Source: a virus
Lineage: Duplodnaviria > Heunggongvirae > Uroviricota > Caudoviricetes
IMG/VR virus record: IMGVR_UViG_3300046516_000964
Reading direction: 5' to 3' (one strand)
Length of the DNA stretch: 64,000 nt
A model generated the notes under the pieces. It searched no databases, had not been told where the DNA came from, and saw only the letters and a program-made list of their open reading frames with translations. How positions within the stretch are numbered: position 1 is the first letter of the stretch; each line of letters opens with the position of its first letter. A program made the translations under genes and the position numbers. Of the stretch, positions 1-64,000 are shown one piece after another.

Positions 1-289
1 CGGTTCCGCCGGTGCCGACGTTGACTGTCAGCGTGTCAGGGAGCATCGCGGCGGTAAACCACCCGATGTTGCAGGCACCGCCCCCGCCCGCGCTGCCTCC
101 GGACGACGCGGCACCGTTCGCCGGGATCCCCCCGCCACCCCCTCCGCCCGCGCCGACAATGATCATCTGCACCCATTTCGGGTTCCCGGCAGGCTTCGTC
201 CACGTCTGCCCCGACCCGGCGTTGAACGTCTGCACGTCCACGGCCGAACCGGTTTTGACTGAACCATCAGAGGTGAAGAACCGCCACAT
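1..289 (-). CDS. Minor tail protein, glycine-rich. Start of the gene is in the window; the 3' end lies beyond position 1.
   Basis: ATG at 289 overlaps the TAA of the upstream gene (TAATG). Translation [54 protein letters not shown]... stays open to the window edge; resembles Gly-rich minor tail proteins of actinophages. Confidence 0.4.
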   Translation of the reverse strand, partial: MWRFFTSDGSVKTGSAVDVQTFNAGSGQTWTKPAGNPKWVQMIIVGAGGGGGGGIPANGAASSGGSAGGGGACNIGWFTAAMLPDTLTVNVGTGGT

Positions 290-611
290 TAGGACTGATC
301 CATCCCGGAGATCGTGATCGTGGCGCCAGACGACCCGGAAGTCATTTGAATCGTGTCCGCACCGGTTGCACCGGTGGCGCCAACGACTGTAAGAACTCCA
401 TCGAACTCAGCTGATTCACTCGCCCCGAGCGCGGTTGGAGGAAGGATCTGACTTGCGGCTCCGGTCCCGCCGATTCCGATTCCAACCGAAATCGTGCCGG
501 TCGTCCCGTTCACAAGTCTGATGTACTTGATTGTGTACGTGTGACCAGTAACACCAGTAAAAACCGTTCCGGTGGTATTCGTCGGACCCACGAGACGTTG
601 AAGAACATCGG

Positions 612-615
<4 letters not shown>
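289..615 (-). CDS. Minor tail protein (Thr/Gly-rich)
   Basis: 108-aa ORF directly downstream of the collagen-like gene on the minus strand, with a 4-nt overlap. Confidence 0.45.
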
Positions 616-2402
<1,787 letters not shown>

Positions 2403-2415
2403 CGCGGCCTACCTC

Positions 2416-2733
2416 CTAGCCGCCGGTAACGAGGACGCTGATGTTCATGTTCCCAGAAGTACCAACGACCCCGTAGATGGCCTCCTGGGGACCAAGGTAG
2501 AACGTGACCGGGAAAGTGGGAGTTAGTGCCATTGTCCCGGTAGCACCGGTACCAGTAGCACCAGTTGCGCTCCCACCCAGCCAGATCGCGGCCCCCGTTG
2601 ACCCGAGCACAACCGTGCGCGTGTTGGTCAACGTACGAGCAATCGTCTGATTGGCGTACCCAGTTACCGCAGCCGCAACAACCGCGGTAGGGCCAGTGGC
2701 ATTCAGAACAACATTGGAAGCGACGACAGCCAT
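2416..2733 (-). CDS. Hypothetical structural protein
   Basis: 105-aa ORF in the late operon; 1-nt overlap with the upstream gene. Confidence 0.45.
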   Translation of the reverse strand: MAVVASNVVLNATGPTAVVAAAVTGYANQTIARTLTNTRTVVLGSTGAAIWLGGSATGATGTGATGTMALTPTFPVTFYLGPQEAIYGVVGTSGNMNISVLVTGG

Positions 2734-3140
2734 TAGTCCTTAAGCTCAGCCTCGGCCTGATCAGCTGTCAGCTTCCCCTTGACCTTCTCGCCGTTCGACA
2801 GGAGATACCACGGGCCACCAACGTGACGCGGGAACTCCTGAGCGTAACTTGTTACGCGAGGAAGGGGTGCGGGGGAGTCCGGCAGCATGGACCCCCCCGC
2901 AGGGGAAGGAACTACAGGAGTGACCGTGCCCTGAGTATCGGACGCCACCGGCAGCAAGCGCCGGTACTCCACCATCGCCGACAGCTTGGACGGACGGAAA
3001 AACCGTGCGTCAACCTCGTCACCGGGGGCGTAGTTGATGAACACGTACTCCCCGGTCTCGTCGAGCACCGGTAGGTCACCGTCCATCTTCTGAACCTGGA
3101 TCGGCGACAGCGCCACATACTTCAGTTCGATCGTTGCCAT
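2733..3140 (-). CDS. Hypothetical capsid-associated protein
   Basis: The listed ORF runs to 3428, but the start MATIELK at 3140 has an RBS (GGAATCAGGG) and sits 14 nt after the major capsid protein stop. The rest of the listed ORF is Arg-rich wrong-frame sequence. Confidence 0.5.
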   Translation of the reverse strand: MATIELKYVALSPIQVQKMDGDLPVLDETGEYVFINYAPGDEVDARFFRPSKLSAMVEYRRLLPVASDTQGTVTPVVPSPAGGSMLPDSPAPLPRVTSYAQEFPRHVGGPWYLLSNGEKVKGKLTADQAEAELKD

Positions 3141-3153
3141 CCCTGATTCCTTT

Positions 3154-4140
3154 CTACGCAACCGCTCCGTGGAAGTAAGCACCGAGATCCGTACCGACGA
3201 TCTTCGTGGTGAACGCGAGCTCACCCTCGATCCGGACAGTACCGATCCCCATCCACGGCATCGGGATCTGGCTGATCCGGGAACCGAACGCGCCGGCGCC
3301 CAGAAGCGCAGTCCACGTGAAGATGTACACGGACGACGGAACCATGATCCCCGGCTGCGGCTCCGCGTACAGAAGCAGAGCGTCCTTCTCAGGAGCGATG
3401 AACGCGAAGCTGTCCGTCGCACCCTCAAGGGCGGTGTTCTCGATCGCCGCAGCGACGATCACCTGGAAGTCGTTCACACCCGGAGGGGCGATCAGAGAAG
3501 CGAGCAGCTCCGTCGTGACCACACCACGCTGGGTGTACTTGATGCGCTGAACGAGCTCATCGAGGTTCTTCAGGACCTGCCAGACCTTCGCGCCAAGCAC
3601 GAGCCGGTTCGGGAAACGCCCGGTCGTCTTCTTGATCGCCCAGATCTGAGCCTCGATGTCCTCCAGCGGTGTTCCGTTCGCCGCAGACCACAGCGGGGAC
3701 GGAACGATGTCTCCGCCCGTTGTGGAGCCAGTCCACGTCGAGGTCGCCATGACGGCGGTCACGACCTGGATCTCGCGGGAAAGCAGCAGACGGTGCGTGA
3801 TCCACAGGGTTGCGTCACGGTCCGCGTTCAGCGGGTCGTCCGTGTTCGCACGGATCTGCGGGTCCACCATCTTGTGCAGTGCGTACACCGGGCACTGGTA
3901 GCTGTCCGTGGTCACGTTGTAACCGGAACCAACAGACTCAGTACCAGGCGCGCGCTGCGCCGCCTCATCGCGGAACCAGTCGCCCTTCGTGTACCGGAAG
4001 TACAGATCCGACTGCTTCTGCACGGGCACAACAGGGGCGATCTTGTCAGCGATGTAGTCGTTCGAGTCCTGCATGTACGCGGTGCTGATGTTCGTCAGCG
4101 GCCGGTTTACATGGACTTGGGTAAGAGTTGGCTGAGGCAT
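3154..4140 (-). CDS. Major capsid protein
   Basis: 328 aa, encoded downstream of portal, protease and scaffold. Size and composition are typical of an HK97-fold major capsid protein; the 404-aa antisense ORF is spurious. Confidence 0.6.
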   Translation of the reverse strand: MPQPTLTQVHVNRPLTNISTAYMQDSNDYIADKIAPVVPVQKQSDLYFRYTKGDWFRDEAAQRAPGTESVGSGYNVTTDSYQCPVYALHKMVDPQIRANTDDPLNADRDATLWITHRLLLSREIQVVTAVMATSTWTGSTTGGDIVPSPLWSAANGTPLEDIEAQIWAIKKTTGRFPNRLVLGAKVWQVLKNLDELVQRIKYTQRGVVTTELLASLIAPPGVNDFQVIVAAAIENTALEGATDSFAFIAPEKDALLLYAEPQPGIMVPSSVYIFTWTALLGAGAFGSRISQIPMPWMGIGTVRIEGELAFTTKIVGTDLGAYFHGAVA

Positions 4141-4160
4141 TCGTCATCCCCCTTTCGTGC

Positions 4161-4577
4161 CTATGTAGACAGCCCGGACGGGCTGAAGATGATTGAGGAA
4201 GTGTCGCCGGTTACGCCCGCGAGAATGGCGAAACCGAGAACCTGGCTGCCGGTGCCGAACCCGGTTGAGTTCGCGGCAACCGTGTACTTCACGGCCTGGC
4301 CGGTGCTGTTCGAGGAAATCGGATCACCGATCGCGAACGAACCGCCGGCGATGACCTTGCTGATGCCTCCGTACCGGACCTGAGACCGGACAGGAGTGGC
4401 AGCCGTACCGTTCGGAGTGTCCTGCAGAACGCCTACCGCGCGGGGACCCGTCACGCCGCTGCCGGCAGTGGCCAGGAACCCGGACGAAGTCACCCGAACG
4501 AAGTAGAACTGGTTGCTCGACAGATCCGTGTTCGCGAGGAACGTGGTGTCGAGGCCGACATTGGTTTCGACTGCCAT
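4161..4577 (-). CDS. Hypothetical Ser/Thr/Gly-rich virion protein, possibly a decoration protein or a glycosylation substrate
   Basis: 138-aa ORF between the scaffold and major capsid genes; S/T-rich C-terminus SSIIFSPSGLST. Confidence 0.45.
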   Translation of the reverse strand: MAVETNVGLDTTFLANTDLSSNQFYFVRVTSSGFLATAGSGVTGPRAVGVLQDTPNGTAATPVRSQVRYGGISKVIAGGSFAIGDPISSNSTGQAVKYTVAANSTGFGTGSQVLGFAILAGVTGDTSSIIFSPSGLST

Positions 4578-5750
4578 TTAGCTCGCCCCCCCGAAACCCG
4601 TCATCGCCGCGGCGGAAGCCAGGTAGTCACGCTCGTAGCGGGTGTACAGCTCCTTGCCCTCCGCTGTCTTCAGCACCCGAGCGATCGCCTGCTCCTCCGT
4701 GAGCTCACCGGACTTCTCGACAAGGGTCTTGGCGAGCGCCTCGATCTGAGACCACGGGTCGCTCTTCGCGACCATCGAAGTCTCATCCTCCAGCGCGCGA
4801 GCCCCGAGCTCCTTGAACAGATCCCCGGTCTGGACGCGAGCCTGAGCAGAAGTGAGAACCTGCTCCAACTCAGCGAAACGATCAGCGTCCATCGTCTCCG
4901 CAGCATTCTTGAGCACTAGCCCGAGCTTGTCAGCGGGGGCGAGCGTGTCCAACTTCTCCGCCTTCGCGATGTAATCGCGCTGCCGGAGCTCATCCTGAGA
5001 CTTGAGAAGCTGCTCACGCGTCTCACCAAGACTCTTCTCGATCTGATCGGCCTTCTCAGCCTTCTCGATCATCGTCTTGAAAAACGAATGGCTCTCCTCG
5101 GGGACATCGGAGTAGTCCCATGTCCCGTCCTCTTTCTGAACTGGCACTCGGAACTCCACCGTGCCTCCTTCGTCGTCGTCGTGATCATCGGACTTGCTAA
5201 CAGCCTTCTTCTTGCGGGACATCCAAGGTCTCTTCTTCTTGTCGTCCTCGTCGTCGTCAGGCTCCTCGGTGTCACCGTCAGAGTCAGCGGCAACTTTCGC
5301 TCCGCTACCGCGACCCTCCAAGGAACTCCCGCTCGCGCCACCAGACAACTCGCCATCAGTGGCGGAAGCACTCAGTGACTCGTCCCCGCTCGCACTACCA
5401 GACAGCTCTCCTGGGCTCGCAACCTTCGTCGAGTTAAGTGGGTTGTTCTGAACGGGGTACATCTCACGCCCGAGCTTCTCGATCAGCTCCGGCGAAAACT
5501 CACCCTCGATTCCCTTGAGAAGACGGACAGCGGTGACGAAAGCTTTCTCTACGGTCTCGTCAACGACGCCGTCCTTACGGAGCTCGTCCAGCATCGCGCC
5601 TTCGCGCTCCCAGGGGACATCGAGAATGTCAGACAGCTCTGAGTCCACGTCTTGGTCCCCTTTCAGCAGCAGAAAACGCCGCCGGTTAGCGGCACGCCTC
5701 ACGAGGGATACCTCGTCCCCGTCAACATCCGTTAGATTCGAGATCCTCAC
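4578..5750 (-). CDS. Capsid scaffolding protein
   Basis: 390 aa with highly acidic, low-complexity D/E/S stretches plus a C-terminal coiled coil; position between the protease and major capsid genes. Confidence 0.55.
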   Translation of the reverse strand: MRISNLTDVDGDEVSLVRRAANRRRFLLLKGDQDVDSELSDILDVPWEREGAMLDELRKDGVVDETVEKAFVTAVRLLKGIEGEFSPELIEKLGREMYPVQNNPLNSTKVASPGELSGSASGDESLSASATDGELSGGASGSSLEGRGSGAKVAADSDGDTEEPDDDEDDKKKRPWMSRKKKAVSKSDDHDDDEGGTVEFRVPVQKEDGTWDYSDVPEESHSFFKTMIEKAEKADQIEKSLGETREQLLKSQDELRQRDYIAKAEKLDTLAPADKLGLVLKNAAETMDADRFAELEQVLTSAQARVQTGDLFKELGARALEDETSMVAKSDPWSQIEALAKTLVEKSGELTEEQAIARVLKTAEGKELYTRYERDYLASAAAMTGFGGAS

Positions 5751-5782
5751 CTTCGAGGATGCTCTATCGGCTTATAGACGAG

Positions 5783-8194
5783 TTATTCGTTTGAAGCGAC
5801 GTTACCGCCGCTCGTAAACCAGTCGGACGCCTGAGGGTTCGCGATAAAGCTGCGCTCAAGAACGTCCGGTGGTACGTGCATAGACCGACGGATACCCGAG
5901 CCACCGATCGAGAACCCCGTGTACTTGCCGGCAAGAACGTCCTGCCACACGTCATGGTCCTCAACGTGGACGCACATCACCCACGTCCCTTTCTTCACCA
6001 TCTCTTTCCCGTCCAGGGTGAAATCCACCGGTGCGATATAGGACTCCACCGGAACCACCCCGGGCTTGTCGCGGAAGAAACTCTTCGCCTGATGCTGCAG
6101 CTTCGTCACCGTTGCTTTCCCGCGAGCAACCTTCTTCAGATAACCGTGTGCGGCTTTCTCCACCTGGTCGGGAAGCATGAAATCGTCCTGACTGTCGAGA
6201 GCGTTCGGTTCGAGCACAACCCCGTAGACGAGCTGCTTGTACCCGTCAGCTTTATGAACACGGAGCTTCACGTTCGCGTTCATATACGCGACAGACAGGT
6301 CCTTCAACGGCTTGTTGCGATGCACCGACTGCAGCGTTGGTCCCATGCTGCCAACCGGAACTTCGCTCGTAGCAGCGGGTGTCATCGCGGCGAGAGTCCC
6401 CGCTGACGGCATCTCCGAGGAGCCCATCGGTGAGTCGCCCGCCGGCGGAGCACCAGCACCAGGAGCAAAGTCCTTGACGAGGCGTCCGCCGGCAAGGGCC
6501 TCCAACTCTTTCCACGAATGAGCTGCGTCAGTGTAAGCACCCGCGACGTTCGGGTTCAGCCAGCGGTAATCGCCGTCAGCGTCCTGCGCGAAATCAGCAG
6601 CCTGGACTTTCAGGATGTCGCCCTTCTTCGCTTTCATCCTGCTGCTGTTCGTGCGACCCACGTAGTGACCGTCACGGGTGACCATCCGGTACACGTTCCC
6701 TCCGTCTGGGTGGCGCAACACACCGTTCACGCGCAAATGCAGTATGGCGGCGTGCGCCTGTCCTTTCGTGACGACCTCCTTCACGCTCATCTTCTTGCCG
6801 GCGTCGATCTTGAACACCGTCGCCGGATCGATCTTGTCAGCCTCGATCGCAGACGTGTCGATCTTCGAACGCGGGCCCTTCCCGCCGATCCATCCTTGGG
6901 CGAGCTCGACGTTGCGCGAGTGAGTGACGAGCGCGATCGTTTTCCCGCCATCGGCCTGCTTGAGTAGTTTCTCCAACGCCGGCACGAACCTGCCCTTGTA
7001 CTCGTTGAAGGACTCACCACCATCAACGGGCTCATCGGCTTTCGTGGTCATGTACGGCGTCAGCTTCGGGATCACGTCAGCGGACGAATGCCCGGCGAAC
7101 GAACCAAGATTCCACGGCCGGTAGCTGCGATCAGCTTTCACGGAGGCACCGCACTCACGCGCAGCTATGTCCGCTGTCTGCTTCGCGCGCTTCAAATCGG
7201 ACGCGTAGATCTCCTCCACCCCAGCGTCCTTGAAGAACTTGCCGAGCTTCTTCGCCTGCACCTTGCCGGTGTTGTCGAGCGGAATATCTCTCCACCCTTG
7301 CACCACATCATGTGGCTGCCCCGGGCGGTTGTACCGCGTTTTCGCGTGCGAGACCATGTACAGGGAACCGTTCGCTTTCTGCACCTTGTCCCAGGCGCGT
7401 GAATCATGGAGCTCCCAACGCACAGCACGGGAGCGCTTCATGTGATCCGGGTCCCACCAGGCGGCAACCTCAACCCCGTCACCGTCAGGATCGTCGGGGT
7501 TCATCACCTTGCGCTCGCCGTTGATCTTCACATTCGCCTCGGAAGGGACCTCGTGCACGAAACCCTGGTAGATGCCTGACTGCCATTGCCCCACGTGCCG
7601 TCCTCGCGGCAGGCGGACGCCCATTTCCTCCTGCCACTCGCGCTTCGCGCCCACATAGGGATGTTCGCCATCGTTCAGGCACCCACCGGGAAACTCCCAG
7701 CAACCAGCCGCCGGGTCCTTCGCGTTGTTGCTCGCGCGCTGAATCATCAGGACTCTGCCTGTGTCCGCAGCACGAACAGCCATACCAGCGGCCGTTACGC
7801 CAGCCTTCCAAATGAACCCCTCCGGGTCCGGTTCCAAGGCTCCGAGAAGATCCCTCAGCCCCTCGGGTGTGTCGGGCGGGGCCGGTGCCGGCGCGGTGTA
7901 CATCGGCGCGATTGCCGGATCCTCCTTCGTGACTATTCCCTCCCAGGCGTCGCACGTGTCATCAGCACCCACGGGAGTGTCGTCAAACATCGTGCAAACA
8001 CCATGGTGGAACCAGTCACATGTTCCGCACGACACGTCACTAAACTCCGCTTCGCGCAAGTTCGCCCACCCGGGGATCTCCTTCTCGACGTGCTCTGGCA
8101 GCTTCCCCTCGTTGTCGAAGTGGTGCTCCTTAACCCAGTCATGCCCGAAACGGGCGTTCAGAAAGGCGCGCTGAGCTTGACTACGTGCGGGCAC
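5783..8194 (-). CDS. Multidomain virion protein: Cys-cluster N-terminus, NUDIX hydrolase, histidine-phosphatase (PGM-like) domain and XkdF-like prohead protease
   Basis: Perfect Nudix box GGCLNDGEHPYVGAKREWQEEMGV. Histidine-phosphatase-like segments VSHAKTRYN...GWRDIPL...IYASDLKRAKQTA...LVTHSRN. C-terminus LVYGVVLEPNALDSQDD...GTWV...GKYTGFSIGG matches the XkdF-type phage protease. GTG start. Confidence 0.75.
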   Translation of the reverse strand: MPARSQAQRAFLNARFGHDWVKEHHFDNEGKLPEHVEKEIPGWANLREAEFSDVSCGTCDWFHHGVCTMFDDTPVGADDTCDAWEGIVTKEDPAIAPMYTAPAPAPPDTPEGLRDLLGALEPDPEGFIWKAGVTAAGMAVRAADTGRVLMIQRASNNAKDPAAGCWEFPGGCLNDGEHPYVGAKREWQEEMGVRLPRGRHVGQWQSGIYQGFVHEVPSEANVKINGERKVMNPDDPDGDGVEVAAWWDPDHMKRSRAVRWELHDSRAWDKVQKANGSLYMVSHAKTRYNRPGQPHDVVQGWRDIPLDNTGKVQAKKLGKFFKDAGVEEIYASDLKRAKQTADIAARECGASVKADRSYRPWNLGSFAGHSSADVIPKLTPYMTTKADEPVDGGESFNEYKGRFVPALEKLLKQADGGKTIALVTHSRNVELAQGWIGGKGPRSKIDTSAIEADKIDPATVFKIDAGKKMSVKEVVTKGQAHAAILHLRVNGVLRHPDGGNVYRMVTRDGHYVGRTNSSRMKAKKGDILKVQAADFAQDADGDYRWLNPNVAGAYTDAAHSWKELEALAGGRLVKDFAPGAGAPPAGDSPMGSSEMPSAGTLAAMTPAATSEVPVGSMGPTLQSVHRNKPLKDLSVAYMNANVKLRVHKADGYKQLVYGVVLEPNALDSQDDFMLPDQVEKAAHGYLKKVARGKATVTKLQHQAKSFFRDKPGVVPVESYIAPVDFTLDGKEMVKKGTWVMCVHVEDHDVWQDVLAGKYTGFSIGGSGIRRSMHVPPDVLERSFIANPQASDWFTSGGNVASNE

Positions 8195-8357
8195 TCGCGG
8201 GTCTCTTCGCCAACGCCTCGGCGATTCGGTCGGCTAGCTCATCGAGACTCACCCATTCCGGAATCAAATCCTCGTTGAGGACGAGCATGTCTCCGGGCTG
8301 AGCGTCGAGCGCGTAGACCATGTCTCCTAGTGTCACCACTCTTGGGCTTGCAGGCAT
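8181..8357 (-). CDS. Small hypothetical protein (58 aa)
   Basis: Not in the ORF track (<60 aa). ATG at 8357 preceded by GGAGGAAAC and a copy of the palindrome; MPASPRVVTLGDMVYALDAQPGDMLVLNEDLIPEWVSLDELADRIAEALAKRPASART. Confidence 0.35.
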   Translation of the reverse strand: MPASPRVVTLGDMVYALDAQPGDMLVLNEDLIPEWVSLDELADRIAEALAKRPASART

Positions 8358-8375
8358 CGTTTCCTCCGTAACTTG

Positions 8376-9803
8376 TTACGCGTGTTCGCCTTTGGATCCG
8401 GATGCTTCGGCGTCTGACGCCGACTGACCGGTCCCAGAGAGGGAACGCGGACTGAAATCGTGGCCCTTCGTGACCTTCGGCATGCCTGCCTGCTCGTTCA
8501 TCCACGGGAGAGCGGTCTCCCAGTCGATCGGGGCGCCCGCGCGACCGATCCGGTTGATGAAGTTACCGAGGGTGTCGAGGTCAATCGTCTCCGGGTTGCC
8601 GTGGCAGAGCTTCGGCATCTCGTCCTTGCGACCGTTCAGCTCCCACAGTTTCGGGATCACCTGGGTGTTGAACCCCTCACTCATGATGTCGAGGAACGCG
8701 CCGATTCCTACCGTCAGCAGATCTTTCTTCGTGATCGCGAGCGCGTAGGAACCAACCTTGTCCTGCCCCATCATCACCACGTCGGAGAGAACGCTCATCG
8801 CCATCCGTGTCTCGTACCTGGTGATCACCTGGGTGGTGTCGAACTGTCTTGAACCGGCGGAAGCCATCAGGGTGAGCTCCCACCCGAACGGCAGGATCAC
8901 TCCTTCCTGCTCGTCGCGGCGGATCGAAGAAACCACGTTCTTGGCCTGCTGGAACATTGCGGCCATCGCCGGGTCGTTCAGATCCCAGATGTCCACGCCC
9001 TCCGGCGGGATGAGAACAGGCAGGCCGGCCAGGTCGCGCTCGATCCCGATCGCCTCGATCTGCTGAATGTTCTTCACGAACCACCAGGAGCGGTACGCGT
9101 TGCGCAGGACGCTACGCCCCTCCGGGTTATCCTTGAAGATCGTGGTGCGCAAATGCAGCGCTTTTTCACGTGGAATGAACCGGAGCAGATAGTCGGGCGG
9201 GGGGTTCTGGATCATCCCGAGAATGTCACCGGTCTCATCGAACACCCATTTCCACAGTGAGTCCTGCGCCCTCAGGGCGATCTTCGCGAGCCCGATCTGC
9301 CCGTCGGTGAACTTGCTGTTCTGCGCTGGGTTCCGCGAAGTACCCTCGCGGCGCTTGTAGCAGAGCTCGTTGTAGCTGTACCCGTACGGGAGGAACGACA
9401 TCAGTTCGCTGATCGTGTCGGGCCACGAGAACTGCATGTCGTTGATGACCTCGTTCATCCACTTCGAGCCCGGCGTGTCCTGCTCCTCGAACCACCAGGT
9501 GACGCGCCGCATAAGCATCTGAATCGCGTACAGGATCGCCCCGATGATCGGGTCCTGATCCGACATTTCGCGGTAAACCTCGGCTGCGCGACGCCCCTGC
9601 TGGAGCTGCTGCAGCCACTCCTCGAAAACAAAGCCGCCCCAGTGGCGGAGACCGGAGCGGCCGTACTCCTCAAAGATGTTGGCGCCGTACCCCATCGTCT
9701 GCGCCGAGGCGGCTTTCGTCAGGACGATAGGGTCGCGAGGGCCGAAATCCCCCCGGAAAACCTTGATCGCGGGGACCCCGCCGTTCTGTTCGGCGATCAG
9801 CAT
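8376..9803 (-). CDS. Portal protein
   Basis: 475 aa, encoded upstream of the protease, scaffold and major capsid genes; size and composition consistent with a phage portal. Confidence 0.65.
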   Translation of the reverse strand: MLIAEQNGGVPAIKVFRGDFGPRDPIVLTKAASAQTMGYGANIFEEYGRSGLRHWGGFVFEEWLQQLQQGRRAAEVYREMSDQDPIIGAILYAIQMLMRRVTWWFEEQDTPGSKWMNEVINDMQFSWPDTISELMSFLPYGYSYNELCYKRREGTSRNPAQNSKFTDGQIGLAKIALRAQDSLWKWVFDETGDILGMIQNPPPDYLLRFIPREKALHLRTTIFKDNPEGRSVLRNAYRSWWFVKNIQQIEAIGIERDLAGLPVLIPPEGVDIWDLNDPAMAAMFQQAKNVVSSIRRDEQEGVILPFGWELTLMASAGSRQFDTTQVITRYETRMAMSVLSDVVMMGQDKVGSYALAITKKDLLTVGIGAFLDIMSEGFNTQVIPKLWELNGRKDEMPKLCHGNPETIDLDTLGNFINRIGRAGAPIDWETALPWMNEQAGMPKVTKGHDFSPRSLSGTGQSASDAEASGSKGEHA

Positions 9804-9815
9804 GATCCCCGGAGG

Positions 9816-10601
9816 CTATCGGCAGCGGTGATGGCGTCTCATTTCATCGACGAGAATGCCTTTGTTTCGCTCCGCCCGCAGGAGCATGCTGTCGGCTTTC
9901 GTGGTGTAGTTGAGGAGGGTCTCGTTCACGCACGCGAACCGCGCTTTCCGACGGGTCAGGTCGATCCACATGTCCCAGTCCTCGTACCCGCCGCTGATAC
10001 CGGGCCAGCCGGCCATCGCTGGGTGGTACCCGCCGATCTCACGGAGAAGCTCGGTCCGCATCAAAGCACAGTAGAAGTACCTGTTCATCGTCCACAGGAG
10101 TTTCTCCGTCACATTCGCGAGAGGCATGTCGTAGCCCGGCATGTAGTCGCGGTTCCGTGGGGCATCCCCATGCTCCTGCAGTCCGACCAGGACAACGTCA
10201 GCACCCGCCTTGATCACCGGTAGGGTGAGCTCGATGTAGCGCGAGTCGATCCAGTCGTCGGAGTCGAGCGGGAGGAAGAACTCCCCTTTCGCGAGCATCA
10301 GAGCGGTGTTCCGCGCTGCCGGCAAACCCCTGTTGGTGATCTTGGTCGTGCGGATTAGAGGGGAGTACTCCGTCATGAGCACCGGGATATGGGGCTGCTC
10401 CGAACCGTCGTCGACGATGATGATCTCGCGCGGTTTAACGGTCTGGTCGAGCGCGGACTGGACCGCTCTCTCGATGGTCTCCTGCGACTCGTTGAAGTAC
10501 GGGATGCACACCGTGACGCCGTGCGCTCTCGCTTCATCCCGCTCCACGATGTGCTTGTACATCTCGCCGGTGACGAGAGGCTGGGTGGTGCTCATCCCCA
10601 C
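9816..10601 (-). CDS. Glycosyltransferase family 2
   Basis: VCIPYFNESQ...IIIVDDGSEQ and DSDD (DXD): canonical GT-A / GT2 N-terminal signature. Confidence 0.75.
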   Translation of the reverse strand: MGMSTTQPLVTGEMYKHIVERDEARAHGVTVCIPYFNESQETIERAVQSALDQTVKPREIIIVDDGSEQPHIPVLMTEYSPLIRTTKITNRGLPAARNTALMLAKGEFFLPLDSDDWIDSRYIELTLPVIKAGADVVLVGLQEHGDAPRNRDYMPGYDMPLANVTEKLLWTMNRYFYCALMRTELLREIGGYHPAMAGWPGISGGYEDWDMWIDLTRRKARFACVNETLLNYTTKADSMLLRAERNKGILVDEMRRHHRCR

Positions 10602-11620
10602 CCCAGGCTCGAGAAATCATCGTGGTAGATCATGTTCGTCCAGTCTCGCTGCTTCTCCCAGACCTCCCTGCGCCCCTCCGGGATCGCTCTGTACATCTCA
10701 CCGATCGACCTATTCGGGTCGGCCTGGGTGCCGGCACCATGCTGGTGAGCCCAGGAGAGCATGAAGCTGTTGTTGCAGAAATCGTTGTTCTGGTCCCTGG
10801 GCTGCGCGTTCAGAAACTCGAAGGCTTCCGTGGGATTCACCTGGAATCTCCGCCAGTAGTCAGCGATCCAGTTGCGCCCCCATGATCCTGCCGCCTCACG
10901 GTTGTTGATGTACACGTAGTTCTCCCTGGTTGGATGCCAGAAATCGATGTACCAGTCGAGGTGCATCGCGTCGCACGGAGGACCGACCCTGGCGGTGTTC
11001 ATGCGCAACCGGTTGAACACCCTTTCCCTCCGGAACAAATGGAAGGTCGTGTCGATCTGCCAGCACGAGTAGGGGATCTCACCCCACCACGACATCGTGT
11101 CCTTGTAGAGCAACCTCGATTCGAGAGCGCACACGCGGCTGCGGAGCGGGTACCCGTGCGACAGGCCAGCGTCGACGCTGGTGTGCGGTCCGACCGCGAG
11201 CTCTGTTTCTTGCGCGATCTCCACGTACACCCGAAACGAGTCAGGGTTCGATTTCTCGAAGCAGATGTCGGCGTCCGTAACCGCGTACCAGTCGCCGCTA
11301 GTGGAACGTGAGTTCTTCGCGAAAGCCTCGTTGAAATGAGCGGTGAGTTCGTCGTAGTCGCTGATCTTCGGGAAGCGCTCCACGATCAGGACCTCCGGGT
11401 AGCTGTCGACCTCGTCGAGCGCGTTCAGCGCCTGAGGGTCGTCGCTGCCGTTGTCGATCACGATTACCTCGTAAGGGTGCGTCTGCTCCCTGAAAGAGAG
11501 AATGGTCCTGGTGAGAGTCTCGATCCGGTTGTAGGTGGAGAGGAAGATCGTGATCACAGGGCCGCGATCATTTCTGCGGTCAGCCTGTCGCGCTCCTCCG
11601 GATCCGGGACCTGCATCCAA
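10592..11620 (-). CDS. Glycosyltransferase (GT2-like)
   Basis: ITIFLSTYNRIETLTRTILSFREQTHPYEVIVIDNGSDD. Confidence 0.7.
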   Translation of the reverse strand: MDAGPGSGGARQADRRNDRGPVITIFLSTYNRIETLTRTILSFREQTHPYEVIVIDNGSDDPQALNALDEVDSYPEVLIVERFPKISDYDELTAHFNEAFAKNSRSTSGDWYAVTDADICFEKSNPDSFRVYVEIAQETELAVGPHTSVDAGLSHGYPLRSRVCALESRLLYKDTMSWWGEIPYSCWQIDTTFHLFRRERVFNRLRMNTARVGPPCDAMHLDWYIDFWHPTRENYVYINNREAAGSWGRNWIADYWRRFQVNPTEAFEFLNAQPRDQNNDFCNNSFMLSWAHQHGAGTQADPNRSIGEMYRAIPEGRREVWEKQRDWTNMIYHDDFSSLGWG

Positions 11621-12258
11621 TGAGATCCGTTCGTGAGATGGAGCCAGTCACCGATGATCTCAACCCCGGATGACTGCAGGCCGTAGTCGTCTGGCTCGCG
11701 GATAAACCTGTAGCCGTGCTCCATCGGCCACATGTTCTCCCACACCTCGTGTTCGAACAACGGCCAGTTCGCTGAGCCACAGTCCCCGTCGTCTCGTTTG
11801 TCTATCCCCCTGATCCCGTCGAAGTTCGGGCGACGACCATCAAGCCAGGAGCGGCTGAAGAAACAGAACCCGGGCCATAGGTAGAGAGCTCCGGTGGGAG
11901 CGTGACGCTGCCCGATCCCGTAGAACCCTGTTTTCTCGATCTTCTCGATCAGGGTTGTCTCCTGTCGAGGGAAAATGTCGTGGTCGAGGAACCCGAAGAA
12001 CTCGGCATCGGTGCTGTCGAGCGCGTGTTCACACGCGAAATCGAGAGCTTCGCTGTGGAGGTGATCCTCGGAAGGTGAGCGCATGTACCCCATCTGGCTC
12101 CCCTGGCAGATCAGCTCCATTTCTGGGACCGCCTCCGGTGTGTTGTCGATGACGGTGACCCCAGCGCTGTCACGCAGGTTCTTCCTGATCAGCCTGATCT
12201 GATGCCTAAGCAGGTCGGGGCGTCCGAACGCGACTATGTAGAGGTCGATTGAGGCCAC
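11554..12258 (-). CDS. Putative glycosyltransferase (GT-A-like)
   Basis: IDLYIVAFGRP...VTVIDNTPE N-terminal beta-alpha motif as in the neighbouring glycosyltransferases. Confidence 0.5.
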   Translation of the reverse strand: MASIDLYIVAFGRPDLLRHQIRLIRKNLRDSAGVTVIDNTPEAVPEMELICQGSQMGYMRSPSEDHLHSEALDFACEHALDSTDAEFFGFLDHDIFPRQETTLIEKIEKTGFYGIGQRHAPTGALYLWPGFCFFSRSWLDGRRPNFDGIRGIDKRDDGDCGSANWPLFEHEVWENMWPMEHGYRFIREPDDYGLQSSGVEIIGDWLHLTNGSHWMQVPDPEERDRLTAEMIAAL

Positions 12259-12803
12259 AACCTCACCAGTCCGTGTTCGCTCGGGGCTTCACGCATGTCG
12301 TAGCCTCCGCAATGCTTCAGGTAGTTGCGTACCGCAGTGCTCGCCTCGCTGATCCCGGCGCCAGCATCATGGATGAGGATGACAGCATGCTTGCGGCGCT
12401 CGCGGAGAGCAACCAGGTTGTCGTAGGTGTCCTGGTAGACGTGGTGGTCGTCGATCAGGATGAGTGGACGTTCTTTGCCGTGAGTGAGCGCCATCGTGAT
12501 CGTAAGCCCGTTCCCGTGGTGGAGAGTGATATCGAGGCCCTCAAGCAGGGGCGGTGTCCCCTGGTCAGCGTTCTCGATCGAATGCACCGGGCATGGGCTC
12601 AATGTGGACGCCTCGTAGAGGAGCCGGGCACTGTTACCTGCGTTTGTCCCCCACTCGCAAATGATGTCGGGTCGCAACCTAACGACGGTGTCGCAGACAA
12701 GCTGGACGTGGTCGTGCGGGAACCCGTTCAGGCGGAGCTCGTCGATCCTGTCGATCGCCTGATTAGCGGTCTCCACGCTGCTCCTTGGTTTTGTCAAGCG
12801 CAA
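12234..12803 (-). CDS. SAM-dependent O-methyltransferase (TylF/MycF / CmcI-like)
   Basis: ICEWGTNAGNSARLL (SAM motif I, ExGxxxGxS) and LILIDDHHVYQDTYDNL, as in sugar O-methyltransferases. Confidence 0.55.
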   Translation of the reverse strand: MRLTKPRSSVETANQAIDRIDELRLNGFPHDHVQLVCDTVVRLRPDIICEWGTNAGNSARLLYEASTLSPCPVHSIENADQGTPPLLEGLDITLHHGNGLTITMALTHGKERPLILIDDHHVYQDTYDNLVALRERRKHAVILIHDAGAGISEASTAVRNYLKHCGGYDMREAPSEHGLVRLWPQSTST

Positions 12804-13416
12804 CTAGCCGGCGCTCATATTTCTTCTCCCACTGGGTGAGATACCACGTGTCGTCGTCCGGGTAGCAGTAGCTGGGATCGAGCACGACTTCGGGCAGGTT
12901 GTGCGCGAAGCAGGCGTTCAGTGCGGACTCGTCATGCCACACCGGTGTGCGCCCTCTCTTGACGTCGTGGTCGATGAACTTCGCGATTAGCGTGGAGAGG
13001 GACCGCATCGCAAGCGAACACCCGCCAACGAAACCACCGCAGAAGTAGCGTTCGCCTTTCGCAACCCGAGTCCACATTCCTTCCCTGGTCTCATAGGGAA
13101 AGTCGGTGCGATTGACGTAACCGGGATGAAGAGTCGCGGTGCAACCATGCTTGGGGAGAATCTCGGGCCCGACTTCAGCTTCGAACAGCATGTCGGCGTC
13201 GCTGAGAAACACGTAGTCGGTTTCCGGGTAGTTCTTGATCAGATGGTGATGTCGGTACATGGTCGCCGCCGGCCAACCAGGACTCCCGTACAACATCAGG
13301 AGCTCGACTGTTTCCGTGGGGTGGAAGAACTTCTCGGCTGAACTGAAAAGACTCTCGGCGAAATTCTCGTACGCGGAGCCACTGACGACACACACGAGGG
13401 TCGTTGTCTCAGCCAT
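12763..13416 (-). CDS. Putative nucleotide-sugar glycosyltransferase (GT-A fold)
   Basis: VCVVSGSAYENF... and YVFLSDADMLF (DXD). Confidence 0.5.
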   Translation of the reverse strand: MAETTTLVCVVSGSAYENFAESLFSSAEKFFHPTETVELLMLYGSPGWPAATMYRHHHLIKNYPETDYVFLSDADMLFEAEVGPEILPKHGCTATLHPGYVNRTDFPYETREGMWTRVAKGERYFCGGFVGGCSLAMRSLSTLIAKFIDHDVKRGRTPVWHDESALNACFAHNLPEVVLDPSYCYPDDDTWYLTQWEKKYERRLVALDKTKEQRGDR

Positions 13417-14308
13417 CCCTTCCCTCCGCGAGCGCGAACTCGATCGTGTTCAGCGACTCCCTGTAGGTGAACTCCGCCGTGATTTTCTGCTGAGCCCTGA
13501 CACGGTCGAGGAAATCGTTGTGACGGACTGACAGAGCCTGGGAGAGCATCTCTGACACGTCGGTGGTGGCGCTCGGATCATCGAACAACGCGTTGACGAC
13601 CTTGCTGTTTGAGAACACGAGCGTCCCGTAAGCAGAGTTCTTGAACGCCCGGCAGGGGATGTAGTCGTGGTCGCACTGCCACTGACCGACCACGGTTGGG
13701 GCGAGTCTCGCCCCACGGATCGCGTCGATCATTTCCCGCTCGCTGATCTGAGTGAGATGCTTGAACGTGAGCCCATTCTCCTTGCACGCAGCACGGAGCT
13801 CCCTGATCGCGTCCTCGTTCCCCATCTCGACCCCGCTGTGCTGGTCCGACCAGATGGCCCCGACGAACACAACCTCGCGACTCATCGAGCTGAACGTTGG
13901 GTCTTCGAACTCCTCGGCGAGAAGATCAACACCCCAGGGCTGAAACAGGGTTCTCGCCTCCCTGTCGAGCTTTCGGTACGGGGCGATCATCTCCCCGGTC
14001 GCGTCGTTCGTCCACACTTGCAACCGAAGGAGACGCTCGGGTGTCTCTTGGAGCGACTGGCAGAGAGGGTGGTCCCCGGAGAAGTTGTGGAGAACGTAAT
14101 CCACGTTGGGCACGTAGGGAATGTGTTGCCCATAGATGTCGGCTGAGATGACCGTGTCTCCGGCCTGAATGGTGTCGAGAGGGTCTGGTGCGTCGGGCAA
14201 CCACCTGACGGTGACCCCCATTTTCCGGGCGGCGTTCACGAAGCCGAAGTGGATCCAGCGATGGCTTTCAGCCCCCCTGGTCCCGCCCCACACGATCAAC
14301 CTGTCCAT
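13409..14308 (-). CDS. Hypothetical protein in the glycosylation island (possible GT-B-like C-terminal domain)
   Basis: 299-aa ORF with coding-type GC3 bias, embedded among glycosyltransferase genes. Confidence 0.45.
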   Translation of the reverse strand: MDRLIVWGGTRGAESHRWIHFGFVNAARKMGVTVRWLPDAPDPLDTIQAGDTVISADIYGQHIPYVPNVDYVLHNFSGDHPLCQSLQETPERLLRLQVWTNDATGEMIAPYRKLDREARTLFQPWGVDLLAEEFEDPTFSSMSREVVFVGAIWSDQHSGVEMGNEDAIRELRAACKENGLTFKHLTQISEREMIDAIRGARLAPTVVGQWQCDHDYIPCRAFKNSAYGTLVFSNSKVVNALFDDPSATTDVSEMLSQALSVRHNDFLDRVRAQQKITAEFTYRESLNTIEFALAEGRDG

Positions 14309-14592
14309 GGCGTCACCCCCGATCGTCTAAAGAGATCCTCGGCGCGAGCAATAAACGTGCGGAGAGGGAGATCGCATTCGTCTTCCGCAAACGGGAGAGC
14401 CTCCACCAGCCCCTGCTGGAGTTCCCAGATGATGTCGATCAGGTCGTCTTCACGCTCCTTCGCTTGCGCCCGAGTTTGTTCGAGCTCGGTCGTGAGTCTC
14501 AATCGTGTCTGGTGTTCCCTCTCAGCGTTCTCCAACCGCTCTGACTCGTAACTTGTTACGAGGTTTCTCATCTGTTGACGAAGATCATTCAC
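14296..14592 (-). CDS. Hypothetical coiled-coil protein
   Basis: 98-aa ORF that fills a gap in the operon; GTG start; contains a palindrome copy read in frame as LVTSYE. Confidence 0.35.
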   Translation of the reverse strand: MNDLRQQMRNLVTSYESERLENAEREHQTRLRLTTELEQTRAQAKEREDDLIDIIWELQQGLVEALPFAEDECDLPLRTFIARAEDLFRRSGVTPWTG

Positions 14593-15497
14593 GCGAAGCA
14601 GAGAGGGAGCTCGACATGGGCAGCGTTGATCCCCTCATGCTCGGGGAGAACAAGTCGTTTTCCTTCCATGTACTCCCTGTTGAGAGTGGTTGTGAGGACT
14701 GGGTGCGTTTCGCCGTTACGGTTCGGAAACCCGTCCTGAACAACGTTGATGGGGACACCGGTGATTAGGCTTCTCTCGTAGGACGCCATCATCGGATGAG
14801 TGTCATCACGCCCGAAGCATCGGTTTGTGAACGTGTCCTCAAGCCTGTTGGGCCCGGTGTAGTCCCGGCCTGCGAGTAGCTCTATCACTTGGTGGCGCCG
14901 GAACACGTGCCCGTCGAGGGAGCCCGGGTAACCCCAGTCGCCCATCGCGTTCGGCCACGACCACATGATCGTGTCGCGGAACCGCTCATGAATGATCGGC
15001 TGTTGCTGCTCGCAATCGTGCGGGTAACAGAACGTGGTGTTGTATCCAAGCCTGAGACTGAAACAGAGAATCTCCGGTGACTCTTGCAAAAGAACCTGTG
15101 GGGCCGGGTAGTCGTTGTATTCGCGCATGACGATGTCGTCGTCGCAGAGAAAGGAGACGAACGGCTCACTCGTTTTGTCGAGCATGTCTCCCACCTGTGT
15201 TTGGAAGCTGTGCTCATACCGGAACCCAACCTCCGTCCATTCGTTGATGAGCTGCTGGTATCCGTGCATGTAGTCGCTGTTGGTGGCGACCCAAAGCACC
15301 TCGATGCTGCTGAACAGCTTGGGTGCGCGCTCACGGATTGATCGGAGCAGCAGGTCCAGTTGTGCCGCGCGGTTGCGGCTGAACACGATCGCGCTGATCA
15401 AGGAGAACCATCCTCTCGTGGAGCTCATGGATTTTCTGGTGGTGCGCTTCCATCTTCTGGAGCCAAGCTCGGCCTTTCCAGAAGTAGAGCGCAACAC
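14589..15497 (-). CDS. Putative glycosyltransferase (GT-A); true start probably near 15428
   Basis: WFSLISAIVFSRNRAAQ...CDDDIV (DXD); the N-terminal 23 aa of the listed ORF are Arg-rich and unlikely to be coding. Confidence 0.5.
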   Translation of the reverse strand: MLRSTSGKAELGSRRWKRTTRKSMSSTRGWFSLISAIVFSRNRAAQLDLLLRSIRERAPKLFSSIEVLWVATNSDYMHGYQQLINEWTEVGFRYEHSFQTQVGDMLDKTSEPFVSFLCDDDIVMREYNDYPAPQVLLQESPEILCFSLRLGYNTTFCYPHDCEQQQPIIHERFRDTIMWSWPNAMGDWGYPGSLDGHVFRRHQVIELLAGRDYTGPNRLEDTFTNRCFGRDDTHPMMASYERSLITGVPINVVQDGFPNRNGETHPVLTTTLNREYMEGKRLVLPEHEGINAAHVELPLCFA

Positions 15498-15591
15498 CGA
15501 CCATAACGGACGCGAGGATGTTTGAATAGACCCCTCCGTCGGGCCAGTGGAACATGGTGTGCCAGAAGCTCATCGTTTGGGGCGTTCCCAC
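15331..15591 (-). CDS. Hypothetical small membrane protein
   Basis: One predicted TM helix (ILASVMVGVALYFW); overlaps the neighbouring gene, so weak. Confidence 0.25.
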   Translation of the reverse strand: MGTPQTMSFWHTMFHWPDGGVYSNILASVMVGVALYFWKGRAWLQKMEAHHQKIHELHERMVLLDQRDRVQPQPRGTTGPAAPINP

Positions 15592-15776
15592 CCAACCATG
15601 GCAGCGAGGCGCTCGTGGGTTGTTGGTGGGAGCAGGTAGTTGTCGAGGATCTCCTCGATCTCCGAGAGGAGAGCACGGAAAGCAACGGAAGCCTCCGTGT
15701 CCTCGAAGGGGAGGTTCCCGTCGAGGCGAGCGAGCTCATCAGCGACGCTCACCCGGGTAGTGCTTCCTGGTCCCAT
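15570..15776 (-). CDS. Hypothetical small acidic protein
   Basis: 68-aa ORF that fills a gap in the operon. Confidence 0.25.
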   Translation of the reverse strand: MGPGSTTRVSVADELARLDGNLPFEDTEASVAFRALLSEIEEILDNYLLPPTTHERLAAMVGWERPKR

Positions 15777-16045
15777 TCGATCAGGTCGTGCTCCCAGAGC
15801 TTCCGAACGACCCCGTTGTGCATGACCTCGAACACTCGCTCGGGCGGGAGAGCCGGGTTCAGCTTGTCGAGCGTTTTCACGACGTCACGGGGGTTCGCGA
15901 GGATAGTGGTCCCGTCGCGAAGCTTAAACCGGTATCGGTAGTCAGGCTGCGGGAACCGCATCGGGTTGGATAATCGCAATGGTTTCGGACGCCCACACCG
16001 GTTCACCGAGTTCCGAGTACAGGGCTTGAGCGTAGTCGAGATCAC
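15749..16045 (-). CDS. Hypothetical protein (start probably near 15960)
   Basis: The C-terminal 70 aa look protein-like (MRFPQPDYRYRFKLRDGTTILANPRDVVKTL...). Confidence 0.3.
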   Translation of the reverse strand: MISTTLKPCTRNSVNRCGRPKPLRLSNPMRFPQPDYRYRFKLRDGTTILANPRDVVKTLDKLNPALPPERVFEVMHNGVVRKLWEHDLIEWDQEALPG

Positions 16046-16541
16046 CGGAGTAGTGGTGTCCGAACCTGGCTTGCGTCCACGGGGCGAAGATCATGGGGGT
16101 ACCGATGTTCCCCCACCGGATCTGGTGACTGTTTGGGAGGGTGAGCCCAGAGGCTGGGTGGCCGGCGCCGAAGTGCATCCGGAAGATCGTCCACGGGTCT
16201 CCCATGTGATCGCGCATCGCCGGGATCGCCCCGAGTGCCGCAATGTCGTCATCGTCGATCGTCCACACATGTGTGGTCTCGACATGGTGTTCTAATGCCT
16301 TGTTCCTTAAGGGGTGGCCCCAGTGTCCGAGAGGTTCTTTCCGCTCCAGGTACCTGACCCCTGTGTTGGTACCAAGAGCGAAGGAGCTCGCAACGTTCCG
16401 AGCGCTGTGGCTTGGTCCGTCCGCGAGCACGATCACGTCGTCGGCTGCCGTAAGGTCATAGATGAACGAGCGAATCGTGTCAGCGAGGGCCACCCGTCCG
16501 ATGGTGGGGATGATCACAGTGATTCCCTCGCGCAAGCTCAC
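15942..16541 (-). CDS. Glycosyltransferase (GT2-like)
   Basis: ITVIIPTIGRVALADTIRSFIYDL...DDVIVLADGPS. Confidence 0.6.
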   Translation of the reverse strand: MSLREGITVIIPTIGRVALADTIRSFIYDLTAADDVIVLADGPSHSARNVASSFALGTNTGVRYLERKEPLGHWGHPLRNKALEHHVETTHVWTIDDDDIAALGAIPAMRDHMGDPWTIFRMHFGAGHPASGLTLPNSHQIRWGNIGTPMIFAPWTQARFGHHYSGDLDYAQALYSELGEPVWASETIAIIQPDAVPAA

Positions 16542-17065
16542 CTTGTGGGAACTTTCATCATCACGGTCGGGTCAGCGCCCTCCTGGAGTTGCTTGCGAGG
16601 GTTTAGATGCTCAACAGGGGGAAGATGGACGTGTGGCTGCTCACCGCGCGCAGCGAGTATATGCCGCATGAGAACCACGTCCTGCTGCTGCCACCCGACA
16701 CGAGAGGACTGGACGTAGTGCATCGCGTCCTGATGACGTTCAAGGATGGGTGCACGGAACCATGTGCATCCGAGGGCGGGCCCGACGTTGGTAAGCCACG
16801 AGTACGGGTAGCAACCGTAGTCGCATCCACAGGACTGGACGGCTTCGACAACGTCCTCCCGGATCACGATGTCGGGTTCGACGATCCAGAAGTCCTCACC
16901 GACAGCCCAGTAGGCGGTGAGGATACGCGTGTAGTGGGTGGGATCTCGTTTATCGATCAGGTGGGTGTGCCATTCGCCCGACCAGTGCCGCTCGATTGAC
17001 TGTTTCGTGTCGATGTGAATGACACCGGTGTGGCAGGTGACGATCTTCACCCGCCGCCAGACCAC
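16538..17065 (-). CDS. Hypothetical protein in the glycosylation island
   Basis: 175-aa ORF immediately after the terminase gene with a 19-nt overlap. Confidence 0.4.
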   Translation of the reverse strand: MVWRRVKIVTCHTGVIHIDTKQSIERHWSGEWHTHLIDKRDPTHYTRILTAYWAVGEDFWIVEPDIVIREDVVEAVQSCGCDYGCYPYSWLTNVGPALGCTWFRAPILERHQDAMHYVQSSRVGWQQQDVVLMRHILAARGEQPHVHLPPVEHLNPRKQLQEGADPTVMMKVPTR

Positions 17066-18507
17066 CGGTTAGAACCAGCCCCGCCACCGCCGATCACGAC
17101 AGGAAGAGCTGCCTGTGGCAGGTCCTGGTCTTTCTGCTCGGAAAGAACCGGGTTCTTGGGTTTCGTGTGGATCCTCCACGCCTCCGCCCCGTCCACGTCT
17201 GAGTGCCAGGGGGTTCCGTCGGCGGGGAGCGCAACCGGATCCATTTTTGCTGTTCTCCGCCACGGCATCCGTTTCACGGCGAGCGCCAATGCCATCGCGA
17301 GGTCGTCGGATCCGGACGGGACCTCGTAGCGGACACCCTTGATGCTGTAGGTGAACTCGAACGATTCGAGCTCCTCGCGGAGGGAGCCTTTCCCGTCGCT
17401 TGTCCGTAGGTCGGGAAAACGGATGCTTCCCTCCTGAATCGCGAGCGCTAGTCCTTCGAGGAGATCCTGCCGGCTCCGATCGGTAAACGTGTAGCCGAGG
17501 ACGCGCATGTCACCGCGGCGCTGGAGGTCCTCAACGAGGGCATCGCCGGTGCCGGTCGAGTCGATCAGGCACATGGTCCGTTTCACCCGTTTCGTGACTT
17601 CGGTCATGGTTTCTCGGTGCGGCTTGCGGAACCGATCAACGTGGGTGGCGTTCCCTTTCCTGTCCAAGCAGACGATCGCGGTCCAGTCACGTGACTCAGC
17701 GTCACCAACTTTCTCGATGTTGATCGCTCCGCGCCCCGCAAGGTCGACGCCGGCAGCGAGAGCCATTTCCTCTGAGTAACCTGTTACGCCCTCGCAGCAG
17801 GAGGCGATCGCCGCGATTCCGAACGGGTTGGTGCCGTCGTCGAGCGCTTCCGCCATGTACAGCTGCCGGAACACTTCCTCCTGTCCGAGGCGGTCGAAGT
17901 CCCGTTTCGCGGATTCGATCTCGCCACGGTCGAGAACACCAGCCTGAACAGCGTCCCAAGCTGTAAGACGGTGAAACGCCATGTTGTCGGCGCCGGATTC
18001 AGCGAGACGGGAAAGGCGGTAAAACCAGTTTTTGCGCCCTCGCACGTTCCCGATGATCCTTACGGGCCCCTGTGTGTAGGTGAGGGTGGAACGAACAGCG
18101 TGCCATGATTCCTCGCGCATGCGGGAGGCTTCGTCGAGAACAGCCCCGTACACATCCTCGCCGTAAAGGTCGTCAGGGCGCTCCCCGGATTTGAACCAGA
18201 TGCGGGTCCCGTTCGGCATGGTGATGTACATGCTCGACTGGTTGCGTTTGCACATCGTTTTGATGGGTGTGACCATCGCCCAGCAGCGACGGAACGCGAT
18301 CTCCGCCTGCCCGAACACGGGGGCAACCCACCAGTAGTTCCAACCCGACCGTCCTTTCAGTGACTGCTCGACGATCCAGGCGAGACACCCAACGGTTTTC
18401 CCGGCTTTGGTGGACGCCTCAATGCAGCTGATCCGGTTTTCGTCGTAGATCGCCGCGCGCTGTTTCGGGTAGAGGGGAGCACCTTCGAAACGGATGGTGC
18501 GGGCCAC
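17047..18507 (-). CDS. Terminase large subunit
   Basis: 486 aa; Walker A-like IEASTKAGKTVG near the N-terminus; GTG start; first gene of the minus-strand late operon. Confidence 0.85.
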   Translation of the reverse strand: MARTIRFEGAPLYPKQRAAIYDENRISCIEASTKAGKTVGCLAWIVEQSLKGRSGWNYWWVAPVFGQAEIAFRRCWAMVTPIKTMCKRNQSSMYITMPNGTRIWFKSGERPDDLYGEDVYGAVLDEASRMREESWHAVRSTLTYTQGPVRIIGNVRGRKNWFYRLSRLAESGADNMAFHRLTAWDAVQAGVLDRGEIESAKRDFDRLGQEEVFRQLYMAEALDDGTNPFGIAAIASCCEGVTGYSEEMALAAGVDLAGRGAINIEKVGDAESRDWTAIVCLDRKGNATHVDRFRKPHRETMTEVTKRVKRTMCLIDSTGTGDALVEDLQRRGDMRVLGYTFTDRSRQDLLEGLALAIQEGSIRFPDLRTSDGKGSLREELESFEFTYSIKGVRYEVPSGSDDLAMALALAVKRMPWRRTAKMDPVALPADGTPWHSDVDGAEAWRIHTKPKNPVLSEQKDQDLPQAALPVVIGGGGAGSNRWSGGG

Positions 18508-18526
18508 GCGCGGGAGCGTAGCACGC

Positions 18527-18560
18527 CCTAGACACTCCTACCCGTTGGTTGGTATACTTA
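18527..18560 (+). promoter_or_regulatory. SigA-like promoter P1
   Basis: -35 TAGACA (18529-18534), 18-nt spacer, extended -10 tgGTATACT (18553-18558). It is one of four near-identical copies. Confidence 0.5.
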
Positions 18561-18641
18561 TAGTGTGGGTTGATGGGCATGGTGCCTCGGGAGATCCGGG
18601 GACGGGCCGTCGGGTGCTCGTTGAAACAAACCTCACCCACA

Positions 18642-18655
18642 CGTAACTTGTTACG
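18642..18655. repeat. Palindrome CGTAACTTGTTACG
   Basis: Lies in the P1 leader, 20 nt upstream of the ATG at 18676; followed by an RBS, GAGAGGAGGG. Confidence 0.6.
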
Positions 18656-18675
18656 GAATCTATGAGAGGAGGGCC

Positions 18676-18930
18676 ATGAGCGCAGCCGACCCGCATACCA
18701 CTACTTCGCTGAGCGCCCGTGGGCTGCTTCTGCGAATCCACCGCGACGATCAGGGTCAGGGCTTCATCGCTGCCGACGTAACAGGACTGCGATACGGCTT
18801 CGGAGACTCTCTACGCGAGGCGGTCAATGCGTGGGTCGATCAGTTGGACGACATTCTCGAGATGCCGGAGTCGGAGTTGGGCGAGCCGTTGCGGTCAGAA
18901 GTCGCGGCGTACAGAAGGGCGCTGGCGTGA
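18676..18930 (+). CDS. Hypothetical protein (HicB-like fold possible)
   Basis: 84 aa; strong RBS; first gene downstream of P1. Confidence 0.45.
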   Translation: MSAADPHTTTSLSARGLLLRIHRDDQGQGFIAADVTGLRYGFGDSLREAVNAWVDQLDDILEMPESELGEPLRSEVAAYRRALA

Positions 18931-19520
18931 GCGCAGCCGACCACGAGGCAGCTATCCGCGAGGCGCTCGGCACAGCTAACGACGATTGCGAGCCAATCGA
19001 CACGCCGTTGTACGTGGCCGCCCTCGCCGCTCTTGACGCCCTGGTGGGGCTGCTACAGCAGGCCGAGCAGGCGGCGGGGGCGGAGGCGCAGTTGGCGGAC
19101 GAGTCGCAGCGGTTCGCACGAGAGCAGCGGGCGCGGGCTGAGCGGGCCGAGCAGGACGCAGTGAAGTGGCAGGAGTACGGGCTAAAGATGAGCGACACGG
19201 CGGGCGTGCTCGAAGAAGCACTCCGCGAGATCGCCGAGCTTGATTACGACCGGCACGGGCTACGGCAAGTCGCCGATGCTGCGTACGAGATAGCGCGGGC
19301 GGCGCTTGCCGCTGCTGCTGCCCCGCCCGAGGCGGAAGGTCTTGGCGGCATCGCGCCGTTCCTACCGATGGTTGTCGATATGGCGGCCCCGCCCAAGGAG
19401 GTGAGCGAGCCGCCAGCCGAAGTCTCTGGACGCGACGACCAGCGCGTTGGTCAACCAGACAAAGTAAGCGGCGGCTCGCTGACTTCCCCGGCTGCTGCCC
19501 CGCCGAGCGAGACGCCATGA
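18927..19520 (+). CDS. Hypothetical Ala/Glu-rich protein
   Basis: GTG start in a GTGA overlap with the upstream stop; the listed ORF begins at 18831. Confidence 0.45.
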   Translation: MSAADHEAAIREALGTANDDCEPIDTPLYVAALAALDALVGLLQQAEQAAGAEAQLADESQRFAREQRARAERAEQDAVKWQEYGLKMSDTAGVLEEALREIAELDYDRHGLRQVADAAYEIARAALAAAAAPPEAEGLGGIAPFLPMVVDMAAPPKEVSEPPAEVSGRDDQRVGQPDKVSGGSLTSPAAAPPSETP

Positions 19521-19529
19521 AGTGTTGTT

Positions 19530-19543
19530 CGTAACACGTTACG
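19530..19543. repeat. Palindrome CGTAACACGTTACG
   Basis: 22 nt upstream of the ATG at 19566, before the RBS AGAGGAG. Confidence 0.6.
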
Positions 19544-19565
19544 TCTAGCGAGAGGAGATGTTCGA

Positions 19566-20063
19566 ATGGATCCAATGTTGGAAGTGAGGGTGTTGGAGGC
19601 CGCGGTCGCCTGGTTCGAGGAGGACGAGTCCCATTACACCCCGGAGGTGTATCTACGGACGGAGAGCGGGGACGAGACGCCGGGTCGCGAGGTGGTGGCG
19701 GCGTGCGCGATCGGCGGGGTGGAGCAGGCGGTGTGGATGGTGACCGGGAAGAGCGTGATCGCGGAGCGCTCACGGCTCGCGTACATCGGCAAGGGCGGGG
19801 AGGAGCGCCAGACCCCGGGGGACGCGGACACGCTAAACGAGCAGCACGAGGTGTACTGGCGGGTGATGCGCCGGCTGAACCTGGAAGCGGTCTCGCAGAG
19901 GAAGGAAGGGGTGTTCGCTGAGTTCGAGGATGAGGGTTACGAGATCAACGACGTGGAGGACGTGACGGAGCTCGGGGACCATTCGCGCGAGCTGATGCTG
20001 GACGTGTTCCGAGCGGCGCTTGCGCAGGCAAAGGCCGCAACAAGAAACCTGGTGTCGGCGTGA
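19566..20063 (+). CDS. Hypothetical protein
   Basis: 165 aa; RBS AGAGGAG. Confidence 0.55.
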   Translation: MDPMLEVRVLEAAVAWFEEDESHYTPEVYLRTESGDETPGREVVAACAIGGVEQAVWMVTGKSVIAERSRLAYIGKGGEERQTPGDADTLNEQHEVYWRVMRRLNLEAVSQRKEGVFAEFEDEGYEINDVEDVTELGDHSRELMLDVFRAALAQAKAATRNLVSA

Positions 20064-20287
20064 GAACCTATTACGCGACCGGTGAGGCGTCGGGGTTCAG
20101 CCTCGGCTTGTTCGGGACCCTGGTGTTCGGCCCGTTTCTGCTTCTCGGCTGGTTGTTCACGCTGCCGTTCCGGTTGGGGCGGAGCAGGGAGCTTCCGGTG
20201 CTGGTGGTTGATCACCGCTATCAGCGGGAGATCGATCCGGCGCAGCTGGAGTTCTGGCGGGAGTACTTCGAGCGGGAGGGACGGTGA
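20060..20287 (+). CDS. Hypothetical membrane protein
   Basis: 75 aa with two hydrophobic helices; 4-nt overlap with the upstream gene. Confidence 0.5.
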   Translation: MRTYYATGEASGFSLGLFGTLVFGPFLLLGWLFTLPFRLGRSRELPVLVVDHRYQREIDPAQLEFWREYFEREGR

Positions 20288-20904
20288 TGGCTAAAAAACG
20301 GATCTTGGAGTTCGTGCGTGAGCGCGGCAACCGTGTGGTGTCCGGGAACGGCGGGCGGGGGATGTGGGCTTTCATTGGGGCCGCGGACGGCTACCGGTTG
20401 GACGTTGTTCCGGAAGCGACACCGCTCGTGGGGTTCCGGGCGTGGTCGTGTGACACGAACGGCACGTTGAAGGCGGTGACGATGCATTGGCCGTGGGACC
20501 GTGACGGAAGACCGGCGTCGTGTATGAGCGTTCAGACCCGCCATCGAATGAAGAAGCTGCTTTACTCGTATTCAGGGGAACTGGAGGAGCTGGGGGAGCA
20601 TGGTGAGTCGCCGTGCCCGGAGTGCGGTTGCGGGTTTTGGGCGTTCCGTGAGCCGATCATGGACCGGTATCAGCGTTCGATGTTGATGGACTGGGCCAGC
20701 CAGAACGGCCAGTTTTTCGTGACCGGTCAGGTGGAGCTGTGGGGACGGGTGGTGTCGCACTCGGACGGGTTCCGGGCGCAGTTCGCGCGCCCGGCGGGTG
20801 AGCTCACGATCGAGAAGGCCTCTAGTTACGTTAGTAACGTGGAGCAGTTCGTGGTGGATGCGTTGGAGCGGAGATACGGTTTGGTGGTGTCCACCAAGTT
20901 TTAG
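20284..20904 (+). CDS. Hypothetical Cys-motif protein (paralogue A)
   Basis: CPECGCGFWAFREP...VELWGRVVSHSDGFRAQFARP; paralogous to the gene at 21143..21859. Confidence 0.55.
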   Translation: MMAKKRILEFVRERGNRVVSGNGGRGMWAFIGAADGYRLDVVPEATPLVGFRAWSCDTNGTLKAVTMHWPWDRDGRPASCMSVQTRHRMKKLLYSYSGELEELGEHGESPCPECGCGFWAFREPIMDRYQRSMLMDWASQNGQFFVTGQVELWGRVVSHSDGFRAQFARPAGELTIEKASSYVSNVEQFVVDALERRYGLVVSTKF

Positions 20905-21004
20905 AGCTGTGGCGGCTGACCAGGGTTGAGCCTCAACCTCCTCCCCTGGTTTGCTTGGCTAGGCGTCCCCGAGGGTGGGCGTGCCACGAAAAACCCTCGC
21001 TAAC

Positions 21005-21018
21005 CGTAACGTGTTACG
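21005..21018. repeat. Palindrome CGTAACGTGTTACG
   Basis: 9 nt upstream of the ATG at 21028. Confidence 0.55.
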
Positions 21019-21027
21019 ACTGAAAGG

Positions 21028-21162
21028 ATGTGGTGTTCGATGGAGATTGGTGTTCCTGAACGTGAGATTGACGCGCAGCCGGCGGAGGAGCCGGTGCCGT
21101 CGCGTGAACCGGTCCCGGAGGAAACCCCGGCGGAGGTTCCCGGTGAGCCAGTGGGGGTCTAG
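21028..21162 (+). CDS. Small acidic Pro/Glu-rich protein (44 aa)
   Basis: Not in the ORF track. Palindrome-RBS-ATG architecture; GC3 about 66 %. Confidence 0.3.
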   Translation: MWCSMEIGVPEREIDAQPAEEPVPSREPVPEETPAEVPGEPVGV

Positions 21163-21859
21163 GAAACATCAGGAGGAGGAGCGGCGGAAAGCGTTGGAGC
21201 AGCGCGCTCGGCAGCTGGAGGAGTACAGGAAGAAGTTCATGGCGATGAAAATCCCGAGCCAGCCCTGGTCCTGGCAGGGCGGGTATTGGATATTGAGCGG
21301 GGGGGGTGGTGGTGGTGGTGGTGGTGGGCAGGGCGGTGGCGCGGCCTCGATCGTTAAGGCGTCTCTCGAGATGACGACCGCTCCGTTGCCGGAGCTCCCG
21401 TTGGTGTTCCAGACGGAGGTGGTGGTTGGGTGGAGGGCGTGGCACACCGGCTCGTTTTTGTCGAGGCACGGCGTGGAGACGACGGTGCTGATCCCGGTCG
21501 CTCCGGGCCACCGGATGCCGTTCTTCTACCCGCCGTTCCGTCGTTTCGAGGCGCTCTGCACGACCTCGCGTCATGAGGCACCGTTCCGGTCGTGCGCGTG
21601 CGGGGTGTGGGCGTTGAAGAACGAGGGTGATGTTTCCGCGGGAGCCGGGCACTATGGGCCGGAGGCGTGGGGCGAGGTGTCGTTGTGGGGACGCGTCCTG
21701 GAAACGAAGCTCGGTTACAGAGCGCAGTTCGCGTACCCGAAGTCTTTGCGGTGCGCGACCCCGGGGCTCGCTGAGGCGCTCAGTGCCACGTACGGGGTTC
21801 CGGCGGTTCACGACCGGAGCATCAACGAGATTTTCGATCGACCGGAGGGAGATGAATGA
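21143..21859 (+). CDS. Hypothetical Cys-motif protein (paralogue B) with a poly-Gly tract
   Basis: GTG at 21143 preceded by GGAGG (an alternative ATG is at 21239). RSCACGVWALKNEG...VSLWGRVLETKLGYRAQFAYP; (GGT)n encodes Gly10. The listed ORF starts at 20975 in Arg-rich sequence that is probably non-coding. Confidence 0.5.
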   Translation: MSQWGSRKHQEEERRKALEQRARQLEEYRKKFMAMKIPSQPWSWQGGYWILSGGGGGGGGGGQGGGAASIVKASLEMTTAPLPELPLVFQTEVVVGWRAWHTGSFLSRHGVETTVLIPVAPGHRMPFFYPPFRRFEALCTTSRHEAPFRSCACGVWALKNEGDVSAGAGHYGPEAWGEVSLWGRVLETKLGYRAQFAYPKSLRCATPGLAEALSATYGVPAVHDRSINEIFDRPEGDE

Positions 21860-22221
21860 GCTCAGCACTGACATACGGTGAGATGAGGTCGGAGGAGGAG
21901 CAGGCGGTTGACCGCGTCGTGTTGGCGCGGGTCCGGAAGGGGATCGAGCTTCTGAAGGAGAAGCACGGGGACGACTGGGTGGAGAAGATCGACCTGCGGA
22001 AACTGAAGCTTTCGAACAGCTCGTGTTGCGTGCTCGGGCAACTGTACGGGAAGTATGAGAACGGCTGCTACCAGATCTGGGGCCGGGGCACGTCCCGCAG
22101 TGATCAGCCGGTCGAGCATGGGTTCATGGCTCACGACTGGAGGATGTACAACCAAGAGTCGTGGCTGGAGCTGCAACGGGCGTGGGTGCAGGAGCTCCGT
22201 GAGATCGTGGGATCACGGTGA
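21856..22221 (+). CDS. Hypothetical protein
   Basis: 121 aa; ATGA overlap with the upstream gene. Confidence 0.55.
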   Translation: MSSALTYGEMRSEEEQAVDRVVLARVRKGIELLKEKHGDDWVEKIDLRKLKLSNSSCCVLGQLYGKYENGCYQIWGRGTSRSDQPVEHGFMAHDWRMYNQESWLELQRAWVQELREIVGSR

Positions 22222-22301
22222 GCGTCTGGACGCTCGTCCTCATCTACCTGGCGGGCGCCGCAACCGTGATCGCCGTCCAGTACGCCCGGCACCGCCCGTA
22301 A
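22218..22301 (+). CDS. Small membrane peptide (27 aa)
   Basis: Not in the ORF track. GTGA overlap with the upstream stop; VSVWTLVLIYLAGAATVIAVQYARHRP; its TAA stop lies inside a palindrome copy, as for many other genes. Confidence 0.4.
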   Translation: MSVWTLVLIYLAGAATVIAVQYARHRP

Positions 22302-22310
22302 CACGTTACG
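22297..22310. repeat. Palindrome CGTAACACGTTACG
   Basis: 21 nt upstream of the GTG at 22332. Confidence 0.6.
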
Positions 22311-22331
22311 TCAACGGAAAAGAGGTGGGGC

Positions 22332-22580
22332 GTGGAAGTGAGGTTCACGGAAACAGTCGATGAGCGGATGCCAACGTTCATCGGTGAGTACGACACCGAC
22401 CTCGACATCAACGGTAAAACCGTCAAGGTCAGCGGGGAGATAGCACGGGTCGGGAGCGGGGAAGCGTTCCTGCACAGCCTCACGATCGACTGTCAGGAAG
22501 GCATCACCGACCAGGAGCTCGCCGCGCTCCCCATCGAGGAGATCTCCAAGCTCGCCAAAACACACTTCAAACCCACGTAA
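22332..22580 (+). CDS. Hypothetical protein
   Basis: 82 aa; GTG start. Confidence 0.5.
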   Translation: MEVRFTETVDERMPTFIGEYDTDLDINGKTVKVSGEIARVGSGEAFLHSLTIDCQEGITDQELAALPIEEISKLAKTHFKPT

Positions 22581-22589
22581 CAAGTTACG
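22576..22589. repeat. Palindrome CGTAACAAGTTACG
   Basis: Contains the TAA stop of the 22332..22580 gene. No gene follows; an intrinsic terminator does. Confidence 0.55.
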
Positions 22590-22617
22590 CCCGAAATCCG
22601 CGACGGGCGTAAACACG

Positions 22618-22646
22618 GAGGGCCCCGAAAGGGGCCCTCTTTTTTG
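22618..22646 (+). terminator. Rho-independent terminator
   Basis: GAGGGCCCC-GAAA-GGGGCCCTC hairpin followed by TTTTTT. Confidence 0.7.
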
Positions 22647-22655
22647 TGCCCTAAA

Positions 22656-22907
22656 TCAGTACGGGTGCGCGCACTCCCCCAGCTCGTACGCGTGAAACCG
22701 CCATCTCGCGTAATCCTCCGCGCGTTTCACCGCAGCAGCCCGTAACGCGTTACGTTCCCGCTCCGTCGGCGGTCGCAGCCCTTTCCCGTCCATGTCCATC
22801 ATTCCGGGCGGCTCCAAAACATGGAGGCGAGCTCTTCTCAAGCACTCCTCCAACGGGGTCGGGTGCTCACGCATACGTCGACCCTCCGCACCCATTGCAC
22901 AGCACAC
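22656..22907 (-). CDS. Hypothetical protein
   Basis: 83-aa ORF convergent with the plus-strand block; contains an in-frame palindrome copy near 22741. Confidence 0.4.
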   Translation of the reverse strand: MCCAMGAEGRRMREHPTPLEECLRRARLHVLEPPGMMDMDGKGLRPPTERERNALRAAAVKRAEDYARWRFHAYELGECAHPY

Positions 22908-23235
22908 CAGGTCGGTGCAGATCAGCGTCCAAACACGCTCGATCGAACACCCTCGGAGGCACCGCCGGCCCGCCGACCAAAAGACCCTCCTGCAATCTCG
23001 GTAGAAGCTCCTCCGCGATCCGAGCGGCCATCACTCTCGACGAACGAGACGAAACAGCCTCGTCCACCGCGACCTTCAAAAATCCGGTCAAACTCATTCC
23101 TCTCGTATGGGCCGCGTCCCTCCATCTCGCGTTCTCGCTCTCAGACAAACGCACCGTCACCCTGTGTACAGCATTGTTCGTTTCCATGAGCAGCATTGTA
23201 CCACCAAGAGAGCAGCATTGTTCGTACGAGAACAT
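22867..23235 (-). CDS. Ribbon-helix-helix (CopG/Arc-like) DNA-binding protein
   Basis: HRVTVRLSESENARWRDAAHTRGMSLTGFLKVAVDEAV is an RHH signature. Start is probably the internal Met (MLLMETNN). Confidence 0.5.
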   Translation of the reverse strand: MFSYEQCCSLGGTMLLMETNNAVHRVTVRLSESENARWRDAAHTRGMSLTGFLKVAVDEAVSSRSSRVMAARIAEELLPRLQEGLLVGGPAVPPRVFDRACLDADLHRPGVLCNGCGGSTYA

Positions 23236-24069
23236 TTCCAGGGGGACGCAAAAATAGTAGGCGCGAGTCGCGCGAGCACGGGGCCACCTTGGCGCGTAAT
23301 CCGTGGGTAGGCGCGGGGTCGGATCCGGGGTGGAGGCGGCTCAGCGTGGCTCACGCGGGCACGCACGGGGCATCGGGTGGCAGGGTGCCGGGCGCGGGAA
23401 CGGGGGTTGGGTAGTCGCGCGGTGACCTAGACCTTTGGGGGGGGAATACCTAGACCTTTGGGGGGGGCGTAACGGGGTGACGGCAGGCATTCTGTGTAGG
23501 CGCAACGGTTTCCATAGGGGTTGCGTGGGTGGCCCGGGCGGGCGCGAGCTATAGCCCGGATCGGGTCGCATCACAATCGGCGATAGGCTCCGCAGCCTCG
23601 ACAACGGCTCGGGCAGGTCGTGCGCCGAACGGACAGTAGACGGCCATCCTGCGAGGGATAGCAAGAGTCTACCTACGGCCCTTCTCTGAGGGGTTATATG
23701 CCGAACCCTTGCGCGGTTGCCTATCGTGCGCTCCGAGGACCCTGAGTAGCGGCGTCCATGACTCCAGCTAGGTGCGTAACGGCGAAACGCTTGGGCATAA
23801 GGCTAGGTACTGCGCTTCGTCAAGCGGTCGGCTGCCCTCATTGGCTACCCGGTCATGTTGACTGAATCCCGGGCTGATAGTTGCCACCGGGATGGCGCAC
23901 CATACGCACACCCTCTCTCCGATCTCTCACAAGCTGACCTGGCTACCGGCCGGAGTCCACGGCAGATCGTTGAGCGAGAAGGACGTGACGCAGGTGTGGC
24001 GGCTGACCGCTGGCCGAAGCGCAGTACCTGAGGCTACTTCCTGATCGAGCAGCGCGGGAAGGAGACACC

Positions 24070-24204
24070 ATGTCTGCATCCCTGATCGCGCTCATAACGA
24101 TCGTGTCCGCCCTCGTGCTTGGCTTCGTCCCGGTCTACTGGGTCGCGAGAGCACAGAAGCGCGCAGCACGTATCAAGCTGATCCGGTCGTACACCGAGCG
24201 GTGA
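24070..24204 (+). CDS. Small membrane protein (44 aa)
   Basis: Not in the ORF track. RBS GGGAAGGAGAC; MSASLIALITIVSALVLGFVPVYWVARAQKRAARIKLIRSYTER. Confidence 0.45.
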   Translation: MSASLIALITIVSALVLGFVPVYWVARAQKRAARIKLIRSYTER

Positions 24205-24467
24205 TGGACAACGTCGAACGTCATCTACGTGACGCGGTGACCAGCGCCGACCGAGCCCTCGATCTCTACCGCCGCCAGGAATGGGAACGTGCTAACGCTC
24301 CACGCCTGCGACGGGAACGGATGGAAGCGAACTACCGCGAGCTCTACTGGCATCTCAACGAGCTCCAGGTCATCGAGTCCAGCCCTGAGATCGACCACCA
24401 GATCCGCCGCATCACCTGCAACATGCGGGTACTCGTGCACCGGCTCGGCTACACCCCATCCACCTAA
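24201..24467 (+). CDS. Hypothetical protein
   Basis: 88 aa; GTGATG overlap with the upstream stop. Confidence 0.5.
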   Translation: MMDNVERHLRDAVTSADRALDLYRRQEWERANAPRLRRERMEANYRELYWHLNELQVIESSPEIDHQIRRITCNMRVLVHRLGYTPST

Positions 24468-24703
24468 CCCTGCTACCTGCGCTGCTGGCTCAGGGAGTAG
24501 CCTCGAACCGGGAACGGGTTTGACTCTCCTACGTCACGAGTGCGACAATGTACTTATGACTAGACGAGAACAACCTAGTCCCATCTGGTGATGGGTTGCG
24601 TACCTAGCGTGGGTACCGCGTCCCTGGGTTTTCCACCAATCAGATCCCGACACCGTAACGGCGAAACGCCCGACACGGTAGAGGTCAGAGAAACGGAGAA
24701 CCC

Positions 24704-25732
24704 ATGAACGCTTCAACCACCGTAGTGGACCCGTTCGAAGCTCTCGGCATCGACACGTCCGAGATCGACGACGGAACCCAGGTGCTGAACCTGGAGGCGG
24801 CTGCCGAGGAGATCGGCATCCTCTCCAAGACCTTCAAGTCCCTCTCTGCCACGCTGAAGAAGGCTGGCAAGGAGAACAAGACGGTCGCGTACCACCTGCT
24901 CAAGTTGGCGATGAACGTCGTCAACGCTGCCGGATACCCCGTCATGTCGATGGAGACCGGCAAGGCATCGGAGTACGTCAAGCGGGTCAGCGCCGCGCTC
25001 TACGACACCTACTTCCCCATCCCGTCCGGCGAGAACGTGTCGGACGCGGAGAAGGCAGAGGCACGCAAGATGCGCAGCAACAGCCTCACCGCCGTCCGCC
25101 TCTGGTGGGGCGGTCGGAAGGGCGTCGGCGGGATGCGGGAATGCTTCGCCACCGCATACGTCATGGACAACATCGGGAACTACAAGCTTCACGCAGACGA
25201 CCTCCAGTCCCTGCAGAAGCCCGGTTTCCTGAAGTGGTCCGACCCCGACCCCGACTTCCCCGACCTGTTCTACCTGAAGACCGTGCCTCAGTTCCTCAAG
25301 GCGCCCATCGCGGAGCTCTACAAGCAGTCCGGCCTCGATGTGCCCGAGAAGTTCGGCGGTCCGAAGAAGGGCGGCAACGACAAGGACACCAAGTCGAAGA
25401 AGGTCACGGCGACCCAGTTCCAGACCACCGTCGCCGAAGGCATCGTCCGCTTCAACCCGCTCGTCATCGAGCAGTCCATCGAAGCGGCAGTCAAGGCCGG
25501 AGTTCGGCAGGTCCTGTCCGTCGGCGGCGAGATCGAGGGCCGCGAGGAGATCCGCGTGCTCAACGCCGCGATCATCAAGACCCTCGAGCTGTACCAGGCG
25601 CACCTCGACTCGAAGATCACGCCCGAGCAGCGCGAGCAGCTCGACGCGATCGTCGCGGTGCCCGACATCATGGCCGTCCTCAAGGACGAGGTCGAGCCCA
25701 AGGTCAAGACCACGGAGAAGGTCGCCGCCTAA
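24704..25732 (+). CDS. Hypothetical early protein (342 aa)
   Basis: Clean ORF with a strong RBS (GAAACGGAGAA); the 358-aa antisense ORF is spurious. Confidence 0.6.
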   Translation: MNASTTVVDPFEALGIDTSEIDDGTQVLNLEAAAEEIGILSKTFKSLSATLKKAGKENKTVAYHLLKLAMNVVNAAGYPVMSMETGKASEYVKRVSAALYDTYFPIPSGENVSDAEKAEARKMRSNSLTAVRLWWGGRKGVGGMRECFATAYVMDNIGNYKLHADDLQSLQKPGFLKWSDPDPDFPDLFYLKTVPQFLKAPIAELYKQSGLDVPEKFGGPKKGGNDKDTKSKKVTATQFQTTVAEGIVRFNPLVIEQSIEAAVKAGVRQVLSVGGEIEGREEIRVLNAAIIKTLELYQAHLDSKITPEQREQLDAIVAVPDIMAVLKDEVEPKVKTTEKVAA

Positions 25733-25828
25733 CCAGCCCGGCCGCTCCAACCCAGGGTCGCGGCCCGCGCTAGCTACGCAACTCGTCACCAGACGACACC
25801 GTAACGCCGAAACGGAGGTCTAACCCCG

Positions 25829-26044
25829 ATGCTGCAAGCACGCATCAAGGCGACCAACGACGAGACCAGCGAAACCCTCACCGTCGAGATCTACATCGGC
25901 GGGCGGAAAATCGCCGAACTCATCTCCGCGCACTGCTACGGAGACGACGACGTCACCGTCGATGCTCTCGCCTACGGTTTGGACGGGAAACCATTCGCCG
26001 AGGAGAACTTCCTCGCCCCGAAAGAACCACTCCCCGTCACCTAA
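25829..26044 (+). CDS. Hypothetical protein
   Basis: 71 aa; RBS AACGGAGG. Confidence 0.5.
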   Translation: MLQARIKATNDETSETLTVEIYIGGRKIAELISAHCYGDDDVTVDALAYGLDGKPFAEENFLAPKEPLPVT

Positions 26045-26086
26045 CCACCTAGCCCGCGCAGCATGCTGCGCGGGCTAACCCGTCGC

Positions 26087-26101
26087 CGTAACCGCGTTAC
26101 G
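26087..26101. repeat. Palindrome CGTAAC-CGC-GTTACG (3-nt spacer variant)
   Basis: 27 nt upstream of the GTG at 26129. Confidence 0.5.
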
Positions 26102-26128
26102 CTCCACCACTAGAAAAGGAGATCAGCC

Positions 26129-26563
26129 GTGATAGAACCGGCATCAGTCCGGCAAGCGGCCGAGAACCTCATCGTGCAGCACGGGCTCACAGGCTGGACG
26201 TTCGAGTGGGACGACACACTCACCACCGTCGGACGGTGCTTCCACAAGCGGAAGCAGATCACCGTCTCCCACCATTTCCTCGACAGCCCCGTGAAAGTCA
26301 TCGCGAACACGCTGCTCCACGAGGTGTCACACGCGATCGCCGGACCAAACCACGGTCACGACGACCACTGGTACCGGATCGCGCTCAAACTCGGCTGCAC
26401 CGGCACAACCTGCGCCGAAGGCGCCGTGCGCTCAGGTGACAAGCGTTACCTGCTCACCTGCCGCACCTGTAAGCGCACCTGGAAGCGTCACAAGCTCACC
26501 TACCGCTTCCCGCTCTGCCCGTACTGCAAGAAGATGCTCCACATCCACGACAACCACGCGTAA
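26129..26563 (+). CDS. SprT-like zinc metallopeptidase
   Basis: WTFEWDDTLTTVGRCFHKRKQITVSHHF...LLHEVSHAI (HExxH) plus a C-terminal CxxC...CxxC zinc ribbon. Confidence 0.7.
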   Translation: MIEPASVRQAAENLIVQHGLTGWTFEWDDTLTTVGRCFHKRKQITVSHHFLDSPVKVIANTLLHEVSHAIAGPNHGHDDHWYRIALKLGCTGTTCAEGAVRSGDKRYLLTCRTCKRTWKRHKLTYRFPLCPYCKKMLHIHDNHA

Positions 26564-26572
26564 CGAGTTACG
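26559..26572. repeat. Palindrome CGTAACGAGTTACG
   Basis: Contains the SprT TAA stop; 21 nt upstream of the GTG at 26594. Confidence 0.6.
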
Positions 26573-26593
26573 CGTTCTAGAAGGAGAAACACC

Positions 26594-26881
26594 GTGACCG
26601 GCGAACGCCGCTACCGGATCATCGTCATGACCCCGTGGTTTGCACCACCAGGGGACAACGTGATGGTGATCCGCACCGCAGACGAGACCCAGGTAGTCGC
26701 GACCAGCTGCAACGCGCTGTGCGACTACCTGAAAGCCAACTTCCATCCGCTCCACGAGTGGAAGTTCGAGTACCTGAGCCCCAGCCCGCAGATCGGCTGG
26801 CAGCCCATGACACGCTTCGCGTTCGAGAACGAGATGAAACGCGAACGCAGAGAGGACATCCTGAGCCGGCTCAGGCGCTGA
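26594..26881 (+). CDS. Hypothetical protein
   Basis: 95 aa; RBS GAAGGAG. Confidence 0.5.
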   Translation: MTGERRYRIIVMTPWFAPPGDNVMVIRTADETQVVATSCNALCDYLKANFHPLHEWKFEYLSPSPQIGWQPMTRFAFENEMKRERREDILSRLRR

Positions 26882-26897
26882 ACTGCAACACCCGACA

Positions 26898-26928
26898 AAG
26901 ACCCCGCTCACCACGGGGTCTTTTTTTA
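26898..26928 (+). terminator. Rho-independent terminator
   Basis: AAGACCCCG-CTCACCA-CGGGGTCTT hairpin followed by TTTTTTT. Confidence 0.7.
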
Positions 26929-27056
26929 TGCCCAGAAGCTCACAGCGCGGCGCGTGACGCACCGCAACCCCGTTACGCGAACACCACGTTGGGTTCTGCG
27001 TCCTGCGGGCTTACAGCGCGTCACGCTTAAGCGAATCTAGGTTGTCAAGGATCGGG

Positions 27057-27179
27057 CTAGCGAAGACGACCGAACAACCAGAACAGACCGATCACGATGA
27101 AAATCACGAGAGCGATCACTTCCAACGTGCCCGTGCTTATGTGCAAACCACCAGCGAGGATGTTCGCGAGAGTATTCAT
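27057..27179 (-). CDS. Small hydrophobic peptide (40 aa)
   Basis: Not in the ORF track. ATGA overlap with the stop of the 27176..27508 gene; MNTLANILAGGLHISTGTLEVIALVIFIVIGLFWLFGRLR. Confidence 0.4.
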   Translation of the reverse strand: MNTLANILAGGLHISTGTLEVIALVIFIVIGLFWLFGRLR

Positions 27180-27508
27180 GCGCTCTTCTTACCCCTCTCC
27201 TGTTCGTCGCGAAACAGTGGGTGCTCAACCAACACAGGCTTACGCGCCATCCGCTTCGGATGAATCGGCGTTGGTGAACCCTTCCGGTCTGGGCGCTCTC
27301 TCGCAACAAGCAACGAGAGCCCGTGCAAATCGTTCGGGTCCTTCTTCTGCGACTGCATCGTGTACGTCAACCCACGATGCTTCGCCATCTCCGCAAGCCT
27401 GTCAAGAAGCTCGTCCAGCTCGATGTTCTGCTCACGCTTAATCTCCGTGAGCACGAGCTCCGTCACGATCCTCAACTGCCTGTTGCTGAGCCGTAAACCC
27501 ATGCTCAA
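27176..27508 (-). CDS. Hypothetical protein, possibly a DNA-binding regulator
   Basis: 110 aa; the only minus-strand gene between two terminators, divergent from P2; TTG start. Confidence 0.45.
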   Translation of the reverse strand: MSMGLRLSNRQLRIVTELVLTEIKREQNIELDELLDRLAEMAKHRGLTYTMQSQKKDPNDLHGLSLLVARERPDRKGSPTPIHPKRMARKPVLVEHPLFRDEQERGKKSA

Positions 27509-27546
27509 AGCATATCGGATTTTCCCCTCGCGCGCACGAGGGGAGC

Positions 27547-27580
27547 CCTAGCCATTCCTACCCAGAAGGGGGTATACTTG
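27547..27580 (+). promoter_or_regulatory. SigA-like promoter P2
   Basis: -35 TAGCCA (27549-27554), 18-nt spacer, -10 ggGTATACT (27573-27578). Confidence 0.5.
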
Positions 27581-27678
27581 TAGTAGGGAGTAGCTCGTGG
27601 GCATTGAGGGCAGCTCCCTTTCCAACGGCGAACCTGCACGGCGGCGGGAAACCTTGTCCGGGTCCCGCCGCCGTTCGC

Positions 27679-27692
27679 CGTAACCAGTTACG
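27679..27692. repeat. Palindrome CGTAACCAGTTACG
   Basis: Lies in the P2 leader, 22 nt upstream of the ATG at 27715. Confidence 0.6.
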
Positions 27693-27714
27693 CAACCTAG
27701 AAGAAGGAGACCAA

Positions 27715-28038
27715 ATGGCCACCCATCAGGCAGCCAAAGTCATCGACGAATACGTCCGCGAACGCAAGGAACCCTACCCGTCCGAGGGACGCGGGCCCTA
27801 CCTCCACGTCGAGATCGAAGCGGACTACGACGAGCGCCTTACCGGAGAGCAGAAAACCGAGATTCTCCTGCAGATCTCCCACTGGATGCAGGAAGCTGTC
27901 GCGATCCTCAGCTTCGACAAGGCAACCGCCGTCACCAACAAGGTGCGCAACCAGGTACCCGGACAGCGATGGCGCAACATGACACCCGAGCAGCGCGAGA
28001 AGGTGTCCACACTGAGCGACGACATGGACCAGTCATGA
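27715..28038 (+). CDS. Hypothetical protein
   Basis: 107 aa; start MATHQAAKV with RBS GAAGGAGACC (the listed ORF begins at 27604). Confidence 0.55.
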   Translation: MATHQAAKVIDEYVRERKEPYPSEGRGPYLHVEIEADYDERLTGEQKTEILLQISHWMQEAVAILSFDKATAVTNKVRNQVPGQRWRNMTPEQREKVSTLSDDMDQS

Positions 28039-28247
28039 TCACACCAGCTGATCTGAAACTCGCCCGTGAGTACGACATCGAGCTCTCCGACAACGTGACG
28101 GGCGCCGGCGGACTCACGCTCCGAAACGCGATGTACTGCGGGCCCGCCAACTTCGGCACGATGCGTTTCGACGCGGACGACGGCAACACCTACTGGCTCC
28201 TGCCGAAGGAGATCAAGAGTGTGCGCGGGAAAAACGATGCCGCGTGA
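28035..28247 (+). CDS. Hypothetical protein
   Basis: ATGA overlap with the upstream stop; MITPADLKLAREYD... Confidence 0.45.
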   Translation: MITPADLKLAREYDIELSDNVTGAGGLTLRNAMYCGPANFGTMRFDADDGNTYWLLPKEIKSVRGKNDAA

Positions 28248-28435
28248 GGGGCGGCACCACAGGTTGTTTCTACATCGTCATCAGGCGTTTACCGGACGGC
28301 GTTGTCGAGCATAAACGCTGGCCGATGGTAGACCCGCATGACCCCGGCACGTGTATGTCAGCACGGATGAGCGCAAAAGCAGTAAGCGGGGAAGTATGGA
28401 TGGTGACACCCGCTATTTGCGCACCGCTGCCGTAA
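28244..28435 (+). CDS. Hypothetical protein
   Basis: GTGA overlap with the upstream stop; its TAA stop lies inside the next palindrome copy. Confidence 0.4.
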   Translation: MRGGTTGCFYIVIRRLPDGVVEHKRWPMVDPHDPGTCMSARMSAKAVSGEVWMVTPAICAPLP

Positions 28436-28444
28436 CTTGTTACG
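28431..28444. repeat. Palindrome CGTAACTTGTTACG
   Basis: 27 nt upstream of the ATG at 28472. Confidence 0.6.
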
Positions 28445-28471
28445 CTTCACTCCTAAGAAAGCGAGAACGAA

Positions 28472-28654
28472 ATGTCTACGACACTTATCAAGCAGTCGGA
28501 TGAAGAGCTGATCGAGCTCATCACCGAGCACATTCGCAACTGGAACCTCCTGCTCGAAGAGGCGTTCCTGGTTGAGGATGAGGCAACGATCGAGCAGATC
28601 CAGGCTCGGCTGCGCGAAGATCGCGAACAGCTTGCGGCGCTTCGGCGCGCATAG
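28472..28654 (+). CDS. Hypothetical acidic protein
   Basis: 60 aa; RBS AAGAAAGCGAGAAC. Confidence 0.5.
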   Translation: MSTTLIKQSDEELIELITEHIRNWNLLLEEAFLVEDEATIEQIQARLREDREQLAALRRA

Positions 28655-28660
28655 AAGGTA

Positions 28661-28729
28661 AGCCTCGTAGCTCAACGGAAGAGTAACGGCCCAATGAGGG
28701 AGATCCCGGTTCAACTCCGGGCGAGGCTT
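28661..28729 (+). other. tRNA-like element, possibly degenerate
   Basis: 7-bp acceptor pairing (AGCCTCG / CGAGGCT), U8, D-arm (GCTC-AACGGAA-GAGT) and T-arm (CCCGG-TTCAACT-CCGGG) are present, but I could not fold a canonical anticodon arm by eye. Confidence 0.3.
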
Positions 28730-28775
28730 TAGCCAGCCCGCCCCGCCTAAGCAGCTCGCGGGCTGGCTTATTCAG
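28729..28775 (+). terminator. Terminator-like hairpin
   Basis: AGCCAGCCCG...CGGGCTGGCT stem followed by a weak U-tract, TATTC. Confidence 0.4.
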
Positions 28776-28806
28776 CAGTCGATACCTAGAAAAGGAGACT
28801 CACGTT

Positions 28807-29037
28807 ATGTCCACCATCCCCCAGGTGGCTTTCACAGCACCCATCAAGATCGACAAAGAACAGGTGTGGAACGAGTTCTTGTCAGAGCTTCTCTCGCACC
28901 AGTTGCACCGCGTCCTTCACAACGAGCTCGAACTGCATGACGCATACATCTCGGGCGAACGTCAGCTGATGGACATTTTCGCGTCCGTCGCTGAAGAGGA
29001 CGACGACCCGCCACAGCTGTTCGACAGCTTCAGCTAA
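28807..29037 (+). CDS. Hypothetical protein
   Basis: 76 aa; RBS AAAGGAGAC. Confidence 0.5.
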   Translation: MSTIPQVAFTAPIKIDKEQVWNEFLSELLSHQLHRVLHNELELHDAYISGERQLMDIFASVAEEDDDPPQLFDSFS

Positions 29038-29089
29038 AAACCACGATCAGGCCCGCATCATGCGGGCTTTGGTCGTTACGGGAGAAACC

Positions 29090-29311
29090 ATGAGGAAGCT
29101 CTACTGCTACGACGGTCCCCGAGGGACAGACCCGCACGCCATCATCATCGAGCTGAACGACCCCGACGCGTTGCGATGGGAACAAGCAAAAGAACACAGG
29201 GTCTCAGTTGTTGTCACGGATCAGGCAACACACAAGTACTGGATTGTTTCATCAGCACCATGCGGAGCGTCGTGTCATTGCGCCGCGATGGCCGTCAGAT
29301 ATTCAACGTAA
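29090..29311 (+). CDS. Hypothetical protein
   Basis: Start MRKLYCYDG after the RBS GGAGAAACC. The ATG at 29060 listed in the track lies inside a hairpin (GCCCGCAT-CAT-GCGGGC). Confidence 0.45.
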   Translation: MRKLYCYDGPRGTDPHAIIIELNDPDALRWEQAKEHRVSVVVTDQATHKYWIVSSAPCGASCHCAAMAVRYST

Positions 29312-29320
29312 CTTGTTACG
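29307..29320. repeat. Palindrome CGTAACTTGTTACG
   Basis: Contains the TAA stop of the upstream gene; 15 nt upstream of the GTG at 29336. Confidence 0.6.
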
Positions 29321-29335
29321 GAGAAAGGAGAAAAG

Positions 29336-29883
29336 TGAGCACGTTCACGACTAGACGCACGGTCAAGAAGTGCACCACCCCGGCGGAGGTGATCCACGAG
29401 TGCCTCCTCGACATCCGCGACGGGCTCTGGGTTTGCGGGACCCTCAGCAAGAACAACACCACGTGCACCCATGTGGAGAAGCCGCTCGGTTGCGCGGTTG
29501 GGATGGTCGGGATCAACACCGGCCATTGCGAGTGGGAACTGCTCCGCAACGACACCTTCCAGTTCCTTATCAAGGAAACATGGGAGAACGAGGACGGCTA
29601 CATGTGGGATGACCCTCTTGCGAAGAAGTGCATCGAGATTCTCGCAGAGGCTTCGCTCACGATCAGCGACTGGCATCGCGAGAACTACGTCGACAGCATG
29701 GACCTGTGGGTCTACGACAACGACGGCAATACCAACATCCCGTCTCTCGAAAAGATCGTTGCGTACATGCTGGAGAGTGACCCGCAGGACTGCGTGATCA
29801 CCTACAACGACGGCAACATCGATCGCGAGCAGGCGACGGCGTGGTTCCAGCTAGCCCTCGAAATGGCGCAATCGGGGCGATGA
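29336..29883 (+). CDS. Hypothetical protein
   Basis: 182 aa; GTG start after the RBS AAAGGAGAAAA. Confidence 0.55.
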
Positions 29884-30569
29884 GCAGCGAACGCGTTTGG
29901 GACGTCCACGCGCCGAACGTCGAGCCGCGCGAATGCAAGTACTGCGGACTGATCTTCTACCCGGAGAAACCGCAGTTCCTGTACTGCCCCGAGCATCGAG
30001 AATCGAAGTACGTCATGCGCGTAAGACACAGGGAGAGACTGCCGGCGCCGCGCAAGATGATCACTCGCACCTGCTTCTCCTGCAAGCAGAAGTTCACGTT
30101 CAAGAGCGGGAAGGGAACGGGGACGAGGGCCACGTGTGACGCGTGCCGCGAAGCAAAGAACATCGGTCATTCCGCCGTTATTTTCGCGCAGAACGAGGGG
30201 ATGAGCATGTTCGACCCGGACAGGGAGATGGCTCTCAAGGCGACCACCTGGGACAGTGAGTACGCGCGCATAGAGGGTGAGTTTCTCGTAGAGGAGCAGG
30301 ACGTTCTTCAATACCTGGAGGCGAACGAGATCGTGTACGGGCGCAGCATCACCGAGCACCATCAGAGCCTGCGGGTGCTCGATCGGTTGGAGCTCGCAAT
30401 CGAGCGTGTCAACCCGAAAAAGGTCGAGGAAATGAGGTTCTGGGCCCGTCATGCGCTCAGAGAACACAAACCGCAGCAAACGGTCGAGTCGGTTTGGTCT
30501 GAGCCAGCGCGCTCAGCGAAAGAACAGTGGGTTATCAACTTCATCAACAAGAAGAGGAGCGGGTGGTGA
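29880..30569 (+). CDS. Hypothetical Cys-rich (zinc-finger-like) protein
   Basis: ATGA overlap with the upstream stop; several CxxC pairs (CKYCG, CFSCKQ, CDAC). Confidence 0.55.
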   Translation: MSSERVWDVHAPNVEPRECKYCGLIFYPEKPQFLYCPEHRESKYVMRVRHRERLPAPRKMITRTCFSCKQKFTFKSGKGTGTRATCDACREAKNIGHSAVIFAQNEGMSMFDPDREMALKATTWDSEYARIEGEFLVEEQDVLQYLEANEIVYGRSITEHHQSLRVLDRLELAIERVNPKKVEEMRFWARHALREHKPQQTVESVWSEPARSAKEQWVINFINKKRSGW

Positions 30570-30772
30570 TACGCCTCGGAATCATTCTTGTGTTCCTGAT
30601 CGTGTTCTTCTTCATGTTCCGCTGGTTCTACCGTAACGTCGTTACACCCGCTCTTCACGACAGACACCAGAAGAGCGTTCAGGAGATCGAGAAGGAAAAC
30701 AGCGAGCTCGACGAAGCTCTTGCTCGCATGCATACCGAAAAATCAACGTTCGCTAAGGAAAAGGAGAAATAG
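30566..30772 (+). CDS. Small membrane protein
   Basis: GTGA overlap with the upstream stop; one TM helix (LGIILVFLIVFFFMF) followed by a coiled coil. Confidence 0.45.
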   Translation: MIRLGIILVFLIVFFFMFRWFYRNVVTPALHDRHQKSVQEIEKENSELDEALARMHTEKSTFAKEKEK

Positions 30773-30775
30773 AAT

Positions 30776-31700
30776 GCTCTGGCTCATCCTCACCATCATC
30801 TTCGGTGTCATTGGCATAGGTGCTCTCGTCGTCGGTATGGGCAGCGCAGGTAGAGACAGGCCGGGGCCGTACGCTGTCTCAGCTCTCTGCGGCGTCGCCT
30901 GGTTCATCCTCACGCTCTTCCTCTGCATCCACACAGTCGGGCAGACCCAGGTCGGGGTCGTCTACAACTTCTCCGGCACGATCGCCGGAAAGAGGTCGCC
31001 GGGTGTTGTCTGGACGATGCCGTGGCAGCACATCAAGACGGAGAGCGTCGCGGTCACGAAGGAGCAGTTCGTCTTCGATCAACAGAACTCGGCGGTCTCG
31101 AAAGACCAGCAGCCGATCACCGCAACGATCGTCGTCAACTACCAGGTCTCTCCACAGGACGTGATCGACCTGTTCAAAACAGTGGGGACGAACTGGCAGG
31201 CGACGCTGCTCGACGGCCGCGTGCCGCAGGACTTCAAGGAAACGACCGCGCTGTTCACCTCTCCGCAGATCACGCTCAACCGTTCTCTGCTACACGACGA
31301 CGTGGTTAAACGTTTGAAGACGGAGATGTGCCCGAACACAACGGCGAAACCGTGGTGCGTGAGCATCGTCGATGTGTTCATCTCGAACGTTGGCTACTCG
31401 CAGGCGTACACGAACGCGATCGAGCAGAAGCAGGTCCAGGTGCAGCAGGCCGAGCAGGCGCAGGCGAAAGTCGCTCAGTCGCGTGCTGAAGCCGAGCAGA
31501 ACGTCGCGATCGCTCGCGGCAAGGCAGAGGCTGTTGTGCTCGCCGCGAAGGCTCAGGCGCAGTCTCTCGCGCTTAAGGGCAAGGCGCTGCGTGACAACCC
31601 GCAGATCCTGCAACTGGAAGCGATCGACAAGATCAACCCGAACGCGACGATCATCTGCCAGAGCAAGTGCCCGTCGTTCATCACCGCGGCCGGCAAGTAG
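30776..31700 (+). CDS. SPFH / band-7 (prohibitin / HflK-like) membrane protein
   Basis: N-terminal TM helices, an SPFH core (VGVVYNFSGTIAGKRSPGVVWTMPWQ...) and an Ala/Gln-rich coiled coil, AEQAQAKVAQSRAEAEQNVAIARGKAEA... Confidence 0.75.
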
Positions 31701-31702
31701 TC

Positions 31703-31716
31703 CGTAACTAGTTACG
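31703..31716. repeat. Palindrome CGTAACTAGTTACG
   Basis: 17 nt upstream of the ATG at 31734. Confidence 0.6.
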
Positions 31717-31733
31717 CTCTAAGAGAGGAGAAC

Positions 31734-32051
31734 ATGACCGCTTTCGACAGCAACGACCCGGACGAACACGATGAGCCAACTAGGCGCGGGCTGCGCGTTC
31801 GTATCGCACCGAACCTCCCGTCCGCGGACGAGCACGCACAGCAGATGCTCAGGATGCAGGCACGGCATCAGGGCCAGCCGCCGATCATCCCCGCTCGTGA
31901 TCAGGCGGTCGCGCCGACCGTGTGTGATGAGTGCGGCGAGCAGATGTGGGCTTCGATCATCTCGCGGAGAGACATCTGCTCGGTGTGCCGCGCAAAAGAG
32001 GAGACGACCCGGTCGACGATCCTCGGGCAGATCATGGACCGGTTTAGTTGA
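31734..32051 (+). CDS. Hypothetical zinc-ribbon protein
   Basis: CDECGEQ...CSVCRAKEE. Confidence 0.5.
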   Translation: MTAFDSNDPDEHDEPTRRGLRVRIAPNLPSADEHAQQMLRMQARHQGQPPIIPARDQAVAPTVCDECGEQMWASIISRRDICSVCRAKEETTRSTILGQIMDRFS

Positions 32052-32293
32052 CGAACGTTGCGGCGCACGAGAACATCGAGCGATCACTTGCGCGCGACCG
32101 GTGGTCGTTGACGGAGCGAGAGATAGAGATCATCGACCACGCCGCCAAAGGGCTCACGGCCGATGAGACAGGAATGTTGATGTTTCTATCAACGCCGACG
32201 GTGAAGTGGCATCGAAGGAACGCGACGGGGAAGCTTCGCGCCCGCAACCTCACGCACGCCGTATCACTGGCCCATCAACTCGGGATCATCTAA
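32048..32293 (+). CDS. LuxR/GerE-family HTH transcriptional regulator
   Basis: LTEREIEIIDHAAKGLTADETGMLMFLSTPTVKWHRRNATGKL matches the GerE-type HTH pattern; TTG start overlapping the upstream stop. Confidence 0.6.
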   Translation: MTNVAAHENIERSLARDRWSLTEREIEIIDHAAKGLTADETGMLMFLSTPTVKWHRRNATGKLRARNLTHAVSLAHQLGII

Positions 32294-32409
32294 TGAAGGG
32301 AGCTGTCGTGTTCTTCCTAGTCGTCTCGGCGATCGTCTTTCTTCTTGCGGCGTTCTGGTTTGTTGTGGCCTACGCGAAAGGAGGGAGTGATGAAGGAAGC
32401 GAACGGTGA
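32293..32409 (+). CDS. Small membrane peptide (38 aa)
   Basis: TAATGA junction with the upstream gene; MKGAVVFFLVVSAIVFLLAAFWFVVAYAKGG... Confidence 0.35.
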   Translation: MKGAVVFFLVVSAIVFLLAAFWFVVAYAKGGSDEGSER

Positions 32410-32857
32410 CCTGTGGGGAATGCGCGTCGACGCTGTATGCATCACCACAAACGGCGTCGTGGTTGGCAACGAGGCAGCGATGGGCGGCGGGTGCGCGCTC
32501 GAAGCACGACACATGTTCCCGGGTATCGCGCGAGAGCTCGGATCGCTGATCACAGCGCACGGAAACCATGTTTTCCATCTCGCCACTCCGCGTCACGGCT
32601 GGTACGACGGGGAGAACGGGGAAGAACACACAACAGAAGTGATCGCTTTCCCCGTTAAGCAACATTGGCGGCAAGCTGCCAACCTTGATCTGATCGAACA
32701 GTCCGCTGAGGAGCTGGTGAAACTCACCGAGGACTGGAGTTGGGAGTCGGTCGCGATCCCACGACCGGGGTGTGGTCTCGGTCGGCTCAAGTGGGAGGAA
32801 GTGAAACCACTGATCGAACCGATCCTGGACGACCGCTTCATCGTGGTGACGTTCTGA
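32390..32857 (+). CDS. Macro-domain (ADP-ribose-binding / processing) protein
   Basis: GDLWGMRVDAVCITTNGVVVGNEAAMGGGCALEA...HVFHLATP...VIAFPVKQ follows the macro-domain motif order (N-x6-GGG, ...H..P, AFP). RBS AAAGGAGGGA. Confidence 0.55.
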   Translation: MKEANGDLWGMRVDAVCITTNGVVVGNEAAMGGGCALEARHMFPGIARELGSLITAHGNHVFHLATPRHGWYDGENGEEHTTEVIAFPVKQHWRQAANLDLIEQSAEELVKLTEDWSWESVAIPRPGCGLGRLKWEEVKPLIEPILDDRFIVVTF

Positions 32858-33177
32858 TGGCCCGCCTGAACATCATCAACGGGGAGAAAACTACGGTCGA
32901 AGTGTTGCTATCTCGCCGGAACCTGCTCACGCTCCTGCAGAAACTCGAAATGCGTGGTTCGTACTGCGGGATCACGAACAACGACACGTTCGAGGACGGC
33001 GAGCCCACGACCGGCGTGGAGCTTGTCCTAATCGCCGAAGAGGATGAGCCACACTACGCCAGGAGAGAGCTAGGTCCCGGCGAGATGCACCCAACAACGG
33101 AGATGGTGATCCAGGCGCAAGGAGCGAAACCTCCGACGGAGATCATTCTTCGTCTTCCTTCTGTCCGCCAGGGTTGA
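32857..33177 (+). CDS. Hypothetical protein
   Basis: TGATG overlap with the upstream stop; 106 aa. Confidence 0.45.
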   Translation: MARLNIINGEKTTVEVLLSRRNLLTLLQKLEMRGSYCGITNNDTFEDGEPTTGVELVLIAEEDEPHYARRELGPGEMHPTTEMVIQAQGAKPPTEIILRLPSVRQG

Positions 33178-33589
33178 GCTCCAACTTAAAGTTCAGCACC
33201 CCCTCGCCGTCGCCGGCGAACTCGATCCGAGTGGGAATGTGGTACCGCTCTGGCATCCGTCGTTCAAGCAACCACTCAAGGTGCTTGGTGTCGTACTCCT
33301 TGATCACACCGACCATCTCACCGCGCTGGAATACGGGGCGTTCGTTCGGCTCAACGGCCCTGCGCATTGCCTCGTATTCCAGAGCATCGTTCATCATGCG
33401 GTACGCCTGCTCCAACATCATTTTGAACGTGGGCTCTGCTTTCGCTCGCTCTTTGACGACGTTCTCGTGAATGCCTGCAACATCACAGGCCTTGCCGAGA
33501 ATGCCGTATTCAGTCAGAAGAGCATCGAAGAACTTCTTCTCCCACGGTTCCGGCGAATAGCCGCCATCTTCGTAACTTGTTACGCTCAT
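33143..33589 (-). CDS. HTH DNA-binding protein (terminase small-subunit-like N-terminus)
   Basis: N-terminal helical, DNA-binding-like region (WEKKFFDALLTEYGILGKACDVAGIHENVV). Its start codons ATG AGC GTA ACA AGT TAC GAA are a palindrome copy. Confidence 0.45.
   Translation of the reverse strand: MSVTSYEDGGYSPEPWEKKFFDALLTEYGILGKACDVAGIHENVVKERAKAEPTFKMMLEQAYRMMNDALEYEAMRRAVEPNERPVFQRGEMVGVIKEYDTKHLEWLLERRMPERYHIPTRIEFAGDGEGVLNFKLELNPGGQKEDEE
33571..33584. repeat. Palindrome CGTAACTTGTTACG
   Basis: Embedded in the start of the 33143..33589 gene and the end of the ParB-like gene. Confidence 0.5.
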
Positions 33590-34530
33590 TTGTCGTGGTC
33601 GTATCGGAGGTACACCCCGTCGAGGTTCTGGAAGATCGTCAGCATCGAACCGCAGTTCGGGCAGGCGCTGTGACCAATGTCCTCCCGAGATGTAGAACGG
33701 ACAGCTGGTTTCACTTCGAACTCACGACCGCGACGGTCCACACGAATCTCCGGCTCACGTACGAGCTGAACTGATTTCGACTTCCCTGCTGCAACGACCT
33801 GATCTGTTGACGGCTGGTACTCCTGCTCGCGGCGGAGCTCCTCGCGAATCCGTCCGATCGTCGGGGCTGACACACCACAAGAGGTGGCGAGACTGCGATC
33901 GCTTTTCTGCCAGTTTGCGAGCAGTTCGCGGCGGACGATCTCGTGCTTCTGCTTCTGGGACATCTGCCGGCGGACCGTGTTGACCGCCAAAGCGATCTCA
34001 TGCTCCTGCTCCAACGTGAGCCCCTGGATGAAGATCGCTGGAACCTCAATATCGAGTTCTTGCGCGACGACGCAGCGATGCCGGCCGTCGATGATCGAAT
34101 GGTCGCCGATCAGTACAGGCGTCTGAATCCCATGCTCTTTGACGCTGTCTTTGAGGGAGTCGATCTCGTCACGCGACAAGGGGTAGACGTGATTGTCTCC
34201 GTGCGTCAGCATGATCTCCCGACGCAGTTCCGCCAGTCGATCCGAGACCCAGGATGGCGTCTGCCCTAGCTCGTTTGCGATCGTAGTCAGGTTGTAGCCA
34301 TCGAGCATCTCGTCCACTATTCTGAACTTGATCGCTTTGCCTCTCTCCGAGATCTTCGACCAGTCGATCTCCGACGGAGGTTTCCAAGTCGTCGAAGACG
34401 TAGTCGTTGATTCTTGATCCGTTCCGTCCGAGTATTCGCCTTGGTCCGACGTCGACGGCTCTTGCTGAGACGATCCAGCGTGCGTAGATGTCAAATCTGT
34501 CGGTCCTTTCCGGGTCGAAGCTTGACTCAA
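33586..34530 (-). CDS. ParB-like nuclease domain protein (start uncertain)
   Basis: ParB N-terminal domain motif PVLIGDHSIIDGRHRCVVAQELDIEVPAIFI, an HTH and a C-terminal CxxC...CPNC. The N-terminal ~70 aa of the listed ORF are S/T-rich with low GC3. Confidence 0.6.
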   Translation of the reverse strand: MSQASTRKGPTDLTSTHAGSSQQEPSTSDQGEYSDGTDQESTTTSSTTWKPPSEIDWSKISERGKAIKFRIVDEMLDGYNLTTIANELGQTPSWVSDRLAELRREIMLTHGDNHVYPLSRDEIDSLKDSVKEHGIQTPVLIGDHSIIDGRHRCVVAQELDIEVPAIFIQGLTLEQEHEIALAVNTVRRQMSQKQKHEIVRRELLANWQKSDRSLATSCGVSAPTIGRIREELRREQEYQPSTDQVVAAGKSKSVQLVREPEIRVDRRGREFEVKPAVRSTSREDIGHSACPNCGSMLTIFQNLDGVYLRYDHDK

Positions 34531-34705
34531 GCCCCCACAAGATAGCGACGAGCTCCATCAGGGAGTCATCGTAGAACTCGGGGCGAAGAAACATCCCCCA
34601 GCGCGCAAAAGCCTCGTCGAGATGCTTTCGACAGAAAGATTCAGCGTCGTGTACGGGCCCGCGGAACTGGGCCCCAACACTGAACGGACGCTGGTAGAGG
34701 CGCAT
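34169..34705 (-). CDS. Hypothetical protein overlapping the ParB-like gene in another frame
   Basis: The first ~75 aa look protein-like with high GC3; the downstream part degenerates where the ParB frame becomes coding-like. Confidence 0.3.
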   Translation of the reverse strand: MRLYQRPFSVGAQFRGPVHDAESFCRKHLDEAFARWGMFLRPEFYDDSLMELVAILWGLESSFDPERTDRFDIYARWIVSARAVDVGPRRILGRNGSRINDYVFDDLETSVGDRLVEDLGERQSDQVQNSGRDARWLQPDYDRKRARADAILGLGSTGGTASGDHADARRQSRLPLVA

Positions 34706-34738
34706 CGGCCGCAGGATAGCGTCTGTGGTTGACGTACG

Positions 34739-34772
34739 CCTAGCTATATCTACCCGAAGAGGGGTATACTGT
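34739..34772 (+). promoter_or_regulatory. SigA-like promoter P3
   Basis: -35 TAGCTA (34741-34746), 18-nt spacer, -10 ggGTATACT (34765-34770). Confidence 0.5.
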
Positions 34773-34881
34773 AGTTAGCGGGCCGAATGCTTCTATCCAA
34801 AGCCGTGGGGCGGCGCATGGTGCGCGGGGAGAACCCGCGACAGGGTTGTTTCTCCTTCCCTTAGGAAACAGAGCCGCCCCA

Positions 34882-34895
34882 CGTAACTCGTTACG
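34882..34895. repeat. Palindrome CGTAACTCGTTACG
   Basis: Lies in the P3 leader, 20 nt upstream of the ATG at 34916. Confidence 0.6.
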
Positions 34896-34915
34896 GACGC
34901 TAAAGAAGGAGAGCG

Positions 34916-35164
34916 ATGAGTGACGAACGCCGTGAGCAGATGGTCAGAGCCGCCGCGCACGCTCGCAAAGCGCATGAGGAGAATGCCAGGAGGTATCACG
35001 AGACTCACACGTACATCCATCTCTCGATCAAGAACGAAGTGAGGGATGCTCTGACAGCGGAAGCGAGTAAACGTGGGATTACACGAGCAGAGCTGATACG
35101 CGAAGCGATCGACGCGCACGTGAAGACATTTCGTAAACCAGTCAAACGAGGAGGATGGTCATGA
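34916..35164 (+). CDS. Ribbon-helix-helix DNA-binding protein
   Basis: THTYIHLSIKNEVRDALTAEASKRGITRAELIREAIDAHV is an RHH signature. Confidence 0.5.
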   Translation: MSDERREQMVRAAAHARKAHEENARRYHETHTYIHLSIKNEVRDALTAEASKRGITRAELIREAIDAHVKTFRKPVKRGGWS

Positions 35165-35364
35165 GTAAGGTGGTGGAAGGATTCATGTTCGAACCTCCGA
35201 TCCCGAGTGACGAGCCCGCGCGGGAGGGGACTGTGTGTCAGATCGTCGAGAGAGAGGAGAGCAACAACACTCTCGAAACAGGGCCGGCGTTCCTAGTTCG
35301 ATTCGGGGATGGGTTCGAGATGGAGGCGTACTCTGCGGAACTACGTCCGTGGTACGCGACGTAG
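35155..35364 (+). CDS. Hypothetical protein
   Basis: 69 aa; ATGA overlap with the upstream stop. Confidence 0.45.
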   Translation: MVMSKVVEGFMFEPPIPSDEPAREGTVCQIVEREESNNTLETGPAFLVRFGDGFEMEAYSAELRPWYAT

Positions 35365-35547
35365 ATGACGAAACGGGAAACAGATCTCTGTCTCCGCATC
35401 ACGTGGGATGACGAACTCACGGACCATCCGACCGGGTGGGAGTGGCAGGAGCTCGTGAACGGGCCTTTCGAGGGCGCTCAGGACTCTCAGGTGTCGGTGG
35501 TCTCGTTCACTGATGAAGACGAGCGCGGCGACCCAGTCCTCGTCTAA
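35365..35547 (+). CDS. Hypothetical acidic protein
   Basis: 60 aa; TAGATG junction with the upstream gene. Confidence 0.4.
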   Translation: MTKRETDLCLRITWDDELTDHPTGWEWQELVNGPFEGAQDSQVSVVSFTDEDERGDPVLV

Positions 35548-35771
35548 TGGGAGCACCACAAAAAGAAACTCGGGTAACTCAGCGAGCGCGGAGAGGAATC
35601 ACCGCGAAGGGGACTTCCACGTCCGTCTATCTGCTGCCCGGTGACGAAGAACAACTGAAGATCATTCAGGACGAACTCGGATCGAGTATGTCAGATGCAA
35701 TCCGTACCTCAATCCGTGTGTACGCCGCGATCATCACTCAGATGAAGCGGACAAGACCACCGCGTAACTAG
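35547..35771 (+). CDS. RHH-like DNA-binding protein
   Basis: TSVYLLPGDEEQLKIIQDELGSSMSDAIRTSIRVYA. Confidence 0.45.
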   Translation: MGAPQKETRVTQRARRGITAKGTSTSVYLLPGDEEQLKIIQDELGSSMSDAIRTSIRVYAAIITQMKRTRPPRN

Positions 35772-35776
35772 TTACG
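35763..35776. repeat. Palindrome CGTAACTAGTTACG
   Basis: Contains the TAG stop of the upstream gene; 24 nt upstream of the ATG at 35801. Confidence 0.6.
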
Positions 35777-35800
35777 CGTCTAAAAGAGAGGAGATCGACA

Positions 35801-36571
35801 ATGCACGTGTCCAGAAAAGCTGGGCTCCGATTCGGCTCCCCCGCACTCAACCCCGAGGAACGGGACGTTGTGCAAGTGGGCCTCGCAGGAGCGGTGTCTT
35901 CGAAGGACAAGAAGTTCCGCACCATGCACGAAGGGTGCGGAGGCACGATCAAGGAACCGAAAACGTGCTCGAAGTGCGAGAAAACCGTCGAGCAGGAGGA
36001 CCTCGTCTCCGGGTACGAGTACGCGAAAGACGAGTTCATCGTCTTCACGCGACCTGAGCTCGACGCGCTCGACGTGGAGAAGACGCCGTTCATCGACGTG
36101 ACGAAGTTCGTTCTCTACGAGGAGCTCGACCTGACGATGCTCGCGAGCCAGTATTACCTTGTTCCCGACAAGGTGGTTCCTGGAAGGTACGGGGTGCTGT
36201 ATCAGGTGCTCACCACGATGAGAGCGGCCGGGATCGGGTCAACGACCATCTGGGGGAAAGAGCATCCGATCGCGGTCTACCCTCACGGCGGCGTGCTGAT
36301 GCTCGCGACCTTGAACCTGCACGAGGACCTCGTCGAGCCTGATTTCACGGCACCGGTACCGTCGAAGGCGGCGCTGGCGGAGTTCAAGCCTCGGGTCCTG
36401 GCCCTAATGGGACATCTGGACCCGGAGGACCTGGAGTCGGAGTCCCGCCGGCGTAAGAACGATCTGATCGCAGCCAGATCGGATGGGCCCACGACCGACC
36501 CTCCGAACCTGGTGGAGGAGCTGAAGAAGACGGTGAAGGCGCGAAGGCCGAAGGCGAAGGCGAAGGCGTGA
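35801..36571 (+). CDS. ku: Ku-like DNA end-binding protein (NHEJ)
   Basis: Aligns to bacterial Ku (FRTMHEGCGGTIKEPKTCSKCEKTVEQEDLVSGYEYAKDEFIVFTRPELDAL against Mtb Ku FHQVHAKDNGRIRYKRVCEACGEVV...); Lys-rich tail RRPKAKAKA as in mycobacterial Ku. Confidence 0.8.
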   Translation: MHVSRKAGLRFGSPALNPEERDVVQVGLAGAVSSKDKKFRTMHEGCGGTIKEPKTCSKCEKTVEQEDLVSGYEYAKDEFIVFTRPELDALDVEKTPFIDVTKFVLYEELDLTMLASQYYLVPDKVVPGRYGVLYQVLTTMRAAGIGSTTIWGKEHPIAVYPHGGVLMLATLNLHEDLVEPDFTAPVPSKAALAEFKPRVLALMGHLDPEDLESESRRRKNDLIAARSDGPTTDPPNLVEELKKTVKARRPKAKAKA

Positions 36572-36572
36572 C

Positions 36573-36770
36573 ATGAAAAAAAAGGCGAGGGATCTCGTTC
36601 CTGGAGATGTGATCGCTGTTTCGGAGAAACATCCGCATACAGCCTTTGCGTTTGGCTCAGGATGGAAAGCTGAGGTTCTCGAAATACATGAAACAATCGA
36701 TGTCGTATTCATCGGTCATGAAGTTCTCAGCATGCGTCCTGATGACCAAGTGGAGGTGGTCGAGCCATGA
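36573..36770 (+). CDS. Hypothetical protein
   Basis: 65 aa; starts 2 nt after the ku stop. Confidence 0.45.
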   Translation: MKKKARDLVPGDVIAVSEKHPHTAFAFGSGWKAEVLEIHETIDVVFIGHEVLSMRPDDQVEVVEP

Positions 36771-37198
36771 CCTCATCCTGGGAGGATCTAATCAAGAGGC
36801 CCTACAAGCGCTGGTACCAGTTCGGCCTGGGCTCGCCGAAGGTTCTCTACAGGCGATTCCAGAGCAAGCATTACTGGATCGGCCGTCCCATCTGGCGAAC
36901 GAAGATGTCGTGGCAGCGCGTCGCCAGGGGCTACTCCGATGAGGACTGCTGGGGTCTCGACCATCATCTCGCGAGAGTGATCGTCGGTGGTGTCCAGAAC
37001 CTCCGGAAGTGGCAGACCGGGTATCCGTCCGAGTTCGACTCCTGGGAGGATTGGGACGTGATCCTCGCGCAGATCGAGGAGGGCTTCCAGGCGTGGTGGG
37101 ACGAGGGAGGGTACTTCCACGAACGCCCAGACCTGGAAGCGAAGTTCACTCGGGGCATGGATCTGCTCGGTGAGTGGTTCGGCGCTCTCTGGGATTAG
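36767..37198 (+). CDS. Hypothetical Trp-rich protein
   Basis: 143 aa; ATGA overlap with the upstream stop. Confidence 0.5.
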   Translation: MTSSWEDLIKRPYKRWYQFGLGSPKVLYRRFQSKHYWIGRPIWRTKMSWQRVARGYSDEDCWGLDHHLARVIVGGVQNLRKWQTGYPSEFDSWEDWDVILAQIEEGFQAWWDEGGYFHERPDLEAKFTRGMDLLGEWFGALWD

Positions 37199-37207
37199 CA
37201 TGAGGTT

Positions 37208-37278
37208 GGGTCGGTGGCTCAGTGGTGAGCGTGGGCCTTTTAAGCCCGACGGTGCAGGTTCGACTCCTGCCCGGCCCA
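37208..37278 (+). tRNA. tRNA-Lys(TTT): tRNA-Lys (anticodon TTT)
   Basis: Cloverleaf GGGTCGG / CCGGCCC acceptor (one G-U pair), D-arm GCTC-AGTGGT-GAGC, anticodon stem TGGGC / GCCCG with loop CTTTTAA, T-arm GCAGG-TTCGACT-CCTGC, discriminator A. The 163-aa antisense ORF across it is spurious. Confidence 0.75.
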
Positions 37279-37296
37279 TGAAAGGGGTGATGATCG

Positions 37297-37557
37297 GTGC
37301 CGATCACTGATCCTGAGAGAAAGCGAGAAGTCACGAAGGCGTGGCGTGAGAAGAAGATGAAAGAGGGGTACGGAAAAGCCCTGTGGCGGCGGCGAGCTCA
37401 CATCTACAAGAACGAAGAGACACTGAGGATGGGATTGGAAAACGTTCTTCACTCGGCCCGTGAAGCCTCAGAAACACCCACATGGATCATCCAACGTTTG
37501 GAGCGACTCCTGGAGTCCGCGCCGGCAGTGGGAAAACCGGCCGACTATATGGAGTAA
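37297..37557 (+). CDS. Hypothetical basic protein
   Basis: 86 aa; GTG start; its TAA stop lies inside a palindrome copy. Confidence 0.45.
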   Translation: MPITDPERKREVTKAWREKKMKEGYGKALWRRRAHIYKNEETLRMGLENVLHSAREASETPTWIIQRLERLLESAPAVGKPADYME

Positions 37558-37566
37558 CTCGTTACG
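37553..37566. repeat. Palindrome variant AGTAACTCGTTACG
   Basis: 9 nt upstream of the GTG at 37576. Confidence 0.5.
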
Positions 37567-37575
37567 GAGGCTGAT

Positions 37576-38004
37576 GTGAAAATCGAGAGTTTCGAAGGGG
37601 AATACCGGTTTCTCTCCAACTTCTACGAGTCCGTGATCGAACGCGAAGGGATTAGGTTCGCGACAGCGGAAGCCGCATATGCAGCCGCCAAAACTGACGA
37701 TCCGACTTGGAAAGCCCGGATCGCTCTCGCTTCATCCCCTAACGCGGCTAAGAAGCTCGGCAGGGGTGCTCCTTTGCGCCCAACGTGGGAGTCGGAGAAG
37801 CTGGTAGTGATGGAGGAGATCCTTCGAATGAAGTTCGCTGACGAGCGGCTGCGAGACAAACTCACTTCGACTGCTCCGGTGGAGCTGGTCGAGGGGAACT
37901 GGTGGGGCGACACGTTCTGGGGTGTCTGTAAGGGAGTTGGGGAAAACCATCTCGGGCGTTTGCTGATGAAAATCAGGGACGAAGGGAGGCGATTTGCCGC
38001 TTAA
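37576..38004 (+). CDS. NADAR-domain (YbiA-like, DUF1768) protein
   Basis: FEGEYRFLSNFY...FATAEAAYAAAK...SSPNAAKKLGRG...RPTWESEKLVVMEEILRMKF...APVELVEG...WGDTFWG...GENHLGRLLMKIR matches E. coli YbiA block for block. Confidence 0.8.
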   Translation: MKIESFEGEYRFLSNFYESVIEREGIRFATAEAAYAAAKTDDPTWKARIALASSPNAAKKLGRGAPLRPTWESEKLVVMEEILRMKFADERLRDKLTSTAPVELVEGNWWGDTFWGVCKGVGENHLGRLLMKIRDEGRRFAA

Positions 38005-38524
38005 AATGGTGATTTCAGGTTTGCAGGATGGGGCGGACATCGCCGGCCTGCGAGCAGCAAAAGCGTGCGGGATCGACACGTTCGGCTATATGCCGAAAGG
38101 GTTCCGTACATTGCACGGCCCGCTCGACTACGAGACGGTGCGGGAGTTCAACGCGGTCGAAACCGAGAGCACCGGATACCCGCTGCGCACCAGGAAGAAC
38201 GTGCAGATGGCGGACGCAACGATCAGGTTGGCGCACAACTGGCGATCCGCCGGTGAGCGCGCGACCCTGAGGTTCATCGAGCAGTACAAGAAGCCTCATT
38301 TCGATGTTCCTCTCGCGCGGAACGACAACGACAGTTGGTCTGTGGGGGGGAAAGGGCTCGGGTATCAGTACTCGTACGCAAAAACGGTGGCCCAGTGGCT
38401 CGTCGATCGTCAGGTGATGGTGGTGAACGTCGCTGGAAACGGGGACGAGTCGATCGAATCGTTCGTGGAGTGGTTCCTCACCTTGGTGTTCTCAGCGGAA
38501 GCGAAGCTGGAAGGTGAGTCGTGA
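37994..38524 (+). CDS. SLOG-superfamily (YpsA / 'MoCo-carrier'-like) nucleotide-binding protein
   Basis: N-terminal VISGLQDGADIAGLRAAKACGIDTFGYMPKG resembles the ISGGQTGxDxAAL...G motif of SLOG / YpsA-type Rossmann proteins; 11-nt overlap with the NADAR gene. Confidence 0.5.
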   Translation: MPLKMVISGLQDGADIAGLRAAKACGIDTFGYMPKGFRTLHGPLDYETVREFNAVETESTGYPLRTRKNVQMADATIRLAHNWRSAGERATLRFIEQYKKPHFDVPLARNDNDSWSVGGKGLGYQYSYAKTVAQWLVDRQVMVVNVAGNGDESIESFVEWFLTLVFSAEAKLEGES

Positions 38525-38922
38525 TTCTCAGATGGTTCGGGTCGAATCCGTGGTCGGACAGCCTAGAACGACAGAACCGCGTGGAGACACCGATGGGGGA
38601 GCGGTGCGTCGAGTGCAACACCCCGATTCGGCCAACGGATCGCGGGGTTCTGACAGCCTGTAGCGAACGCATTTTCGGCGGGTTCGACCTTGACATTGGT
38701 GACCGTGTGATGCGAGTATGTGGGTATCACCTGTCGTGCTGGTTGGAGAGCGTGGTGGGTGGTGTCCCGTCGTTCGAGGTGCTGTCGCGGCTCCCGACCG
38801 GGAACGAGAGGGCCCGATCAACGACCGGAGAAGAGTCGGTGAGCGTGGTCGGGACTGGTTGGCACACAAGTGAGGATCTCGATGAACAAATCAACGAGGG
38901 AGTTTCTGAGGCGGGAGATTGA
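38521..38922 (+). CDS. Hypothetical Cys-containing protein
   Basis: GTGA overlap with the upstream stop; CVECNTP...C...CGYHLSC. Confidence 0.45.
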   Translation: MILRWFGSNPWSDSLERQNRVETPMGERCVECNTPIRPTDRGVLTACSERIFGGFDLDIGDRVMRVCGYHLSCWLESVVGGVPSFEVLSRLPTGNERARSTTGEESVSVVGTGWHTSEDLDEQINEGVSEAGD

Positions 38923-39088
38923 CGCCCGCCGAAGGGGGGTAGTGAAGCGCACCGATTCGGCTAACCGCGGGCTTATGCGTGACCTGGATCGGATGTGCGG
39001 GGGCTCTGAAACAAAGGGGGTAGTTCGTGACATCGGTAGAGACAACAAGAGTGGAGCGGGGGCCACCGTCCTCGTCGAGGGTGCCTAA
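38882..39088 (+). CDS. Hypothetical basic protein
   Basis: Start MNKSTREFL, internal to the listed ORF 38870; overlaps the upstream gene by 41 nt. Confidence 0.35.
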   Translation: MNKSTREFLRREIDARRRGVVKRTDSANRGLMRDLDRMCGGSETKGVVRDIGRDNKSGAGATVLVEGA

Positions 39089-39101
39089 GAAGGATCCTTC
39101 G

Positions 39102-39242
39102 ATGAGAAAGGACGGGAAGTGCTTCGTGTGTCAGAAGCCCCTACCGGGGGTTGCGGTCACGCACGGGGACCCGTTCTGTTCGACGCTTTGCGCGAGATCG
39201 TTCTACGAGCTGGACGTTCGTGCCAGCCCGACCGTCTCGTAG
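39102..39242 (+). CDS. Small zinc-ribbon protein (46 aa)
   Basis: MRKDGKCFVCQKPLPGVAVTHGDPFCSTLCARSFY; RBS AAGAAGGA. Confidence 0.35.
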   Translation: MRKDGKCFVCQKPLPGVAVTHGDPFCSTLCARSFYELDVRASPTVS

Positions 39243-39247
39243 CTTCG

Positions 39248-39261
39248 CGTAACAAGTTACG
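39248..39261. repeat. Palindrome CGTAACAAGTTACG
   Basis: 15 nt upstream of the GTG at 39277. Confidence 0.6.
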
Positions 39262-39276
39262 TCTAGAGAATAGGAG

Positions 39277-40611
39277 GTGTGGGTCTTGCAGATAGAGCAG
39301 GAGACCATGCTCGAAGGGTGGTGGCGCGAATCGAAGAAGAGCTTCGTGTACCCGCCCACCGAGTTTTTCTCGCGTCTCGTGAACCAGCCGAACAGGTACA
39401 CGACAGAATGGACGGATCTCCTGGAACAGGCTGGTGGGGACGAGAAACGAGCAATAGCGATGTGGCATCGGACGAACCCGGGGTTCGAGGTAAGAACGGG
39501 GCCGGAAGGGCAGTTGACGGTTCGCAGCATCGGACGCGGGGTGCAGCCGATCATTGAGCTCGCCCGAGTGGTGTGGCCGGCGTCGCGGAAGCTGGAACCG
39601 TTCGTACTTCTGAACGGGGATGGGTTCGAGGACCGGCTGCTGCAGAACGTGCAGGCGCAACTTCGAGCCCGGGTGCAGAACAGCTTCCCGAGAGTAGACA
39701 TGCGAATGGTGATCCCGTACGCGGCGATGAACGCGGCCCGCTTGGACCCATCCACGATCGAGCCGATCCACGTCAGCACAGACAGACAGGTCTCGAACCG
39801 TGTTGTGGTGCCGAAACCCAGCGAGGCGCTCATGGCCGCGAACAGGATCTCGGGGAAGAACGTTACGGGGACCGGACAAGAGTTCCTGTGGCGCGGCCGT
39901 CTGTACAGGTTCAGGTCCTGGTCCTGGCAGCCGCACCAAGCCCTGGAGATCATGCACCAACCCGATTTCGCTCCGATGGCTGCGTGGCATCAAATCGAGG
40001 ATCTCTCTCAGGAGACCTACTTGGTCGTGGAGCGCATGCACCGCCTGGGCGAGTCCGTGTTCTGGGCTGTGGACGGGAACGGGGAACGCCACCGGTGGCT
40101 GTCGGGGTTCGATCAGTTGGAGAACCCAGCCATGTACTTTCTCGCGCAGCTACCGGACAAGGGCGGGGTGCGTTACATCACCCACGCGATCCGCTTGCTG
40201 GCACCCCCGATCGTGCACAAAGCGCGAAAAGAGGGGAGGCGTGTTTTCCGCCAGGGGGACATCTTTGCCGTTGAAACAGACATGACCAGTGACGACCTGC
40301 GTGACCACCGTGCGTACTACCGCGCGGAGCTGTTCGGCACCGGGAATGGCGGGCTGTCCCCCTTCGCGAGCACGGACGCCGGGTACCGGCTCCGACAGAA
40401 ACTCATGATCTACGGGACCGGGCACACAGCCACGGAAGTGATCCCAACCCCGAGAGGAACGTTTGTGCGAGGGACGATGTTCCACGATCCGATCCTGGAG
40501 AACATTCGTGCGAACAGACCTCCGGAACACCGGCAGGTGGAGATGGACTCGAATGCGTGGTTCCTCGCGGTGCGCAACACGGTGCCGCGTTTGTCAGACA
40601 ACAACAGCTAG
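39277..40611 (+). CDS. Hypothetical protein (444 aa)
   Basis: RBS AATAGGAGG; consistently high GC3. The 311-aa antisense ORF is spurious. Confidence 0.6.
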   Translation: MWVLQIEQETMLEGWWRESKKSFVYPPTEFFSRLVNQPNRYTTEWTDLLEQAGGDEKRAIAMWHRTNPGFEVRTGPEGQLTVRSIGRGVQPIIELARVVWPASRKLEPFVLLNGDGFEDRLLQNVQAQLRARVQNSFPRVDMRMVIPYAAMNAARLDPSTIEPIHVSTDRQVSNRVVVPKPSEALMAANRISGKNVTGTGQEFLWRGRLYRFRSWSWQPHQALEIMHQPDFAPMAAWHQIEDLSQETYLVVERMHRLGESVFWAVDGNGERHRWLSGFDQLENPAMYFLAQLPDKGGVRYITHAIRLLAPPIVHKARKEGRRVFRQGDIFAVETDMTSDDLRDHRAYYRAELFGTGNGGLSPFASTDAGYRLRQKLMIYGTGHTATEVIPTPRGTFVRGTMFHDPILENIRANRPPEHRQVEMDSNAWFLAVRNTVPRLSDNNS

Positions 40612-40623
40612 AGGAGGAGAGAA

Positions 40624-40803
40624 ATGCCGAAGTCAGTAGAAGTGTGTGCGTGCGGCCACAACCTCGACATCGCCGGTGTGTGCCACAACGTGAACTGCCC
40701 GGAAGCGCAGAGAGCAGCAACGATGGACGCGTCCCGTTCGACCGCGAAGGCCACCGCAAGAACACGTCCGTCCGCGTTCACCGCCGGCGGCAGAGTCGAC
40801 TAG
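40624..40803 (+). CDS. Small Cys/His-rich protein (59 aa)
   Basis: Not in the ORF track. RBS AGAGGAGGAGAGAA; MPKSVEVCACGHNLDIAGVCHNVNCPEAQ... Confidence 0.4.
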   Translation: MPKSVEVCACGHNLDIAGVCHNVNCPEAQRAATMDASRSTAKATARTRPSAFTAGGRVD

Positions 40804-40805
40804 CG

Positions 40806-40819
40806 CGTAACTTGTTACG
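40806..40819. repeat. Palindrome CGTAACTTGTTACG
   Basis: 25 nt upstream of the GTG at 40844. Confidence 0.6.
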
Positions 40820-40843
40820 CCAACCAGGAAAGGAGAAACGTGA

Positions 40844-41329
40844 GTGCACTACTTCATTCTGATCGGACCGCTGGTGGAGCTCACAACAGTGGCAGCGATA
40901 CTGGTGTGGAGACACCGAGCGTACCGGAGGTACAGACAGTCGTACCTCTCGATCCAAGCCCAGAGCAGCGCGCTCTCCAGTTCTGTATCGACGCCGTTGA
41001 TACTGACGTATGGACACGCGGAGAGTGGGCATCACCTCAAGGCCGATCTTGCGTCCGCGGGCTACTCGCACAATGTTTCTAGCTGGATCAATGAAGTCCT
41101 AGACCGGGACGCTCAGCTCGTGATCCACGAGGTCGGCGGATCGGAGTACGAGAGAACCGTTGATCTACTCCTGCGCGCCACGAAGTGGTTTGAGAACGGA
41201 AGTCTCTCTCCAGAGAGGATTGAGACTCTCGGTGGCAAAGCCTCCGTTCTCATGAGCTACAACGACTCGCTCAAAAGTCCAGCAGAAGCAAAAGTGTGGT
41301 TCCAGCGCGCGCTCGAACTCAGCTACTGA
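40844..41329 (+). CDS. Hypothetical protein (N-terminal TM helix, helical C-terminus)
   Basis: Its frame has far higher GC3 than the overlapping 40840 frame; RBS GGAAAGGAGAAAC. Confidence 0.5.
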   Translation: MHYFILIGPLVELTTVAAILVWRHRAYRRYRQSYLSIQAQSSALSSSVSTPLILTYGHAESGHHLKADLASAGYSHNVSSWINEVLDRDAQLVIHEVGGSEYERTVDLLLRATKWFENGSLSPERIETLGGKASVLMSYNDSLKSPAEAKVWFQRALELSY

Positions 41330-41351
41330 GCTTGCGGCCCAACACCGCAGA

Positions 41352-41390
41352 GAAGAGCCCCAGGCCCCCCTGGGGCTCTTTCTTCTTAAG
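41352..41390 (+). terminator. Rho-independent terminator
   Basis: AGAGCCCCAGG-CCCC-CCTGGGGCTCT hairpin followed by TTCTTCTT. Confidence 0.6.
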
Positions 41391-41737
41391 CGGAAACGTT
41401 TTGAAAAAGTCAGCAAAACCCAATTGCGAAAAACGGAGCGCAGAGCGTTTGCGCCCCGGCTCTCAGAAGATCAAGTGCATCGCCGCTTCGCTTCGCTCAG
41501 CGCCTGTCTACATGCGAGCGGAAGATCCGCTCAGATCCCCACCCCCCGCCCCCTCCCAAGGAGGAAGCGAAGGGTGGAGCATGCGATCGGTGAGTCCGTC
41601 GTCACACCCACAGCGCGTCCCTAGGCGCGCTCAAGCCCGGTCGTTCTTGCACGAAAAGAAAGGCGGCTCTGACCCGCGACCAGAATAGGACTAGTTGGTG
41701 TGCTACCGTTCGTCCCGGTCGATCCGACACCGCAAGA

Positions 41738-41770
41738 CTAGCGCCCCCGTCAAGGGGGCGCTTTTTTTAT
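41738..41770 (+). terminator. Rho-independent terminator
   Basis: AGCGCCCCC-GTCAA-GGGGGCGCT hairpin followed by TTTTTTTA. Confidence 0.7.
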
Positions 41771-41834
41771 GTCTTGACACACCCGCGCACCCGTACTAGC
41801 TTAAGCGCTCCGATCCTTAAGAGAGGGGAGCGAG

Positions 41835-42524
41835 ATGCTGTACACCGCAACCGTGACGGGCGTGACAGGCCGCACCGTTACACGGAAGAAAGACAACAAG
41901 ACGATCACGATCTACGAGGTCACCGACTCCGCCGGCAACACGAACGCGACGAGTCGGAGGGACATCGCGAACGAAGCCAACAGGCTGCTCAACCAAGTCG
42001 CTGAGTTCCAGGTGCGGGTGGAGCAGAACGGCTCGTACGAGAACCGCTACCTCGATGACATCAAGGCGGCGACAGGGGCGCCGCAGCCGGGCGGTCTGCC
42101 GGCACCACCACCACCACAGCAGGAGGTTGTTGTGCGGCAGGAAGCGATCCCTGTGCAGCAGGCCGCTGTTTCGCCGCCACGCACAGACGATCCCGCGATC
42201 AAGCACGAGGGTGAGGGGACACAGAAGGACTGGTCGATCTGGCGTCAGACCTCCACGAAGGTGGCCGTGCATCTGTCTGCGACACCGCAGGAGTTCTGGT
42301 TCAACGTGCGCCAGCTGATGACGTTCTACGCGACCGGGCTCGAGCCCGACTTGCCTCAGGCAGGCGTAACTAGTTACGCTACCCAGACGCAGCCTTCACC
42401 GGCGGCGCAAGCGCAGAACGCACAGCAGAACCAGTTCATCCCGGATTCAGCGATCGAAGGGGACCCCGGGCCGGCAGGAGGGTGGCCGAGCGACGATGAC
42501 ATCCCGTTCGCTCCCACCTTTTGA
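41835..42524 (+). CDS. SSB-like protein with a C-terminal acidic DDDIPF motif
   Basis: Beta-rich N-terminal domain, a Pro/Gln-rich linker and ...SDDDIPFAPTF near the C-terminus, as in the SSB client-binding tail. Contains an in-frame palindrome copy (GVTSY). Confidence 0.45.
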   Translation: MLYTATVTGVTGRTVTRKKDNKTITIYEVTDSAGNTNATSRRDIANEANRLLNQVAEFQVRVEQNGSYENRYLDDIKAATGAPQPGGLPAPPPPQQEVVVRQEAIPVQQAAVSPPRTDDPAIKHEGEGTQKDWSIWRQTSTKVAVHLSATPQEFWFNVRQLMTFYATGLEPDLPQAGVTSYATQTQPSPAAQAQNAQQNQFIPDSAIEGDPGPAGGWPSDDDIPFAPTF

Positions 42525-42687
42525 CCACGTCTACGCGTGGGGGAACAACTCGGTGCGCGCGAAGCTGAAAGGGAGACGCTGCCGGGTGCTTGTACGAGGG
42601 AGAATGAACAGCATCCTGGTCGAGTTCGAGAATGGATACAAGACAGTGACCAGCAGATACGCGATCAGAGAGGATCGAAGTGCCTGA
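42496..42687 (+). CDS. Hypothetical protein
   Basis: 63 aa; overlaps the upstream gene by 29 nt. Confidence 0.4.
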   Translation: MTSRSLPPFDHVYAWGNNSVRAKLKGRRCRVLVRGRMNSILVEFENGYKTVTSRYAIREDRSA

Positions 42688-42746
42688 TGAGACACGCACC
42701 CTGCTCGTGGAGCAGGGACCTTGGACGACATGAACAAGGAGGGGTT

Positions 42747-43028
42747 GTGAGCCAGCAGGGGTTCGCTGAGGTTCTCGACTGGCTCGCGGAGGAGCGCGGC
42801 TACCAGACCACCAAGTTCAACTACGAGAAAGAGAAGGAACGCCCGGTTGAGTACTGGTTGCAGCAGTTCGCCTCGTATGAGCAGCGCCTACCGCTGTTCG
42901 GGTTGGACAACGCCTCCGGCATCCAGGCTGCGCTTAAGCTCGCGGCCACAGCGGTCGCTCTGTGCGAGCACCTGGCTGACCAGTACGAACTCCCGGCAGC
43001 GGGCTTGCCGTCCGGGTACTTCCAGTGA
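42747..43028 (+). CDS. Hypothetical protein
   Basis: GTG start after the RBS AAGGAGGGG (the listed ORF begins at 42537). Confidence 0.45.
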   Translation: MSQQGFAEVLDWLAEERGYQTTKFNYEKEKERPVEYWLQQFASYEQRLPLFGLDNASGIQAALKLAATAVALCEHLADQYELPAAGLPSGYFQ

Positions 43029-43321
43029 GCGGGCTCCGGGACACCACACTGGGGAACGTCGCCGACATTCCAATCCCGCTCACCCCGGAGCAGAGGGATG
43101 CGATCCGTCGATGCCGATTCTCGTACACCACCCAGTCGAGGGATCACGCGTGGCTGATCTTCGACGACCCGGAGATCATCAAGATCCTCGCGGGGGTGGT
43201 GCGACGCACTGAGACATACACACGTGACCACGTCACGAAGATCACCGAGCATGAAGCACTGATCGCGCACCCCGAAGCGGTCGCCCTGGTGTTGGAGATC
43301 ATGGCGGAGCGAGAGAAATGA
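43025..43321 (+). CDS. Hypothetical protein
   Basis: 98 aa; GTGA overlap with the upstream stop. Confidence 0.5.
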   Translation: MSGLRDTTLGNVADIPIPLTPEQRDAIRRCRFSYTTQSRDHAWLIFDDPEIIKILAGVVRRTETYTRDHVTKITEHEALIAHPEAVALVLEIMAEREK

Positions 43322-43503
43322 TGTGGCTGTGGGTGGTGCTCGCATTCGTGATCGGGGTGTGGTTCGGTGCTCGGATCTGGACGACCGTCGCGCGCAGCTT
43401 CCTCGGCAACAACCCTGATGGGGTTCTCGACAAGCTTGGATACGAGCAACTGAAGAAGCTCGAAGCGAGAGTCAGCGCAGAGATCGCGAAGCGACGAGCA
43501 TGA
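43318..43503 (+). CDS. Small membrane protein
   Basis: MMWLWVVLAFVIGVWFGARIW... TM helix; 4-nt overlap with the upstream gene. Confidence 0.45.
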   Translation: MMWLWVVLAFVIGVWFGARIWTTVARSFLGNNPDGVLDKLGYEQLKKLEARVSAEIAKRRA

Positions 43504-44315
43504 GACTCAGCGGCTTCCATGTCCCGGTCGAGCATCTGAGCGCGAGCTCACTCGCGATGCTGATCCAGTGCCCGGAGATGTACCGACTCAGGTACGTGAA
43601 GAAGATGCCGCAGACGTTCGGGCCCGACAGGTTCATCGGGATCGTCGACCACACCGTCCACGCTGAGAACTTCCAGCAGAAGATCAAGACGGACGAGGAC
43701 ATGGACAGCAACTACATGCTCGGGTTGTACCGCGCCAAATGGGACCTTGCGATCGACAAAGAGGGTGAACCCGAGTGGATGGCGGACGACCCGGACGCAC
43801 TCAAAGAGACCGGGCTGCAGATGATGTCTCTCTACCACGAGCGCGTATCCCCCACCATCCACCCGATCCGTGTGGAGGAGAGGTTCGAGGAGACCCTGCC
43901 CGGCCTGCCCGTTCCGATCATCGGCTACCCGGACGTGGAAACAAACGACAGGATCATCGAGCGGAAAACCTCGAAGAACCGTCTGACGAAACCGAAGTCA
44001 AGGTGGACACTGCAAGGAAGGATCTATTCGATGGTGCTCGACAAACCCGTTGAGTACCAGGTGATCACGAAGCAGAAAACACCGCAGGTGGTCACCGCTG
44101 AGGAGGCACCCGATCTAATGATCGCGAACGGGTACCGGGACGCCACCCTCGAAACACTGGGGCAGGCAGTCCACACCCTCAATGATCTGTGGGCTAGGTA
44201 CGGACCCGACGCAGCGTGGCCCACGAACGGTGTCCTGCACGACTGGCTGTGCGGCTACTGCTTCGCCGGCCCGAAGTACGGCAACCACTGCGTCGCATGG
44301 AAGGAGACAGCATGA
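43500..44315 (+). CDS. PD-(D/E)xK exonuclease (Cas4 / RecB-like)
   Basis: GYPDVETNDRIIERKTSK (D...E.K) plus a C-terminal Cys cluster, LCGYCFAGPKYGNHC. Confidence 0.6.
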   Translation: MRLSGFHVPVEHLSASSLAMLIQCPEMYRLRYVKKMPQTFGPDRFIGIVDHTVHAENFQQKIKTDEDMDSNYMLGLYRAKWDLAIDKEGEPEWMADDPDALKETGLQMMSLYHERVSPTIHPIRVEERFEETLPGLPVPIIGYPDVETNDRIIERKTSKNRLTKPKSRWTLQGRIYSMVLDKPVEYQVITKQKTPQVVTAEEAPDLMIANGYRDATLETLGQAVHTLNDLWARYGPDAAWPTNGVLHDWLCGYCFAGPKYGNHCVAWKETA

Positions 44316-44494
44316 ACATGGGCATGGCCGAAAACGAGATGAACGAGAAACTCGCGCGCCTCCACAATGAGTCGATTCATGACGACGGGTGCGCGACCAT
44401 GTATCCGGGAGGGAAGTGCAACTGCACACAGAAGGGTCTTCGTCGCGCCAACTTCACGTACCCGCACGTTCCTCTCAACCCAGCGTCGAAGTGA
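44312..44494 (+). CDS. Hypothetical protein
   Basis: ATGA overlap with the upstream stop; RBS GGAAGGAGAC. Confidence 0.4.
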   Translation: MNMGMAENEMNEKLARLHNESIHDDGCATMYPGGKCNCTQKGLRRANFTYPHVPLNPASK

Positions 44495-45135
44495 CCAAGC
44501 TTCCGACCGAGTCCTGGGATATGCAGGGGCTGGACGGACCTGCGTTCAAGGTGGGCCCGTACTGCAGTGTCCCCGGCTGCCACAAGATCTCTGAGCACGC
44601 CCACCACATCGTCCGTCGATCATTCCTTCCTGGTGACTTCCAGGACTGGGTGCGGATGCCCGACGGTGTCGAGGTGGGGAACCTCACCGGCATGTGCGTG
44701 AACCACCACCAGATGGTCACCGAGAACGTCGCGGCGATCACGTACGACAACGGGGTGTTCTACTGGTCGATGGGTGGTGCCGCGATCAACGTGCTCGCCT
44801 ACCAGCCCCCCAAGATGGGGGACACGAGCGAAGCCGACGTTCACACACGAGAACAGAAGCCCGTGTGCCCTGGTTGTGGGCGCGCCCTACCGAAACCGAA
44901 GATCGAAACCGCGACCGAGGAGAAGAAGAACCGTGCCACCTGGGCCATCTCAGTGCCGGCAGACGAGCGCGAGAACGGCTACGAGGTTCTCGACACCCTG
45001 CTCGAAGAGGTGCGTGACGAGCTCGACAAAGCAGGACTCCACTACGACAAAGGCAACAAGGTGCGGTACTACCCGCTCGCCACAGCCCTGGCTCTGTTCG
45101 TCCAGAACGCCGACCGAATCCTGAGCGATGAATAA
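44490..45135 (+). CDS. HNH endonuclease
   Basis: CSVPGCHKISEHAHHIVRRS...CVNHH...CPGCG: HNH core flanked by Cys pairs. Start is ambiguous (GTG 44490 or ATG 44521). Confidence 0.6.
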
Positions 45136-45319
45136 GACCTCACCGAACTGGGCTGACAAACCGGTAGGTCTCTGCCCGTCGTGCGGGTCGCAACTTGTCC
45201 GCGCCGGTCACGAGAACCGCGGGGAAGGCCCAACGGCTGGACGCTACTCGTGCATGAACCAGTCGTGCTCCGACCGTCGCTGGTTCAACCGCTCCGGTGA
45301 GCCGAGGTTCGGAGGGTGA
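45128..45319 (+). CDS. Small zinc-ribbon protein
   Basis: CPSCGSQ...CMNQSC. Confidence 0.4.
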   Translation: MNKTSPNWADKPVGLCPSCGSQLVRAGHENRGEGPTAGRYSCMNQSCSDRRWFNRSGEPRFGG

Positions 45320-45510
45320 AACTGATGAATAGGAGAGTCCCCAACGACGCTGTCGATGCGCTGACGATGGAGGCGTGGGTTTGGCCCCTGACTCGTTTTG
45401 AACTCATGCGACAAATCCTCTTCGGATACAAGCGCTGTGAGATCTGCTGCAACGGCGAACACACCACTGCTCAATGCTGGGTGCGCTACGTCACAGGACA
45501 ACGTCGTTGA
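45316..45510 (+). CDS. Hypothetical protein
   Basis: 64 aa; GTG or ATG start. Confidence 0.4.
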   Translation: MKLMNRRVPNDAVDALTMEAWVWPLTRFELMRQILFGYKRCEICCNGEHTTAQCWVRYVTGQRR

Positions 45511-46904
45511 AGCTCCTGCTGGGTGACTGCATCGAGAAGATGCGCGAGCTCCCAATGGAGTCTGTTGATGCTGTCGTGACCGACCCACCGTACGGGTTGG
45601 AGTTCATGGGCAAAGACTGGGACTCGTTCGGTGACATGCGCCAGCCGTTCAAGGACGATCTACAGGTATCGCCCGGCCCGATGGGACGGATGAAGGTGCG
45701 CCCATCAGGGACAGGCTCCTACGTGAAGGACCCTCGTCCTGCGATGCGCTCGTTTCAGTCGTGGTGCGAGACGTGGGGGACGGAGGCGTACCGATCGCTA
45801 AAGCCAGGCGGGTACCTGCTTTCGTTCGGAGGGACACGCACCTACCATCGTCTCACAGCAGGGTTGGAGGATGCCGGGTTTGAGATACGCGACTGTCTGA
45901 TGTGGCTGTACGGCTCCGGGTTCCCGAAGTCACTGAACCTCCCCGGTGGGTTGGGCACGGCACTGAAGCCAGCGTGGGAGCCGATCGTGATTGCACGCAA
46001 ACCACTGGACGGGACGGTGGAGCAGAACGTAACGCGTTACGGCACCGGAGCCATGAACATTGATGAGACCAGGGTCGGCGAGTCGAAACGAGCGCCCGCT
46101 TCCCCATCGCAGACGGACAGTACGCTCACCTACGGGGCGTACAAGACCGGGGAAGGAAGACTAGGCACCGGGTTCGACACAGACATTGGGCGCTGGCCCG
46201 CCAATCTGATCCTCTCCCACCACCCTGACTGTGTGTACGTGGGCACCTTCACGGGCCCGGGGAGAAAGATGAACCGGTATACGGACGGGCTGAAACCGTT
46301 CGGTGGCGGGAAGGGGCATCCGAGCACGCAGGAGACGACGCCTGACGAACCGTTCGAGTCTTGGGACTGCACCGACGACTGCCCGGTCAAGATCATGGAT
46401 CAACAGTCCGGTGACCGTCCGGCCGGCGGCAAGGTGAAAGGGACGGAGCCGTCACACACAGGCCAGGGAGGCATCTATGGCGTGTGGGAGCGTGTTGAGA
46501 ACAGCCCGTACAACGACACGGGTGGGGCGTCACGATTCTTCTACTGCGCCAAGACCACCAGGACGGAGCGCGGCGCCGGAGTTTCACGTGAAAACGATCA
46601 TCCCACGGTGAAGCCGATCGAGCTGATGCGCTACTTGGTCCGGCTAGTCACACCCGCCGACGGGGTTGTGCTCGACTGCTTCCTTGGCTCAGGAACCACC
46701 GCGGTCGCTGCTCTCCTGGAACACCGCACGTTCATCGGGATCGAACGGGAGCCCGACTACATGAAGATCGCGAAAGAGCGGGTGCAGTACTGGCAGCAGC
46801 ACGGTGAGGACGGCTGGCGCATCGCCGCCGAGAAGGAAGCATCGGAAGCACGGCAGGAGCGAGTCAAGTCGACAGGGCAGCTCAACCTGATGGACGCGCT
46901 GTGA
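45507..46904 (+). CDS. DNA N6-adenine / N4-cytosine methyltransferase (beta-class)
   Basis: DAVVTDPPYG (motif IV) near the N-terminus and VLDCFLGSGTT (motif I, FxGxG) near the C-terminus. TTGA overlap start (the listed ATG at 45474 is 37 nt inside the upstream gene). Confidence 0.75.
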   Translation: MKLLLGDCIEKMRELPMESVDAVVTDPPYGLEFMGKDWDSFGDMRQPFKDDLQVSPGPMGRMKVRPSGTGSYVKDPRPAMRSFQSWCETWGTEAYRSLKPGGYLLSFGGTRTYHRLTAGLEDAGFEIRDCLMWLYGSGFPKSLNLPGGLGTALKPAWEPIVIARKPLDGTVEQNVTRYGTGAMNIDETRVGESKRAPASPSQTDSTLTYGAYKTGEGRLGTGFDTDIGRWPANLILSHHPDCVYVGTFTGPGRKMNRYTDGLKPFGGGKGHPSTQETTPDEPFESWDCTDDCPVKIMDQQSGDRPAGGKVKGTEPSHTGQGGIYGVWERVENSPYNDTGGASRFFYCAKTTRTERGAGVSRENDHPTVKPIELMRYLVRLVTPADGVVLDCFLGSGTTAVAALLEHRTFIGIEREPDYMKIAKERVQYWQQHGEDGWRIAAEKEASEARQERVKSTGQLNLMDAL

Positions 46905-47266
46905 GGTTCACGATCCCAGGCGAACCAGTCGCCAAGGAACGCCCGCGCAGAGGACCTGCGGGGAACTGGTACACCCCACCCAAAACGAGAGCGTACGAAG
47001 AGCTGATTGGGTATGCAGCGAGGGCTGCCATGCACAGCAAGATCGAGGGTCCTGTTGTTCTCTCGCTCACGATCTACACCAACAACCACAAGCTCGACAC
47101 AGACAACGTCCTCAAGGCGATTTCGGATGGCCTCAACGGGCACGCCTACAACGATGACAGGCAGATCTGCGAGACGCATCTGTACCGGATCTGGTCGGAG
47201 AACCCCAGGGTTGTTGTTGAGATTGAAGAAACAGAAGCCGAAACAGAACATCCCACCGCCGCCTAA
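46901..47266 (+). CDS. rusA: RusA-like Holliday-junction resolvase
   Basis: PVAKERPR...WYTPPKTRAYEE...GPVVLSLTIY...DTDNVLKAISDGLNGHAYNDDRQI. Confidence 0.65.
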   Translation: MRFTIPGEPVAKERPRRGPAGNWYTPPKTRAYEELIGYAARAAMHSKIEGPVVLSLTIYTNNHKLDTDNVLKAISDGLNGHAYNDDRQICETHLYRIWSENPRVVVEIEETEAETEHPTAA

Positions 47267-47267
47267 G

Positions 47268-47414
47268 GTGCAACGAAGATGCGTCTACTGCGGGGGCGCG
47301 GCGAACGCAAACTCTCAGCTGCGCACTTGCGTTGGCCACTCCGATCTACCTAAGCTTGATCCCTACTACACGCGTTGGATGCGGACGAAGGAGATAGAAA
47401 CCCCCGAATGGTGA
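47268..47414 (+). CDS. Small zinc-finger protein (48 aa)
   Basis: GTG start 2 nt after the rusA stop; CVYCGG...C..H. Confidence 0.3.
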   Translation: MQRRCVYCGGAANANSQLRTCVGHSDLPKLDPYYTRWMRTKEIETPEW

Positions 47415-47423
47415 AGAGAGAAA

Positions 47424-47606
47424 ATGGCTAAGAGGAAGTGCGCGCGATGTGGTGCCGATGTTCCAATAGGAAAACACATTTACTCGAAGTACACTCAGAG
47501 CTATTACTGCTGGGATCTCGATGCTTGTGACAAGCGGGCGAAGAGGAGCCAGAAAGCCCTCCGCGATTTCGCGGACAACGTGAGAAAGGAACTCGAAAAT
47601 GAGTAG
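47424..47606 (+). CDS. Zinc-ribbon protein
   Basis: CARCGADVPIGKHIYSKYTQSYYCWDLDACDKR; RBS GAAGAGAGAAA. Confidence 0.45.
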   Translation: MAKRKCARCGADVPIGKHIYSKYTQSYYCWDLDACDKRAKRSQKALRDFADNVRKELENE

Positions 47607-47997
47607 CTTGAAGCTGTTCGAGTATGCCGTCATTCAGCAGCCCCTCAAGGAGAAGGGGAAGACGGTCGAGGAAGGAAAGGTTCTCGTGGGTGTGAACACC
47701 GTGCTCGCCGAGGACGAGACACAGGTGCAGCTGCTCGCGGCGCGCGAGGTGCCGGAGGACGCGATGAGCGACCTGTCCAGGCTCGAAGTGGTGGTGCGCC
47801 CTTTTGACCGTGAGCGCGTCCTAGGGATCCTCCAAGGCCAGTCGGGAGCCAGGGGGCCGAGCGGTCCGGTCGGTGCTGTGGGGGCCAGGGGAGCTGACTT
47901 CACCGCGTTCTCTATGGTGCCGTCCACGTCCTCTTCGACGTACACGAGCCTGTCGAATCTGAGCTCAGGCACGCCAGTCATCCAACTGAACACCTGA
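47599..47997 (+). CDS. Hypothetical protein with a short collagen-like snippet
   Basis: GARGPSGPVGAVGARGAD within a 132-aa ORF. Confidence 0.45.
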   Translation: MSSLKLFEYAVIQQPLKEKGKTVEEGKVLVGVNTVLAEDETQVQLLAAREVPEDAMSDLSRLEVVVRPFDRERVLGILQGQSGARGPSGPVGAVGARGADFTAFSMVPSTSSSTYTSLSNLSSGTPVIQLNT

Positions 47998-48188
47998 TGG
48001 CGAAGATCAAGGAGGGCCCGCCCTTCAACACCGGTTCGAAGCATGTTGCTCTTCACGCGAGCCTGCTCCCGAGAGACCAGGATCTGCTGGTCTGGATCAC
48101 GGAGTATTTGGGATGCAATCGTTCGGAGGCCGTGCGCACATCCATCCGTATGGCTGCTGGAATGCTTGCGAAAACCCAGCGCGACTAA
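47997..48188 (+). CDS. Hypothetical protein (possible RHH)
   Basis: 63 aa; ATGA overlap with the upstream stop. Confidence 0.4.
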   Translation: MAKIKEGPPFNTGSKHVALHASLLPRDQDLLVWITEYLGCNRSEAVRTSIRMAAGMLAKTQRD

Positions 48189-48246
48189 TGGACTTTGGTA
48201 GGTGCCATCTGTTAGAGTATAGGTAGGCGATTATAGAGGAGGTGAT

Positions 48247-48447
48247 TTGAACCCTCTAACGGATCGGCAACTACAGGTTGCTCGCCTCATATCGGAAGGT
48301 CTCTCGGACCTGGAGATAGCGGAACGATTGGGGATCATGGAACGCACCGTCAGGTCCCACGCTGACACGATCAAGGCAAAGCTTGGCGTGAGCAGGAAAC
48401 GAGAGATCCCCGCGGCGATGCGACGGTTCGGGCTCCTAGAGCCGTAA
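48247..48447 (+). CDS. LuxR/GerE-family HTH regulator
   Basis: LTDRQLQVARLISEGLSDLEIAERLGIMERTVRSHADTIKAKLGV; TTG start after the RBS GAGGAGGTG. Confidence 0.55.
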   Translation: MNPLTDRQLQVARLISEGLSDLEIAERLGIMERTVRSHADTIKAKLGVSRKREIPAAMRRFGLLEP

Positions 48448-48456
48448 CTAGTTACG
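48443..48456. repeat. Palindrome CGTAACTAGTTACG
   Basis: Contains the LuxR gene's TAA stop; 14 nt upstream of the TTG at 48471. Confidence 0.6.
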
Positions 48457-48470
48457 CAGAGAGGAGAGCA

Positions 48471-48833
48471 TTGACTTCGAATGCGACGAAGAACAAAGCC
48501 GAGCGAGGTATCTACACCTTAGTGGACCCTCTCGACTACATGCTGCTCGGTTTGCTCCCGAAAGAAGGTGAGCTTGTGTTCGGGCTCTACCCGCTCGGCG
48601 AGACAGTGACAGCGCTGGTGAAGAAGTTCACACCGGAGCAGCAGAAGCACCTGAAGACCTCCATGGTCTCCGGGCGGCTTGTCGCGATGCACGTCCAGGG
48701 TCTTGTTGCCAACTCCCCCGGTCGTGCAAGTGATCGGAAGATCTGGCAGCGGACAGCAGCTGGTGAGGAGGCCTTCAACAAATGGAAGGGAGCAAATGGT
48801 GGTAGCACAAGCGGAGGCACCGGTGGCAGCTGA
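48471..48833 (+). CDS. Hypothetical protein
   Basis: 120 aa; RBS GAGAGGAGAGCA. Confidence 0.45.
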   Translation: MTSNATKNKAERGIYTLVDPLDYMLLGLLPKEGELVFGLYPLGETVTALVKKFTPEQQKHLKTSMVSGRLVAMHVQGLVANSPGRASDRKIWQRTAAGEEAFNKWKGANGGSTSGGTGGS

Positions 48834-49716
48834 ACCGGACGAGACCGAAGTGGAGAGCATCCACGCGAACTCGAAGATCGAGGAGGTTCTCCTGAGCCGC
48901 CTGCAGATCGACTGGTCCTACCAGCGCGACATCTCTGAAGCGGTTGTGGATGAAATCGCGGCCGACTGGGATATCGTTGCTTCCGAGCTGATCCTGGTCT
49001 CGAACCGCGGTACGCGTCCAGCTGACGGAGAAATCAAGGGCGGTCTGTTCGTTGTGAACGGGCAGCACCGTTCGAAGGCAGCGCAGAAGAAAGGCATGAC
49101 GAAGATCTGGGCTCGCGTGATCGACTTGCGCAAGCACGAAGACCCGGGTTCCGTCGAGGCCGGCTTCCGTCTCAAGACGAACAAGCGTCTCGGTGACCGC
49201 CCGTTGGAGCGGTTCAAGGCGCAGCTGCGCTCCGGGAACGAGGAGTCCCTGGCGATCGTGAAGATCCTGAAGAAGCTCGAAACGGAGATCAACCAGGCGG
49301 CGCAGCCCGAGACCGGGATCAACTGCGTAGCGACGATCGAGCAGGTGTACCGCTACGACGACGGCCAGCTCCTTAGCGACACCGGGAAGCTGATCGTCGA
49401 CACGTTCAAGTACTTCGGCGGCAAGAACGCGCACTCCGCGTTCATCAAGGGTACCGCGTGGTTCATCGACAAGCACGCCGAGGAAGCGAACCGCGAACGG
49501 TTCATCGGTCGGCTGCAGTCGCTCGGTCAGGGAACGCTCGTCACTCGCGCCCGCGCCACAGGCCTGACGATGGGTGGCTCGCTGTGGCTGAACTACTACC
49601 GTGCGATGGTGGAGCTCTACAACGAGGGCCTGCGCGAACGGAACCGGCTGCACTGGAAGTACCGTGGCTCCGGCTCGCTCGAAAGCGCGAAGGCAGGCGC
49701 TGTTAACCGTTCGTGA
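48796..49716 (+). CDS. ParB-like nuclease domain protein
   Basis: ELILVSNRGTRPADGEIKGGLFVVNGQHRSKAAQKKGMTKIWARVIDL (ParB N-terminal domain motif). Start ATG at 48796 after GGAAGGGAGCAA (the listed ORF begins at 48679 inside the upstream gene). Confidence 0.55.
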   Translation: MVVAQAEAPVAAEPDETEVESIHANSKIEEVLLSRLQIDWSYQRDISEAVVDEIAADWDIVASELILVSNRGTRPADGEIKGGLFVVNGQHRSKAAQKKGMTKIWARVIDLRKHEDPGSVEAGFRLKTNKRLGDRPLERFKAQLRSGNEESLAIVKILKKLETEINQAAQPETGINCVATIEQVYRYDDGQLLSDTGKLIVDTFKYFGGKNAHSAFIKGTAWFIDKHAEEANRERFIGRLQSLGQGTLVTRARATGLTMGGSLWLNYYRAMVELYNEGLRERNRLHWKYRGSGSLESAKAGAVNRS

Positions 49717-49946
49717 GCAAGCAAGGGCATGACATAGGGAAGATCAAGAGCTCCCGACCTCCGAGCTTCCCTTCCAAGTCGAAGCAAGACAAGAGGAAAG
49801 CGAAGTCGGTCAGAACCGCGGTCGCCTACAACAGGGCCGAAGCACGATTTCACGAGATGGAGAACACGCGTCGGAAAGCTGCCCGCCCCGAACAGGGGGC
49901 GGGCAGTTCTGGCGCCACCCCATCACAAACCGATAACACTCCATAA
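49713..49946 (+). CDS. Hypothetical basic protein
   Basis: 77 aa; GTGA overlap with the upstream stop. Confidence 0.4.
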   Translation: MSKQGHDIGKIKSSRPPSFPSKSKQDKRKAKSVRTAVAYNRAEARFHEMENTRRKAARPEQGAGSSGATPSQTDNTP

Positions 49947-50008
49947 CGAAACATCCGCCAGCCTCCTTCGTGTCCACGCCGAGGAGGAACCACTAGGACC
50001 GGAGGCAT

Positions 50009-50500
50009 GTGAGGAGATTCGCTCTCATATGGTTTGTTCTGTACTGCATCGCCATCGCTGCCTCGTCAGCAACAGCCAATGCAGCGTCGACGATCACCAG
50101 GCACGATCGGGACGTGATCAGGTTCTTCCACCACCACCCTCAACTCGCGGCAACACCGGCGGGTGCCAAGGTGCTGGCGGAGCTTCTACCACGGGTAGTT
50201 CGTTCGTTGCAGGCAGCAGAGCAACCAGCATGGCCAGCCCACCACCAACTCTGGCTGTGCATCAACGACAACGAGTCCAAAGACAACTGGGCGGGAGTTA
50301 ACCCCAATGGTCATTACGGCGGATTGCAGATGCACGAGTACTGGGGGTACGGGACCAGCCGTTATGCGAGTGATGATTCGCAGCTCGTTCAGGAGCAGGC
50401 AGCCGAGAGGGCGTACGCCGCCTCGGGGTATTCGAGCTCGTTTCTGTACGATCAATGGTTCGATTACGACTACGCGAGTTACTGCCTGAAGTACGCCTAG
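50009..50500 (+). CDS. Secreted transglycosylase-like (Rpf / SLT-like) protein
   Basis: Signal peptide (FALIWFVLYCIAIASSATANA) plus CINDNESKDNWAGVNPNGHYGGLQM...W...C. Confidence 0.5.
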   Translation: MRRFALIWFVLYCIAIAASSATANAASTITRHDRDVIRFFHHHPQLAATPAGAKVLAELLPRVVRSLQAAEQPAWPAHHQLWLCINDNESKDNWAGVNPNGHYGGLQMHEYWGYGTSRYASDDSQLVQEQAAERAYAASGYSSSFLYDQWFDYDYASYCLKYA

Positions 50501-50529
50501 ACATACATACCTATAGGTTGGTATACTAT
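50496..50529 (+). promoter_or_regulatory. SigA-like promoter P4
   Basis: -35 TAGACA (50498-50503; the TAG is the stop codon of the upstream gene), 18-nt spacer, -10 tgGTATACT (50522-50527). Confidence 0.5.
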
Positions 50530-50644
50530 AGGTGTGGGGTTGCGTGGCTCCCTGACAGGCCGCGCAGCACCAAGCGACCATTTCCCTCCTCATGGGAGCC
50601 CGCCGGGGGCCGGGCGTCGCGAAGCCCCCACTGAAACCCCGCCG

Positions 50645-50658
50645 CGTAACTGGTTACG
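50645..50658. repeat. Palindrome CGTAACTGGTTACG
   Basis: Lies in the P4 leader, 26 nt upstream of the ATG at 50685. Confidence 0.6.
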
Positions 50659-50684
50659 GCGGGCCTCAAAAGAGAGGAGAAGCA

Positions 50685-51017
50685 ATGCCAAGGGACTACG
50701 ACCTGGGAGACACACTCGCCCAGGTGAACGCAGTACGAGCAGCGTTCGGGCACCAGCAACTGCACGACCTGCCCACCTCCCGCACCGGTGACTCCACCAG
50801 CTGCCTGTTCTACCGGGCCCTGTCGGACGTCGGCTGCACCGGTGTCGGATCGAGCACCATCTCTTTCAAGGACGAGCGGATGGCTCGTGCTGTCGCAGAG
50901 ATGTGGGGCGTCGACTACCACGGTGGTACCGAGCTCGTTCAGCCCAGCCAGATGAGTAGGGTGGTGAACGCGTTCGACGGTCACAAGCTGCGCCACTACG
51001 AGGAAAGTAGCTACTAA
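50685..51017 (+). CDS. Hypothetical protein
   Basis: 110 aa; RBS AGAGAGGAGAAGCA (the listed ORF begins at 50592). Confidence 0.5.
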   Translation: MPRDYDLGDTLAQVNAVRAAFGHQQLHDLPTSRTGDSTSCLFYRALSDVGCTGVGSSTISFKDERMARAVAEMWGVDYHGGTELVQPSQMSRVVNAFDGHKLRHYEESSY

Positions 51018-51018
51018 C

Positions 51019-51621
51019 GTGGCCGGCGAGAAAGCACCAACACCCATCCACCCAGGCGAGGCTGCGAAGAAGCTCCGCTTCATCGCAGGAGAACTGCGTA
51101 CGCTCCTCCAAAACTTTCCCGCTACATCAGGGGGGGGCGGCGGAGCGGGTAGTGACGCTAACTCCTACAGGGTCACAGCTGACGAAAACCAGGGGCGGCT
51201 AGATATCGCCCTGGGTTCTCTACAGGTGGCGATCGAAAGTCGCAGAGCGGCAGAAGGCAGGGATGCTCTCGACACGGTGCGAATGTACATTCGCAGGGAG
51301 CGCGAATACCGCGTTTACGCATACAACACTGCAGTTGGCAGCGGCAGCAGTTCTCCCCCTGTTTCGACAATGGCCGCGATCAAGAAGAACGTCGGCCTGA
51401 TCTACGATCTCGCTCAGCAGTTCCCGACTAGCTCCGACCTTCCGACCGGGAACATGCAGAACATGCTCCGCGCGATCATGGCGATCCTCCGCACCGGAGG
51501 ATACCCGGGCGCGGAGACACTCATCTGGGAGGAGGTGATCAAGGATGCCAAGGCCAAGGAGACCAAGAACAACGGCAGCGAAGCCGAAGCCGCAATCGCA
51601 GCAGCAGTCGCAGGGGGCTGA
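51019..51621 (+). CDS. Hypothetical protein
   Basis: 200 aa; GTG start 1 nt after the upstream stop. Confidence 0.5.
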   Translation: MAGEKAPTPIHPGEAAKKLRFIAGELRTLLQNFPATSGGGGGAGSDANSYRVTADENQGRLDIALGSLQVAIESRRAAEGRDALDTVRMYIRREREYRVYAYNTAVGSGSSSPPVSTMAAIKKNVGLIYDLAQQFPTSSDLPTGNMQNMLRAIMAILRTGGYPGAETLIWEEVIKDAKAKETKNNGSEAEAAIAAAVAGG

Positions 51622-51649
51622 CCAAACCGCCCTCGACGAAGAAAAAACC

Positions 51650-52498
51650 ATGATGCCCGGGTACGTGTTCCCCGGGAAGATGTGGGAGAGCAAGACGCCG
51701 TTCGATTACGTGACCGACAAGTCGACCGGCAAGCGACCGAACATGGCGATCGCACCGACCGGCGCGATCGTGCACGACCTCCGGCCGGGGATCGAAGGGG
51801 CCGTGATCCCGCCGAAGCCGATCTGGAACGCCGGGAAGTACTTCCCGGAGCTGAAAAAGGAGGCCCAGGAGGCCCTCGAAGAGAGGGTCGCCGAGAAGGA
51901 TCGGTACAACTCGTGGGTGGTGACCGGGGAGTACAGTCCCGGGAACTACATCGCACGGATCTACATCCTTCCGAACATCGAGGCGAACCAACCAGACCCC
52001 GACCATCCTCTCGACTGGTCGGAATGGATGCGGAAGGGTAACTCCGTTACGTCCCACTACGCTGATCAACGCGGCGGCAGAGGGAACGGATTCGGTTTCG
52101 GTGGGTTCGGTTCTCCCCCTCCTGCTGTAGCCAGGGGAGCCTCGACCGAAACCAAGCCGGCAACTCCCCCTCCCCCAGCCAAACCAGCGGTCCCGATGAG
52201 CATTCGCATCAGGTGCGGCGGGTGCGGGCACTGGTTCAAGATGGACAGCCTCGGGTCGCACGCCGAGTATTGCTGCCCCGGTATCAACGGACCCGAGTCC
52301 GACTGGGCAATGCAGTGCGAGTGCTGCGAAGAGCTCGACCAGGTGCAGACGCTCAAGCCGGGGTTCCCTCGCCCCAAGAAGGTCGAACCCAAGAAGAAGG
52401 AGGTGAAGAAAAGTGACGCTGACACATCCGATGCTGCCGCAGAGCCTGCGGGAGCTGGAGCCGACGCAGCGGCGAAAGCTGTGGCAAGCGGTGACTGA
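51650..52498 (+). CDS. Hypothetical Cys-rich protein
   Basis: CGGCGHWFKMDSLGSHAEYCCPG...CECCEELD. Start is probably the ATGATG at 51650 (the listed ORF begins at 51545 inside the upstream gene). Confidence 0.45.
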   Translation: MMPGYVFPGKMWESKTPFDYVTDKSTGKRPNMAIAPTGAIVHDLRPGIEGAVIPPKPIWNAGKYFPELKKEAQEALEERVAEKDRYNSWVVTGEYSPGNYIARIYILPNIEANQPDPDHPLDWSEWMRKGNSVTSHYADQRGGRGNGFGFGGFGSPPPAVARGASTETKPATPPPPAKPAVPMSIRIRCGGCGHWFKMDSLGSHAEYCCPGINGPESDWAMQCECCEELDQVQTLKPGFPRPKKVEPKKKEVKKSDADTSDAAAEPAGAGADAAAKAVASGD

Positions 52499-52859
52499 CT
52501 CGATTGGGATGATCCGGTCGGGAAGGTGGTGCCGAAACACAACAAGGAGCAACGAAGGGGCTCATTGCGCCCTCGGTCTTATCAGCGCGTCATGCCAGGG
52601 TGACTGGGTGGTCTCTGACGCGATGAAAGAGCTGCTCGACGCTGCGATTCCACAAGAAGAGTTCCATGCTTTGGAGGCTCGCGTCAGTGCAGCCAGAGGT
52701 CGGCGAGACAGCTACATGGAGCACAGTGGGTACTGGCGTGGGGGCGATTCCAAGACCGGAAGGATCGCCAGCTTCAACAACACTCGCCCCACCGAGAGGG
52801 AAGTGGCGGCCTGGTTCGAGGACGCGCGAGAGCTACTCGAACAAACACCGACCGCGTAA
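52431..52859 (+). CDS. Hypothetical protein
   Basis: Start is ambiguous (GTG 52413 or ATG 52431); its TAA stop lies inside a palindrome copy. Confidence 0.4.
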   Translation: MLPQSLRELEPTQRRKLWQAVTDSIGMIRSGRWCRNTTRSNEGAHCALGLISASCQGDWVVSDAMKELLDAAIPQEEFHALEARVSAARGRRDSYMEHSGYWRGGDSKTGRIASFNNTRPTEREVAAWFEDARELLEQTPTA

Positions 52860-52868
52860 CTAGTTACG
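52855..52868. repeat. Palindrome CGTAACTAGTTACG
   Basis: 21 nt upstream of the TTG at 52890. Confidence 0.6.
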
Positions 52869-52889
52869 CCCCGCAGAGAGGAGAGACAG

Positions 52890-53561
52890 TTGGCCCACTA
52901 CGAAGACGAGTACTGGGTTCAGATCAAGTCACCCGGCTGGCGCAAGATCAAAACCGGCTGGTCGGGAGTATGGGACGTCACCTGCTACTTCGACGACCTC
53001 GACTCCGCCATGGAGGGCCTGGACGAGTGTCTTGCAGCCAATACGGGCGGCAAGAACTACTCGTACCGCATCATCGGTGCCAGCGGCACCGTGTACGCCA
53101 CCTATCAGAACGGTGGGTGGGACAACCCCGCAGATGAGAGAGGAGCAACACAGATGGGCACAGTTCACGTCAACCTCCCGGTGCACCTGGAGAAGCCGCT
53201 CAACCTCAAGACCAACAAGGTCATCGAGAAGCTGAAGGCGAACCTCAAGAAGGAGCAGGACGACCGCGCCGCCGCCGAGAAGAAGGAGGCCGACGCCCGC
53301 GCCGACTTCAAGACCTTCGTCGACGAGCACGAGGACCAGATCATCAACTACCTCCGCTCGGCGATCTACGGCCGGGACGGCTCCTGGAAGGCGACGCTCG
53401 ACGCCGCCGAGGAGGCCTTCAAGGACGACAACTGGGCGACGAAGGAGTCCAAGCCGGGCCGGCTGGAGTCCGAGCTGGAGAAGTTCGTCCGGGTCCTCGA
53501 GATGAGCGGCGACGAGACCGTCGAGGTCGCACCCACCAAGGAGCTCTACGATCTGCTGTAG
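52890..53561 (+). CDS. Hypothetical protein
   Basis: 223 aa; TTG start after the RBS AGAGAGGAGAGACAG. Confidence 0.55.
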   Translation: MAHYEDEYWVQIKSPGWRKIKTGWSGVWDVTCYFDDLDSAMEGLDECLAANTGGKNYSYRIIGASGTVYATYQNGGWDNPADERGATQMGTVHVNLPVHLEKPLNLKTNKVIEKLKANLKKEQDDRAAAEKKEADARADFKTFVDEHEDQIINYLRSAIYGRDGSWKATLDAAEEAFKDDNWATKESKPGRLESELEKFVRVLEMSGDETVEVAPTKELYDLL

Positions 53562-53629
53562 GCCCTCGCGGCCGGCAAGCTAGCCTCCTCCTCTGCGGGG
53601 GAGCGCGCTGCCGGTTGTCGCAGGGCGGT

Positions 53630-53674
53630 AGCGCGGGCGGGGGATGCTTTGGCGTCCCCCGCCGCTTCTTATTC
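53630..53674 (+). terminator. Terminator-like hairpin
   Basis: GCGGGCGGGGGATGC...GCGTCCCCCGCCGC stem followed by TTCTTATTC. Confidence 0.5.
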
Positions 53675-53690
53675 TCAGCAAAGGAGAGCT

Positions 53691-54398
53691 ATGTCCGTCA
53701 TGCAGGAAGTCTCCAAGCATGTCGCGGTCCCGACACTCGACCCCGACGCGCTCAAGAAGGAGATCGTGATGCTCGGAGAGCGGCGCGAAAGTCTTCTTCC
53801 CGGCGAAACCGTTCTGCGGGAATGGATCGACCGTAGGGCCGAGAATCTCAAGATCGTCGCGAACTCGTATCACCTGAGCACTCGCGAAGGCAGGTCGCTA
53901 CCAGTGCTCGACCCCGTCGTGCTCGACTGGCGTCACGCTCGGAGACCGCACCGCGTTCCCGTCCCGAAGCTCGCGCTCGTCCCAGTCATGGAGAGCGACA
54001 CGATGCTTTTCCGGACAGACGGTCAGCAAACTGGTCCGGCGATCAAGGGCTACCACTACAGGGACGTCAACGAAGCACTCCACAACTGGCGTCGACGCGA
54101 CGATCGCAGCAGGGTCGGGCTCGAATGGAAGTTCAACGGCACAATCCCGAACGAGGAGCGTGAGCTGATCACCAGGGAGGCCGGCAACTACGAGCAGATC
54201 TTCCTGCTCGCGGACGCCCCGCCAGAGAGCTGGAAGTGGGTTATCGGGGACAAGATCGAGCGCCCCAAGGTCGCCCGCTGGGATCCGATCATCCTCGGGT
54301 ATCACAGCGGCGTGTTCGTCGTGCTCGGACAGTTCGACCCGACCCCGCTGGAGCTCTACGTGGCGGCGGAGTTCACGCACCGCCAGCTAGGAGCATGA
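53691..54398 (+). CDS. Hypothetical protein
   Basis: 235 aa; RBS AAAGGAGAGCT (the listed ORF begins at 53649). Confidence 0.55.
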   Translation: MSVMQEVSKHVAVPTLDPDALKKEIVMLGERRESLLPGETVLREWIDRRAENLKIVANSYHLSTREGRSLPVLDPVVLDWRHARRPHRVPVPKLALVPVMESDTMLFRTDGQQTGPAIKGYHYRDVNEALHNWRRRDDRSRVGLEWKFNGTIPNEERELITREAGNYEQIFLLADAPPESWKWVIGDKIERPKVARWDPIILGYHSGVFVVLGQFDPTPLELYVAAEFTHRQLGA

Positions 54399-54700
54399 CC
54401 GCCCTCACGAGGATCTGGCCGTGGCACATCAGGTTCGGGCAGATCGTGGCCCTGATCCTCACCGTCGGGCTGCTCGGAGCGGCAGGAGCGCTTCTCTCAG
54501 CCTGGCCGTACGGATATGCGACTCAGGTCCCGCACGACCCGATCGTCCACTACACAACAACCGCGAAAACGGTCGGGTACCACACCTTCCACCACGGGAC
54601 CCCGGCGATCATGCTGATCGGAGGGTTCATGGCCCTCATCTTCGGCGGTCTGTGTGTCGTCGCCTTCATCGTGCTCAAAGAAACGTGGGAGGACATCTAG
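54395..54700 (+). CDS. Membrane protein
   Basis: ATGA overlap with the upstream stop; two TM helices (IVALILTVGLLGAAGALL, IMLIGGFMALIFGGLCVVAFIVL). Confidence 0.5.
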   Translation: MTALTRIWPWHIRFGQIVALILTVGLLGAAGALLSAWPYGYATQVPHDPIVHYTTTAKTVGYHTFHHGTPAIMLIGGFMALIFGGLCVVAFIVLKETWEDI

Positions 54701-54715
54701 CACCGTAAGAGGTAG

Positions 54716-54729
54716 CGTAACTTGTTACT
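54716..54729. repeat. Palindrome variant CGTAACTTGTTACT
   Basis: Lies after the last plus-strand gene and before the terminators. Confidence 0.4.
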
Positions 54730-54757
54730 CTACTTTCGGTCAGCAGACCGGCACGCA

Positions 54758-54790
54758 GAGAGCCCCGGGAAACCGGGGCTCTTCTTGTTT
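54758..54790 (+). terminator. Rho-independent terminator at the end of the plus-strand block
   Basis: AGAGCCCCGG-GAAA-CCGGGGCTCT hairpin followed by TCTTGTTT. Confidence 0.65.
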
Positions 54791-54822
54791 AACGAAACGG
54801 GGCCCGCGAGGACCCCGTTTCC
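54791..54822 (-). terminator. Convergent terminator for the minus-strand lysis / tail operon
   Basis: AAACGGGG...CCCCGTTT hairpin; on the minus strand it is followed by a UUUCGUU tract. Confidence 0.45.
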
Positions 54823-54876
54823 GTCAGAGAGGAGATAGTGCAGCACAACCCCACGTGCCGTCCCGAATACTACACC

Positions 54877-55536
54877 CTACGTGGACGGCCCATTGCCTTT
54901 CTTCCTGTTCGCCAGGAACCGCGCGTACCGCGCCCACCACGTCGGGGGGATCAGCGATGGGACATTCGGACGCACCGCCTTCGCAGCGGAGCCGTACGGC
55001 AGCCAGTCACCCTCGCCCAACTTCCACGAGACCCACGAGAACCAGCCAGTCTTCGCTCGCAACTTGTCCTGCTTGGTTGGGACGTAGTTGGGTAACGGGT
55101 TACGCAGGTACTGCGCCTGTCTGGCGTCCTGGGAAAGCCGGTAGCTGTTCGGAGCGCCCTGGTGCCCGAAGCTCCACAGGAGCGGGTCAGGACCGGGTGC
55201 CATCACCATCGCCGCGTGGTCGTTCCCGTCGAACCCGAACGTGATGATGTCACCGATCAGCAGGTCGGCCGGTGAGTCAACGTCCTGCAGGTGCTGCCAG
55301 AGCGTGTAGCTGTTCCCATACGGGCCGTACTCCATCCCCATCGGGTCCTTGCAGCCAGCCCACTTGCACAGATACTGCACGCCCTTGCTGCAATCCCCGG
55401 TTACGTGCTGGCCAGCGTGCCACGTTGCTGGTGGGGTGGCGGGACGAACTGCACGGTACGTCCATGTGTGGTTCGCGTCCTCGTCAGCGAGCGTCGCTGT
55501 CATGAGCTTCAACAGGGCTGCGCGATAGTCGGGCAT
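54877..55536 (-). CDS. Cysteine peptidase (NlpC/P60 / CHAP-like), lysin-A-type endolysin candidate
   Basis: Candidate catalytic Cys in HVTGDCSKGVQYLCK and a downstream His (GNDHAAMV); last gene of the late operon, after three membrane proteins. Confidence 0.5.
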   Translation of the reverse strand: MPDYRAALLKLMTATLADEDANHTWTYRAVRPATPPATWHAGQHVTGDCSKGVQYLCKWAGCKDPMGMEYGPYGNSYTLWQHLQDVDSPADLLIGDIITFGFDGNDHAAMVMAPGPDPLLWSFGHQGAPNSYRLSQDARQAQYLRNPLPNYVPTKQDKLRAKTGWFSWVSWKLGEGDWLPYGSAAKAVRPNVPSLIPPTWWARYARFLANRKKGNGPST

Positions 55537-55802
55537 CAGCAGCGAGCCTCCTGAATGTCCTGGTAGGTCGACGTGTAGAACTTCATTACACGGTCGCGCT
55601 GGTCTGGTGGCATCTGCTCGATCTCTTGAAGTGATGGTTGCGATCGTTGGAGGGTGCGCTCAATCACATCGAGGATCTTACCGCGGGAAGCGCACGCCTC
55701 CTGGTGTGACGAGTACCACGACCATCCGATGATGAAGATCGAAAAGACATACAACGCCGAGAGAACAGCTACGGCAACTTTTGTCGAGCGATCCGACCTC
55801 AT
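55536..55802 (-). CDS. Membrane-anchored protein of the lysis cassette
   Basis: N-terminal TM helix (VAVAVLSALYVFSIFIIGWSW). Confidence 0.4.
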   Translation of the reverse strand: MRSDRSTKVAVAVLSALYVFSIFIIGWSWYSSHQEACASRGKILDVIERTLQRSQPSLQEIEQMPPDQRDRVMKFYTSTYQDIQEARC

Positions 55803-56035
55803 GGATGCTTACCGAGAAGCGCGAACACGGTGAACGCGAAGGTGACCGACGAAGCCACCACCGCGAGCGCGAAGGTGTAGAACGCTCGTTTCAAGGACCT
55901 GACATCATCCCCCAGGTCTTTGAGCTGCTGAGCCATTGTCTCAGGCTTCGTCGATTCGATCGCATCGAGTCGTCTCCAAACACTACGGAAGCGTTCAAGT
56001 GTGATCCCATTCGGTTCTGCCCCGTATTCTCCCAC
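55799..56035 (-). CDS. Holin-like membrane protein
   Basis: 78 aa with a C-terminal TM helix (FYTFALAVVASSVTFAFTVFALLG). Confidence 0.45.
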   Translation of the reverse strand: MGEYGAEPNGITLERFRSVWRRLDAIESTKPETMAQQLKDLGDDVRSLKRAFYTFALAVVASSVTFAFTVFALLGKHP

Positions 56036-56051
56036 TGCTCACCCGGGCAAA

Positions 56052-56312
56052 CTACGGTGTCTTCGGTCCGAGCTCGCGCTGGATTAGCGGAGCAAGCCAG
56101 GCTCCGAAGCTGCTGAGCACACCAACGATCGCGCCCGCGACCACCGGGTCGACCGCGACATGAGCGAGCCCGAGCAGCCAAACAACGATCACGCCAGCAC
56201 CACCTGAGACCCCGGCGGCTGCTGTCTTCGGGTGAAGCGTCAGAGCCGATCCCATCAGTCCCTCCCGGTAGCTTGCCAGGAGTATCGGCTCTAGTGCAGG
56301 GAAAACTGACAA
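56052..56312 (-). CDS. Holin-like membrane protein (two TM helices)
   Basis: 86 aa; GAGVIVVWLLGLAHVAV and VVAGAIVGVLSSFGAWLAPLI. Confidence 0.45.
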   Translation of the reverse strand: MSVFPALEPILLASYREGLMGSALTLHPKTAAAGVSGGAGVIVVWLLGLAHVAVDPVVAGAIVGVLSSFGAWLAPLIQRELGPKTP

Positions 56313-58300
56313 TAGAGCGTTGGGTGATCTACCAAGGCATCTGTCGTGAAGCTCACTGGATCACCGAAAAACACCGGAGACCCCGAGGATGACCCGGTGA
56401 GCCGGTAGAAGTACGTCGTAGATGGGGTGAGACCGGTGAGGTTCTCACTGACGCTTTGAGTGCCGGAAGAAGCCGTTCCACCAGCAGTGGTGTTTCCGTA
56501 GGTCCTGTCTGTGCCCCATTCGAACTGCCATGTCACGCTATCGAGTCCGAGTGTGGTCCCGTTCAAGGTAGTCCCCGAGAAGAATGTTCCAGAGGCGGCG
56601 TTGGTAGTGAGAGTCGGGCTATAGAAGAACTGCCAAGGATCACGAGGATTGTATTGGGCGAATGAACCGGTATTAGACTCGTCGAAGAGCGAGAAGAGGA
56701 ACGCGGATCCAGCGAGTCCCGAACTGTGTGCATTAGGGGGCGAGCCGGTACCGACTGCTGGCGGCGAAAGTCTGGTCGTCAACGGAAGAACCTGCGCCCA
56801 GTTCGTTCCGTTCCAGACAAACGTCGGATTCTGATTCTGCGTAGGACCAGTCGTGACCCGAGCCGAGTTGAGGAGCATCACCACTCCGTGAGCATTATCC
56901 GACCAGGCAATGCCGATGTTCTGATTTCCTGGCACGAGGCCCGGGGATAGCTTCGTCCACGATGTCCCATCCCACGTCCAAGTCTCGTTGCTATCCCCGG
57001 TGCTTGAAGTGCCGCCATACGCGACGACCTTCTGGCGGATCTTGTCGTACGCCATTCCAGGATCGGCGGTTGCGGAGGGGCAGGTTGTGCCTCGTACACC
57101 GATGTTTGCGAGTGTCCAGTCGGTTCCATCCCAGGTGTAGGTGTTTCCCTGTTGGACGTTGGTGTTTAGGTTCGCGCCACCGAAGAGAACGAGGTTCCCT
57201 CTGGCAAGGTCGTACGCCATCCCGTAGCCGTAGAGTGGCTGAGGAGGGGTGGCGACTGTAAGTTGCGTCCAATCGGAGCCATCGTACTTCCAGGTTTCTG
57301 ATGCCCACACTCCCGCTGTCTGGAGGTTCGCGAGCGTCAACAGATAGCCGTTGACTGGATCGTAACCGAGCGACCAGATGCCAGGAGGAGTGTGCGCGGG
57401 GGCCTCCAACGTCCAGTCGGAACCGTCATACGACCACAGTTCCGGCGTGGTGCCTCCGCCTGGGTTGAGGAGCCAGCGATAGACTTTACTGTTGCCGCTG
57501 TCCAACACAAGACTGAAGGTGCCATCAAGCGTCGGCGCTGTAGTGGCGTATTCGTGAACCCAGGTCGGCCCGTTGAACGCGGGAACGTAGGCAGGCGGCT
57601 GGTTCCATGAGAGTGCGTCGAGCGGCGGTCCCGCCAACGTCGGGCCGATCACCCCGAGCGTTCCACGCGCCAGGTTGACCTGCGCGAGATCGACAGGTGA
57701 ACCGAAATCGTTTGCGGAGACGTAGACGATCCCGTCCTCGCCGATAGCTGCCGCCGCAACGGAGTAGTTCAGGGCCGATAGATCGTCGATCTCGCAGTAG
57801 ATAGTCGCGGCGCCCGTTACCTTGTCGAGCGTGTAGGCAAACCCGCCGGTGCCATTCGGGAACACGTAGAGGACATCATGTCCGTCGATCGCGAGCCCAC
57901 CCCCAGATGTGGAAGTGATTCCAGACACGCCGACCGCGGCTGCCGCGCCCGTGCTCTTGTTGATTGTGTAGAGCTTGTGATCTATCGGGTTGAACCCGTA
58001 GAGCTGCCCGGTCGAGTCGCAGACGATATCGCCGAAGTTCACCCCGCCGCCAAATGACCCGATAAACGTCCCGGCCCCTGTTGAGAGATTCACGCTGATC
58101 AAGCTCTTAGAGTGCGCGGTGCTGTTGTTGCTCGTCGCGCCGTACATCGTGGTGCCGCCGATGTCGTAGGCGAGCCCGGTCAGCGCGAACCCGCACGCGC
58201 CGATCGAGGTTGCCGTGCCCGAGCGCGGGTCGATCGTGTACAGATCGGAAGTAGTGGCTGAACCGCCAACGGCGCCGTAGAGGATCGCGTCAGTTGTCAT
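56291..58300 (-). CDS. Minor tail protein with Kelch-type beta-propeller repeats and an FN3-like C-terminus
   Basis: Recurrent ...TWDGTxWTxL... blades (NTYTWDGTDWTL, ETWTWDGTSWTKL) and YFYRLTGSSSGSPVFFGDPVSFTT. Confidence 0.6.
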   Translation of the reverse strand: MTTDAILYGAVGGSATTSDLYTIDPRSGTATSIGACGFALTGLAYDIGGTTMYGATSNNSTAHSKSLISVNLSTGAGTFIGSFGGGVNFGDIVCDSTGQLYGFNPIDHKLYTINKSTGAAAAVGVSGITSTSGGGLAIDGHDVLYVFPNGTGGFAYTLDKVTGAATIYCEIDDLSALNYSVAAAAIGEDGIVYVSANDFGSPVDLAQVNLARGTLGVIGPTLAGPPLDALSWNQPPAYVPAFNGPTWVHEYATTAPTLDGTFSLVLDSGNSKVYRWLLNPGGGTTPELWSYDGSDWTLEAPAHTPPGIWSLGYDPVNGYLLTLANLQTAGVWASETWKYDGSDWTQLTVATPPQPLYGYGMAYDLARGNLVLFGGANLNTNVQQGNTYTWDGTDWTLANIGVRGTTCPSATADPGMAYDKIRQKVVAYGGTSSTGDSNETWTWDGTSWTKLSPGLVPGNQNIGIAWSDNAHGVVMLLNSARVTTGPTQNQNPTFVWNGTNWAQVLPLTTRLSPPAVGTGSPPNAHSSGLAGSAFLFSLFDESNTGSFAQYNPRDPWQFFYSPTLTTNAASGTFFSGTTLNGTTLGLDSVTWQFEWGTDRTYGNTTAGGTASSGTQSVSENLTGLTPSTTYFYRLTGSSSGSPVFFGDPVSFTTDALVDHPTLYCQFSLH

Positions 58301-58481
58301 GAGCGCCTATGCAGAACGATGTTGCAGTACACCTCGACCTCGCCCGTTGTCATCGCGACGCCGAGACCGTTCGTCGCCTGCGCGCTATTCACCCAGTATT
58401 GGAGCTCGATGTTCTTGCTCGCGCCGAAGTTGTAACGAGGTCCCGGATAGTGCGTCGGGGTGAGCTGGGTCCAGTCGATCG

Positions 58482-58485
<4 letters not shown>
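58297..58485 (-). CDS. Small hypothetical tail-associated protein
   Basis: 62 aa; 4-nt overlaps on both sides. Confidence 0.35.
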
Positions 58486-59713
<1,228 letters not shown>

Positions 59714-59717
<4 letters not shown>

Positions 59718-61132
59718 TGCCAGGGAGCCGTGTTGAAGAAGGCGCGCGGGGATACGTCCAAGGTCATTGTCACATCAACGATGGACGAGTTCAGAAGCGG
59801 CTGCACCTGGTAGTGGATTCCCTCCACAAAGAACTCTGCTGGGGTGAGCCCGTCGGTCTCCTTGCCGAACCCGCCACCACCGGGGCCGCTCGTGAACACG
59901 TTCACGATGTCACCGATCTCCACCCCGCATAGGAACTGCCATGTCTGGCTGTCACCAGGGAGCCGAGAATGGAACTCCAACCGTGAGATCCGAATCTGCG
60001 GGAGTTTGTAGTTGTCGACGTAATACTGGGAGTAGTACACGCAGACAGCGTTCGCGCCGGACTGAGTGAAGGGCTGCGGTGTCTGCGCCGAAGATCCGGA
60101 CCCAGCGGGCTGACCGAACACAAGAATGTCCGGGAGCGTCAACGCTCGATACCCGTAGGCGGTCGCGGAAGCAGAGTTCGTGAACAGCTGGCCCTCGATA
60201 TCTGACTGCTGGATACCGGTGGGGTAGCAGAGGCACGCGTTGTACAGGTGCGTCTGGTCGATGTTCCATTCGATCACAGCGATCCTCGCAGCTCCGAACG
60301 TGTTCGCGGCGTTCGCGTCACCGACCTGCCAAAACTGCACGTCCTGAGGGAAGTTCGTCGGCTGGAACCGCGGGTAGCGCCCGTAGAACGTCAACGCCCC
60401 CGTCTTCGCGATGAACACGTTCGCGACCCCAGGAAACTCTGCGTCAGCACAATCCTGGATCGCGGAAAGGATGCTCGTGCCGGGGTTGTAAGCGACCCCC
60501 TGCAAAAAGATATTCCCGGTGTTCACGTTTCGCCACCGTGCCCCGGTCGGCCACGCCGCCGTGTCGAGAAGACCGTTGATCCTTGTCTGGCACGCGGTCC
60601 CGGCTGTGTCACCGACGATCACCGTGGTCCCGTTCCCGGCGTTCGAGTAGATCGCACCCGTGGTGTCCGGGACGAGCTCGGCCCGGGAGAGCGGCTCGAA
60701 CCCGTCGACGAGGCTGAGGGTCACGATCTCCAACCGCTCCTCCGTCGTGATCGTCCAGCTCCACGACTCCACAAACCCGGTGAACACCACCGTGTATGCG
60801 GTGTTCGCCGGGTTGAACAAGCTGATCGACACCGGGAGCATCGCCCCGATCTGCAAGTAGAATGGGCTGCTCGCGTTCGTCGGATCGAACAACCCGTTCG
60901 GGTCCTGCAACGTGATCGTCGCCGTGCCTGTCTGCGTCTTGTCGAGCTCATAGGAGCGCCCGCGATCCACAGACCAGTTCGACACAACATTGCAGTGATG
61001 CGGGGCCGCGACCTTGTACCCCCACACCGCGACTTTCGGATCGTCGAGACGAGTCCAGGTCGGAGAAGTGTCATTCCAGTTCGAACCGAACCCGATACAG
61101 ATCCCGTCGGGGGCATGGCCGTTGTCGGCCAC
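59714..61132 (-). CDS. Minor tail protein (distal tail protein position after the tape measure)
   Basis: 472 aa, encoded immediately after the tape measure gene. Confidence 0.55.
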
Positions 61133-61133
61133 G

Positions 61134-64000
61134 CTACGTCATCCCCAGGTTCTTGCCTGCGTTCGGTCCCCTCGTCTGGGTCGTGTTCCGCCGCTTTGTC
61201 TTCAGTAACGCGTTACGCACCTCGGCGGCGAGCACCTTCGGGTCCTTCTCGTACCCCTGGATCACGATCGTGGTATTTCCCTGCATGATCACGTTCTGAC
61301 CCGAGTGGCGCACCGGGATACCCGCAACAGCAGGGCCGATCGGGAGATGGCCACCGTAGATCTCCATCTCCATCAGCCGTTGCGCCGCAGCCTTGCGCTT
61401 CGCCGGGTCGTGGATCGCCGTCAGAGTCTTCATCACGTCCTTTACCGACGCGAGGTGGTAGCTCGGGATCGCCTGCTTCTTTGGGTCGGTGTTGTTCTTG
61501 ATCTGGGTCAGAAGATCAGTGATCTTCCCTCTGATCGCCGGGTCCATTTTTGCCCCCGAAGCCTTGATCTCAGCCAGGTACCCCCTGATGCGCTCGAAAT
61601 CTTTCAGCGCCTGCTTAGAGAAATGAACTCCGTGCGACTCCAAAGCTTTCACCTGCTGCTGCAAAGTCATGTTCGCAAACCCAGGGATCAGACTCATCGG
61701 GTTCACGCCCTTCGCGTGCGGAAGATGCCTCAAGATCTGCGTCAACGCACTGTGCTCCGCGCGAACAACACTCTCAATCGATGCCGTCTGCCCCGACCCG
61801 ATCCCGAAGATCTTCTCCCACTTCCTGTTGATCCCAGCCGCAACCTGGGCTTTCAGGGCTTTGGCCTGATCCTTCTGAGCTTTGTTGATGGTCTCCTGTG
61901 TCGCGTTGATCTCCTTCTGGACACGGTTCTCGTCGTTCTTAAGCTGAACCGTCTGCTTGTCCTGACCCAGAAGCTTGTCCTTCAACGTTTTCAGTTGAAC
62001 CATTTGGTTGCCTGCAGCACGGAGCGCATGATTGACGACAGCAAGCGCCGCGCTGGGGGTCGCGGCCGCACTGAACCCGCTAGTGAGGTTCGAACGGATA
62101 GAGCTGATCGCCGTCTGGTGCTGAGTGATCTGCAACTTACGAGAGTCCTCAACCGCTTTCGCGAGAGCCTTCGCCTGATGGTCCAGGATGCGCGCAATGT
62201 CTCTCTCCGCTGAGGCCTGAGCGCGAGCAAGGGTTGTGAGCTCCGCTCTCTTCTTCGTCTGGTCCTTCAACGCCACCGTCTGGTTCTTCAAATGCTCGTA
62301 GGCTTTCGCCGCTGAACGCTCATACGCTCTCGCGAGCGCAAGCTGCTGACCAAAAGACGCTCCAGAGCCTGTCGTCATCGCCTGGGAAACAGCCTGCTGC
62401 GCGTTGAACACCGCGCCACCAGCGCTAGTCGGGCCGGCGAACCCGAGACCACCGGTTTGATCGAACGGAGACGGCTTCCCATGTCCAGGGCGAGCGCTCC
62501 CCTTCGGGTTGAACCCACCGATCGCGTCCCCGCCAAACGGGAGCCCCTTCCCAGCCTTGATCGCAGCGACAGACCTAGCCGTCTGCCCAGCTTTCCATCC
62601 CTGCACGTAGGCGGGGCTATTCGTGTTCCCATCCGGCGGGAGCATTCCCATGTACCCGGCCCTGTAATCGTCGTACCCCGAGGTCCCCTTCGGGTACCTG
62701 ACGAACCCATGAGTTTTCGACCCGGCAACACTCGGGTCAAATACCCTCACATCAGGCCAGTTCGGCGTTTTGATGTTGTCGACAGAGTTCGAGAAGTCAG
62801 GGAGAGAACCAATCGTTGCGCCACCGAAAAGCTTGTGCCAAATCGCCTCAACAGGACCTTTGATCGTGGACAAAATCACGACGGGAATGACAATCCTCAG
62901 GAGGGCGAGCTTCAACAGGCTCGCACGGACCGTCCCGACAGCCGCGACCGTCTTATCCAGAGCCCCGAGCCAGCCGACCACCCATCTAGTGGTGAGAAGT
63001 AGGAGGATGCTGTCGATCGCTCCGCGCACCCCAATGAGACCGCCTGTGAGCCTACTGAGCGGCTGGATGATGCTGTTGATCCCACTAAGAAGCGTGAGGA
63101 AAGCACCGATGAGACTCTTCAGAACAGCGAGAAGATCACCGGTGGCCTTGATCATCCCGTGAAGGAAGTTGTTGAACAACTGGCGATTGCCGTTCAGAAG
63201 ATCAGCCAGATCTTGGAACAACTTCGAGACGAGCCGGATCAGATCAATGCTGTTCTTCAGACTGATCGCGTTCCCGAGCGCACCGATCGCTCTCCCGATC
63301 GACCCTAGTAATCCCGCAATCGCTTGCAGTGACGACTTCGCACGATCGAAAAAGCTCGCAAGACCGCCTGTTGCCTGCTGTGTTTTGATGAACGCGTCAG
63401 CAGCTTTCGACGCTTTCACGCCAACATTCTCAAGCCAGTTCGTGAACGGGAGAGCAGCATTACCGATCCGCACAACCGCATCGAGGATGTGAGTGAACGC
63501 CGTCGCGAGCTTCTCGATACCGGCAGCGTCACCGATCATCATCTGCTGCAGCTGCCTGTCGAACCCAGAAGAACCGAGAAACTTCCCGATCGTCTTAGCG
63601 CCAGTACCCAAAGAGTTACTGAACGCGGTAACGATGCTCCCGGCCGCACCGATCGACGATGGGGTCAGGGCAGAGTTGATCGCTGAGGTGAGCTTCGGAA
63701 GTAGGTTGTTCTGAGCGAGACGCTCCAACGGCTTCGTGAACCCAACGTCGATCGAACGGAGATTCTGCACGAAGCTCCTCTGAACTGGAGTGAGTGCATC
63801 AAATGCAGCCTTGCTTGTGAACGCCGCAGCGCTGATATCAGCGAACGCAAGCTTCAGCGTGGCCCCGGCTCCAACCAAAGTCCCGAGCATGTTTGGCAGC
63901 GCACCAGCCAAACCACCAGCACCCACTCCGATGGCAGGCCCAGCGGCAGCAGCAAGACCAAGTCCGGTCAGAACCGCGCCGGCGCCGGCGCGACGACCAC
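61134..64000 (-). CDS. Tape measure protein (N-terminal part lies beyond the window)
   Basis: More than 950 codons, Ala/Gly/Leu-rich with a predicted helical coiled coil. The frame stays open upstream of the listed GTG at 63926 to the window edge. Confidence 0.65.
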   Translation of the reverse strand, partial: GRRAGAGAVLTGLGLAAAAGPAIGVGAGGLAGALPNMLGTLVGAGATLKLAFADISAAAFTSKAAFDALTPVQRSFVQNLRSIDVGFTKPLERLAQNNLLPKLTSAINSALTPSSIGAAGSIVTAFSNSLGTGAKTIGKFLGSSGFDRQLQQMMIGDAAGIEKLATAFTHILDAVVRIGNAALPFTNWLENVGVKASKAADAFIKTQQATGGLASFFDRAKSSLQAIAGLLGSIGRAIGALGNAISLKNSIDLIRLVSKLFQDLADLLNGNRQLFNNFLHGMIKATGDLLAVLKSLIGAFLTLLSGINSIIQPLSRLTGGLIGVRGAIDSILLLLTTRWVVGWLGALDKTVAAVGTVRASLLKLALLRIVIPVVILSTIKGPVEAIWHKLFGGATIGSLPDFSNSVDNIKTPNWPDVRVFDPSVAGSKTHGFVRYPKGTSGYDDYRAGYMGMLPPDGNTNSPAYVQGWKAGQTARSVAAIKAGKGLPFGGDAIGGFNPKGSARPGHGKPSPFDQTGGLGFAGPTSAGGAVFNAQQAVSQAMTTGSGASFGQQLALARAYERSAAKAYEHLKNQTVALKDQTKKRAELTTLARAQASAERDIARILDHQAKALAKAVEDSRKLQITQHQTAISSIRSNLTSGFSAAATPSAALAVVNHALRAAGNQMVQLKTLKDKLLGQDKQTVQLKNDENRVQKEINATQETINKAQKDQAKALKAQVAAGINRKWEKIFGIGSGQTASIESVVRAEHSALTQILRHLPHAKGVNPMSLIPGFANMTLQQQVKALESHGVHFSKQALKDFERIRGYLAEIKASGAKMDPAIRGKITDLLTQIKNNTDPKKQAIPSYHLASVKDVMKTLTAIHDPAKRKAAAQRLMEMEIYGGHLPIGPAVAGIPVRHSGQNVIMQGNTTIVIQGYEKDPKVLAAEVRNALLKTKRRNTTQTRGPNAGKNLGMT

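Follow-up and report, generated by a model that had tools for sequence, protein, structure and literature searches.

We found that a 64-kb stretch of DNA from an uncultivated actinobacterial phage, referred to below as the window, contains a total of 33 copies of the palindrome CGTAAC-NN-GTTACG, which is placed largely just ahead of start codons and has counterparts of different sequence in related phages. In our estimation, the chances are about even that this palindrome is a duplex-DNA site of a lineage-specific phage protein, for which a ribbon-helix-helix (RHH) protein encoded at 47997-48188 is the best candidate, and that the sites, dispersed as they are, work as an operator or roadblock.

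Copy number and conservation of the palindrome

A motif scan of the window bore out the enrichment claimed in a preliminary description of this DNA: the exact sequence CGTAACNNGTTACG occurs 24 times versus 0.00 expected, and 29 times versus 0.04 expected when up to one mismatch is allowed. The five one-mismatch copies all (5/5) deviate at the outermost position. Of the 10-base core GTAACNNGTTAC, there are 29 perfect occurrences and a single one with one mismatch, the latter versus 0.6 expected, i.e., the chance level. Three further copies have a spacer of 3 and one has a spacer of 4, so that the ratio of spacer 2 to spacer 3 is 29:3. The 22 intergenic and six coding copies described earlier are all present, but two had been misclassified: the copy at 26087..26101, taken for a one-mismatch copy, is a 15-bp spacer-3 variant (CGTAACCGCGTTACG), and that at 14547..14560, taken for a coding copy, lies 7 nt past the stop codon of the minus-strand gene 14589-15401. 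The earlier list also lacked one-mismatch copies at 17775..17788 and 55091..55104, spacer-3 variants at 30632..30646 and 52037..52051, and the spacer-4 copy GGTAACTCCCGTTACG at 1173..1188.

The arms do not vary, the 2-3 nt between them are free, and the window shows no strand bias, as expected for a DNA-binding protein with two-fold symmetry. When 11 genomes were pooled, there were 141 perfect cores versus 26 one-mismatch variants, of which only three were compatible with G:T wobble pairing (nine were A:C and 14 others), indicating that base identity rather than pairing is selected. Within genes of the window, ~10 copies were found versus roughly 0.03 expected.

Placement relative to genes and promoters

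The plus-strand early block holds ~25 sites, roughly one per 1.4 kb and more regularly spaced than random (CV 0.60 vs 0.97, P = 0.002), and the structural genes hold only ~6-8 copies. Sites of the early block lie in promoter leaders, at almost all non-overlapping gene junctions, or within genes where a junction is unavailable. As had been described, the palindrome stands 9-27 nt upstream of a start codon; this applies to 19 of the 33 copies versus 4% by chance (p~6e-18), and a Shine-Dalgarno sequence follows these 19 copies at 0-18 nt. The ribosome-binding site in the window is itself ordinary, and the invariant palindrome is a separate element upstream of it.

The four conserved plus-strand promoters (TAGnCA-N18-TATACT) were all confirmed to be followed by a leader copy, which precedes the start codon by ~20-26 nt: TAGACA-N18-TATACT at 18529..18558 (copy 18642..18655, start codon at +20 nt), TAGCCA-N18-TATACT at 27549..27578 (27679..27692, +22 nt), TAGCTA-N18-TATACT, as read from the sequence, at 34741..34770 (34882..34895, +20 nt to an RHH gene starting at 34916), and TAGACA-N18-TATACT at 50498..50527 (50645..50658, +26 nt). 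Like these four, the copies at 21005..21018 (in a 135-nt gap) and 22297..22310, both with a start codon at +21 nt, occupy long leaders or gaps, and every such copy is within 27 nt of the start codon; in the long leaders, 77-111 nt separate the promoter -10 element from the copy downstream of it. Start codons also follow the copies at 19530..19543 (+22 nt), 26087 (+27 nt), 31703..31716 (2 nt past a stop; +17 nt), and 39248..39261 and 40806..40819 (both +24 nt).

The motif itself supplies the TAA or TAG stop codon of nine upstream genes, rather than of ten or more as first stated. These copies are 26559..26572 (gene 26129-26563; next start at +21 nt), 28431..28444 (28244-28435; +27 nt), 29307..29320 (29060-29311; +14 nt), 35763..35776 (TAG of 35547-35771; Ku gene start at +24 nt), the one-mismatch copy 37553..37566 (37297-37557; +9 nt), 48443..48456 (GerE gene 48247-48447; +14 nt), 52855..52868 (52413-52859; +21 nt), 22576..22589 (22332-22580), and 8367..8380, where the mirrored arrangement described for the minus strand was recovered, with the portal stop inside the copy and the next start, 8357, 9 nt off. 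The copy at 22576 marks an operon end and is followed by a terminator (22617-22640), and the one-mismatch copy 54716..54729 closes the plus-strand early block, with the terminator 54758-54783 following after 28 nt. The copy at 33571..33584 lies where the minus-strand genes 33586-34494 and 33143-33589 meet, and that at 22741..22754 is in a 1.4-kb poorly coding region.

Inside genes are the copies at 1173 (collagen-like gene 612-2402), 2843..2856 (minus-strand gene 2733-3140, read as V-T-S-Y), 17775 (terminase gene), 30632 (gene 30563-30772), 42365..42378 (gene 41835-42524), 46028..46041 (methylase gene 45507-46904), 52037 (gene 51545-52498), and 55091 (minus-strand gene 54877-55536), and the one-mismatch copy 61204..61217, close to the 3' end of a 925-aa minus-strand gene (61134-63911). 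Coding copies do use the V-T-x-Y or R-N-x-L frames, which had been taken as a sign of selection, but this is trivial because the third frame has a stop codon.

Lineage-specific palindromes in related phages

In related metagenomic phages, the layout is the same but the palindromes are others, all of which conform to CGT-xyz-N2/3-z'y'x'-ACG, and the placement upstream of start codons is found in every relative. Among them, CGTCAG-N3-CTGACG occurs in 32 copies in 58 kb, and CGTCAC-ANT-GTGACG, GTGAC-AT-GTCAC, and CCGTTGC-AT-GCAACGG are further examples; L279 and L278 have the core GTAAC-N2-GTTAC in common with the window. The same layout built on different palindromes implies a lineage-specific, phage-encoded recogniser.

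Copies at syntenic places were found for 8367 (at 11430 in L117), 48443 (L273 and L274), and 52855 (L071, L273, and L274). Intragenic copies likewise occupy syntenic places across deep divergence: the copy at 2843 is kept in L117 (at 17271), that at 46028 in the L273 methylase, and in each of L273, L274, and phage A, the orthologue of 41835-42524 has the motif of its own genome, as does the phage A orthologue of 14589-15401. The terminase copy at 17775 is absent from the L208 counterpart. Orthologous sites can differ in having spacer 2 or spacer 3, as at 19530, whose L208 counterpart has spacer 3. Of 17 copies in L273 and L274, 15 read AA at the centre when taken in mRNA sense.

Candidate binding proteins

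The leading candidate binder is the 63-aa RHH protein encoded on the plus strand (47997..48188). Among nine proteins conserved in 21-kb neighbourhoods, it is the one whose identity differs most according to motif class (66% vs 48%), in a comparison of 11 genomes confined to neighbouring genes and made without phylogenetic correction. Its variable part is the N-terminal strand, with which RHH proteins enter the major groove of DNA, and this strand reads HVALHASL in all three CGTAAC genomes (3/3). The plus strand also encodes a 74-aa paralogue (35547..35771), whose stop lies within the copy at 35763, and an 82-aa RHH protein (34916..35164; Pfam RHH_1 / RepB-RCR_reg), the first gene after the promoter at 34741 and the copy at 34882. 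Of two LuxR-type proteins reported before, only one was found, a 66-aa GerE/LuxR-type HTH protein (48247..48447, plus strand). Its suggested role as the regulator is weakened, since its presence does not track the motif: it is absent in L279 and L278, which have the same core, and present in L281, which has another motif. A 297-aa DUF6551 (ParB-like) protein (48823..49716, plus strand) is kept beside the RHH gene in all relatives, and a ParB_N-like protein is encoded on the minus strand (33586..34494). An integrase or immunity repressor was looked for in the window and not found, which makes a lysogenic stoperator role unlikely; nor did we find a site-specific recombinase there, or identify an RNA-binding protein or ribonuclease.

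DNA or RNA as the target

The preliminary description made no choice between a DNA operator and an RNA hairpin. Both survive, and the evidence leans to the DNA operator. Conservation of the core is all-or-none, and the free RNA hairpin is marginal while spacer 2 dominates. Comparison with relatives points in the same direction, in that the DNA-reading strand of the RHH protein varies with motif class, the palindromes are lineage-specific, and intragenic copies recur at syntenic places. The dimeric DNA binder predicted by the Cluster O authors and the L5 stoperators are precedents. The binder would be a symmetric dimer or a dimer of dimers on duplex DNA, and the RHH protein 47997-48188 may act together with its paralogue. 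Once bound, the protein could turn the sites into dispersed operators or roadblocks with a stoperator-like effect, which would shut down early-gene expression or time it cistron by cistron, and bound sites at operon ends might reinforce insulation. Against this reading, the core of L279 and L278 matches that of the window despite a different RHH strand, and the placement follows the Shine-Dalgarno sequence rather than promoters, for which a roadblock has no obvious need.

Such placement speaks for an RNA operator, a short stem-loop of the transcribed palindrome immediately 5' of each Shine-Dalgarno sequence that is bound or cut by a lineage-specific phage protein, which we regard as a possible but rather doubtful explanation. 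It might control the translation of early cistrons one by one, as the MS2 coat protein or T4 RegA do, or it might direct processing and stabilisation of polycistronic mRNA, like Csy4 or RNase III sites. Every long leader in the window conforms to the start-linked placement, which is repeated in every relative and in Cluster EG phages. Moreover, some copies in phage A, L235, and L281 sit at the tip of 17-21 bp hairpins whose flanks are compensatory and include G.U pairs, the sense strand folding 7-12 kcal/mol more stably than the antisense strand, and other copies there cap intrinsic terminators; however, the extended hairpin unit occurs without the palindrome too. Spacers of 2, 3, and 4 are tolerated, and the switch between 2 and 3 is awkward for a rigid dimer. 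The oriented AA centre of L273 and L274 would be invisible to a symmetric DNA binder.

In the window, however, RNA folding gave a free hairpin of only -1.3 kcal/mol at spacer 2 versus -3.6 at spacer 3, the preferred spacer thus being the weakest hairpin. The stem probability in context was bimodal with a mean of 0.44, region z-scores were near 0, and the flanks were 25% Watson-Crick, equal to chance, so that pairing is not extended. The loop is free and the stem bases are all invariant, wobble-compatible variants are scarce, the conserved or recurrent intragenic copies are far from ribosome-binding sites, the operon-end copies at 22576 and 54716 have no downstream cistron, and a protein to bind or cut the RNA was not identified. 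What keeps an RNA role alive is the Shine-Dalgarno placement together with the hairpins of the relatives.

It is improbable that the 14-mer and the conserved ribosome-binding site merely mark cassette borders and provide short homology through which co-infecting relatives shuffle genes, with gene conversion keeping copies uniform and no dedicated binder needed. Cassette swaps do have their borders precisely at motif copies (the window and L208 have different first early cassettes), L273 and L274 have non-homologous genes in the same motif-flanked slot, and copies are uniform within genomes, including the fixed oriented centre in L273 and L274. Yet this would leave unexplained the strict dyad symmetry of palindromes that differ between lineages, the drift of the centre beside never-drifting arms in the window, and the conserved intragenic copies; 14 bp is very short for homologous recombination, no site-specific recombinase was found in the window, and mosaic joints at regulatory sites could be consequence rather than cause. 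Even less probable are parS- or Noc-like loading sites through which DUF6551 or the ParB_N-like protein organises, silences, or partitions the genome: the ParB-like gene is a conserved neighbour of the RHH gene throughout the relatives, a protein with a ParB-like domain is encoded by Cluster O phages as well, and the sites are dispersed, fairly evenly spaced, and in part intragenic, but DUF6551 identity is nearly equal in same-motif and different-motif genomes (66% vs 60%), no ParA was seen, and parS sites are normally intolerant of spacer changes.

Comparison with known systems

Hairpins such as the MS2 coat-protein operator, lambda boxB, and Csy4-type sites occur once or twice per genome and have critical loop bases. 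The palindrome resembles them as a short stem-loop near the ribosome-binding site with a presumed cognate protein and lineage-specific pairs, but differs in having 33 sites, a free loop, and an invariant stem. The stoperators of L5 have been validated as DNA sites and are found in short gaps between genes. Stoperators of Cluster A mycobacteriophages (L5 gp71) are the model for silencing by elongation block; they are asymmetric 13-14-mers that keep one orientation relative to transcription, and the protein bound to them is a temperate phage's immunity repressor. The stoperator analogy drawn earlier holds for the layout, with dozens of sites in short intergenic gaps genome-wide, many of them promoter-distant, and site and protein co-varying between lineages (compare PMC4351075). 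It fails for symmetry, orientation, and the temperate phage equipped with integrase and immunity repressor, the window site being a palindrome without polarity. The SAS/ESAS of Clusters K and EF are likewise start-tied repeated motifs with an upstream intergenic partner element, but the SAS is identical with the ribosome-binding site and conservation of the ESAS is weak (PMC7302621), whereas the invariant element in the window is a separate palindrome.

Repeats of this kind are known from other actinophages, without explanation so far, and the closest are those of Clusters EG and O. Microbacterium Cluster EG phages (Hyperion) carry 18-bp inverted repeats, GATCAACC-NN-GGTTGATC, whose two arms are likewise 2 bp apart and which occupy short intergenic stretches at a distance of 14-22 bp from the downstream start codon; they are kept even when flanking genes differ, and their function is likewise not established (PMC7302621). 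They differ in sequence, in having 8-bp arms and only 8-10 copies, and in that intragenic copies and stop-codon overlap were not reported (PMC7302621). Cluster O mycobacteriophages (Corndog) have 34 copies of a 17-bp dyad repeat, TGTTCGG-NNN-CCGAACA (PMC4351075). The sequence and length of that repeat differ, the phages have no detectable sequence relationship, and the repeats are not start-linked according to the authors, in contrast to 19 of 33 copies in the window, nor were lineage-specific variants reported (PMC4351075). Nevertheless, both systems combine perfectly invariant arms with a short free centre, in dozens of copies that are denser in the non-structural arm; about one third of the Cluster O repeats are intragenic, they are kept across the cluster, and the phages lack an integrase and encode a ParB-like domain protein (PMC4351075). 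For these repeats of no established function, the authors also predict a dimeric DNA binder (PMC4351075).

Distribution of the palindrome in the phage genome

The 14-bp palindrome CGTAAC-NN-GTTACG is present in the window as 24 exact copies of CGTAACNNGTTACG, compared with 0 expected from dinucleotide shuffles, which rule out chance or a compositional artefact and bear out what the preliminary description had observed. When up to one mismatch to CGTAACNNGTTACG is allowed, 29 copies are found, the mismatch always lying at the outermost base. The 10-base core GTAAC-NN-GTTAC is perfect in 29 copies, with a variable centre that is free and without polarity, and cores with one mismatch number one, which is the chance level. 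Counting three variants with a spacer of 3 and one with a spacer of 4, the window contains 33 copies in total. The coordinates assigned to the copies earlier were all right except 26087, which is a spacer-3 variant, and five copies had been missed.

Enrichment near start codons, which had been proposed as a check, is pronounced: a start codon follows after 9-27 nt in 19 of the 33 copies (4% expected, p~6e-18), and those 19 copies end 0-18 nt before the Shine-Dalgarno sequence. The stop codon of the upstream gene lies inside the motif in nine of the 33. About ten copies are intragenic and recur at syntenic places, and the copies in the early region are spaced more evenly than random. As had also been stated, each of the four promoters (18529, 27549, 34741 and 50498) has a copy in its leader, with 77-111 nt separating it from the -10 element upstream and 20-26 nt from the start codon downstream. 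All four agree in an extended consensus of 45 nt, TAGnCA-N18-TATACT and then TAGTGTGGG, and their leaders are 105-145 nt long with GC-rich hairpins. The palindrome itself was rejected as a promoter element, given its position downstream of four real promoters, the lack of a conserved upstream -35 element and its unconserved flanks. One leader segment (34808-34844) shows 89% identity to the leader of another operon in L208, one of the related metagenomic phage sequences.

The window (64 kb, GC 0.60) has a tailed-phage layout, with structural genes including terminase (17047-18507), portal (8376-9803) and collagen-like fibres on the minus strand, and about 75 early genes on the plus strand from 18.7 to 54.7 kb. 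An 803-aa protein (5783-8194, minus strand) fuses NUDIX, histidine-phosphatase and S78 prohead-protease domains, a combination that is unusual in a capsid maturation protease. ARAGORN and Rfam agree on a tRNA-Lys(UUU) at 37207-37279, and no known RNA family except a tRNA was found in the window; a second tRNA call of 97 nt at 21419-21515, made by ARAGORN only and within a gene, is probably false. Directly behind the motif copy at 35763, positions 35801-36571 code for a Ku-family protein (PF02735, E 3e-24); Corndog and Omega are phages known to encode Ku. Between two early operons, a 1.4-kb region with poor coding potential (22600-24070) carries three copies of GAGCAGCATTGT spaced by 22 nt, two of ACCTAGACCTTTGGGGGGGG spaced by 23 nt and a 32-nt inverted repeat with 161 nt between its arms, and may be a replication origin or packaging region. 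A second short repeat, CGTAACGG(C/G)GAAACG, which includes one palindrome half-site, is found at 23464-23482, 23771-23789 and ~24668, falling in the non-coding region and the leader of gene 24704-25732, which is highly codon-biased and lacks a full palindrome.

Related phages and their palindromes

Megablast of the window against the 50,697 deposited phages of INPHARED gave no near relative, tblastn of the same collection with the RHH (ribbon-helix-helix) protein or its 120-aa neighbour gave no isolated relative, and a search with the ParB-like DUF6551 protein (48823-49716, plus strand) gave matches of about 25% identity only. The portal finds its best matches, about 40% identical, in phages of Arthrobacter and Gordonia, and one homologue was found within an Actinomycetota MAG. 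Logan assemblies also contain the same phage, in contigs up to 78.5 kb. No prophage copy was found in 185,579 species genomes, and Pfam assigned none of the early proteins to an integrase or immunity-type repressor, with about 14 kb of the genome lying outside the window. A 14-mer scan of IMG/VR returned mostly chance single matches, and scans with the Band_7 and methylase proteins gave no close relatives; distant relatives were found via terminase and the conserved DUF6551 gene, the latter being present on more than 140 contigs.

In a close relative (IMG/VR 3300047160, terminase 85% identical), the motif is kept at syntenic places, and spacers of 2 and 3 are exchanged at orthologous sites between this genome and the window. 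The same motif occupies syntenic sites in L117, L208, L071, L273 and L274, with protein identities of 50-85%; L273 and L274 contain 10 and 7 copies of CGTAAC-N2-GTTACG, and in 15 of these 17 copies the centre reads AA in the mRNA sense, in contrast to the free centre of the window. Distant relatives keep the order of stop codon, palindrome, ribosome-binding site and start codon with other palindromes. These are CGTCAG-N3-CTGACG in phages A and B (32 copies in the 58 kb of phage A), CGTCAC-ANT-GTGACG in L235 and L280 (12 and 7 copies), (T/C)GTGAC-AT-GTCAC(A/G) in L275, L276 and L277 (5-7 copies per locus), CCGTTGC-AT-GCAACGG in L281 (11 copies) and xGTAAC-N2-GTTACx in L279 (12 copies), and the general form CGT-xyz-N2/3-z'y'x'-ACG fits the palindromes of all relatives. 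Orthologues of gene 41835-42524 in four lineages each hold the palindrome of their own genome, and a copy in the methylase gene is common to the window and L273. Since the copies are uniform within one genome and change in concert between genomes, a phage-encoded, lineage-specific trans-acting reader is called for.

Candidate reader proteins

All relatives contain a small gene (47997-48188 in the window, plus strand), followed by the gene of the 120-aa protein and then the DUF6551 gene. The small gene encodes the 63-aa RHH protein, which is 66% identical among genomes with the same motif vs 48% among those with different motifs, the largest gap of nine conserved proteins; the gap is 1-13 points for the other eight conserved neighbourhood proteins, all values being raw identities of neighbourhood genes from 11 genomes with no phylogenetic correction. 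The variable part of the RHH protein is its N-terminal strand, which reads HVALHASL in all three CGTAAC genomes and is class-specific elsewhere, reading TGSYSLYQ in phage A; L279 and L278 have the same core motif and another strand type. When the profile of this small family (alignment A3) was compared with PDB, a strand-plus-helix segment of a LAGLIDADG homing endonuclease (...D..LL..I..YLGcG) was matched with E 1e-5, the predicted fold still being RHH. GerE, a LuxR-type protein (48247-48447, plus strand) whose gene has its stop in the copy at 48443, had been suggested as a binder, and this is weakened since its presence does not follow the motif: L279 and L278 share the core yet lack the protein, while L281 encodes it alongside a different motif.

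Duplex DNA or RNA

The preliminary description had offered two explanations, a DNA operator and an RNA hairpin, and this interpretation is supported in part. We give about even odds to the palindrome copies being dispersed duplex-DNA operators, in which a phage RHH protein would bind sites scattered over the genome and control early cistrons. Counted over 11 genomes, perfect cores number 141 and one-mismatch variants 26; of the latter only three are compatible with a G:T wobble, which indicates selection on each base rather than on pairing. Changes in the palindrome arms are seen only from one genome to another.

An RNA operator or processing hairpin is possible but clearly less probable. It would explain the placement beside the Shine-Dalgarno sequence in every lineage, even in leaders of 105-145 nt, as well as the flexible spacer length, and the AA polarity of the centre in L273 and L274 is left unexplained by a symmetric DNA binder. 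Some copies in phage A, L235 and L281, furthermore, form the apex of 17-21-bp hairpins (TAGTT...AACTA) that have G.U pairs and whose sense strand folds better by 7-12 kcal/mol, and other copies cap intrinsic terminators. Against this, identity and not pairing is conserved, with no compensatory or wobble pattern, and the centre shows no polarity in the window. The hairpin is also weak there: the free form has -1.3 kcal/mol, a spacer of 2 is favoured although it makes the weakest hairpin, and in context the stem has a mean probability of 0.44 with a bimodal distribution and no pairing contributed by the flanks, although the stem-loop is stable in relatives (0.87). The syntenic recurrence of the intragenic copies and the even spacing in the early region likewise speak for duplex DNA.

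The long hairpins belong to an intergenic unit of ~50 nt, GTAGTTGA...TTGAACTAC followed by a ribosome-binding site, which is repeated in phage A (L238) at 16698-19068 in sense coordinates, in L235 at 10880-12847 and in L281 at 1001. Its foot is conserved across lineages with stop codons in two frames, and its apex is usually the palindrome of its own genome, one phage A copy having an unrelated apex. The unit also occurs without the palindrome and is absent from the window; the overlap may be economical packing of the palindrome into a hairpin apex.

A more elaborate proposal, which we regard as rather doubtful, is that the palindrome acts on the transcript as a genome-wide 'punctuation mark' of cistrons, a minimal stem-loop at the ends of operons and in front of about 20 Shine-Dalgarno sequences. 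Its reader would be a phage protein evolving along with it, which would gate translation or process early polycistronic mRNAs, and one phage family would have re-specified the pair (CGT-xyz-N2/3-z'y'x'-ACG) at least five times. To our knowledge, no regulon-wide translational operator system of such kind is known for a tailed dsDNA phage.

Two further readings are much weaker than the duplex-DNA operator. The palindromes are very unlikely to be recombination boundaries, though non-homologous genes occupy the same slot, with a motif copy on either side, in the window (18642-19543) and L208, and the same motif-bounded slot in L273 (11075-11816) and L274 (9805-10436), so that mosaic joints coincide with the palindrome. 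ParB-like loading sites are very improbable: a DUF6551 protein is present and conserved, but its identity does not follow the motif class.

A restriction or methylation target was considered because of the copy inside the methylase gene and because methylase identity partly tracks the motif class, and was rejected as the methylase is missing from several relatives still carrying palindromes. CGTAACAAG matches the universal 3'-end sequence of 16S rRNA; complementarity to it was dismissed because L273 and L274 carry, in the sense strand, the rRNA sequence itself and not its complement, and because chance alone would produce a 6-mer match. No recombinase was found for a serine-recombinase crossover site with inverted arms and a 2-bp core. 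REP elements are imperfect palindromes of 20-40 nt with a GTAG head, associated with a Y1 HUH transposase (RAYT), whereas the copies in the window are bare 14-mers without extended arms and Pfam gave no Y1_Tnp domain.

Comparison with known systems

Reports of perfect palindromes dispersed through the genomes of several actinobacteriophage clusters go back more than a decade, with no function shown. The family described here offers a handle on them, with at least five palindromes in one conserved layout and the DNA-reading strand of one small RHH protein changing with the palindrome, and makes of an unexplained repeat an operator-protein pair open to direct test. Such a pair could explain early-gene timing in lytic actinophages without classical promoter operators, and the family could supply orthogonal operator/repressor pairs of 14-16 bp.

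The stoperators of Cluster A phages are asymmetric 13-14 bp sites in one orientation to transcription, part of an immunity system of temperate phages in which the bound repressor blocks transcription elongation. The analogy drawn to them earlier holds insofar as sites lie genome-wide in short intergenic gaps away from promoters. It fails in that the site here is a palindrome, with a centre lacking polarity in the window and an AA polarity confined to L273 and L274, and in that no integrase or immunity-type repressor was found among the early proteins. In Cluster O mycobacteriophages, an invariant 17-bp dyad repeat without known function recurs 34 times (PMC4351075), and Microbacterium phages of Cluster EG have a likewise unexplained 18-bp repeat whose two arms flank a 2-bp centre, at a distance of 14-22 bp before start codons (PMC7302621). 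Differing from the stoperators, the motif belongs with these dispersed, start-associated inverted repeats of actinobacteriophages, a descriptive class; the host here may be an actinobacterium. It shares with Clusters O and EG a short perfect inverted repeat with a free centre of 2-3 bp, many copies per genome far above chance, and conservation among related genomes although the flanking sequence diverges, and with Cluster EG the short intergenic sites, here 9-27 nt upstream of the start in 19 of 33 copies. What this adds to Clusters O and EG is that one family has re-specified its palindrome several times, together with an RHH protein.

Follow-up and report, generated by a model that had tools for sequence, protein, structure and literature searches.

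Soluble glycosyltransferases and a methyltransferase encoded between the terminase and portal genes of a tailed phage, and their possible role in virion glycosylation

Gene organization and enzymes of the island

The window analyzed here is a 64,000-nucleotide stretch of DNA from an uncultivated tailed phage. Between its large terminase gene and its Mu-type portal gene lie 12 tightly packed minus-strand genes (9816 to 17050, about 7.2 kb); the flanking and head genes discussed below are on the same strand. Genes were called independently on the source contig (Logan SRR26076636, 78,353 bp), and the coordinates were then mapped to the window. These calls placed exactly 12 genes in the terminase-portal interval, and profile matches identified both flanks, in agreement with the first-pass annotation of a 12-ORF run at this site. 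However, it had placed the starts of several ORFs too far upstream; ORF 14589-15497, for instance, is now 14589-15401. The upstream flank is the large terminase, TerL (17047..18507; Pfam Terminase_6C, 4e-5, and Terminase_3), which also matched annotated TerL genes by tblastn. The downstream flank is the portal (8376..9803; Pfam Portal_Mu, 8.6e-27).

The terminase stop overlaps the start of the first island gene, 16538..17050, by 4 nt, and the last island gene, 9816..10595, is 12 nt from the portal start. Intergenic distances within the island are −25 to +20 nt, and the only sizeable gap (168 nt) directly follows 15570..15752. The reading direction of the island is that of its terminase and portal flanks and of the head genes. 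In a scan, promoter-like sites were not enriched, and no same-strand terminator between genes was convincing. The island is probably transcribed together with these genes late in infection; the packing is tight enough for the cotranscription proposed earlier. A single copy of a dispersed palindrome, CGTAACTTGTTACG, lies within the island at 14547-14560, inside ORF 14296..14571, and may be a sign of separate regulation. The GC3 of the island ORFs ranges from 0.63 to 0.84.

The island encodes seven glycosyltransferases, six with a GT-A fold and one with a GT-B fold. At least five of the GT-A/GT2 type had been proposed; all six ORFs listed at that time are supported, but the GT-B gene had been overlooked. 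Three GT2-family enzymes exceed the 23.3-bit cutoff of Pfam Glycos_transf_2: 15942..16517 (191 aa; 5.4e-7, 30.1 bits), 10592..11557 (321 aa; 1.6e-9, 38.3 bits), and 9816..10595 (259 aa; 2.2e-27, 96.5 bits). The 217-aa product of 12763..13416 belongs to the GT6 family (Pfam Glyco_transf_6, PF03414; 2.3e-21, 76.3 bits; cutoff, 25). It aligns with BoGT6a (PDB 4ayj, 3.7e-31) and matches the human ABO transferases (7e-15) and phrog_3317; its motif is D-A-D, versus N-A-N in Bacteroides BoGT6a. Because its score against NCBIfam Gltr_6 (5e-29, 101 bits) is below the model's subfamily cutoff of 250, it is a GT6 member outside the Gltr_6 subfamily.

The remaining GT-A enzymes are more divergent. The 234-aa product of 11554..12258 has no Pfam match itself, and its assignment as GT2-like is indirect, because PF00535 is found on several of its 169 homologues, one homologue being named GT family 2. 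Its DHD motif (D92 and D94) is invariant in 35 sequences, and a protein of this type is fused to a 9816-type GT2 in an Actinomycetota chromosome. The product of 14589..15401 (270 aa) belongs to no Pfam family. Structure comparison shows a Rossmann-like GT-A fold, and D87 and D88 are invariant in 48 sequences. The acidic DxD-type motif that follows the fourth strand of the GT-A fold is present in 11554, 14589, and 12763. The seventh enzyme, 13409..14308 (299 aa), is a compact GT4-like protein with the two Rossmann domains of the GT-B fold.

The gene at 12234..12776 encodes a 180-aa class I SAM-dependent methyltransferase. The earlier TylF/CmcI-like assignment stands at the level of the family profile only, because the single sequence falls under the Pfam cutoffs (Methyltransf_24, 0.0077, 17.5 versus 26.3 bits; RMNT_CmcI, 0.021, 15.0 versus 23.2 bits). 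A profile of 50 family sequences matched CmcI (PDB 2br3) at 1.6e-7 and the O-methyltransferases YrrM and 3r3h at 1e-3. In the SAM-binding motif I, E-W-G-T-x-x-G-x-S, residues W42, G43, T44, and G47 are invariant. The acidic/His metal site has invariant D109 and D137 and nearly invariant H112 and H136. These conserved residues correspond in the alignment to ELGVYNGGS and FIDDAH of CmcI.

Four smaller ORFs complete the island. The 170-aa product of 16538..17050 matched nothing in Pfam, PHROG, or NCBIfam and had no credible PDB match, and the gene is kept behind terL in the related contigs L001 (55% identity) and L030 (36%). The 70-aa ORF 15749..15961 (GC3, 0.79) has a 43% identical homologue in L001, and a family search with the 60-aa ORF 15570..15752 gave no match. 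The least convincing gene is 14296..14571 (91 aa), because it has the lowest GC3 of the island (0.63), contains the palindrome, and lacks a conserved counterpart in the closest relative; the corresponding slot of L001 holds a Methyltransf_11 gene.

None of the 12 products has a membrane segment. The highest 19-residue hydropathy, found in 9816, is 1.61, and the usual level for a membrane span is 1.6 to 1.7. Pfam and NCBIfam searches found no flippase, polymerase, or phosphoglycosyl transferase in the island.

Distribution and divergence of the island

The island is present in every related contig that extends past the portal on the upstream side. It lies between terL and portal in L001/L107, L114, L115, and L116, whose major capsid proteins (MCPs) are 72 to 95% identical, and in L030, whose terL is 50% identical. 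Homologues of 15942..16517 are present in L001 and L030, and those of 10592..11557 in L001, L030, L114, and L115. Across relatives, identity is 36 to 76% in the island versus 65 to 95% in the MCP, portal, and terminase. Between the window and L001/L107, the island genes are 43 to 76% identical, compared with 85% for terL, 87% for portal, and 95% for MCP. Accessory genes are also swapped in among relatives, including Methyltransf_11, -12, and -23, FkbM, NAD epimerase/GDP-mannose dehydratase, and HNH endonucleases. Rapid divergence of the island, together with gain and loss of methyltransferases and enzymes of deoxy-sugar synthesis, is consistent with a surface coat subject to diversifying selection.

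We defined a core module of five glycosyltransferase genes: 14589, 12763 (GT6), 13409, 11554, and 9816. This module is also found in phages whose terminase is unrelated. Linkage of the island to the head genes is not absolute, since in contig L032 it is found upstream of terL and behind a gene for sigma-70 region 4.

The core module is also present in Actinomycetota chromosomes, as fused multidomain proteins. A cluster from uncultured Actinomycetota (OY969809.1) and a Solirubrobacteraceae cluster (DASXEZ010000160.1) contain contiguous core enzymes with 29 to 53% identity to those of the phage (51 to 53% for 9816..10595). The enzymes are partly fused (14589+13409, 11554+9816, and 14589+GT6), and a protein combining GT2 and TPR domains is encoded nearby. 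Unlike the island, these are bacterial loci with 69% GC and giant multi-GT2 proteins, and there are no phage genes within 10 kb of either cluster. The native acceptor of the core module in these chromosomes is not a virion protein, which counts against a role of the island in virion glycosylation.

A companion enzyme and candidate acceptors

An eighth enzyme, of 515 aa, is encoded outside the island, in a structural gene block about 6 kb past the left edge of the window. A GT2 domain (Glyco_tranf_2_4, 6e-7) forms its N terminus, a second GT-A-like domain lies at the C terminus, and it also contains TPR-like repeats that score under the Pfam thresholds. In bacteria and in L032, the same domains occur alongside the core module. 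The best PDB match, a weak one (E = 0.0012 over about 100 residues), is GmaR, the flagellin O-GlcNAc transferase of Listeria monocytogenes. The two proteins share the combination of GT2 and TPR, but the phage protein differs in its second GT-A-like domain. Among the enzymes considered, the 515-aa protein is the leading candidate for recognition of a protein acceptor.

Three head-region proteins are candidate glycan acceptors. A 138-aa protein (4161..4577; phrog_673 head scaffolding protein, 2.8e-14) is encoded between the scaffold and the MCP. It had been described as S/T rich, and indeed 25% of its residues are S or T, including 8 of the last 20; its C-terminal SPSGL is kept in relatives. These features suggest it as a possible acceptor. 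By analogy with the mycobacteriophages Che8 and Corndog, the MCP (3154..4140; phrog_1005 major head protein, 1.6e-70) is another candidate, although it has no S/T-rich C-terminal extension.

The third candidate is a 596-aa collagen-like protein of the head-gene block (612..2402; Pfam Collagen, 2.3e-67). Of its 152 G-X-Y triplets, 99 have Thr in the Y position, and its identity in close relatives is only 54 to 63%, a variability equal to that of the island. The Bacillus anthracis exosporium glycoprotein BclA is reportedly a collagen-like protein of Gly-X-Thr repeats that carries O-linked oligosaccharides capped with a methylated sugar. By analogy, the repeats of 612..2402 are of a type that is O-glycosylated in BclA, and both pathways include a methyltransferase. 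However, collagen-like fibers with Gly-X-Thr repeats are also common among phages without a glycosyltransferase island.

Virion glycosylation and its alternatives

We suggest that the island glycosylates the phage's own virion proteins, the best supported of the readings considered, to which we give about an even chance. It draws on the position of the island, on the lack of membrane or lipid-carrier components, and on precedent. The coat would most likely be a variable methylated glycan on proteins of the phage particle. In this scenario, the island would be a phage-borne glycan-assembly pathway made of soluble enzymes only, which would act in sequence in the cytoplasm on host nucleotide sugars. 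The product may be a branched, partly O-methylated hetero-oligosaccharide that is attached directly to structural proteins before or during assembly. The likeliest acceptors would be surface-exposed head proteins, namely the 4161-4577 protein, the capsid protein, and the Gly-X-Thr collagen-like fiber of 612-2402.

The island may instead act on a cytoplasmic acceptor outside the virion. It could make an oligo- or polysaccharide that is free or independent of lipid, similar to the cytoplasmic polymethylated polysaccharides of Actinomycetota, or it could glycosylate host proteins, nonstructural phage proteins, or a small molecule so as to redirect host metabolism or block a defense. We consider this unlikely, because placement between terL and portal is kept across the clade with 72 to 95% MCP identity, an odd site for metabolic takeover, and because the companion GT2-TPR enzyme is encoded among structural genes. 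Divergence above that of the flanks is also more in keeping with a surface-exposed than with a cytoplasmic product. A product destined for the host surface is somewhat less probable. Late remodeling of the envelope, by receptor masking or serotype conversion, could prevent adsorption of progeny to debris or block superinfection. The PHROGs matched by 9816 and 12763 belong to the category "moron, auxiliary metabolic gene and host takeover," with GtrB-like O-antigen conversion among them, and close relatives of the core module occur in bacterial chromosomes (43 to 53% identity). However, the GtrB-like matches are limited to the generic soluble GT2 N terminus. The island resembles the GtrABC serotype conversion systems of temperate phages in being phage-encoded glycosyltransferases, but the defining membrane components of Gtr are missing: no island protein spans a membrane, and no GtrA-type flippase, bactoprenol-linked step, Wzx/Wzy, or ABC exporter was found by Pfam and NCBIfam searches. 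The genes also lie in the late structural operon rather than beside an integrase or immunity region, and there was no integrase among the precomputed Pfam matches at 18.5-57 kb. These observations weaken the host-envelope alternative relative to virion glycosylation.

Glycosylation of hypermodified hydroxymethyl-pyrimidines in the phage DNA, as a protection against restriction, is highly improbable. The T4 DNA glucosyltransferases are likewise phage encoded, but the scores for T4 do not exceed those for PimA, BshA, and WlaC and thus reflect generic GT-B similarity. Unlike in T4, a hydroxymethyl-base pathway was not found: the precomputed Pfam matches across the entire nonstructural region at 18.5-57 kb include no thymidylate-synthase-like protein, dCMP/dUMP hydroxymethylase, dNMP kinase, or phage DNA polymerase, an absence that is not absolute because many ORFs there have no Pfam match. 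The sole DNA-modification gene in that region encodes an N6/N4 methylase, and the known make-up of DNA glycosylation systems differs from six GT-A enzymes plus a sugar-type O-methyltransferase.

For virion glycosylation by soluble enzymes, one parallel is the chlorovirus PBCV-1, whose capsid is reportedly glycosylated by virus-encoded cytoplasmic enzymes, including A064R, said to combine two glycosyltransferase domains with a methyltransferase domain. Membrane-independent glycosyltransferases and a sugar methyltransferase are common to both viruses, and in PBCV-1 the methylated glycan is on the capsid protein. However, PBCV-1 is a eukaryotic giant virus whose glycans are atypical and N linked and whose genes are scattered, not gathered in a single operon island, and giant-virus glycosyltransferases were matched only at the level of the generic GT-A fold.

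Another parallel is Corndog (Cluster O), in which the genes between portal gp34 and protease gp39 encode an O-methyltransferase of the TylF type (gp35) and three glycosyltransferases (gp36-38). In the passages of PMC11600133 and PMC12363180 that cite Freeman et al. 2023, these four proteins are described as modifying the capsid and tail tube, and Che8 and Myrna are given as further virion glycosylation systems. The first-pass annotation had held that actinophage cassettes are small and located elsewhere in the genome; the location is wrong for Corndog, whose gp35-38 lie within the head operon (PMC11600133). A glycosylation cassette in a head operon therefore has precedent and is not new. The island and the Corndog cassette both combine a Methyltransf_24/TylF/CmcI-type methyltransferase with several soluble glycosyltransferases in the head-morphogenesis operon, adjoining the portal, and both phages probably have actinobacterial hosts. 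However, virion glycosylation is demonstrated for Corndog in these sources and is predicted for the present phage. The resemblance does not extend to detectable sequence similarity: tblastn at 1e-3 gave no match to Corndog 12-42 kb, and the methyltransferase pair gave a BLASTP E value of 0.03. If our reading is correct, the island would be a larger, sequence-unrelated version of the virion glycosylation known from a few mycobacteriophages. Of the contrast drawn earlier with actinophages, the greater size stands: 12 genes, seven of them glycosyltransferases, in 7.2 kb versus 4 genes in 2.75 kb, about 2.6 times longer. The island also lies upstream of the portal, whereas the Corndog cassette lies downstream, and its GT6 and GT-B enzymes have no counterpart in Corndog.

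Gene content of the terminase-portal island

The phage genome is about 78.3 kb, has a G+C content of about 60%, and assembles as a circle. Coordinate mapping to a 78,353-bp Logan contig (SRR26076636) identified the window as a permuted 64-kb piece of it. Proteins of the window recur on up to 12 contigs, the longest of which is 78,514 bp. It has no close relative among 50,697 phage records, in which the island had no megablast match. A cultured close relative is lacking as well; the closest TerL matches, from Thermus, Tunturiibacter, and Meiothermus phages, were just 24 to 29% identical.

The late genes are on the minus strand. The large terminase gene (17047 to 18507; Terminase_6C/Terminase_3, and TerL by tblastn) is followed by the twelve island genes (9816 to 17050) and by a Mu-type portal gene (8376 to 9803; 8.6e-27). 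Directly after the portal, the gene at 5783 to 8194 encodes an 803-aa protein in which NUDIX, histidine phosphatase (His_Phos_1), and XkdF-type prohead protease domains are fused. A probable scaffold gene separates this fusion from a 138-aa protein (4161 to 4577; phrog_673), which is followed by the major capsid protein (3154 to 4140; phrog_1005, 1.6e-70), two small proteins, and a 596-aa collagen-like protein recognized by Pfam (612 to 2402). The tethering of NUDIX, a nucleotide-diphosphate hydrolase, to a head protease is unusual, and the NUDIX and phosphatase half is missing in the homologs of three related phage contigs (L112, L114, and L115). This half could provide a link to nucleotide-sugar or ADP-ribose chemistry.

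The first-pass annotation had described twelve consecutive ORFs between terminase and portal, and independent gene calling gave exactly 12 genes in this interval. They overlap or are spaced by at most 20 nt, with a 168-nt gap as the one exception, and all have the high third-position G+C (GC3) of real genes in this genome. The island is real and had been correctly located; its start codons had to be corrected. An 80-aa hydrophobic ORF (15331 to 15573) that overlaps the start of gene 14589 (island genes are named by their lower coordinate) was left out: independent gene calling did not return it, and it shows no conservation in the closest relative.

The functions proposed in that annotation, at least five glycosyltransferases and a TylF/CmcI-like O-methyltransferase, were largely right. 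In profile searches, four products passed the Pfam curated cutoffs: 9816, 10592, and 15942 as GT2 and 12763 as GT6. On its own, 11554 had no match, and 12234 fell below the threshold. The 11554 family comprises 169 detectable proteins, several with PF00535, and its D-H-D motif is invariant. A profile of 50 representatives of the 12234 family matched the S-adenosylmethionine (SAM)-dependent CmcI (1.6e-7) and several O-methyltransferases, and its SAM motif and acidic/His site are invariant. The GT6 protein is nearest to Bacteroides BoGT6a (3.7e-31) and also resembles the human ABO transferases; it has a D-A-D motif where the metal-independent bacterial enzyme has N-A-N. The fold of 14589 is a predicted one, settled by structure prediction alone. 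Neither the 14589 nor the 11554 family profile had a significant match in the PDB, and hhalign of the two families against each other gave a probability of 1.3%. In a Foldseek search of viral structures, the 14589 model matched just generic GT2-like proteins (TM of 0.61 or less). When 14589, 12234, and 16538 were searched against the PDB as single sequences, the only matches were spurious ones to UpxZ, SurE, and designed SAKe proteins. In all, the island codes for seven glycosyltransferases and one methyltransferase. The other genes are 16538, which encodes a conserved 170-aa protein without an assigned function, and three small ORFs, one of which (14296 to 14571) is doubtful. No island product has a membrane-spanning segment, and in Pfam and NCBIfam searches none was similar to flippases, polymerases, initiating phosphoglycosyl transferases, or exporters.

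A fixed slot with rapid turnover, and its bacterial counterparts

The closest relative, IMG/VR 3300047160_007780 (L001/L107), carries this island at the same position, with island proteins just 43 to 76% identical to those of the window; the values for TerL, portal, and capsid protein are 85%, 87%, and 95%. Island genes also lie upstream of the portal in all the other relatives with contigs that extend this far, namely L114, L115, and L116; their capsid proteins are 72 to 76% identical, and their gene order is partly shuffled. The accessory genes differ among relatives and include Methyltransf_11/12/23 and FkbM methyltransferases and NAD-dependent epimerase/GDP-mannose-dehydratase genes. In a relative whose TerL is 50% identical (L030), more than 13 kb of island-type genes follow terL, including five methyltransferases and a GT92. 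In contig L032, where the terminase (TerL_ATPase) and portal (Phage_portal) are unrelated, six island genes lie directly upstream of the terminase gene. The island enzyme families have 169 to 269 detectable homologs each, many on phage-sized contigs, and the clade is represented by about 20 contigs of 57 to 79 kb. These comparisons indicate a cassette that is mobile among phage lineages, is usually located next to packaging and head genes, and is a turnover hot spot. HNH_3/HNH endonucleases, which are absent from the window, lie inside or beside the islands of relatives (L001, 15241 to 15639; L030, 19518 to 20012 and 3777 to 4289) and may drive cassette exchange.

The island is not a recent arrival, because its codon composition is that of the rest of the genome: its GC3 is 0.77, while structural genes have 0.75 and early genes 0.81. 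Recent gain from a high-GC host is rejected on these values. There are no direct or inverted repeats at the island borders. Some other relatives have the portal directly after terL. In two distant TerL relatives (L018 and L014), about six small ORFs separate these two genes; we did not count these as glycosylation islands, because none has a Pfam family. In two other distant relatives, the TerL match is in three pieces over about 3.2 kb (L020, 2554 to 5790; L021, 870 to 4106), which suggests a terminase gene broken up by inteins, introns, or inserted ORFs.

Members of the 14589 family are found widely across bacterial genomes (70 loci), and the closest ones are from Actinomycetota. In a 3.3-Mb uncultured Actinomycetota chromosome (L037), the core genes (14589, GT6, 13409, 11554, and 9816) are contiguous, 43 to 53% identical, and partly fused. 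There, 14589 and 13409 form one 583-aa ORF (9977 to 11728), and 11554 and 9816 form one 497-aa ORF (12371 to 13864). In a Solirubrobacteraceae MAG (L027), 9816- and 13409-like genes come after a fusion of 14589 with GT6 (10001 to 11488). Such fusions are an argument for the island enzymes acting on a single product. All proteins encoded by the bacterial clusters are soluble too; they include giant multi-GT2 enzymes as well as methyltransferases, and no exporter is obvious among them. The fused Actinomycetota homologs point to an uncharacterized, membrane-independent glycosylation system. Judging from the Actinomycetota matches and a Salinibacterium-labeled homolog, the phage host is probably an actinobacterium.

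A further glycosyltransferase lies in the structural block about 6 kb past the left edge of the window, on the contig that carries the window and its flank (L117, 18756 to 20303). Before it come the gene for a Kelch/collagen protein of 1058 aa and several small genes of the structural region. This 515-aa protein has an N-terminal GT2 domain (Glyco_tranf_2_4, 6e-7), TPR-like repeats that are below Pfam thresholds, and a second GT-A-like domain with a D-D-D motif. Its top PDB match, a weak one (E = 0.0012), is GmaR, the Listeria flagellin O-GlcNAc transferase. Because parts of this protein are found together with the core module, both in the two bacterial clusters and in the island of L032, it is probably an eighth enzyme of the island pathway. 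A glycosyltransferase combined with TPR repeats is the architecture of enzymes that recognize protein acceptors, and it is circumstantial evidence in favor of protein glycosylation.

Precedents, candidate acceptors, and alternatives

Known actinophage systems had been described in the first-pass annotation as small cassettes elsewhere in the genome. This is wrong for the Cluster O mycobacteriophage Corndog, whose cassette lies between portal gp34 and capsid maturation protease gp39. Corndog gp35 is a TylF/Methyltransf_24 O-methyltransferase, and gp36 to gp38 follow. Pfam matches identify gp37 as GT2-like and gp38 as GT25-like; gp36 to gp38 are all reported as glycosyltransferases (PMC11600133). 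The island resembles this cassette in both nature and location. It differs in that it is 2.6 times longer and has seven glycosyltransferases, including GT6 and GT-B types, where Corndog has three. Unlike the Corndog cassette, it is part of a widespread modular cassette family that is also present in bacterial chromosomes. Sequence comparison of the two detected no relationship, which places the island outside the Corndog/Che8 cassettes by homology. It probably works like them, and both the concept of phage virion glycosylation and the operon placement have precedent. Glycosylation of virions by phage-encoded enzymes is known from only a few mycobacteriophages, in which it makes antibodies recognize the virions less well.

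We consider cytoplasmic, stepwise glycosylation of phage structural proteins to be the best-supported reading of the island, with the chances about evenly balanced; the function is plausible but unproven. The island genes would be expressed together with the head genes, and their product would be a methylated hetero-oligosaccharide coat. A virion acceptor is supported by the fixed terminase-portal slot, by the GT2-TPR companion among structural genes, by divergence faster than that of the flanks, as expected of a surface feature, and, by analogy, by the Corndog precedent. The absence of membrane or lipid-carrier machinery supports it too and, with the late-operon position, weakens the idea that the island remodels the host envelope, which we regard as quite unlikely. 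The soluble bacterial clusters favor an alternative that we regard as unlikely, in which the acceptor is cytoplasmic but not a virion component or the product is a methylated glycan in free form. Glycosylation of DNA is very improbable: Pfam hits across the whole non-structural region include no hydroxymethyl-base pathway, and the similarity to T4 glucosyltransferase is generic to GT-B.

For virion glycosylation, the candidate acceptors we infer are the 4161 to 4577 protein and the collagen-like proteins. The former is 25% Ser+Thr, with a partly conserved S/T-rich C terminus; the capsid protein has no S/T-rich tail. The three collagen-like proteins (612 to 2402, 58482 to 59717, and L117 13437 to 16613), one of which is fused to Kelch repeats, have Thr at Y in 58 to 75% of their Gly-X-Y triplets. 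They are 54 to 63% identical between close relatives and thus as variable as the island. Collagen-like Gly-X-Thr repeats are of the type that is O-glycosylated in Bacillus BclA. A separate Kelch/DUF4394 protein is encoded at 56291 to 58300.

A fuller scenario, doubtful when taken whole, is that Gly-X-Thr collagen-like head fibers of this clade are coated with a methylated glycan that is hypervariable and of bacterial type. The GmaR-like GT2-TPR enzyme would start the chain on protein, and the swappable cassette between terminase and portal would extend it. HNH endonucleases would reshuffle the cassette, with the host's own cytoplasmic glycan clusters as the source. The glycan could mimic or match host surface structures, and island turnover would lead to antigenic or receptor diversification. 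In a small phage, such a coat would correspond to the glycosylated fibrils that Mimivirus has or to the BclA nap on Bacillus spores.

A set far larger than those of mycobacteriophages, and unrelated to them, fills a fixed head-operon slot in an environmental phage clade; it evolves faster than the capsid and recurs in phages with unrelated terminases. Together, the enzyme content, conserved slot, rapid turnover, bacterial fusions, and GmaR-like companion make a testable case that environmental actinophages commonly have complex glycan coats. Should the island product be attached to virions, such coats would be widespread among actinophages of soil and freshwater, and they would be diversifying. 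This would matter for host recognition, for particle stability, and for grazing and immune evasion, and the island would be a source of soluble protein-glycosylating enzymes.

A dispersed palindrome and the early region

A 14-bp palindrome, CGTAAC-NN-GTTACG, has 29 copies in the window with at most one mismatch, versus 0.04 expected (2843, 8367, 14547, 18642, 19530, 21005, 22297 ... 52855). Most copies that we checked are about 30 to 40 nt upstream of plus-strand early genes. The late operon has copies upstream of terL, in the island (within the doubtful ORF 14296 to 14571), immediately behind the stop codon of the portal gene, and downstream of the capsid gene. The palindrome is probably an operator or promoter element. 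A comparable dispersed palindrome is present in Cluster O phages such as Corndog (PMC11600133).

The early region (35800 to 38600 and about 32400 to 33000) encodes Ku, NADAR, cpYpsA, and Macro domain proteins, and also SprT-like, ParB_N, PDDEXK, RusA, and N6/N4 DNA methylase proteins. The predicted NADAR and Macro domains suggest reversal of ADP-ribosylation, i.e., counter-defense. Two tRNA-Lys(UUU) genes are predicted on the plus strand (21419 to 21515 and 37207 to 37279), one of which is atypical in being 97 nt long.

Follow-up and report, generated by a model that had tools for sequence, protein, structure and literature searches.

The window analysed here, a stretch of 64 kb, belongs to the genome (about 78 kb) of an uncultured phage from soil that is probably an actinophage and carries four rightward operons in its non-structural arm. 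The nearest cultured relatives of its portal protein are those of Arthrobacter phages (40-43% identity), its Ku protein matches mycobacteriophages only, with about 32% identity to Cluster J-type phages, and an Rpf-type domain (PF06737) is encoded. An actinobacterial host is plausible on the basis of these protein matches (32-43%) and the one domain. The features of the operons are compiled in Table 1. The four promoter elements P1 to P4 are intergenic and, as the earlier note had claimed, all of them face a plus-strand gene block in the gene map, with which they are co-oriented. Three of the sites are located at a divergent junction or just past an upstream stop codon. At P4 the TAG of the -35 element is indeed also the stop codon of the upstream gene (50498-50500, the end of ORF 50009-50500), which encodes the PF06737 domain and an N-terminal hydrophobic segment. 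Strong predicted terminators bound the transcription units.

Table 1. Coordinates of promoters, leader elements, first genes and terminators in the 64-kb window
Feature	Coordinates	Strand	Description
P1	18527..18569	+	-35 TAGACA 18529-18534, 18-nt spacer, TGg and -10 TATACT 18553-18558, tATAGTG; predicted start about G18565
P2	27547..27589	+	-35 TAGCCA 27549-27554, 18-nt spacer, -10 TATACT 27573-27578, tGTAGTA; predicted start about A27585
P3	34739..34780	+	-35 TAGCTA 34741-34746, 18-nt spacer, -10 TATACT 34765-34770, GTAGTTA; predicted start about A34777
P4	50496..50538	+	-35 TAGACA 50498-50503, 18-nt spacer, TGg and -10 TATACT 50522-50527, ATAGGTG; predicted start about G50534
Candidate leftward late promoter	18505..18523	-	Back-to-back with P1; TGc and TACGCT (18520-18515), 7 nt before TerL GTG (18507)
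Leader RNA motif, P1 copy	18568..18638	+	G-rich strand, AUGGUG, GAGAU-loop hairpin, hairpin 2, GAAACA, C-rich strand
Leader RNA motif, P3 copy	34808..34879	+	Hairpin loop GAGAA
Palindrome CGTAACTTGTTACG	18642..18655	.	P1 leader; SD GAGGAGG and ATG 18676 follow closely
Palindrome CGTAACCAGTTACG	27679..27692	.	P2 leader, before SD and ATG 27715
Palindrome CGTAACTCGTTACG	34882..34895	.	P3 leader, before SD GAAGGAG and ATG 34916
Palindrome CGTAACTGGTTACG	50645..50658	.	P4 leader; lengthened by GC pairs on its flanks; SD and ATG 50685 follow
First gene, P1 operon	18676..18930	+	84 aa, no family match
First gene, P2 operon	27715..28038	+	107 aa, no family match
First gene, P3 operon	34916..35164	+	82 aa, ribbon-helix-helix (CopG/RepB-regulator-like); PF10723 9e-5, PF01402 3.5e-4
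First gene, P4 operon	50685..51017	+	110 aa, no family match
Intrinsic terminator, P1 unit end	22617..22650	+	10-bp GC stem and TTTTTTGTG
Intrinsic terminator, P3 unit end	41740..41772	+	9-bp stem and TTTTTTTATG
Terminator-like hairpin, P4 unit end	54758..54793	+	Convergent with minus-strand genes

The four positions were confirmed by motif searches, which returned exactly these sites. The plus-strand pattern CTAGnnA-n4-TACC-n8-GGTATACT has exactly four copies, at 18528, 27548, 34740 and 50497 (0.01 expected), and a pattern search with CTAGNNANNNNTACCNNNNNGNNGGTATACT, allowing up to three mismatches, also yielded exactly four matches (0.01 expected). GGTATACT, searched on both strands, and T[AT]G-N21-TATANT are confined to the four promoter sites (0.22 and 0.18 expected, respectively). 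The spacer has 18 nt in all copies, and the common -10 element TATACT agrees with TATAAT at five of six positions. The agreement of the -35 elements with TTGACA is 5/6 for TAGACA (P1, P4), 4/6 for TAGCCA (P2) and 3/6 for TAGCTA (P3), the last of which is marginal if taken alone. Together, P1 to P4 match 10, 9, 8 and 10 of 12 consensus positions, and a generic sigma-70 scan independently retrieves P1, P2 and P4 at 9-10 of 12. Canonical bacterial sigma-70/SigA promoters have -35 and -10 hexamers that are 17-18 nt apart. The elements resemble extended -10 promoters of this type in hexamer distance, in the TGn of P1 and P4 and in a predicted purine start about 7 nt downstream, but differ by the A at position 2 of the -35 element in all four copies and by additional conserved blocks in the spacer and downstream. 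Of the four promoters, to all of which an extended -10 element had been ascribed, P1 and P4 have the canonical form (TGn), whereas P2 and P3 have GGg. TTG is the best conserved part of the -35 element in the E. coli-type consensus, and therefore TAG is expected to weaken promoters, yet it occurs in all four copies.

Promoters with the same architecture are present at the same positions in uncultured relatives, i.e., T(T/A/G)Gnnn, a spacer of 17-18 nt that contains a C-run, TATAnT, (A/G)TAG and then a G-run. The P1 orthologs are TTGAAA-18-TATACT in L001, TTGTGT-18-TATACT in L257 and TTGATA-18-TATAGT in L264. Probable P2 orthologs are TTGCGG-17-TATGAT in L245 (3559) and TAGCGA-18-TATACT in L257 (2311), the P3 ortholog is TGGCGG-18-TGgTATGAT in L245 (9157), and the P4 orthologs are TTGATA-18-TATAGT in L244 (8778) and TAGACA-18-TATAAT in L255 (1412). 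The -10 element thus occurs as TATACT, TATAGT, TATAAT or TATGAT. The architecture is kept although the flanks diverge, and conservation in the relatives is bipartite, covering both hexamers but leaving out the symmetric parts. The position, geometry and conservation of the cassette are documented by comparative genomics. As most relatives have the canonical TTG, the -35 element that had been regarded as unusual is not a novel motif, but departs by one base from a promoter cassette found throughout the clade. The P3 sequence is identical in three other assemblies, and the P1 site of L264 is nearly identical to the P4 site of L244.

Within the window, the spacers of the paralogous promoters are 56-67% identical, compared to 33-56% between orthologs, and in the 12 nt preceding the -35 element P3 and P4 agree at 10 positions. 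Copies within one genome are thus more alike than orthologs, which indicates homogenisation, and the near-identity beyond the hexamers points to a within-genome process (recombination or copy-and-paste) and not to a special recognition code. Since the promoters of one phage genome can undergo concerted evolution, near-identity alone is not evidence of an exotic recognition mechanism.

Judged by sequence, the four sites very probably act as promoters for the primary sigma factor of the host. It seems likely that they represent one promoter cassette that has been copied, that is read by host RNA polymerase with its primary sigma factor (sigma-70/SigA-type), and that serves each rightward operon once. 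The promoter family would then be real but not exotic, since it would consist of ordinary host-type promoters kept uniform by the phage. From the geometry, sigma region 4 would contact T(A)Gnnn and region 2 TATACT across the 18-nt spacer, and at P1 and P4 the TGn may add a further contact. Transcription would start about 7 nt past the -10 element, at a purine that follows a T; these start sites, like recognition by the host polymerase and an early timing, we infer. The transcript would have a G-rich 5' end and a leader of 111-151 nt with predicted folding, at the end of which the palindrome and the SD motif precede the first gene, and the units are predicted to stop at the intrinsic terminators at 22.6, 41.7 and 54.8 kb. 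The distance of 110-140 nt to the start codon given in the earlier note needs correction; measured from the -10 element it is 118-158 nt, from which the leader lengths above follow. A separate candidate promoter with a perfect TTGACA at 41773 suggests that this genome also makes use of canonical -35 elements. In addition, two plus-strand units, at 24.07-26.9 kb and 41.8-50.5 kb, lack the cassette, and thus it is not the sole means of transcribing the arm. A counterpoint to a plain sigma-70 model is P3, which matches at only 8/12 positions and is devoid of a TGn. The C-run/TACCC of the spacer, the (A/G)TAG after the -10 element and the G-run have no role in such a model and could serve a second protein or an RNA function.

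These additional blocks would be accounted for if the promoters were factor-dependent, with host polymerase at the -10 element and a phage activator or sigma appropriator that binds cCTAGnnA together with the TACCC box or (A/G)TAG, so that the four operons would fire together at a set time. In the middle promoters of phage T4 a MotA box takes the place of the -35 element. In line with this explanation, which we consider rather unlikely, conservation reaches beyond both hexamers in all four copies, the non-consensus A is common to all of them, the spacer C-run and the ATAG plus G-run past the -10 element recur in relatives, and at least two small ribbon-helix-helix DNA-binding proteins are encoded, one of them by the first gene behind P3. 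However, the canonical TTG is found at most orthologous sites, a perfect TATAAT occurs in one ortholog, the TACCC/C-run shifts its register from 4 nt past the -35 element in the window to directly after it in L001, L244, L255 and L264, and the TACC-N8-GGTA dyad is not kept in relatives. Furthermore, neither a sigma factor, an anti-sigma factor, an RNA polymerase, a MotA/AsiA-like protein nor an activator family was detected among the about 57 proteins scanned for known families, which also include small phage proteins without family match. Of the proposal that host SigA acts together with a phage factor, the first half is supported, while the second found no counterpart among these proteins. 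An early timing of the operons would also mean that phage proteins are not yet available. Classification as MotA-box-type middle promoters is not supported, as the orthologs keep a canonical -35 element, the register of the spacer box varies and no activator family was found among the proteins scanned.

It is quite improbable that the repeats of about 45 bp are primarily sites for a phage DNA-binding protein, serving as operator or roadblock or else in recombination or replication, and only look like promoters. The internal symmetry in P4 (ACCTATAGGT), the GTATAC palindrome inside the -10 element and the TACC-N8-GGTA inverted repeat in all four window copies would fit, but the copies are strictly co-oriented with the downstream genes, their spacing is constant at 18 nt, they occupy the only positions at which promoters of these operons are plausible, and in relatives the hexamers are conserved and the symmetric parts are not. 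Phage RNA polymerases typically use highly conserved promoters of 20-40 bp, and in T7-type promoters conservation is continuous over about 23 bp (-17 to +6). Promoters of a phage-encoded polymerase are extremely improbable here, and the T7-type was rejected, because the long conserved stretch, the resemblance of P4 ACTATAGG to the T7 -6 to +2 core and the TATAGG/TATAGT adjoining the predicted start in P1 and P4 are outweighed by the bipartite -35/-10 geometry of the conserved part, by the lack of the T7-like core in P2, P3 and most orthologs, and by the absence from the 64-kb window of an RNA polymerase family and of any plus-strand ORF that is longer than 476 aa and thus long enough for a T7-type enzyme, the other 14 kb of the genome falling, by coordinates, inside the structural arm.

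Relatives of TerL with 65-87% identity occur by the dozen in public assemblies. The host-type promoters are part of a transcription map for a widespread uncultured soil-phage family with genomes of about 75-78 kb, which comprises four homogenised promoters, their terminators, a late promoter that is likely to be leaderless and a palindrome associated with gene starts. The TerL start codon GTG 18507 is not preceded by an SD motif, and at the place of its candidate promoter TACATT, TACGAT and TACAAT are found in L001, L257 and L264, respectively. TerL thus appears to be translated from a leaderless mRNA made from a promoter back-to-back with P1, and this leaderless look is conserved, in keeping with an actinobacterial host.

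The most useful new lead is an RNA motif in the P1 and P3 leaders, a small candidate cis-regulatory RNA with three covarying helices (folding predicted). It is absent from the P2 and P4 leaders and has no match in Rfam. Its GAGAN-loop hairpin, with compensatory stem changes, is shared by these two leaders and four relatives. The boxB hairpins of lambda nutL/nutR and the put RNAs of HK022 are located downstream of early promoters. The resemblance to them is limited to a conserved hairpin with a GC stem and a GNRA-like pentaloop, 30-60 nt into the transcripts of the early-type promoters P1 and P3, and they differ from the three-helix structure, which is missing at P2 and P4. Neither a boxA, an N-like arginine-rich protein nor internal read-through terminators were identified; the terminators are at operon ends. 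It may tentatively be proposed, though it is not the likely case, that the promoter cassette and the leaders form a coordinated control module that is new for this uncultured actinophage clade. All early-type promoters of a genome would be kept in one 'flavour', here A at position 2 of the -35 element, and the P1/P3 leader RNA would bind a phage or host factor and act in antitermination, translational control or RNA stabilisation. As P1 is only 8 bp away from the -10 element of the putative leaderless TerL promoter, polymerase bound at P1 would sterically block late transcription, and shut-off of P1 would flip the early-to-late switch.

The palindrome CGTAACnnGTTACG was borne out in all four leaders, as had been noted, 84-118 nt downstream of the -10 element. 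It has 29 copies (0.04 expected), of which about 20 are directly before an SD motif and start codon, inside operons and on both strands, and it is the top palindrome in seven related genomes. This number and these positions argue against a promoter-linked operator; the suggested timing of the promoters by a palindrome-binding regulator is thus not supported, the repeat being tied to gene starts. In copy number, gene-start placement and presence in relatives it corresponds to the start-associated inverted repeats of Cluster O and Cluster EG phages. In Microbacterium phages of Cluster EG the inverted repeat GATCAACCnnGGTTGATC, with a 2-bp centre, is located in short intergenic gaps 14-22 bp before start codons, and it is conserved over the divergent genomes of the cluster with 8-10 copies per genome (PMC7302621). 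The organisation is like that of the palindrome in every leader here, but the sequence is different, the copy number is 29 instead of 8-10, and no linked promoter family has been described for Cluster EG. Repeats at translation starts, in that case of non-structural genes, are also known from Cluster K mycobacteriophages, in which the asymmetric 13-bp SAS overlaps the RBS in a single orientation and the ESAS, an inverted repeat, lies shortly before the RBS (PMC3203893). An identification with SAS was rejected, because the palindrome of this phage is perfect and precedes a separate, ordinary SD motif.

Cluster O mycobacteriophages (Corndog, Catdawg and others) contain 8-9 strongly predicted SigA-like -35/-10 promoters, which divide the non-structural arm into a number of operons, divergent promoters from which leaderless mRNAs are predicted, and more than 30 copies of a 17-bp dyad repeat with an invariant palindrome and a variable centre, many of them just before gene starts (PMC4351075). 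The phage shares with them a genome of about 70-78 kb, Ku-like and ParB-like proteins, the multi-promoter layout, a divergent promoter that is predicted to be leaderless, a gene-start palindrome and, as seen in relatives of the clade, a virion module that includes glycosyl- and methyltransferase genes. However, DNA similarity is not detectable and protein similarity is only remote; Cluster O was not among the best matches of the TerL and portal searches. Further differences are the palindrome, 6-2-6 CGTAACnnGTTACG versus 7-3-7 TGTTCGGnnnCCGAACA, and the four promoters, which here are near-copies of each other and are followed by long structured leaders.

The CCTAGAC core is present in two tandem copies (23426 and 23449) in the 23.4-kb region, as described before, but they are part of a separate 23-nt direct repeat, and the link to the -35 element did not hold, as the 7-mer occurs at chance frequency (6 observed, 4.9 expected). 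This region, described as non-coding, is not wholly so, as it contains a minus-strand ribbon-helix-helix-like ORF at 22867-23187.

The four near-identical promoter-like elements reported in the earlier note (P1 to P4) are present in the window as described. Their -35 hexamers are, from P1 to P4, TAGACA, TAGCCA, TAGCTA and TAGACA, and each site combines an 18-nt spacer with the -10 hexamer TATACT. A search with CTAGNNANNNNTACCNNNNNGNNGGTATACT, allowing up to three mismatches, matched the window only on the plus strand, at 18528, 27548, 34740 and 50497 (0.01 matches expected). The octamer GGTATACT does not occur beyond the four sites on either strand (0.22 expected), and the loose pattern T[AT]G-N21-TATANT is also restricted to them (0.18 expected). 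A generic sigma-70 scan scored P1, P2 and P4 at 9-10 of 12, with almost no other matches in those regions. A true extended -10 (TGn), which had been claimed for all four sites, exists in P1 and P4. At P4 the TAG of the -35 is indeed the stop codon of ORF 50009-50500, the product of which has an N-terminal hydrophobic segment and an Rpf-type transglycosylase-like domain (PF06737). The best reading, which we regard as likely, is that P1 to P4 are four homogenised copies of a promoter for the host primary sigma factor that is typical of the clade.

Relatives were reached via the large terminase TerL, Ku and a 317-aa protein, and their contigs (L numbers in the table) contain promoters of the same geometry at orthologous positions. 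The likeness of these sites defines a clade architecture of T(T/A/G)Gnnn, a 17-18 nt spacer, TATAnT, (A/G)TAG and a G-run, with the C-run of the spacer in its 5' half. Both hexamers and their spacing are constant across the clade, and position 2 of the -35 is T, A or G. What had been taken for an unusual -35 is thus the clade's variable position 2, specific to the window only in being A at all four copies; it is a one-base variant and not a new motif. An IMG/VR scan with the exact promoter pattern gave zero matches, and scans with the P1-type core and with palindrome plus Shine-Dalgarno (SD) patterns gave nearly exclusively chance matches, from which L077 and contigs of sample 3300047160 alone emerged as true relatives. 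Neither the ParB-like nor the 317-aa protein yielded new context in IMG/VR searches. A metagenome TerL scan returned mostly relatives of 45-50% that lack the divergent layout; in L166 the upstream gene is co-directional. Kovu and Laroye, two Arthrobacter phages that are the closest cultured relatives by portal, contain neither the palindrome nor the cassette, i.e., the layout shared by P1 to P4. At the P2-equivalent position of L257 (2254-2311), two divergent promoter-like elements overlap such that their -10s, TATAGT and TATACT, are the same bases on opposite strands.

Promoter elements, transcription units, palindrome sites, leader motifs and orthologous promoters
Feature	Genome	Position or sequence	Strand	Remark
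P1	window	18527..18569	+	
P2	window	27547..27589	+	
P3	window	34739..34780	+	
P4	window	50496..50538	+	
P1 unit	window	18676 to ~22580	+	P1 divergent from TerL; strong terminator 22617-22650
P2 unit	window	27715 to ~33177	+	P2 divergent from small minus-strand gene
P3 unit	window	34916 to ~41330	+	P3 divergent from ParB-like and TerS-like genes; strong terminator 41740-41772
P4 unit	window	50685-54700	+	P4 begins at transglycosylase gene stop codon; hairpin 54758 at end of unit
Palindrome CGTAACnnGTTACG, example sites	window	8367, 19530, 26559, 29307, 31703, 35763, 39248, 40806, 48443, 52855		
Three-helix leader motif	window	18568-18638 and 34808-34879		
Three-helix leader motif	L001	5713-5785		
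Three-helix leader motif	L257	9867-9936		
Three-helix leader motif	L245	9278-9340		
Three-helix leader motif	L264	about 500-585	-	
P1 ortholog	L001	TTGAAA-taccccccttatagcgta-TATACT-aatagtgagggtgg		
P1 ortholog	L257	TTGTGT-ttcccccctagaaacagc-TATACT-atagttatgggtgg		
P1 ortholog	L264	TTGATA-tacccaccccctcactga-TATAGT-atatgtatgggtgg		
P2 ortholog	L245	TTGCGG-17 nt-TATGAT-attaataggtgggtgg		
P2 ortholog	L257	TAGCGA-18 nt-TATACT-ataagtgtgggtg		
P3 ortholog	L245	TGGCGG-18 nt-TGgTATGAT-gttaatagatcgggggg		
P4 ortholog	L244	TTGATA-tacccaccccctacttga-TATAGT-ataagtatgggtgg		
P4 ortholog	L255	TAGACA-tacccccctgatggaggg-TATAAT-ataggtagatgggtg		

The spacers of the window paralogs are 56-67% identical, those of orthologous pairs 33-56%. 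P3 and P4 also have 10 of 12 bases upstream of the -35 in common, though these are coding at P4 and non-coding at P3. The two L245 sites have a flavour of their own, GCGGTTCCCCC...TATGAT.TTAATAG, and the P1 site of L264 is almost identical to the P4 site of L244. Taken together, the likeness of the paralogs, the L245 flavour and the near-match between L264 and L244 suggest that the cassette behaves as one family, which is homogenised or relocated among positions. Such a process would explain the near-identity outside the hexamers without a special recognition code.

The shared -35 might also be read as the signature of SigA acting with a phage factor, as the earlier note had proposed. Comparison of about 57 proteins with Pfam revealed no sigma factor, RNA polymerase, MotA/AsiA-like or other activator family, and 30 query proteins compared with PHROGs likewise gave no sigma, RNA polymerase or activator family. 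The register of the spacer box TACCC varies across genomes, and a TACC-N8-GGTA dyad was rejected as an operator because neither dyad nor register is conserved in relatives. Factor-dependent recognition of P1 to P4 is therefore possible but unsupported, and recognition by the host primary sigma factor is preferred. The first genes of the four operons are mutually unrelated and not paralogs, and the only recognisable DNA-binding protein among their products is that of P3, a ribbon-helix-helix protein. A second -10-like hexamer was considered as a sigma-dependent pause signal of the lambda pR' type and discarded, as the downstream TAnnnT is found in some copies only.

The palindrome CGTAACnnGTTACG, of which every leader has a copy, occurs 29 times in the window (0.04 expected). 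About 20 copies immediately precede an SD and start codon, within operons and in the four leaders, on both strands; the others are located at operon 3' ends or within genes. Because so many copies precede starts inside operons, the palindrome is start-associated and not promoter-associated. Its proposed role as a promoter-linked operator thus has to be abandoned, all the more as its position, 84-118 nt downstream of the -10, excludes a classical operator. Among palindromes, GTAAC-N2/3-GTTAC shows the strongest over-representation in seven related genomes, unlike in Arthrobacter phages. The organisation is of the same kind as that of two actinophage repeats of unknown function, namely, the 17-bp 7-3-7 palindrome with 34 copies in Cluster O mycobacteriophages (PMC4351075) and the 18-bp repeat of Cluster EG Microbacterium phages, which has a 2-bp centre and precedes start codons by 14-22 bp (PMC7302621). 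The start-associated sequence of Cluster K, in contrast, is asymmetric (PMC3203893). Cluster O mycobacteriophages are the closest described analogue of the whole arrangement. One palindrome copy is situated inside the N6/N4 methylase gene at the same position in three genomes (window 46028-46041, L244 3943, L245 19053); in the window GGAG and then ATG come after it, which suggests an internal start or regulatory site. CTAG is under-represented in the whole window (72 observed versus 115 expected), and despite this deficit each of the four -35 regions contains it, as do several palindrome centres (AACTAGTT) and palindrome-SD gaps.

The tandem CCTAGAC copies noted in the 23.4-kb region do exist, and both lie in a 23-nt direct repeat, ACCTAGACCTTTGGGGGGGG (23423-23468). 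Their suggested link to the promoter -35 does not hold: the 7-mer occurs at chance frequency (6 observed versus 4.9 expected), so a functional core common to the two was rejected, and neither tandem copy is followed by a -10 element. Like the palindrome, the repeat is a feature separate from the promoters. An independent assembly, which holds the same genome as a 78,353-bp contig, ends by coordinates at about 23468, where the second ACCTAGACCTTTGGGGGGGG copy also ends, and this position may be a physical genome end. The region had been called non-coding, and it contains an unannotated-looking ribbon-helix-helix-like ORF at 22867-23187 on the minus strand (METNNAVHRVTVRLSESENARW...). Three AGCAGCATTGT(T/A)C repeats (23170-23227) cover the start of this ORF and the stretch before it and resemble operators. 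Two 26-nt inverted repeats (23807-23832 and 24002-24027), separated by about 170 nt and located shortly before gene 24070, suggest that RNA or DNA folds into a large structure at 23.3-24.06 kb; Rfam gave no meaningful match for 23.2-24.1 kb or for the leaders.

Two features appear most worth pursuing, a covarying RNA in the P1 and P3 leaders and the back-to-back arrangement of P1 and the putative TerL promoter. The leader motif is common to P1, P3 and their orthologs in L001, L257, L264 and L245. It opens with a G-rich strand and AUGGUG; a 6-bp GAGAN-loop hairpin, GAC, a further hairpin and GAAACA come next, and a C-rich strand that pairs with the G-rich one closes it, ahead of the palindrome. 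Individual folds give this architecture in four of five cases, with modest energy z-scores (+0.4 to -2.9). In an alignment of five sequences, fitted by hand to the structure and trimmed only in unpaired parts, 98.8% of the cells pair and both sides change in 9 of 17 pairs; none of 500 shuffles of this hand-fitted alignment reached any observed measure, and slid controls were 39-55% paired. The core regex found no site outside P1- and P3-type leaders in 2.38 Mb, and the covariance model R1 recovered the five seed sites only in 631 kb. The hairpin resembles boxB-like protein-binding hairpins, a likeness that does not imply membership. The P2 and P4 leaders differ from this motif, yet they are GC-rich and predicted to be folded. 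In the P3 leader CUCCUUCC (34850-34858) is complementary to the SD of the first gene, GAAGGAG (34903-34910), and is kept in L245 (9315-9322); such pairing around the palindrome hairpin could mask the SD. A weak terminator-like call in the same leader (34832-34847; 5 bp, not conserved) was weighed as a possible attenuator and rejected.

TerL starts with a GTG at 18507 that has no SD, and the protein is conserved with L001 from that codon onwards. In the candidate promoter interval 18505-18523 of the minus strand, TGcTACGCT is found 7 nt upstream of the GTG, and TGgTACATT in L001, TACGAT in L257 and TACAAT in L264 are each placed 6 nt upstream of the TerL GTG. In relatives in which TerL lies behind a co-directional gene, it starts instead with an ATG abutting the upstream stop codon or a few nt from it. 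This pattern fits a leaderless late TerL transcript from a -10-only promoter, with the putative -10 at 18515-18520. The candidate -10 is 8 bp from the -35 of P1, and if this reading is true, polymerase on P1 would exclude the TerL promoter. Divergent leaderless promoters have likewise been predicted for Cluster O phages (PMC4351075), a parallel to this layout.

Two plus-strand units lack the cassette. Unit 41835-50500 is preceded by a separate candidate promoter whose -35 is perfect (TTGACA-17-TAGCTT, 41773-41801), directly after the 41740 terminator, and unit 24070-26881 comes after a complex 0.9-kb region. The spacer motif GCGCACCCGTAC of the former promoter recurs reversed at 22650-22671, beside the 22617 terminator.

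The plus-strand non-structural arm (36 kb, 18.6-54.7 kb) encodes a ribbon-helix-helix protein, Ku, NADAR, a SLOG protein, a PD-(D/E)XK nuclease, an N6/N4 methylase, RusA, DUF6551, Band 7, Macro and SprT domains and a tRNA-Lys. The minus strand carries TerL (17047-18507), a Mu-type portal (8376-9803), a NUDIX/phosphatase/protease fusion and collagen-like fibre genes. By the coordinates of the 78,353-bp contig, the 14 kb absent from the window fall within this structural arm. No phage in GenBank shows DNA-level similarity, and TerL is less than 30% identical to that of any cultured phage. The portal is 40-43% identical to those of Arthrobacter phages, and Ku matches mycobacteriophages only; combined with the Rpf-type domain and a TerL that looks leaderless, these matches make an actinobacterial host plausible but unproven. 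PHROGs yielded no functions for larger proteins without assigned role. The tRNA-Lys at 37207-37279 is a solid call; a second tRNA-Lys(ttt) called by ARAGORN (97 nt, 21419-21515) lies inside a coding region without Rfam support and is probably a false positive. Some TerL homologues from the protein search have intein or homing-endonuclease-like insertions (about 820 aa, PF14528). Relatives L257-L261 encode several glycosyltransferases and methyltransferases between TerL and portal, inside the virion module, like Cluster O mycobacteriophages. The collagen-like Gly-X-Y repeat genes at 612-2402 and 58482-59717 (minus strand) are long, have a 9-nt periodicity, dominate the direct-repeat output and probably encode tail or head fibres.
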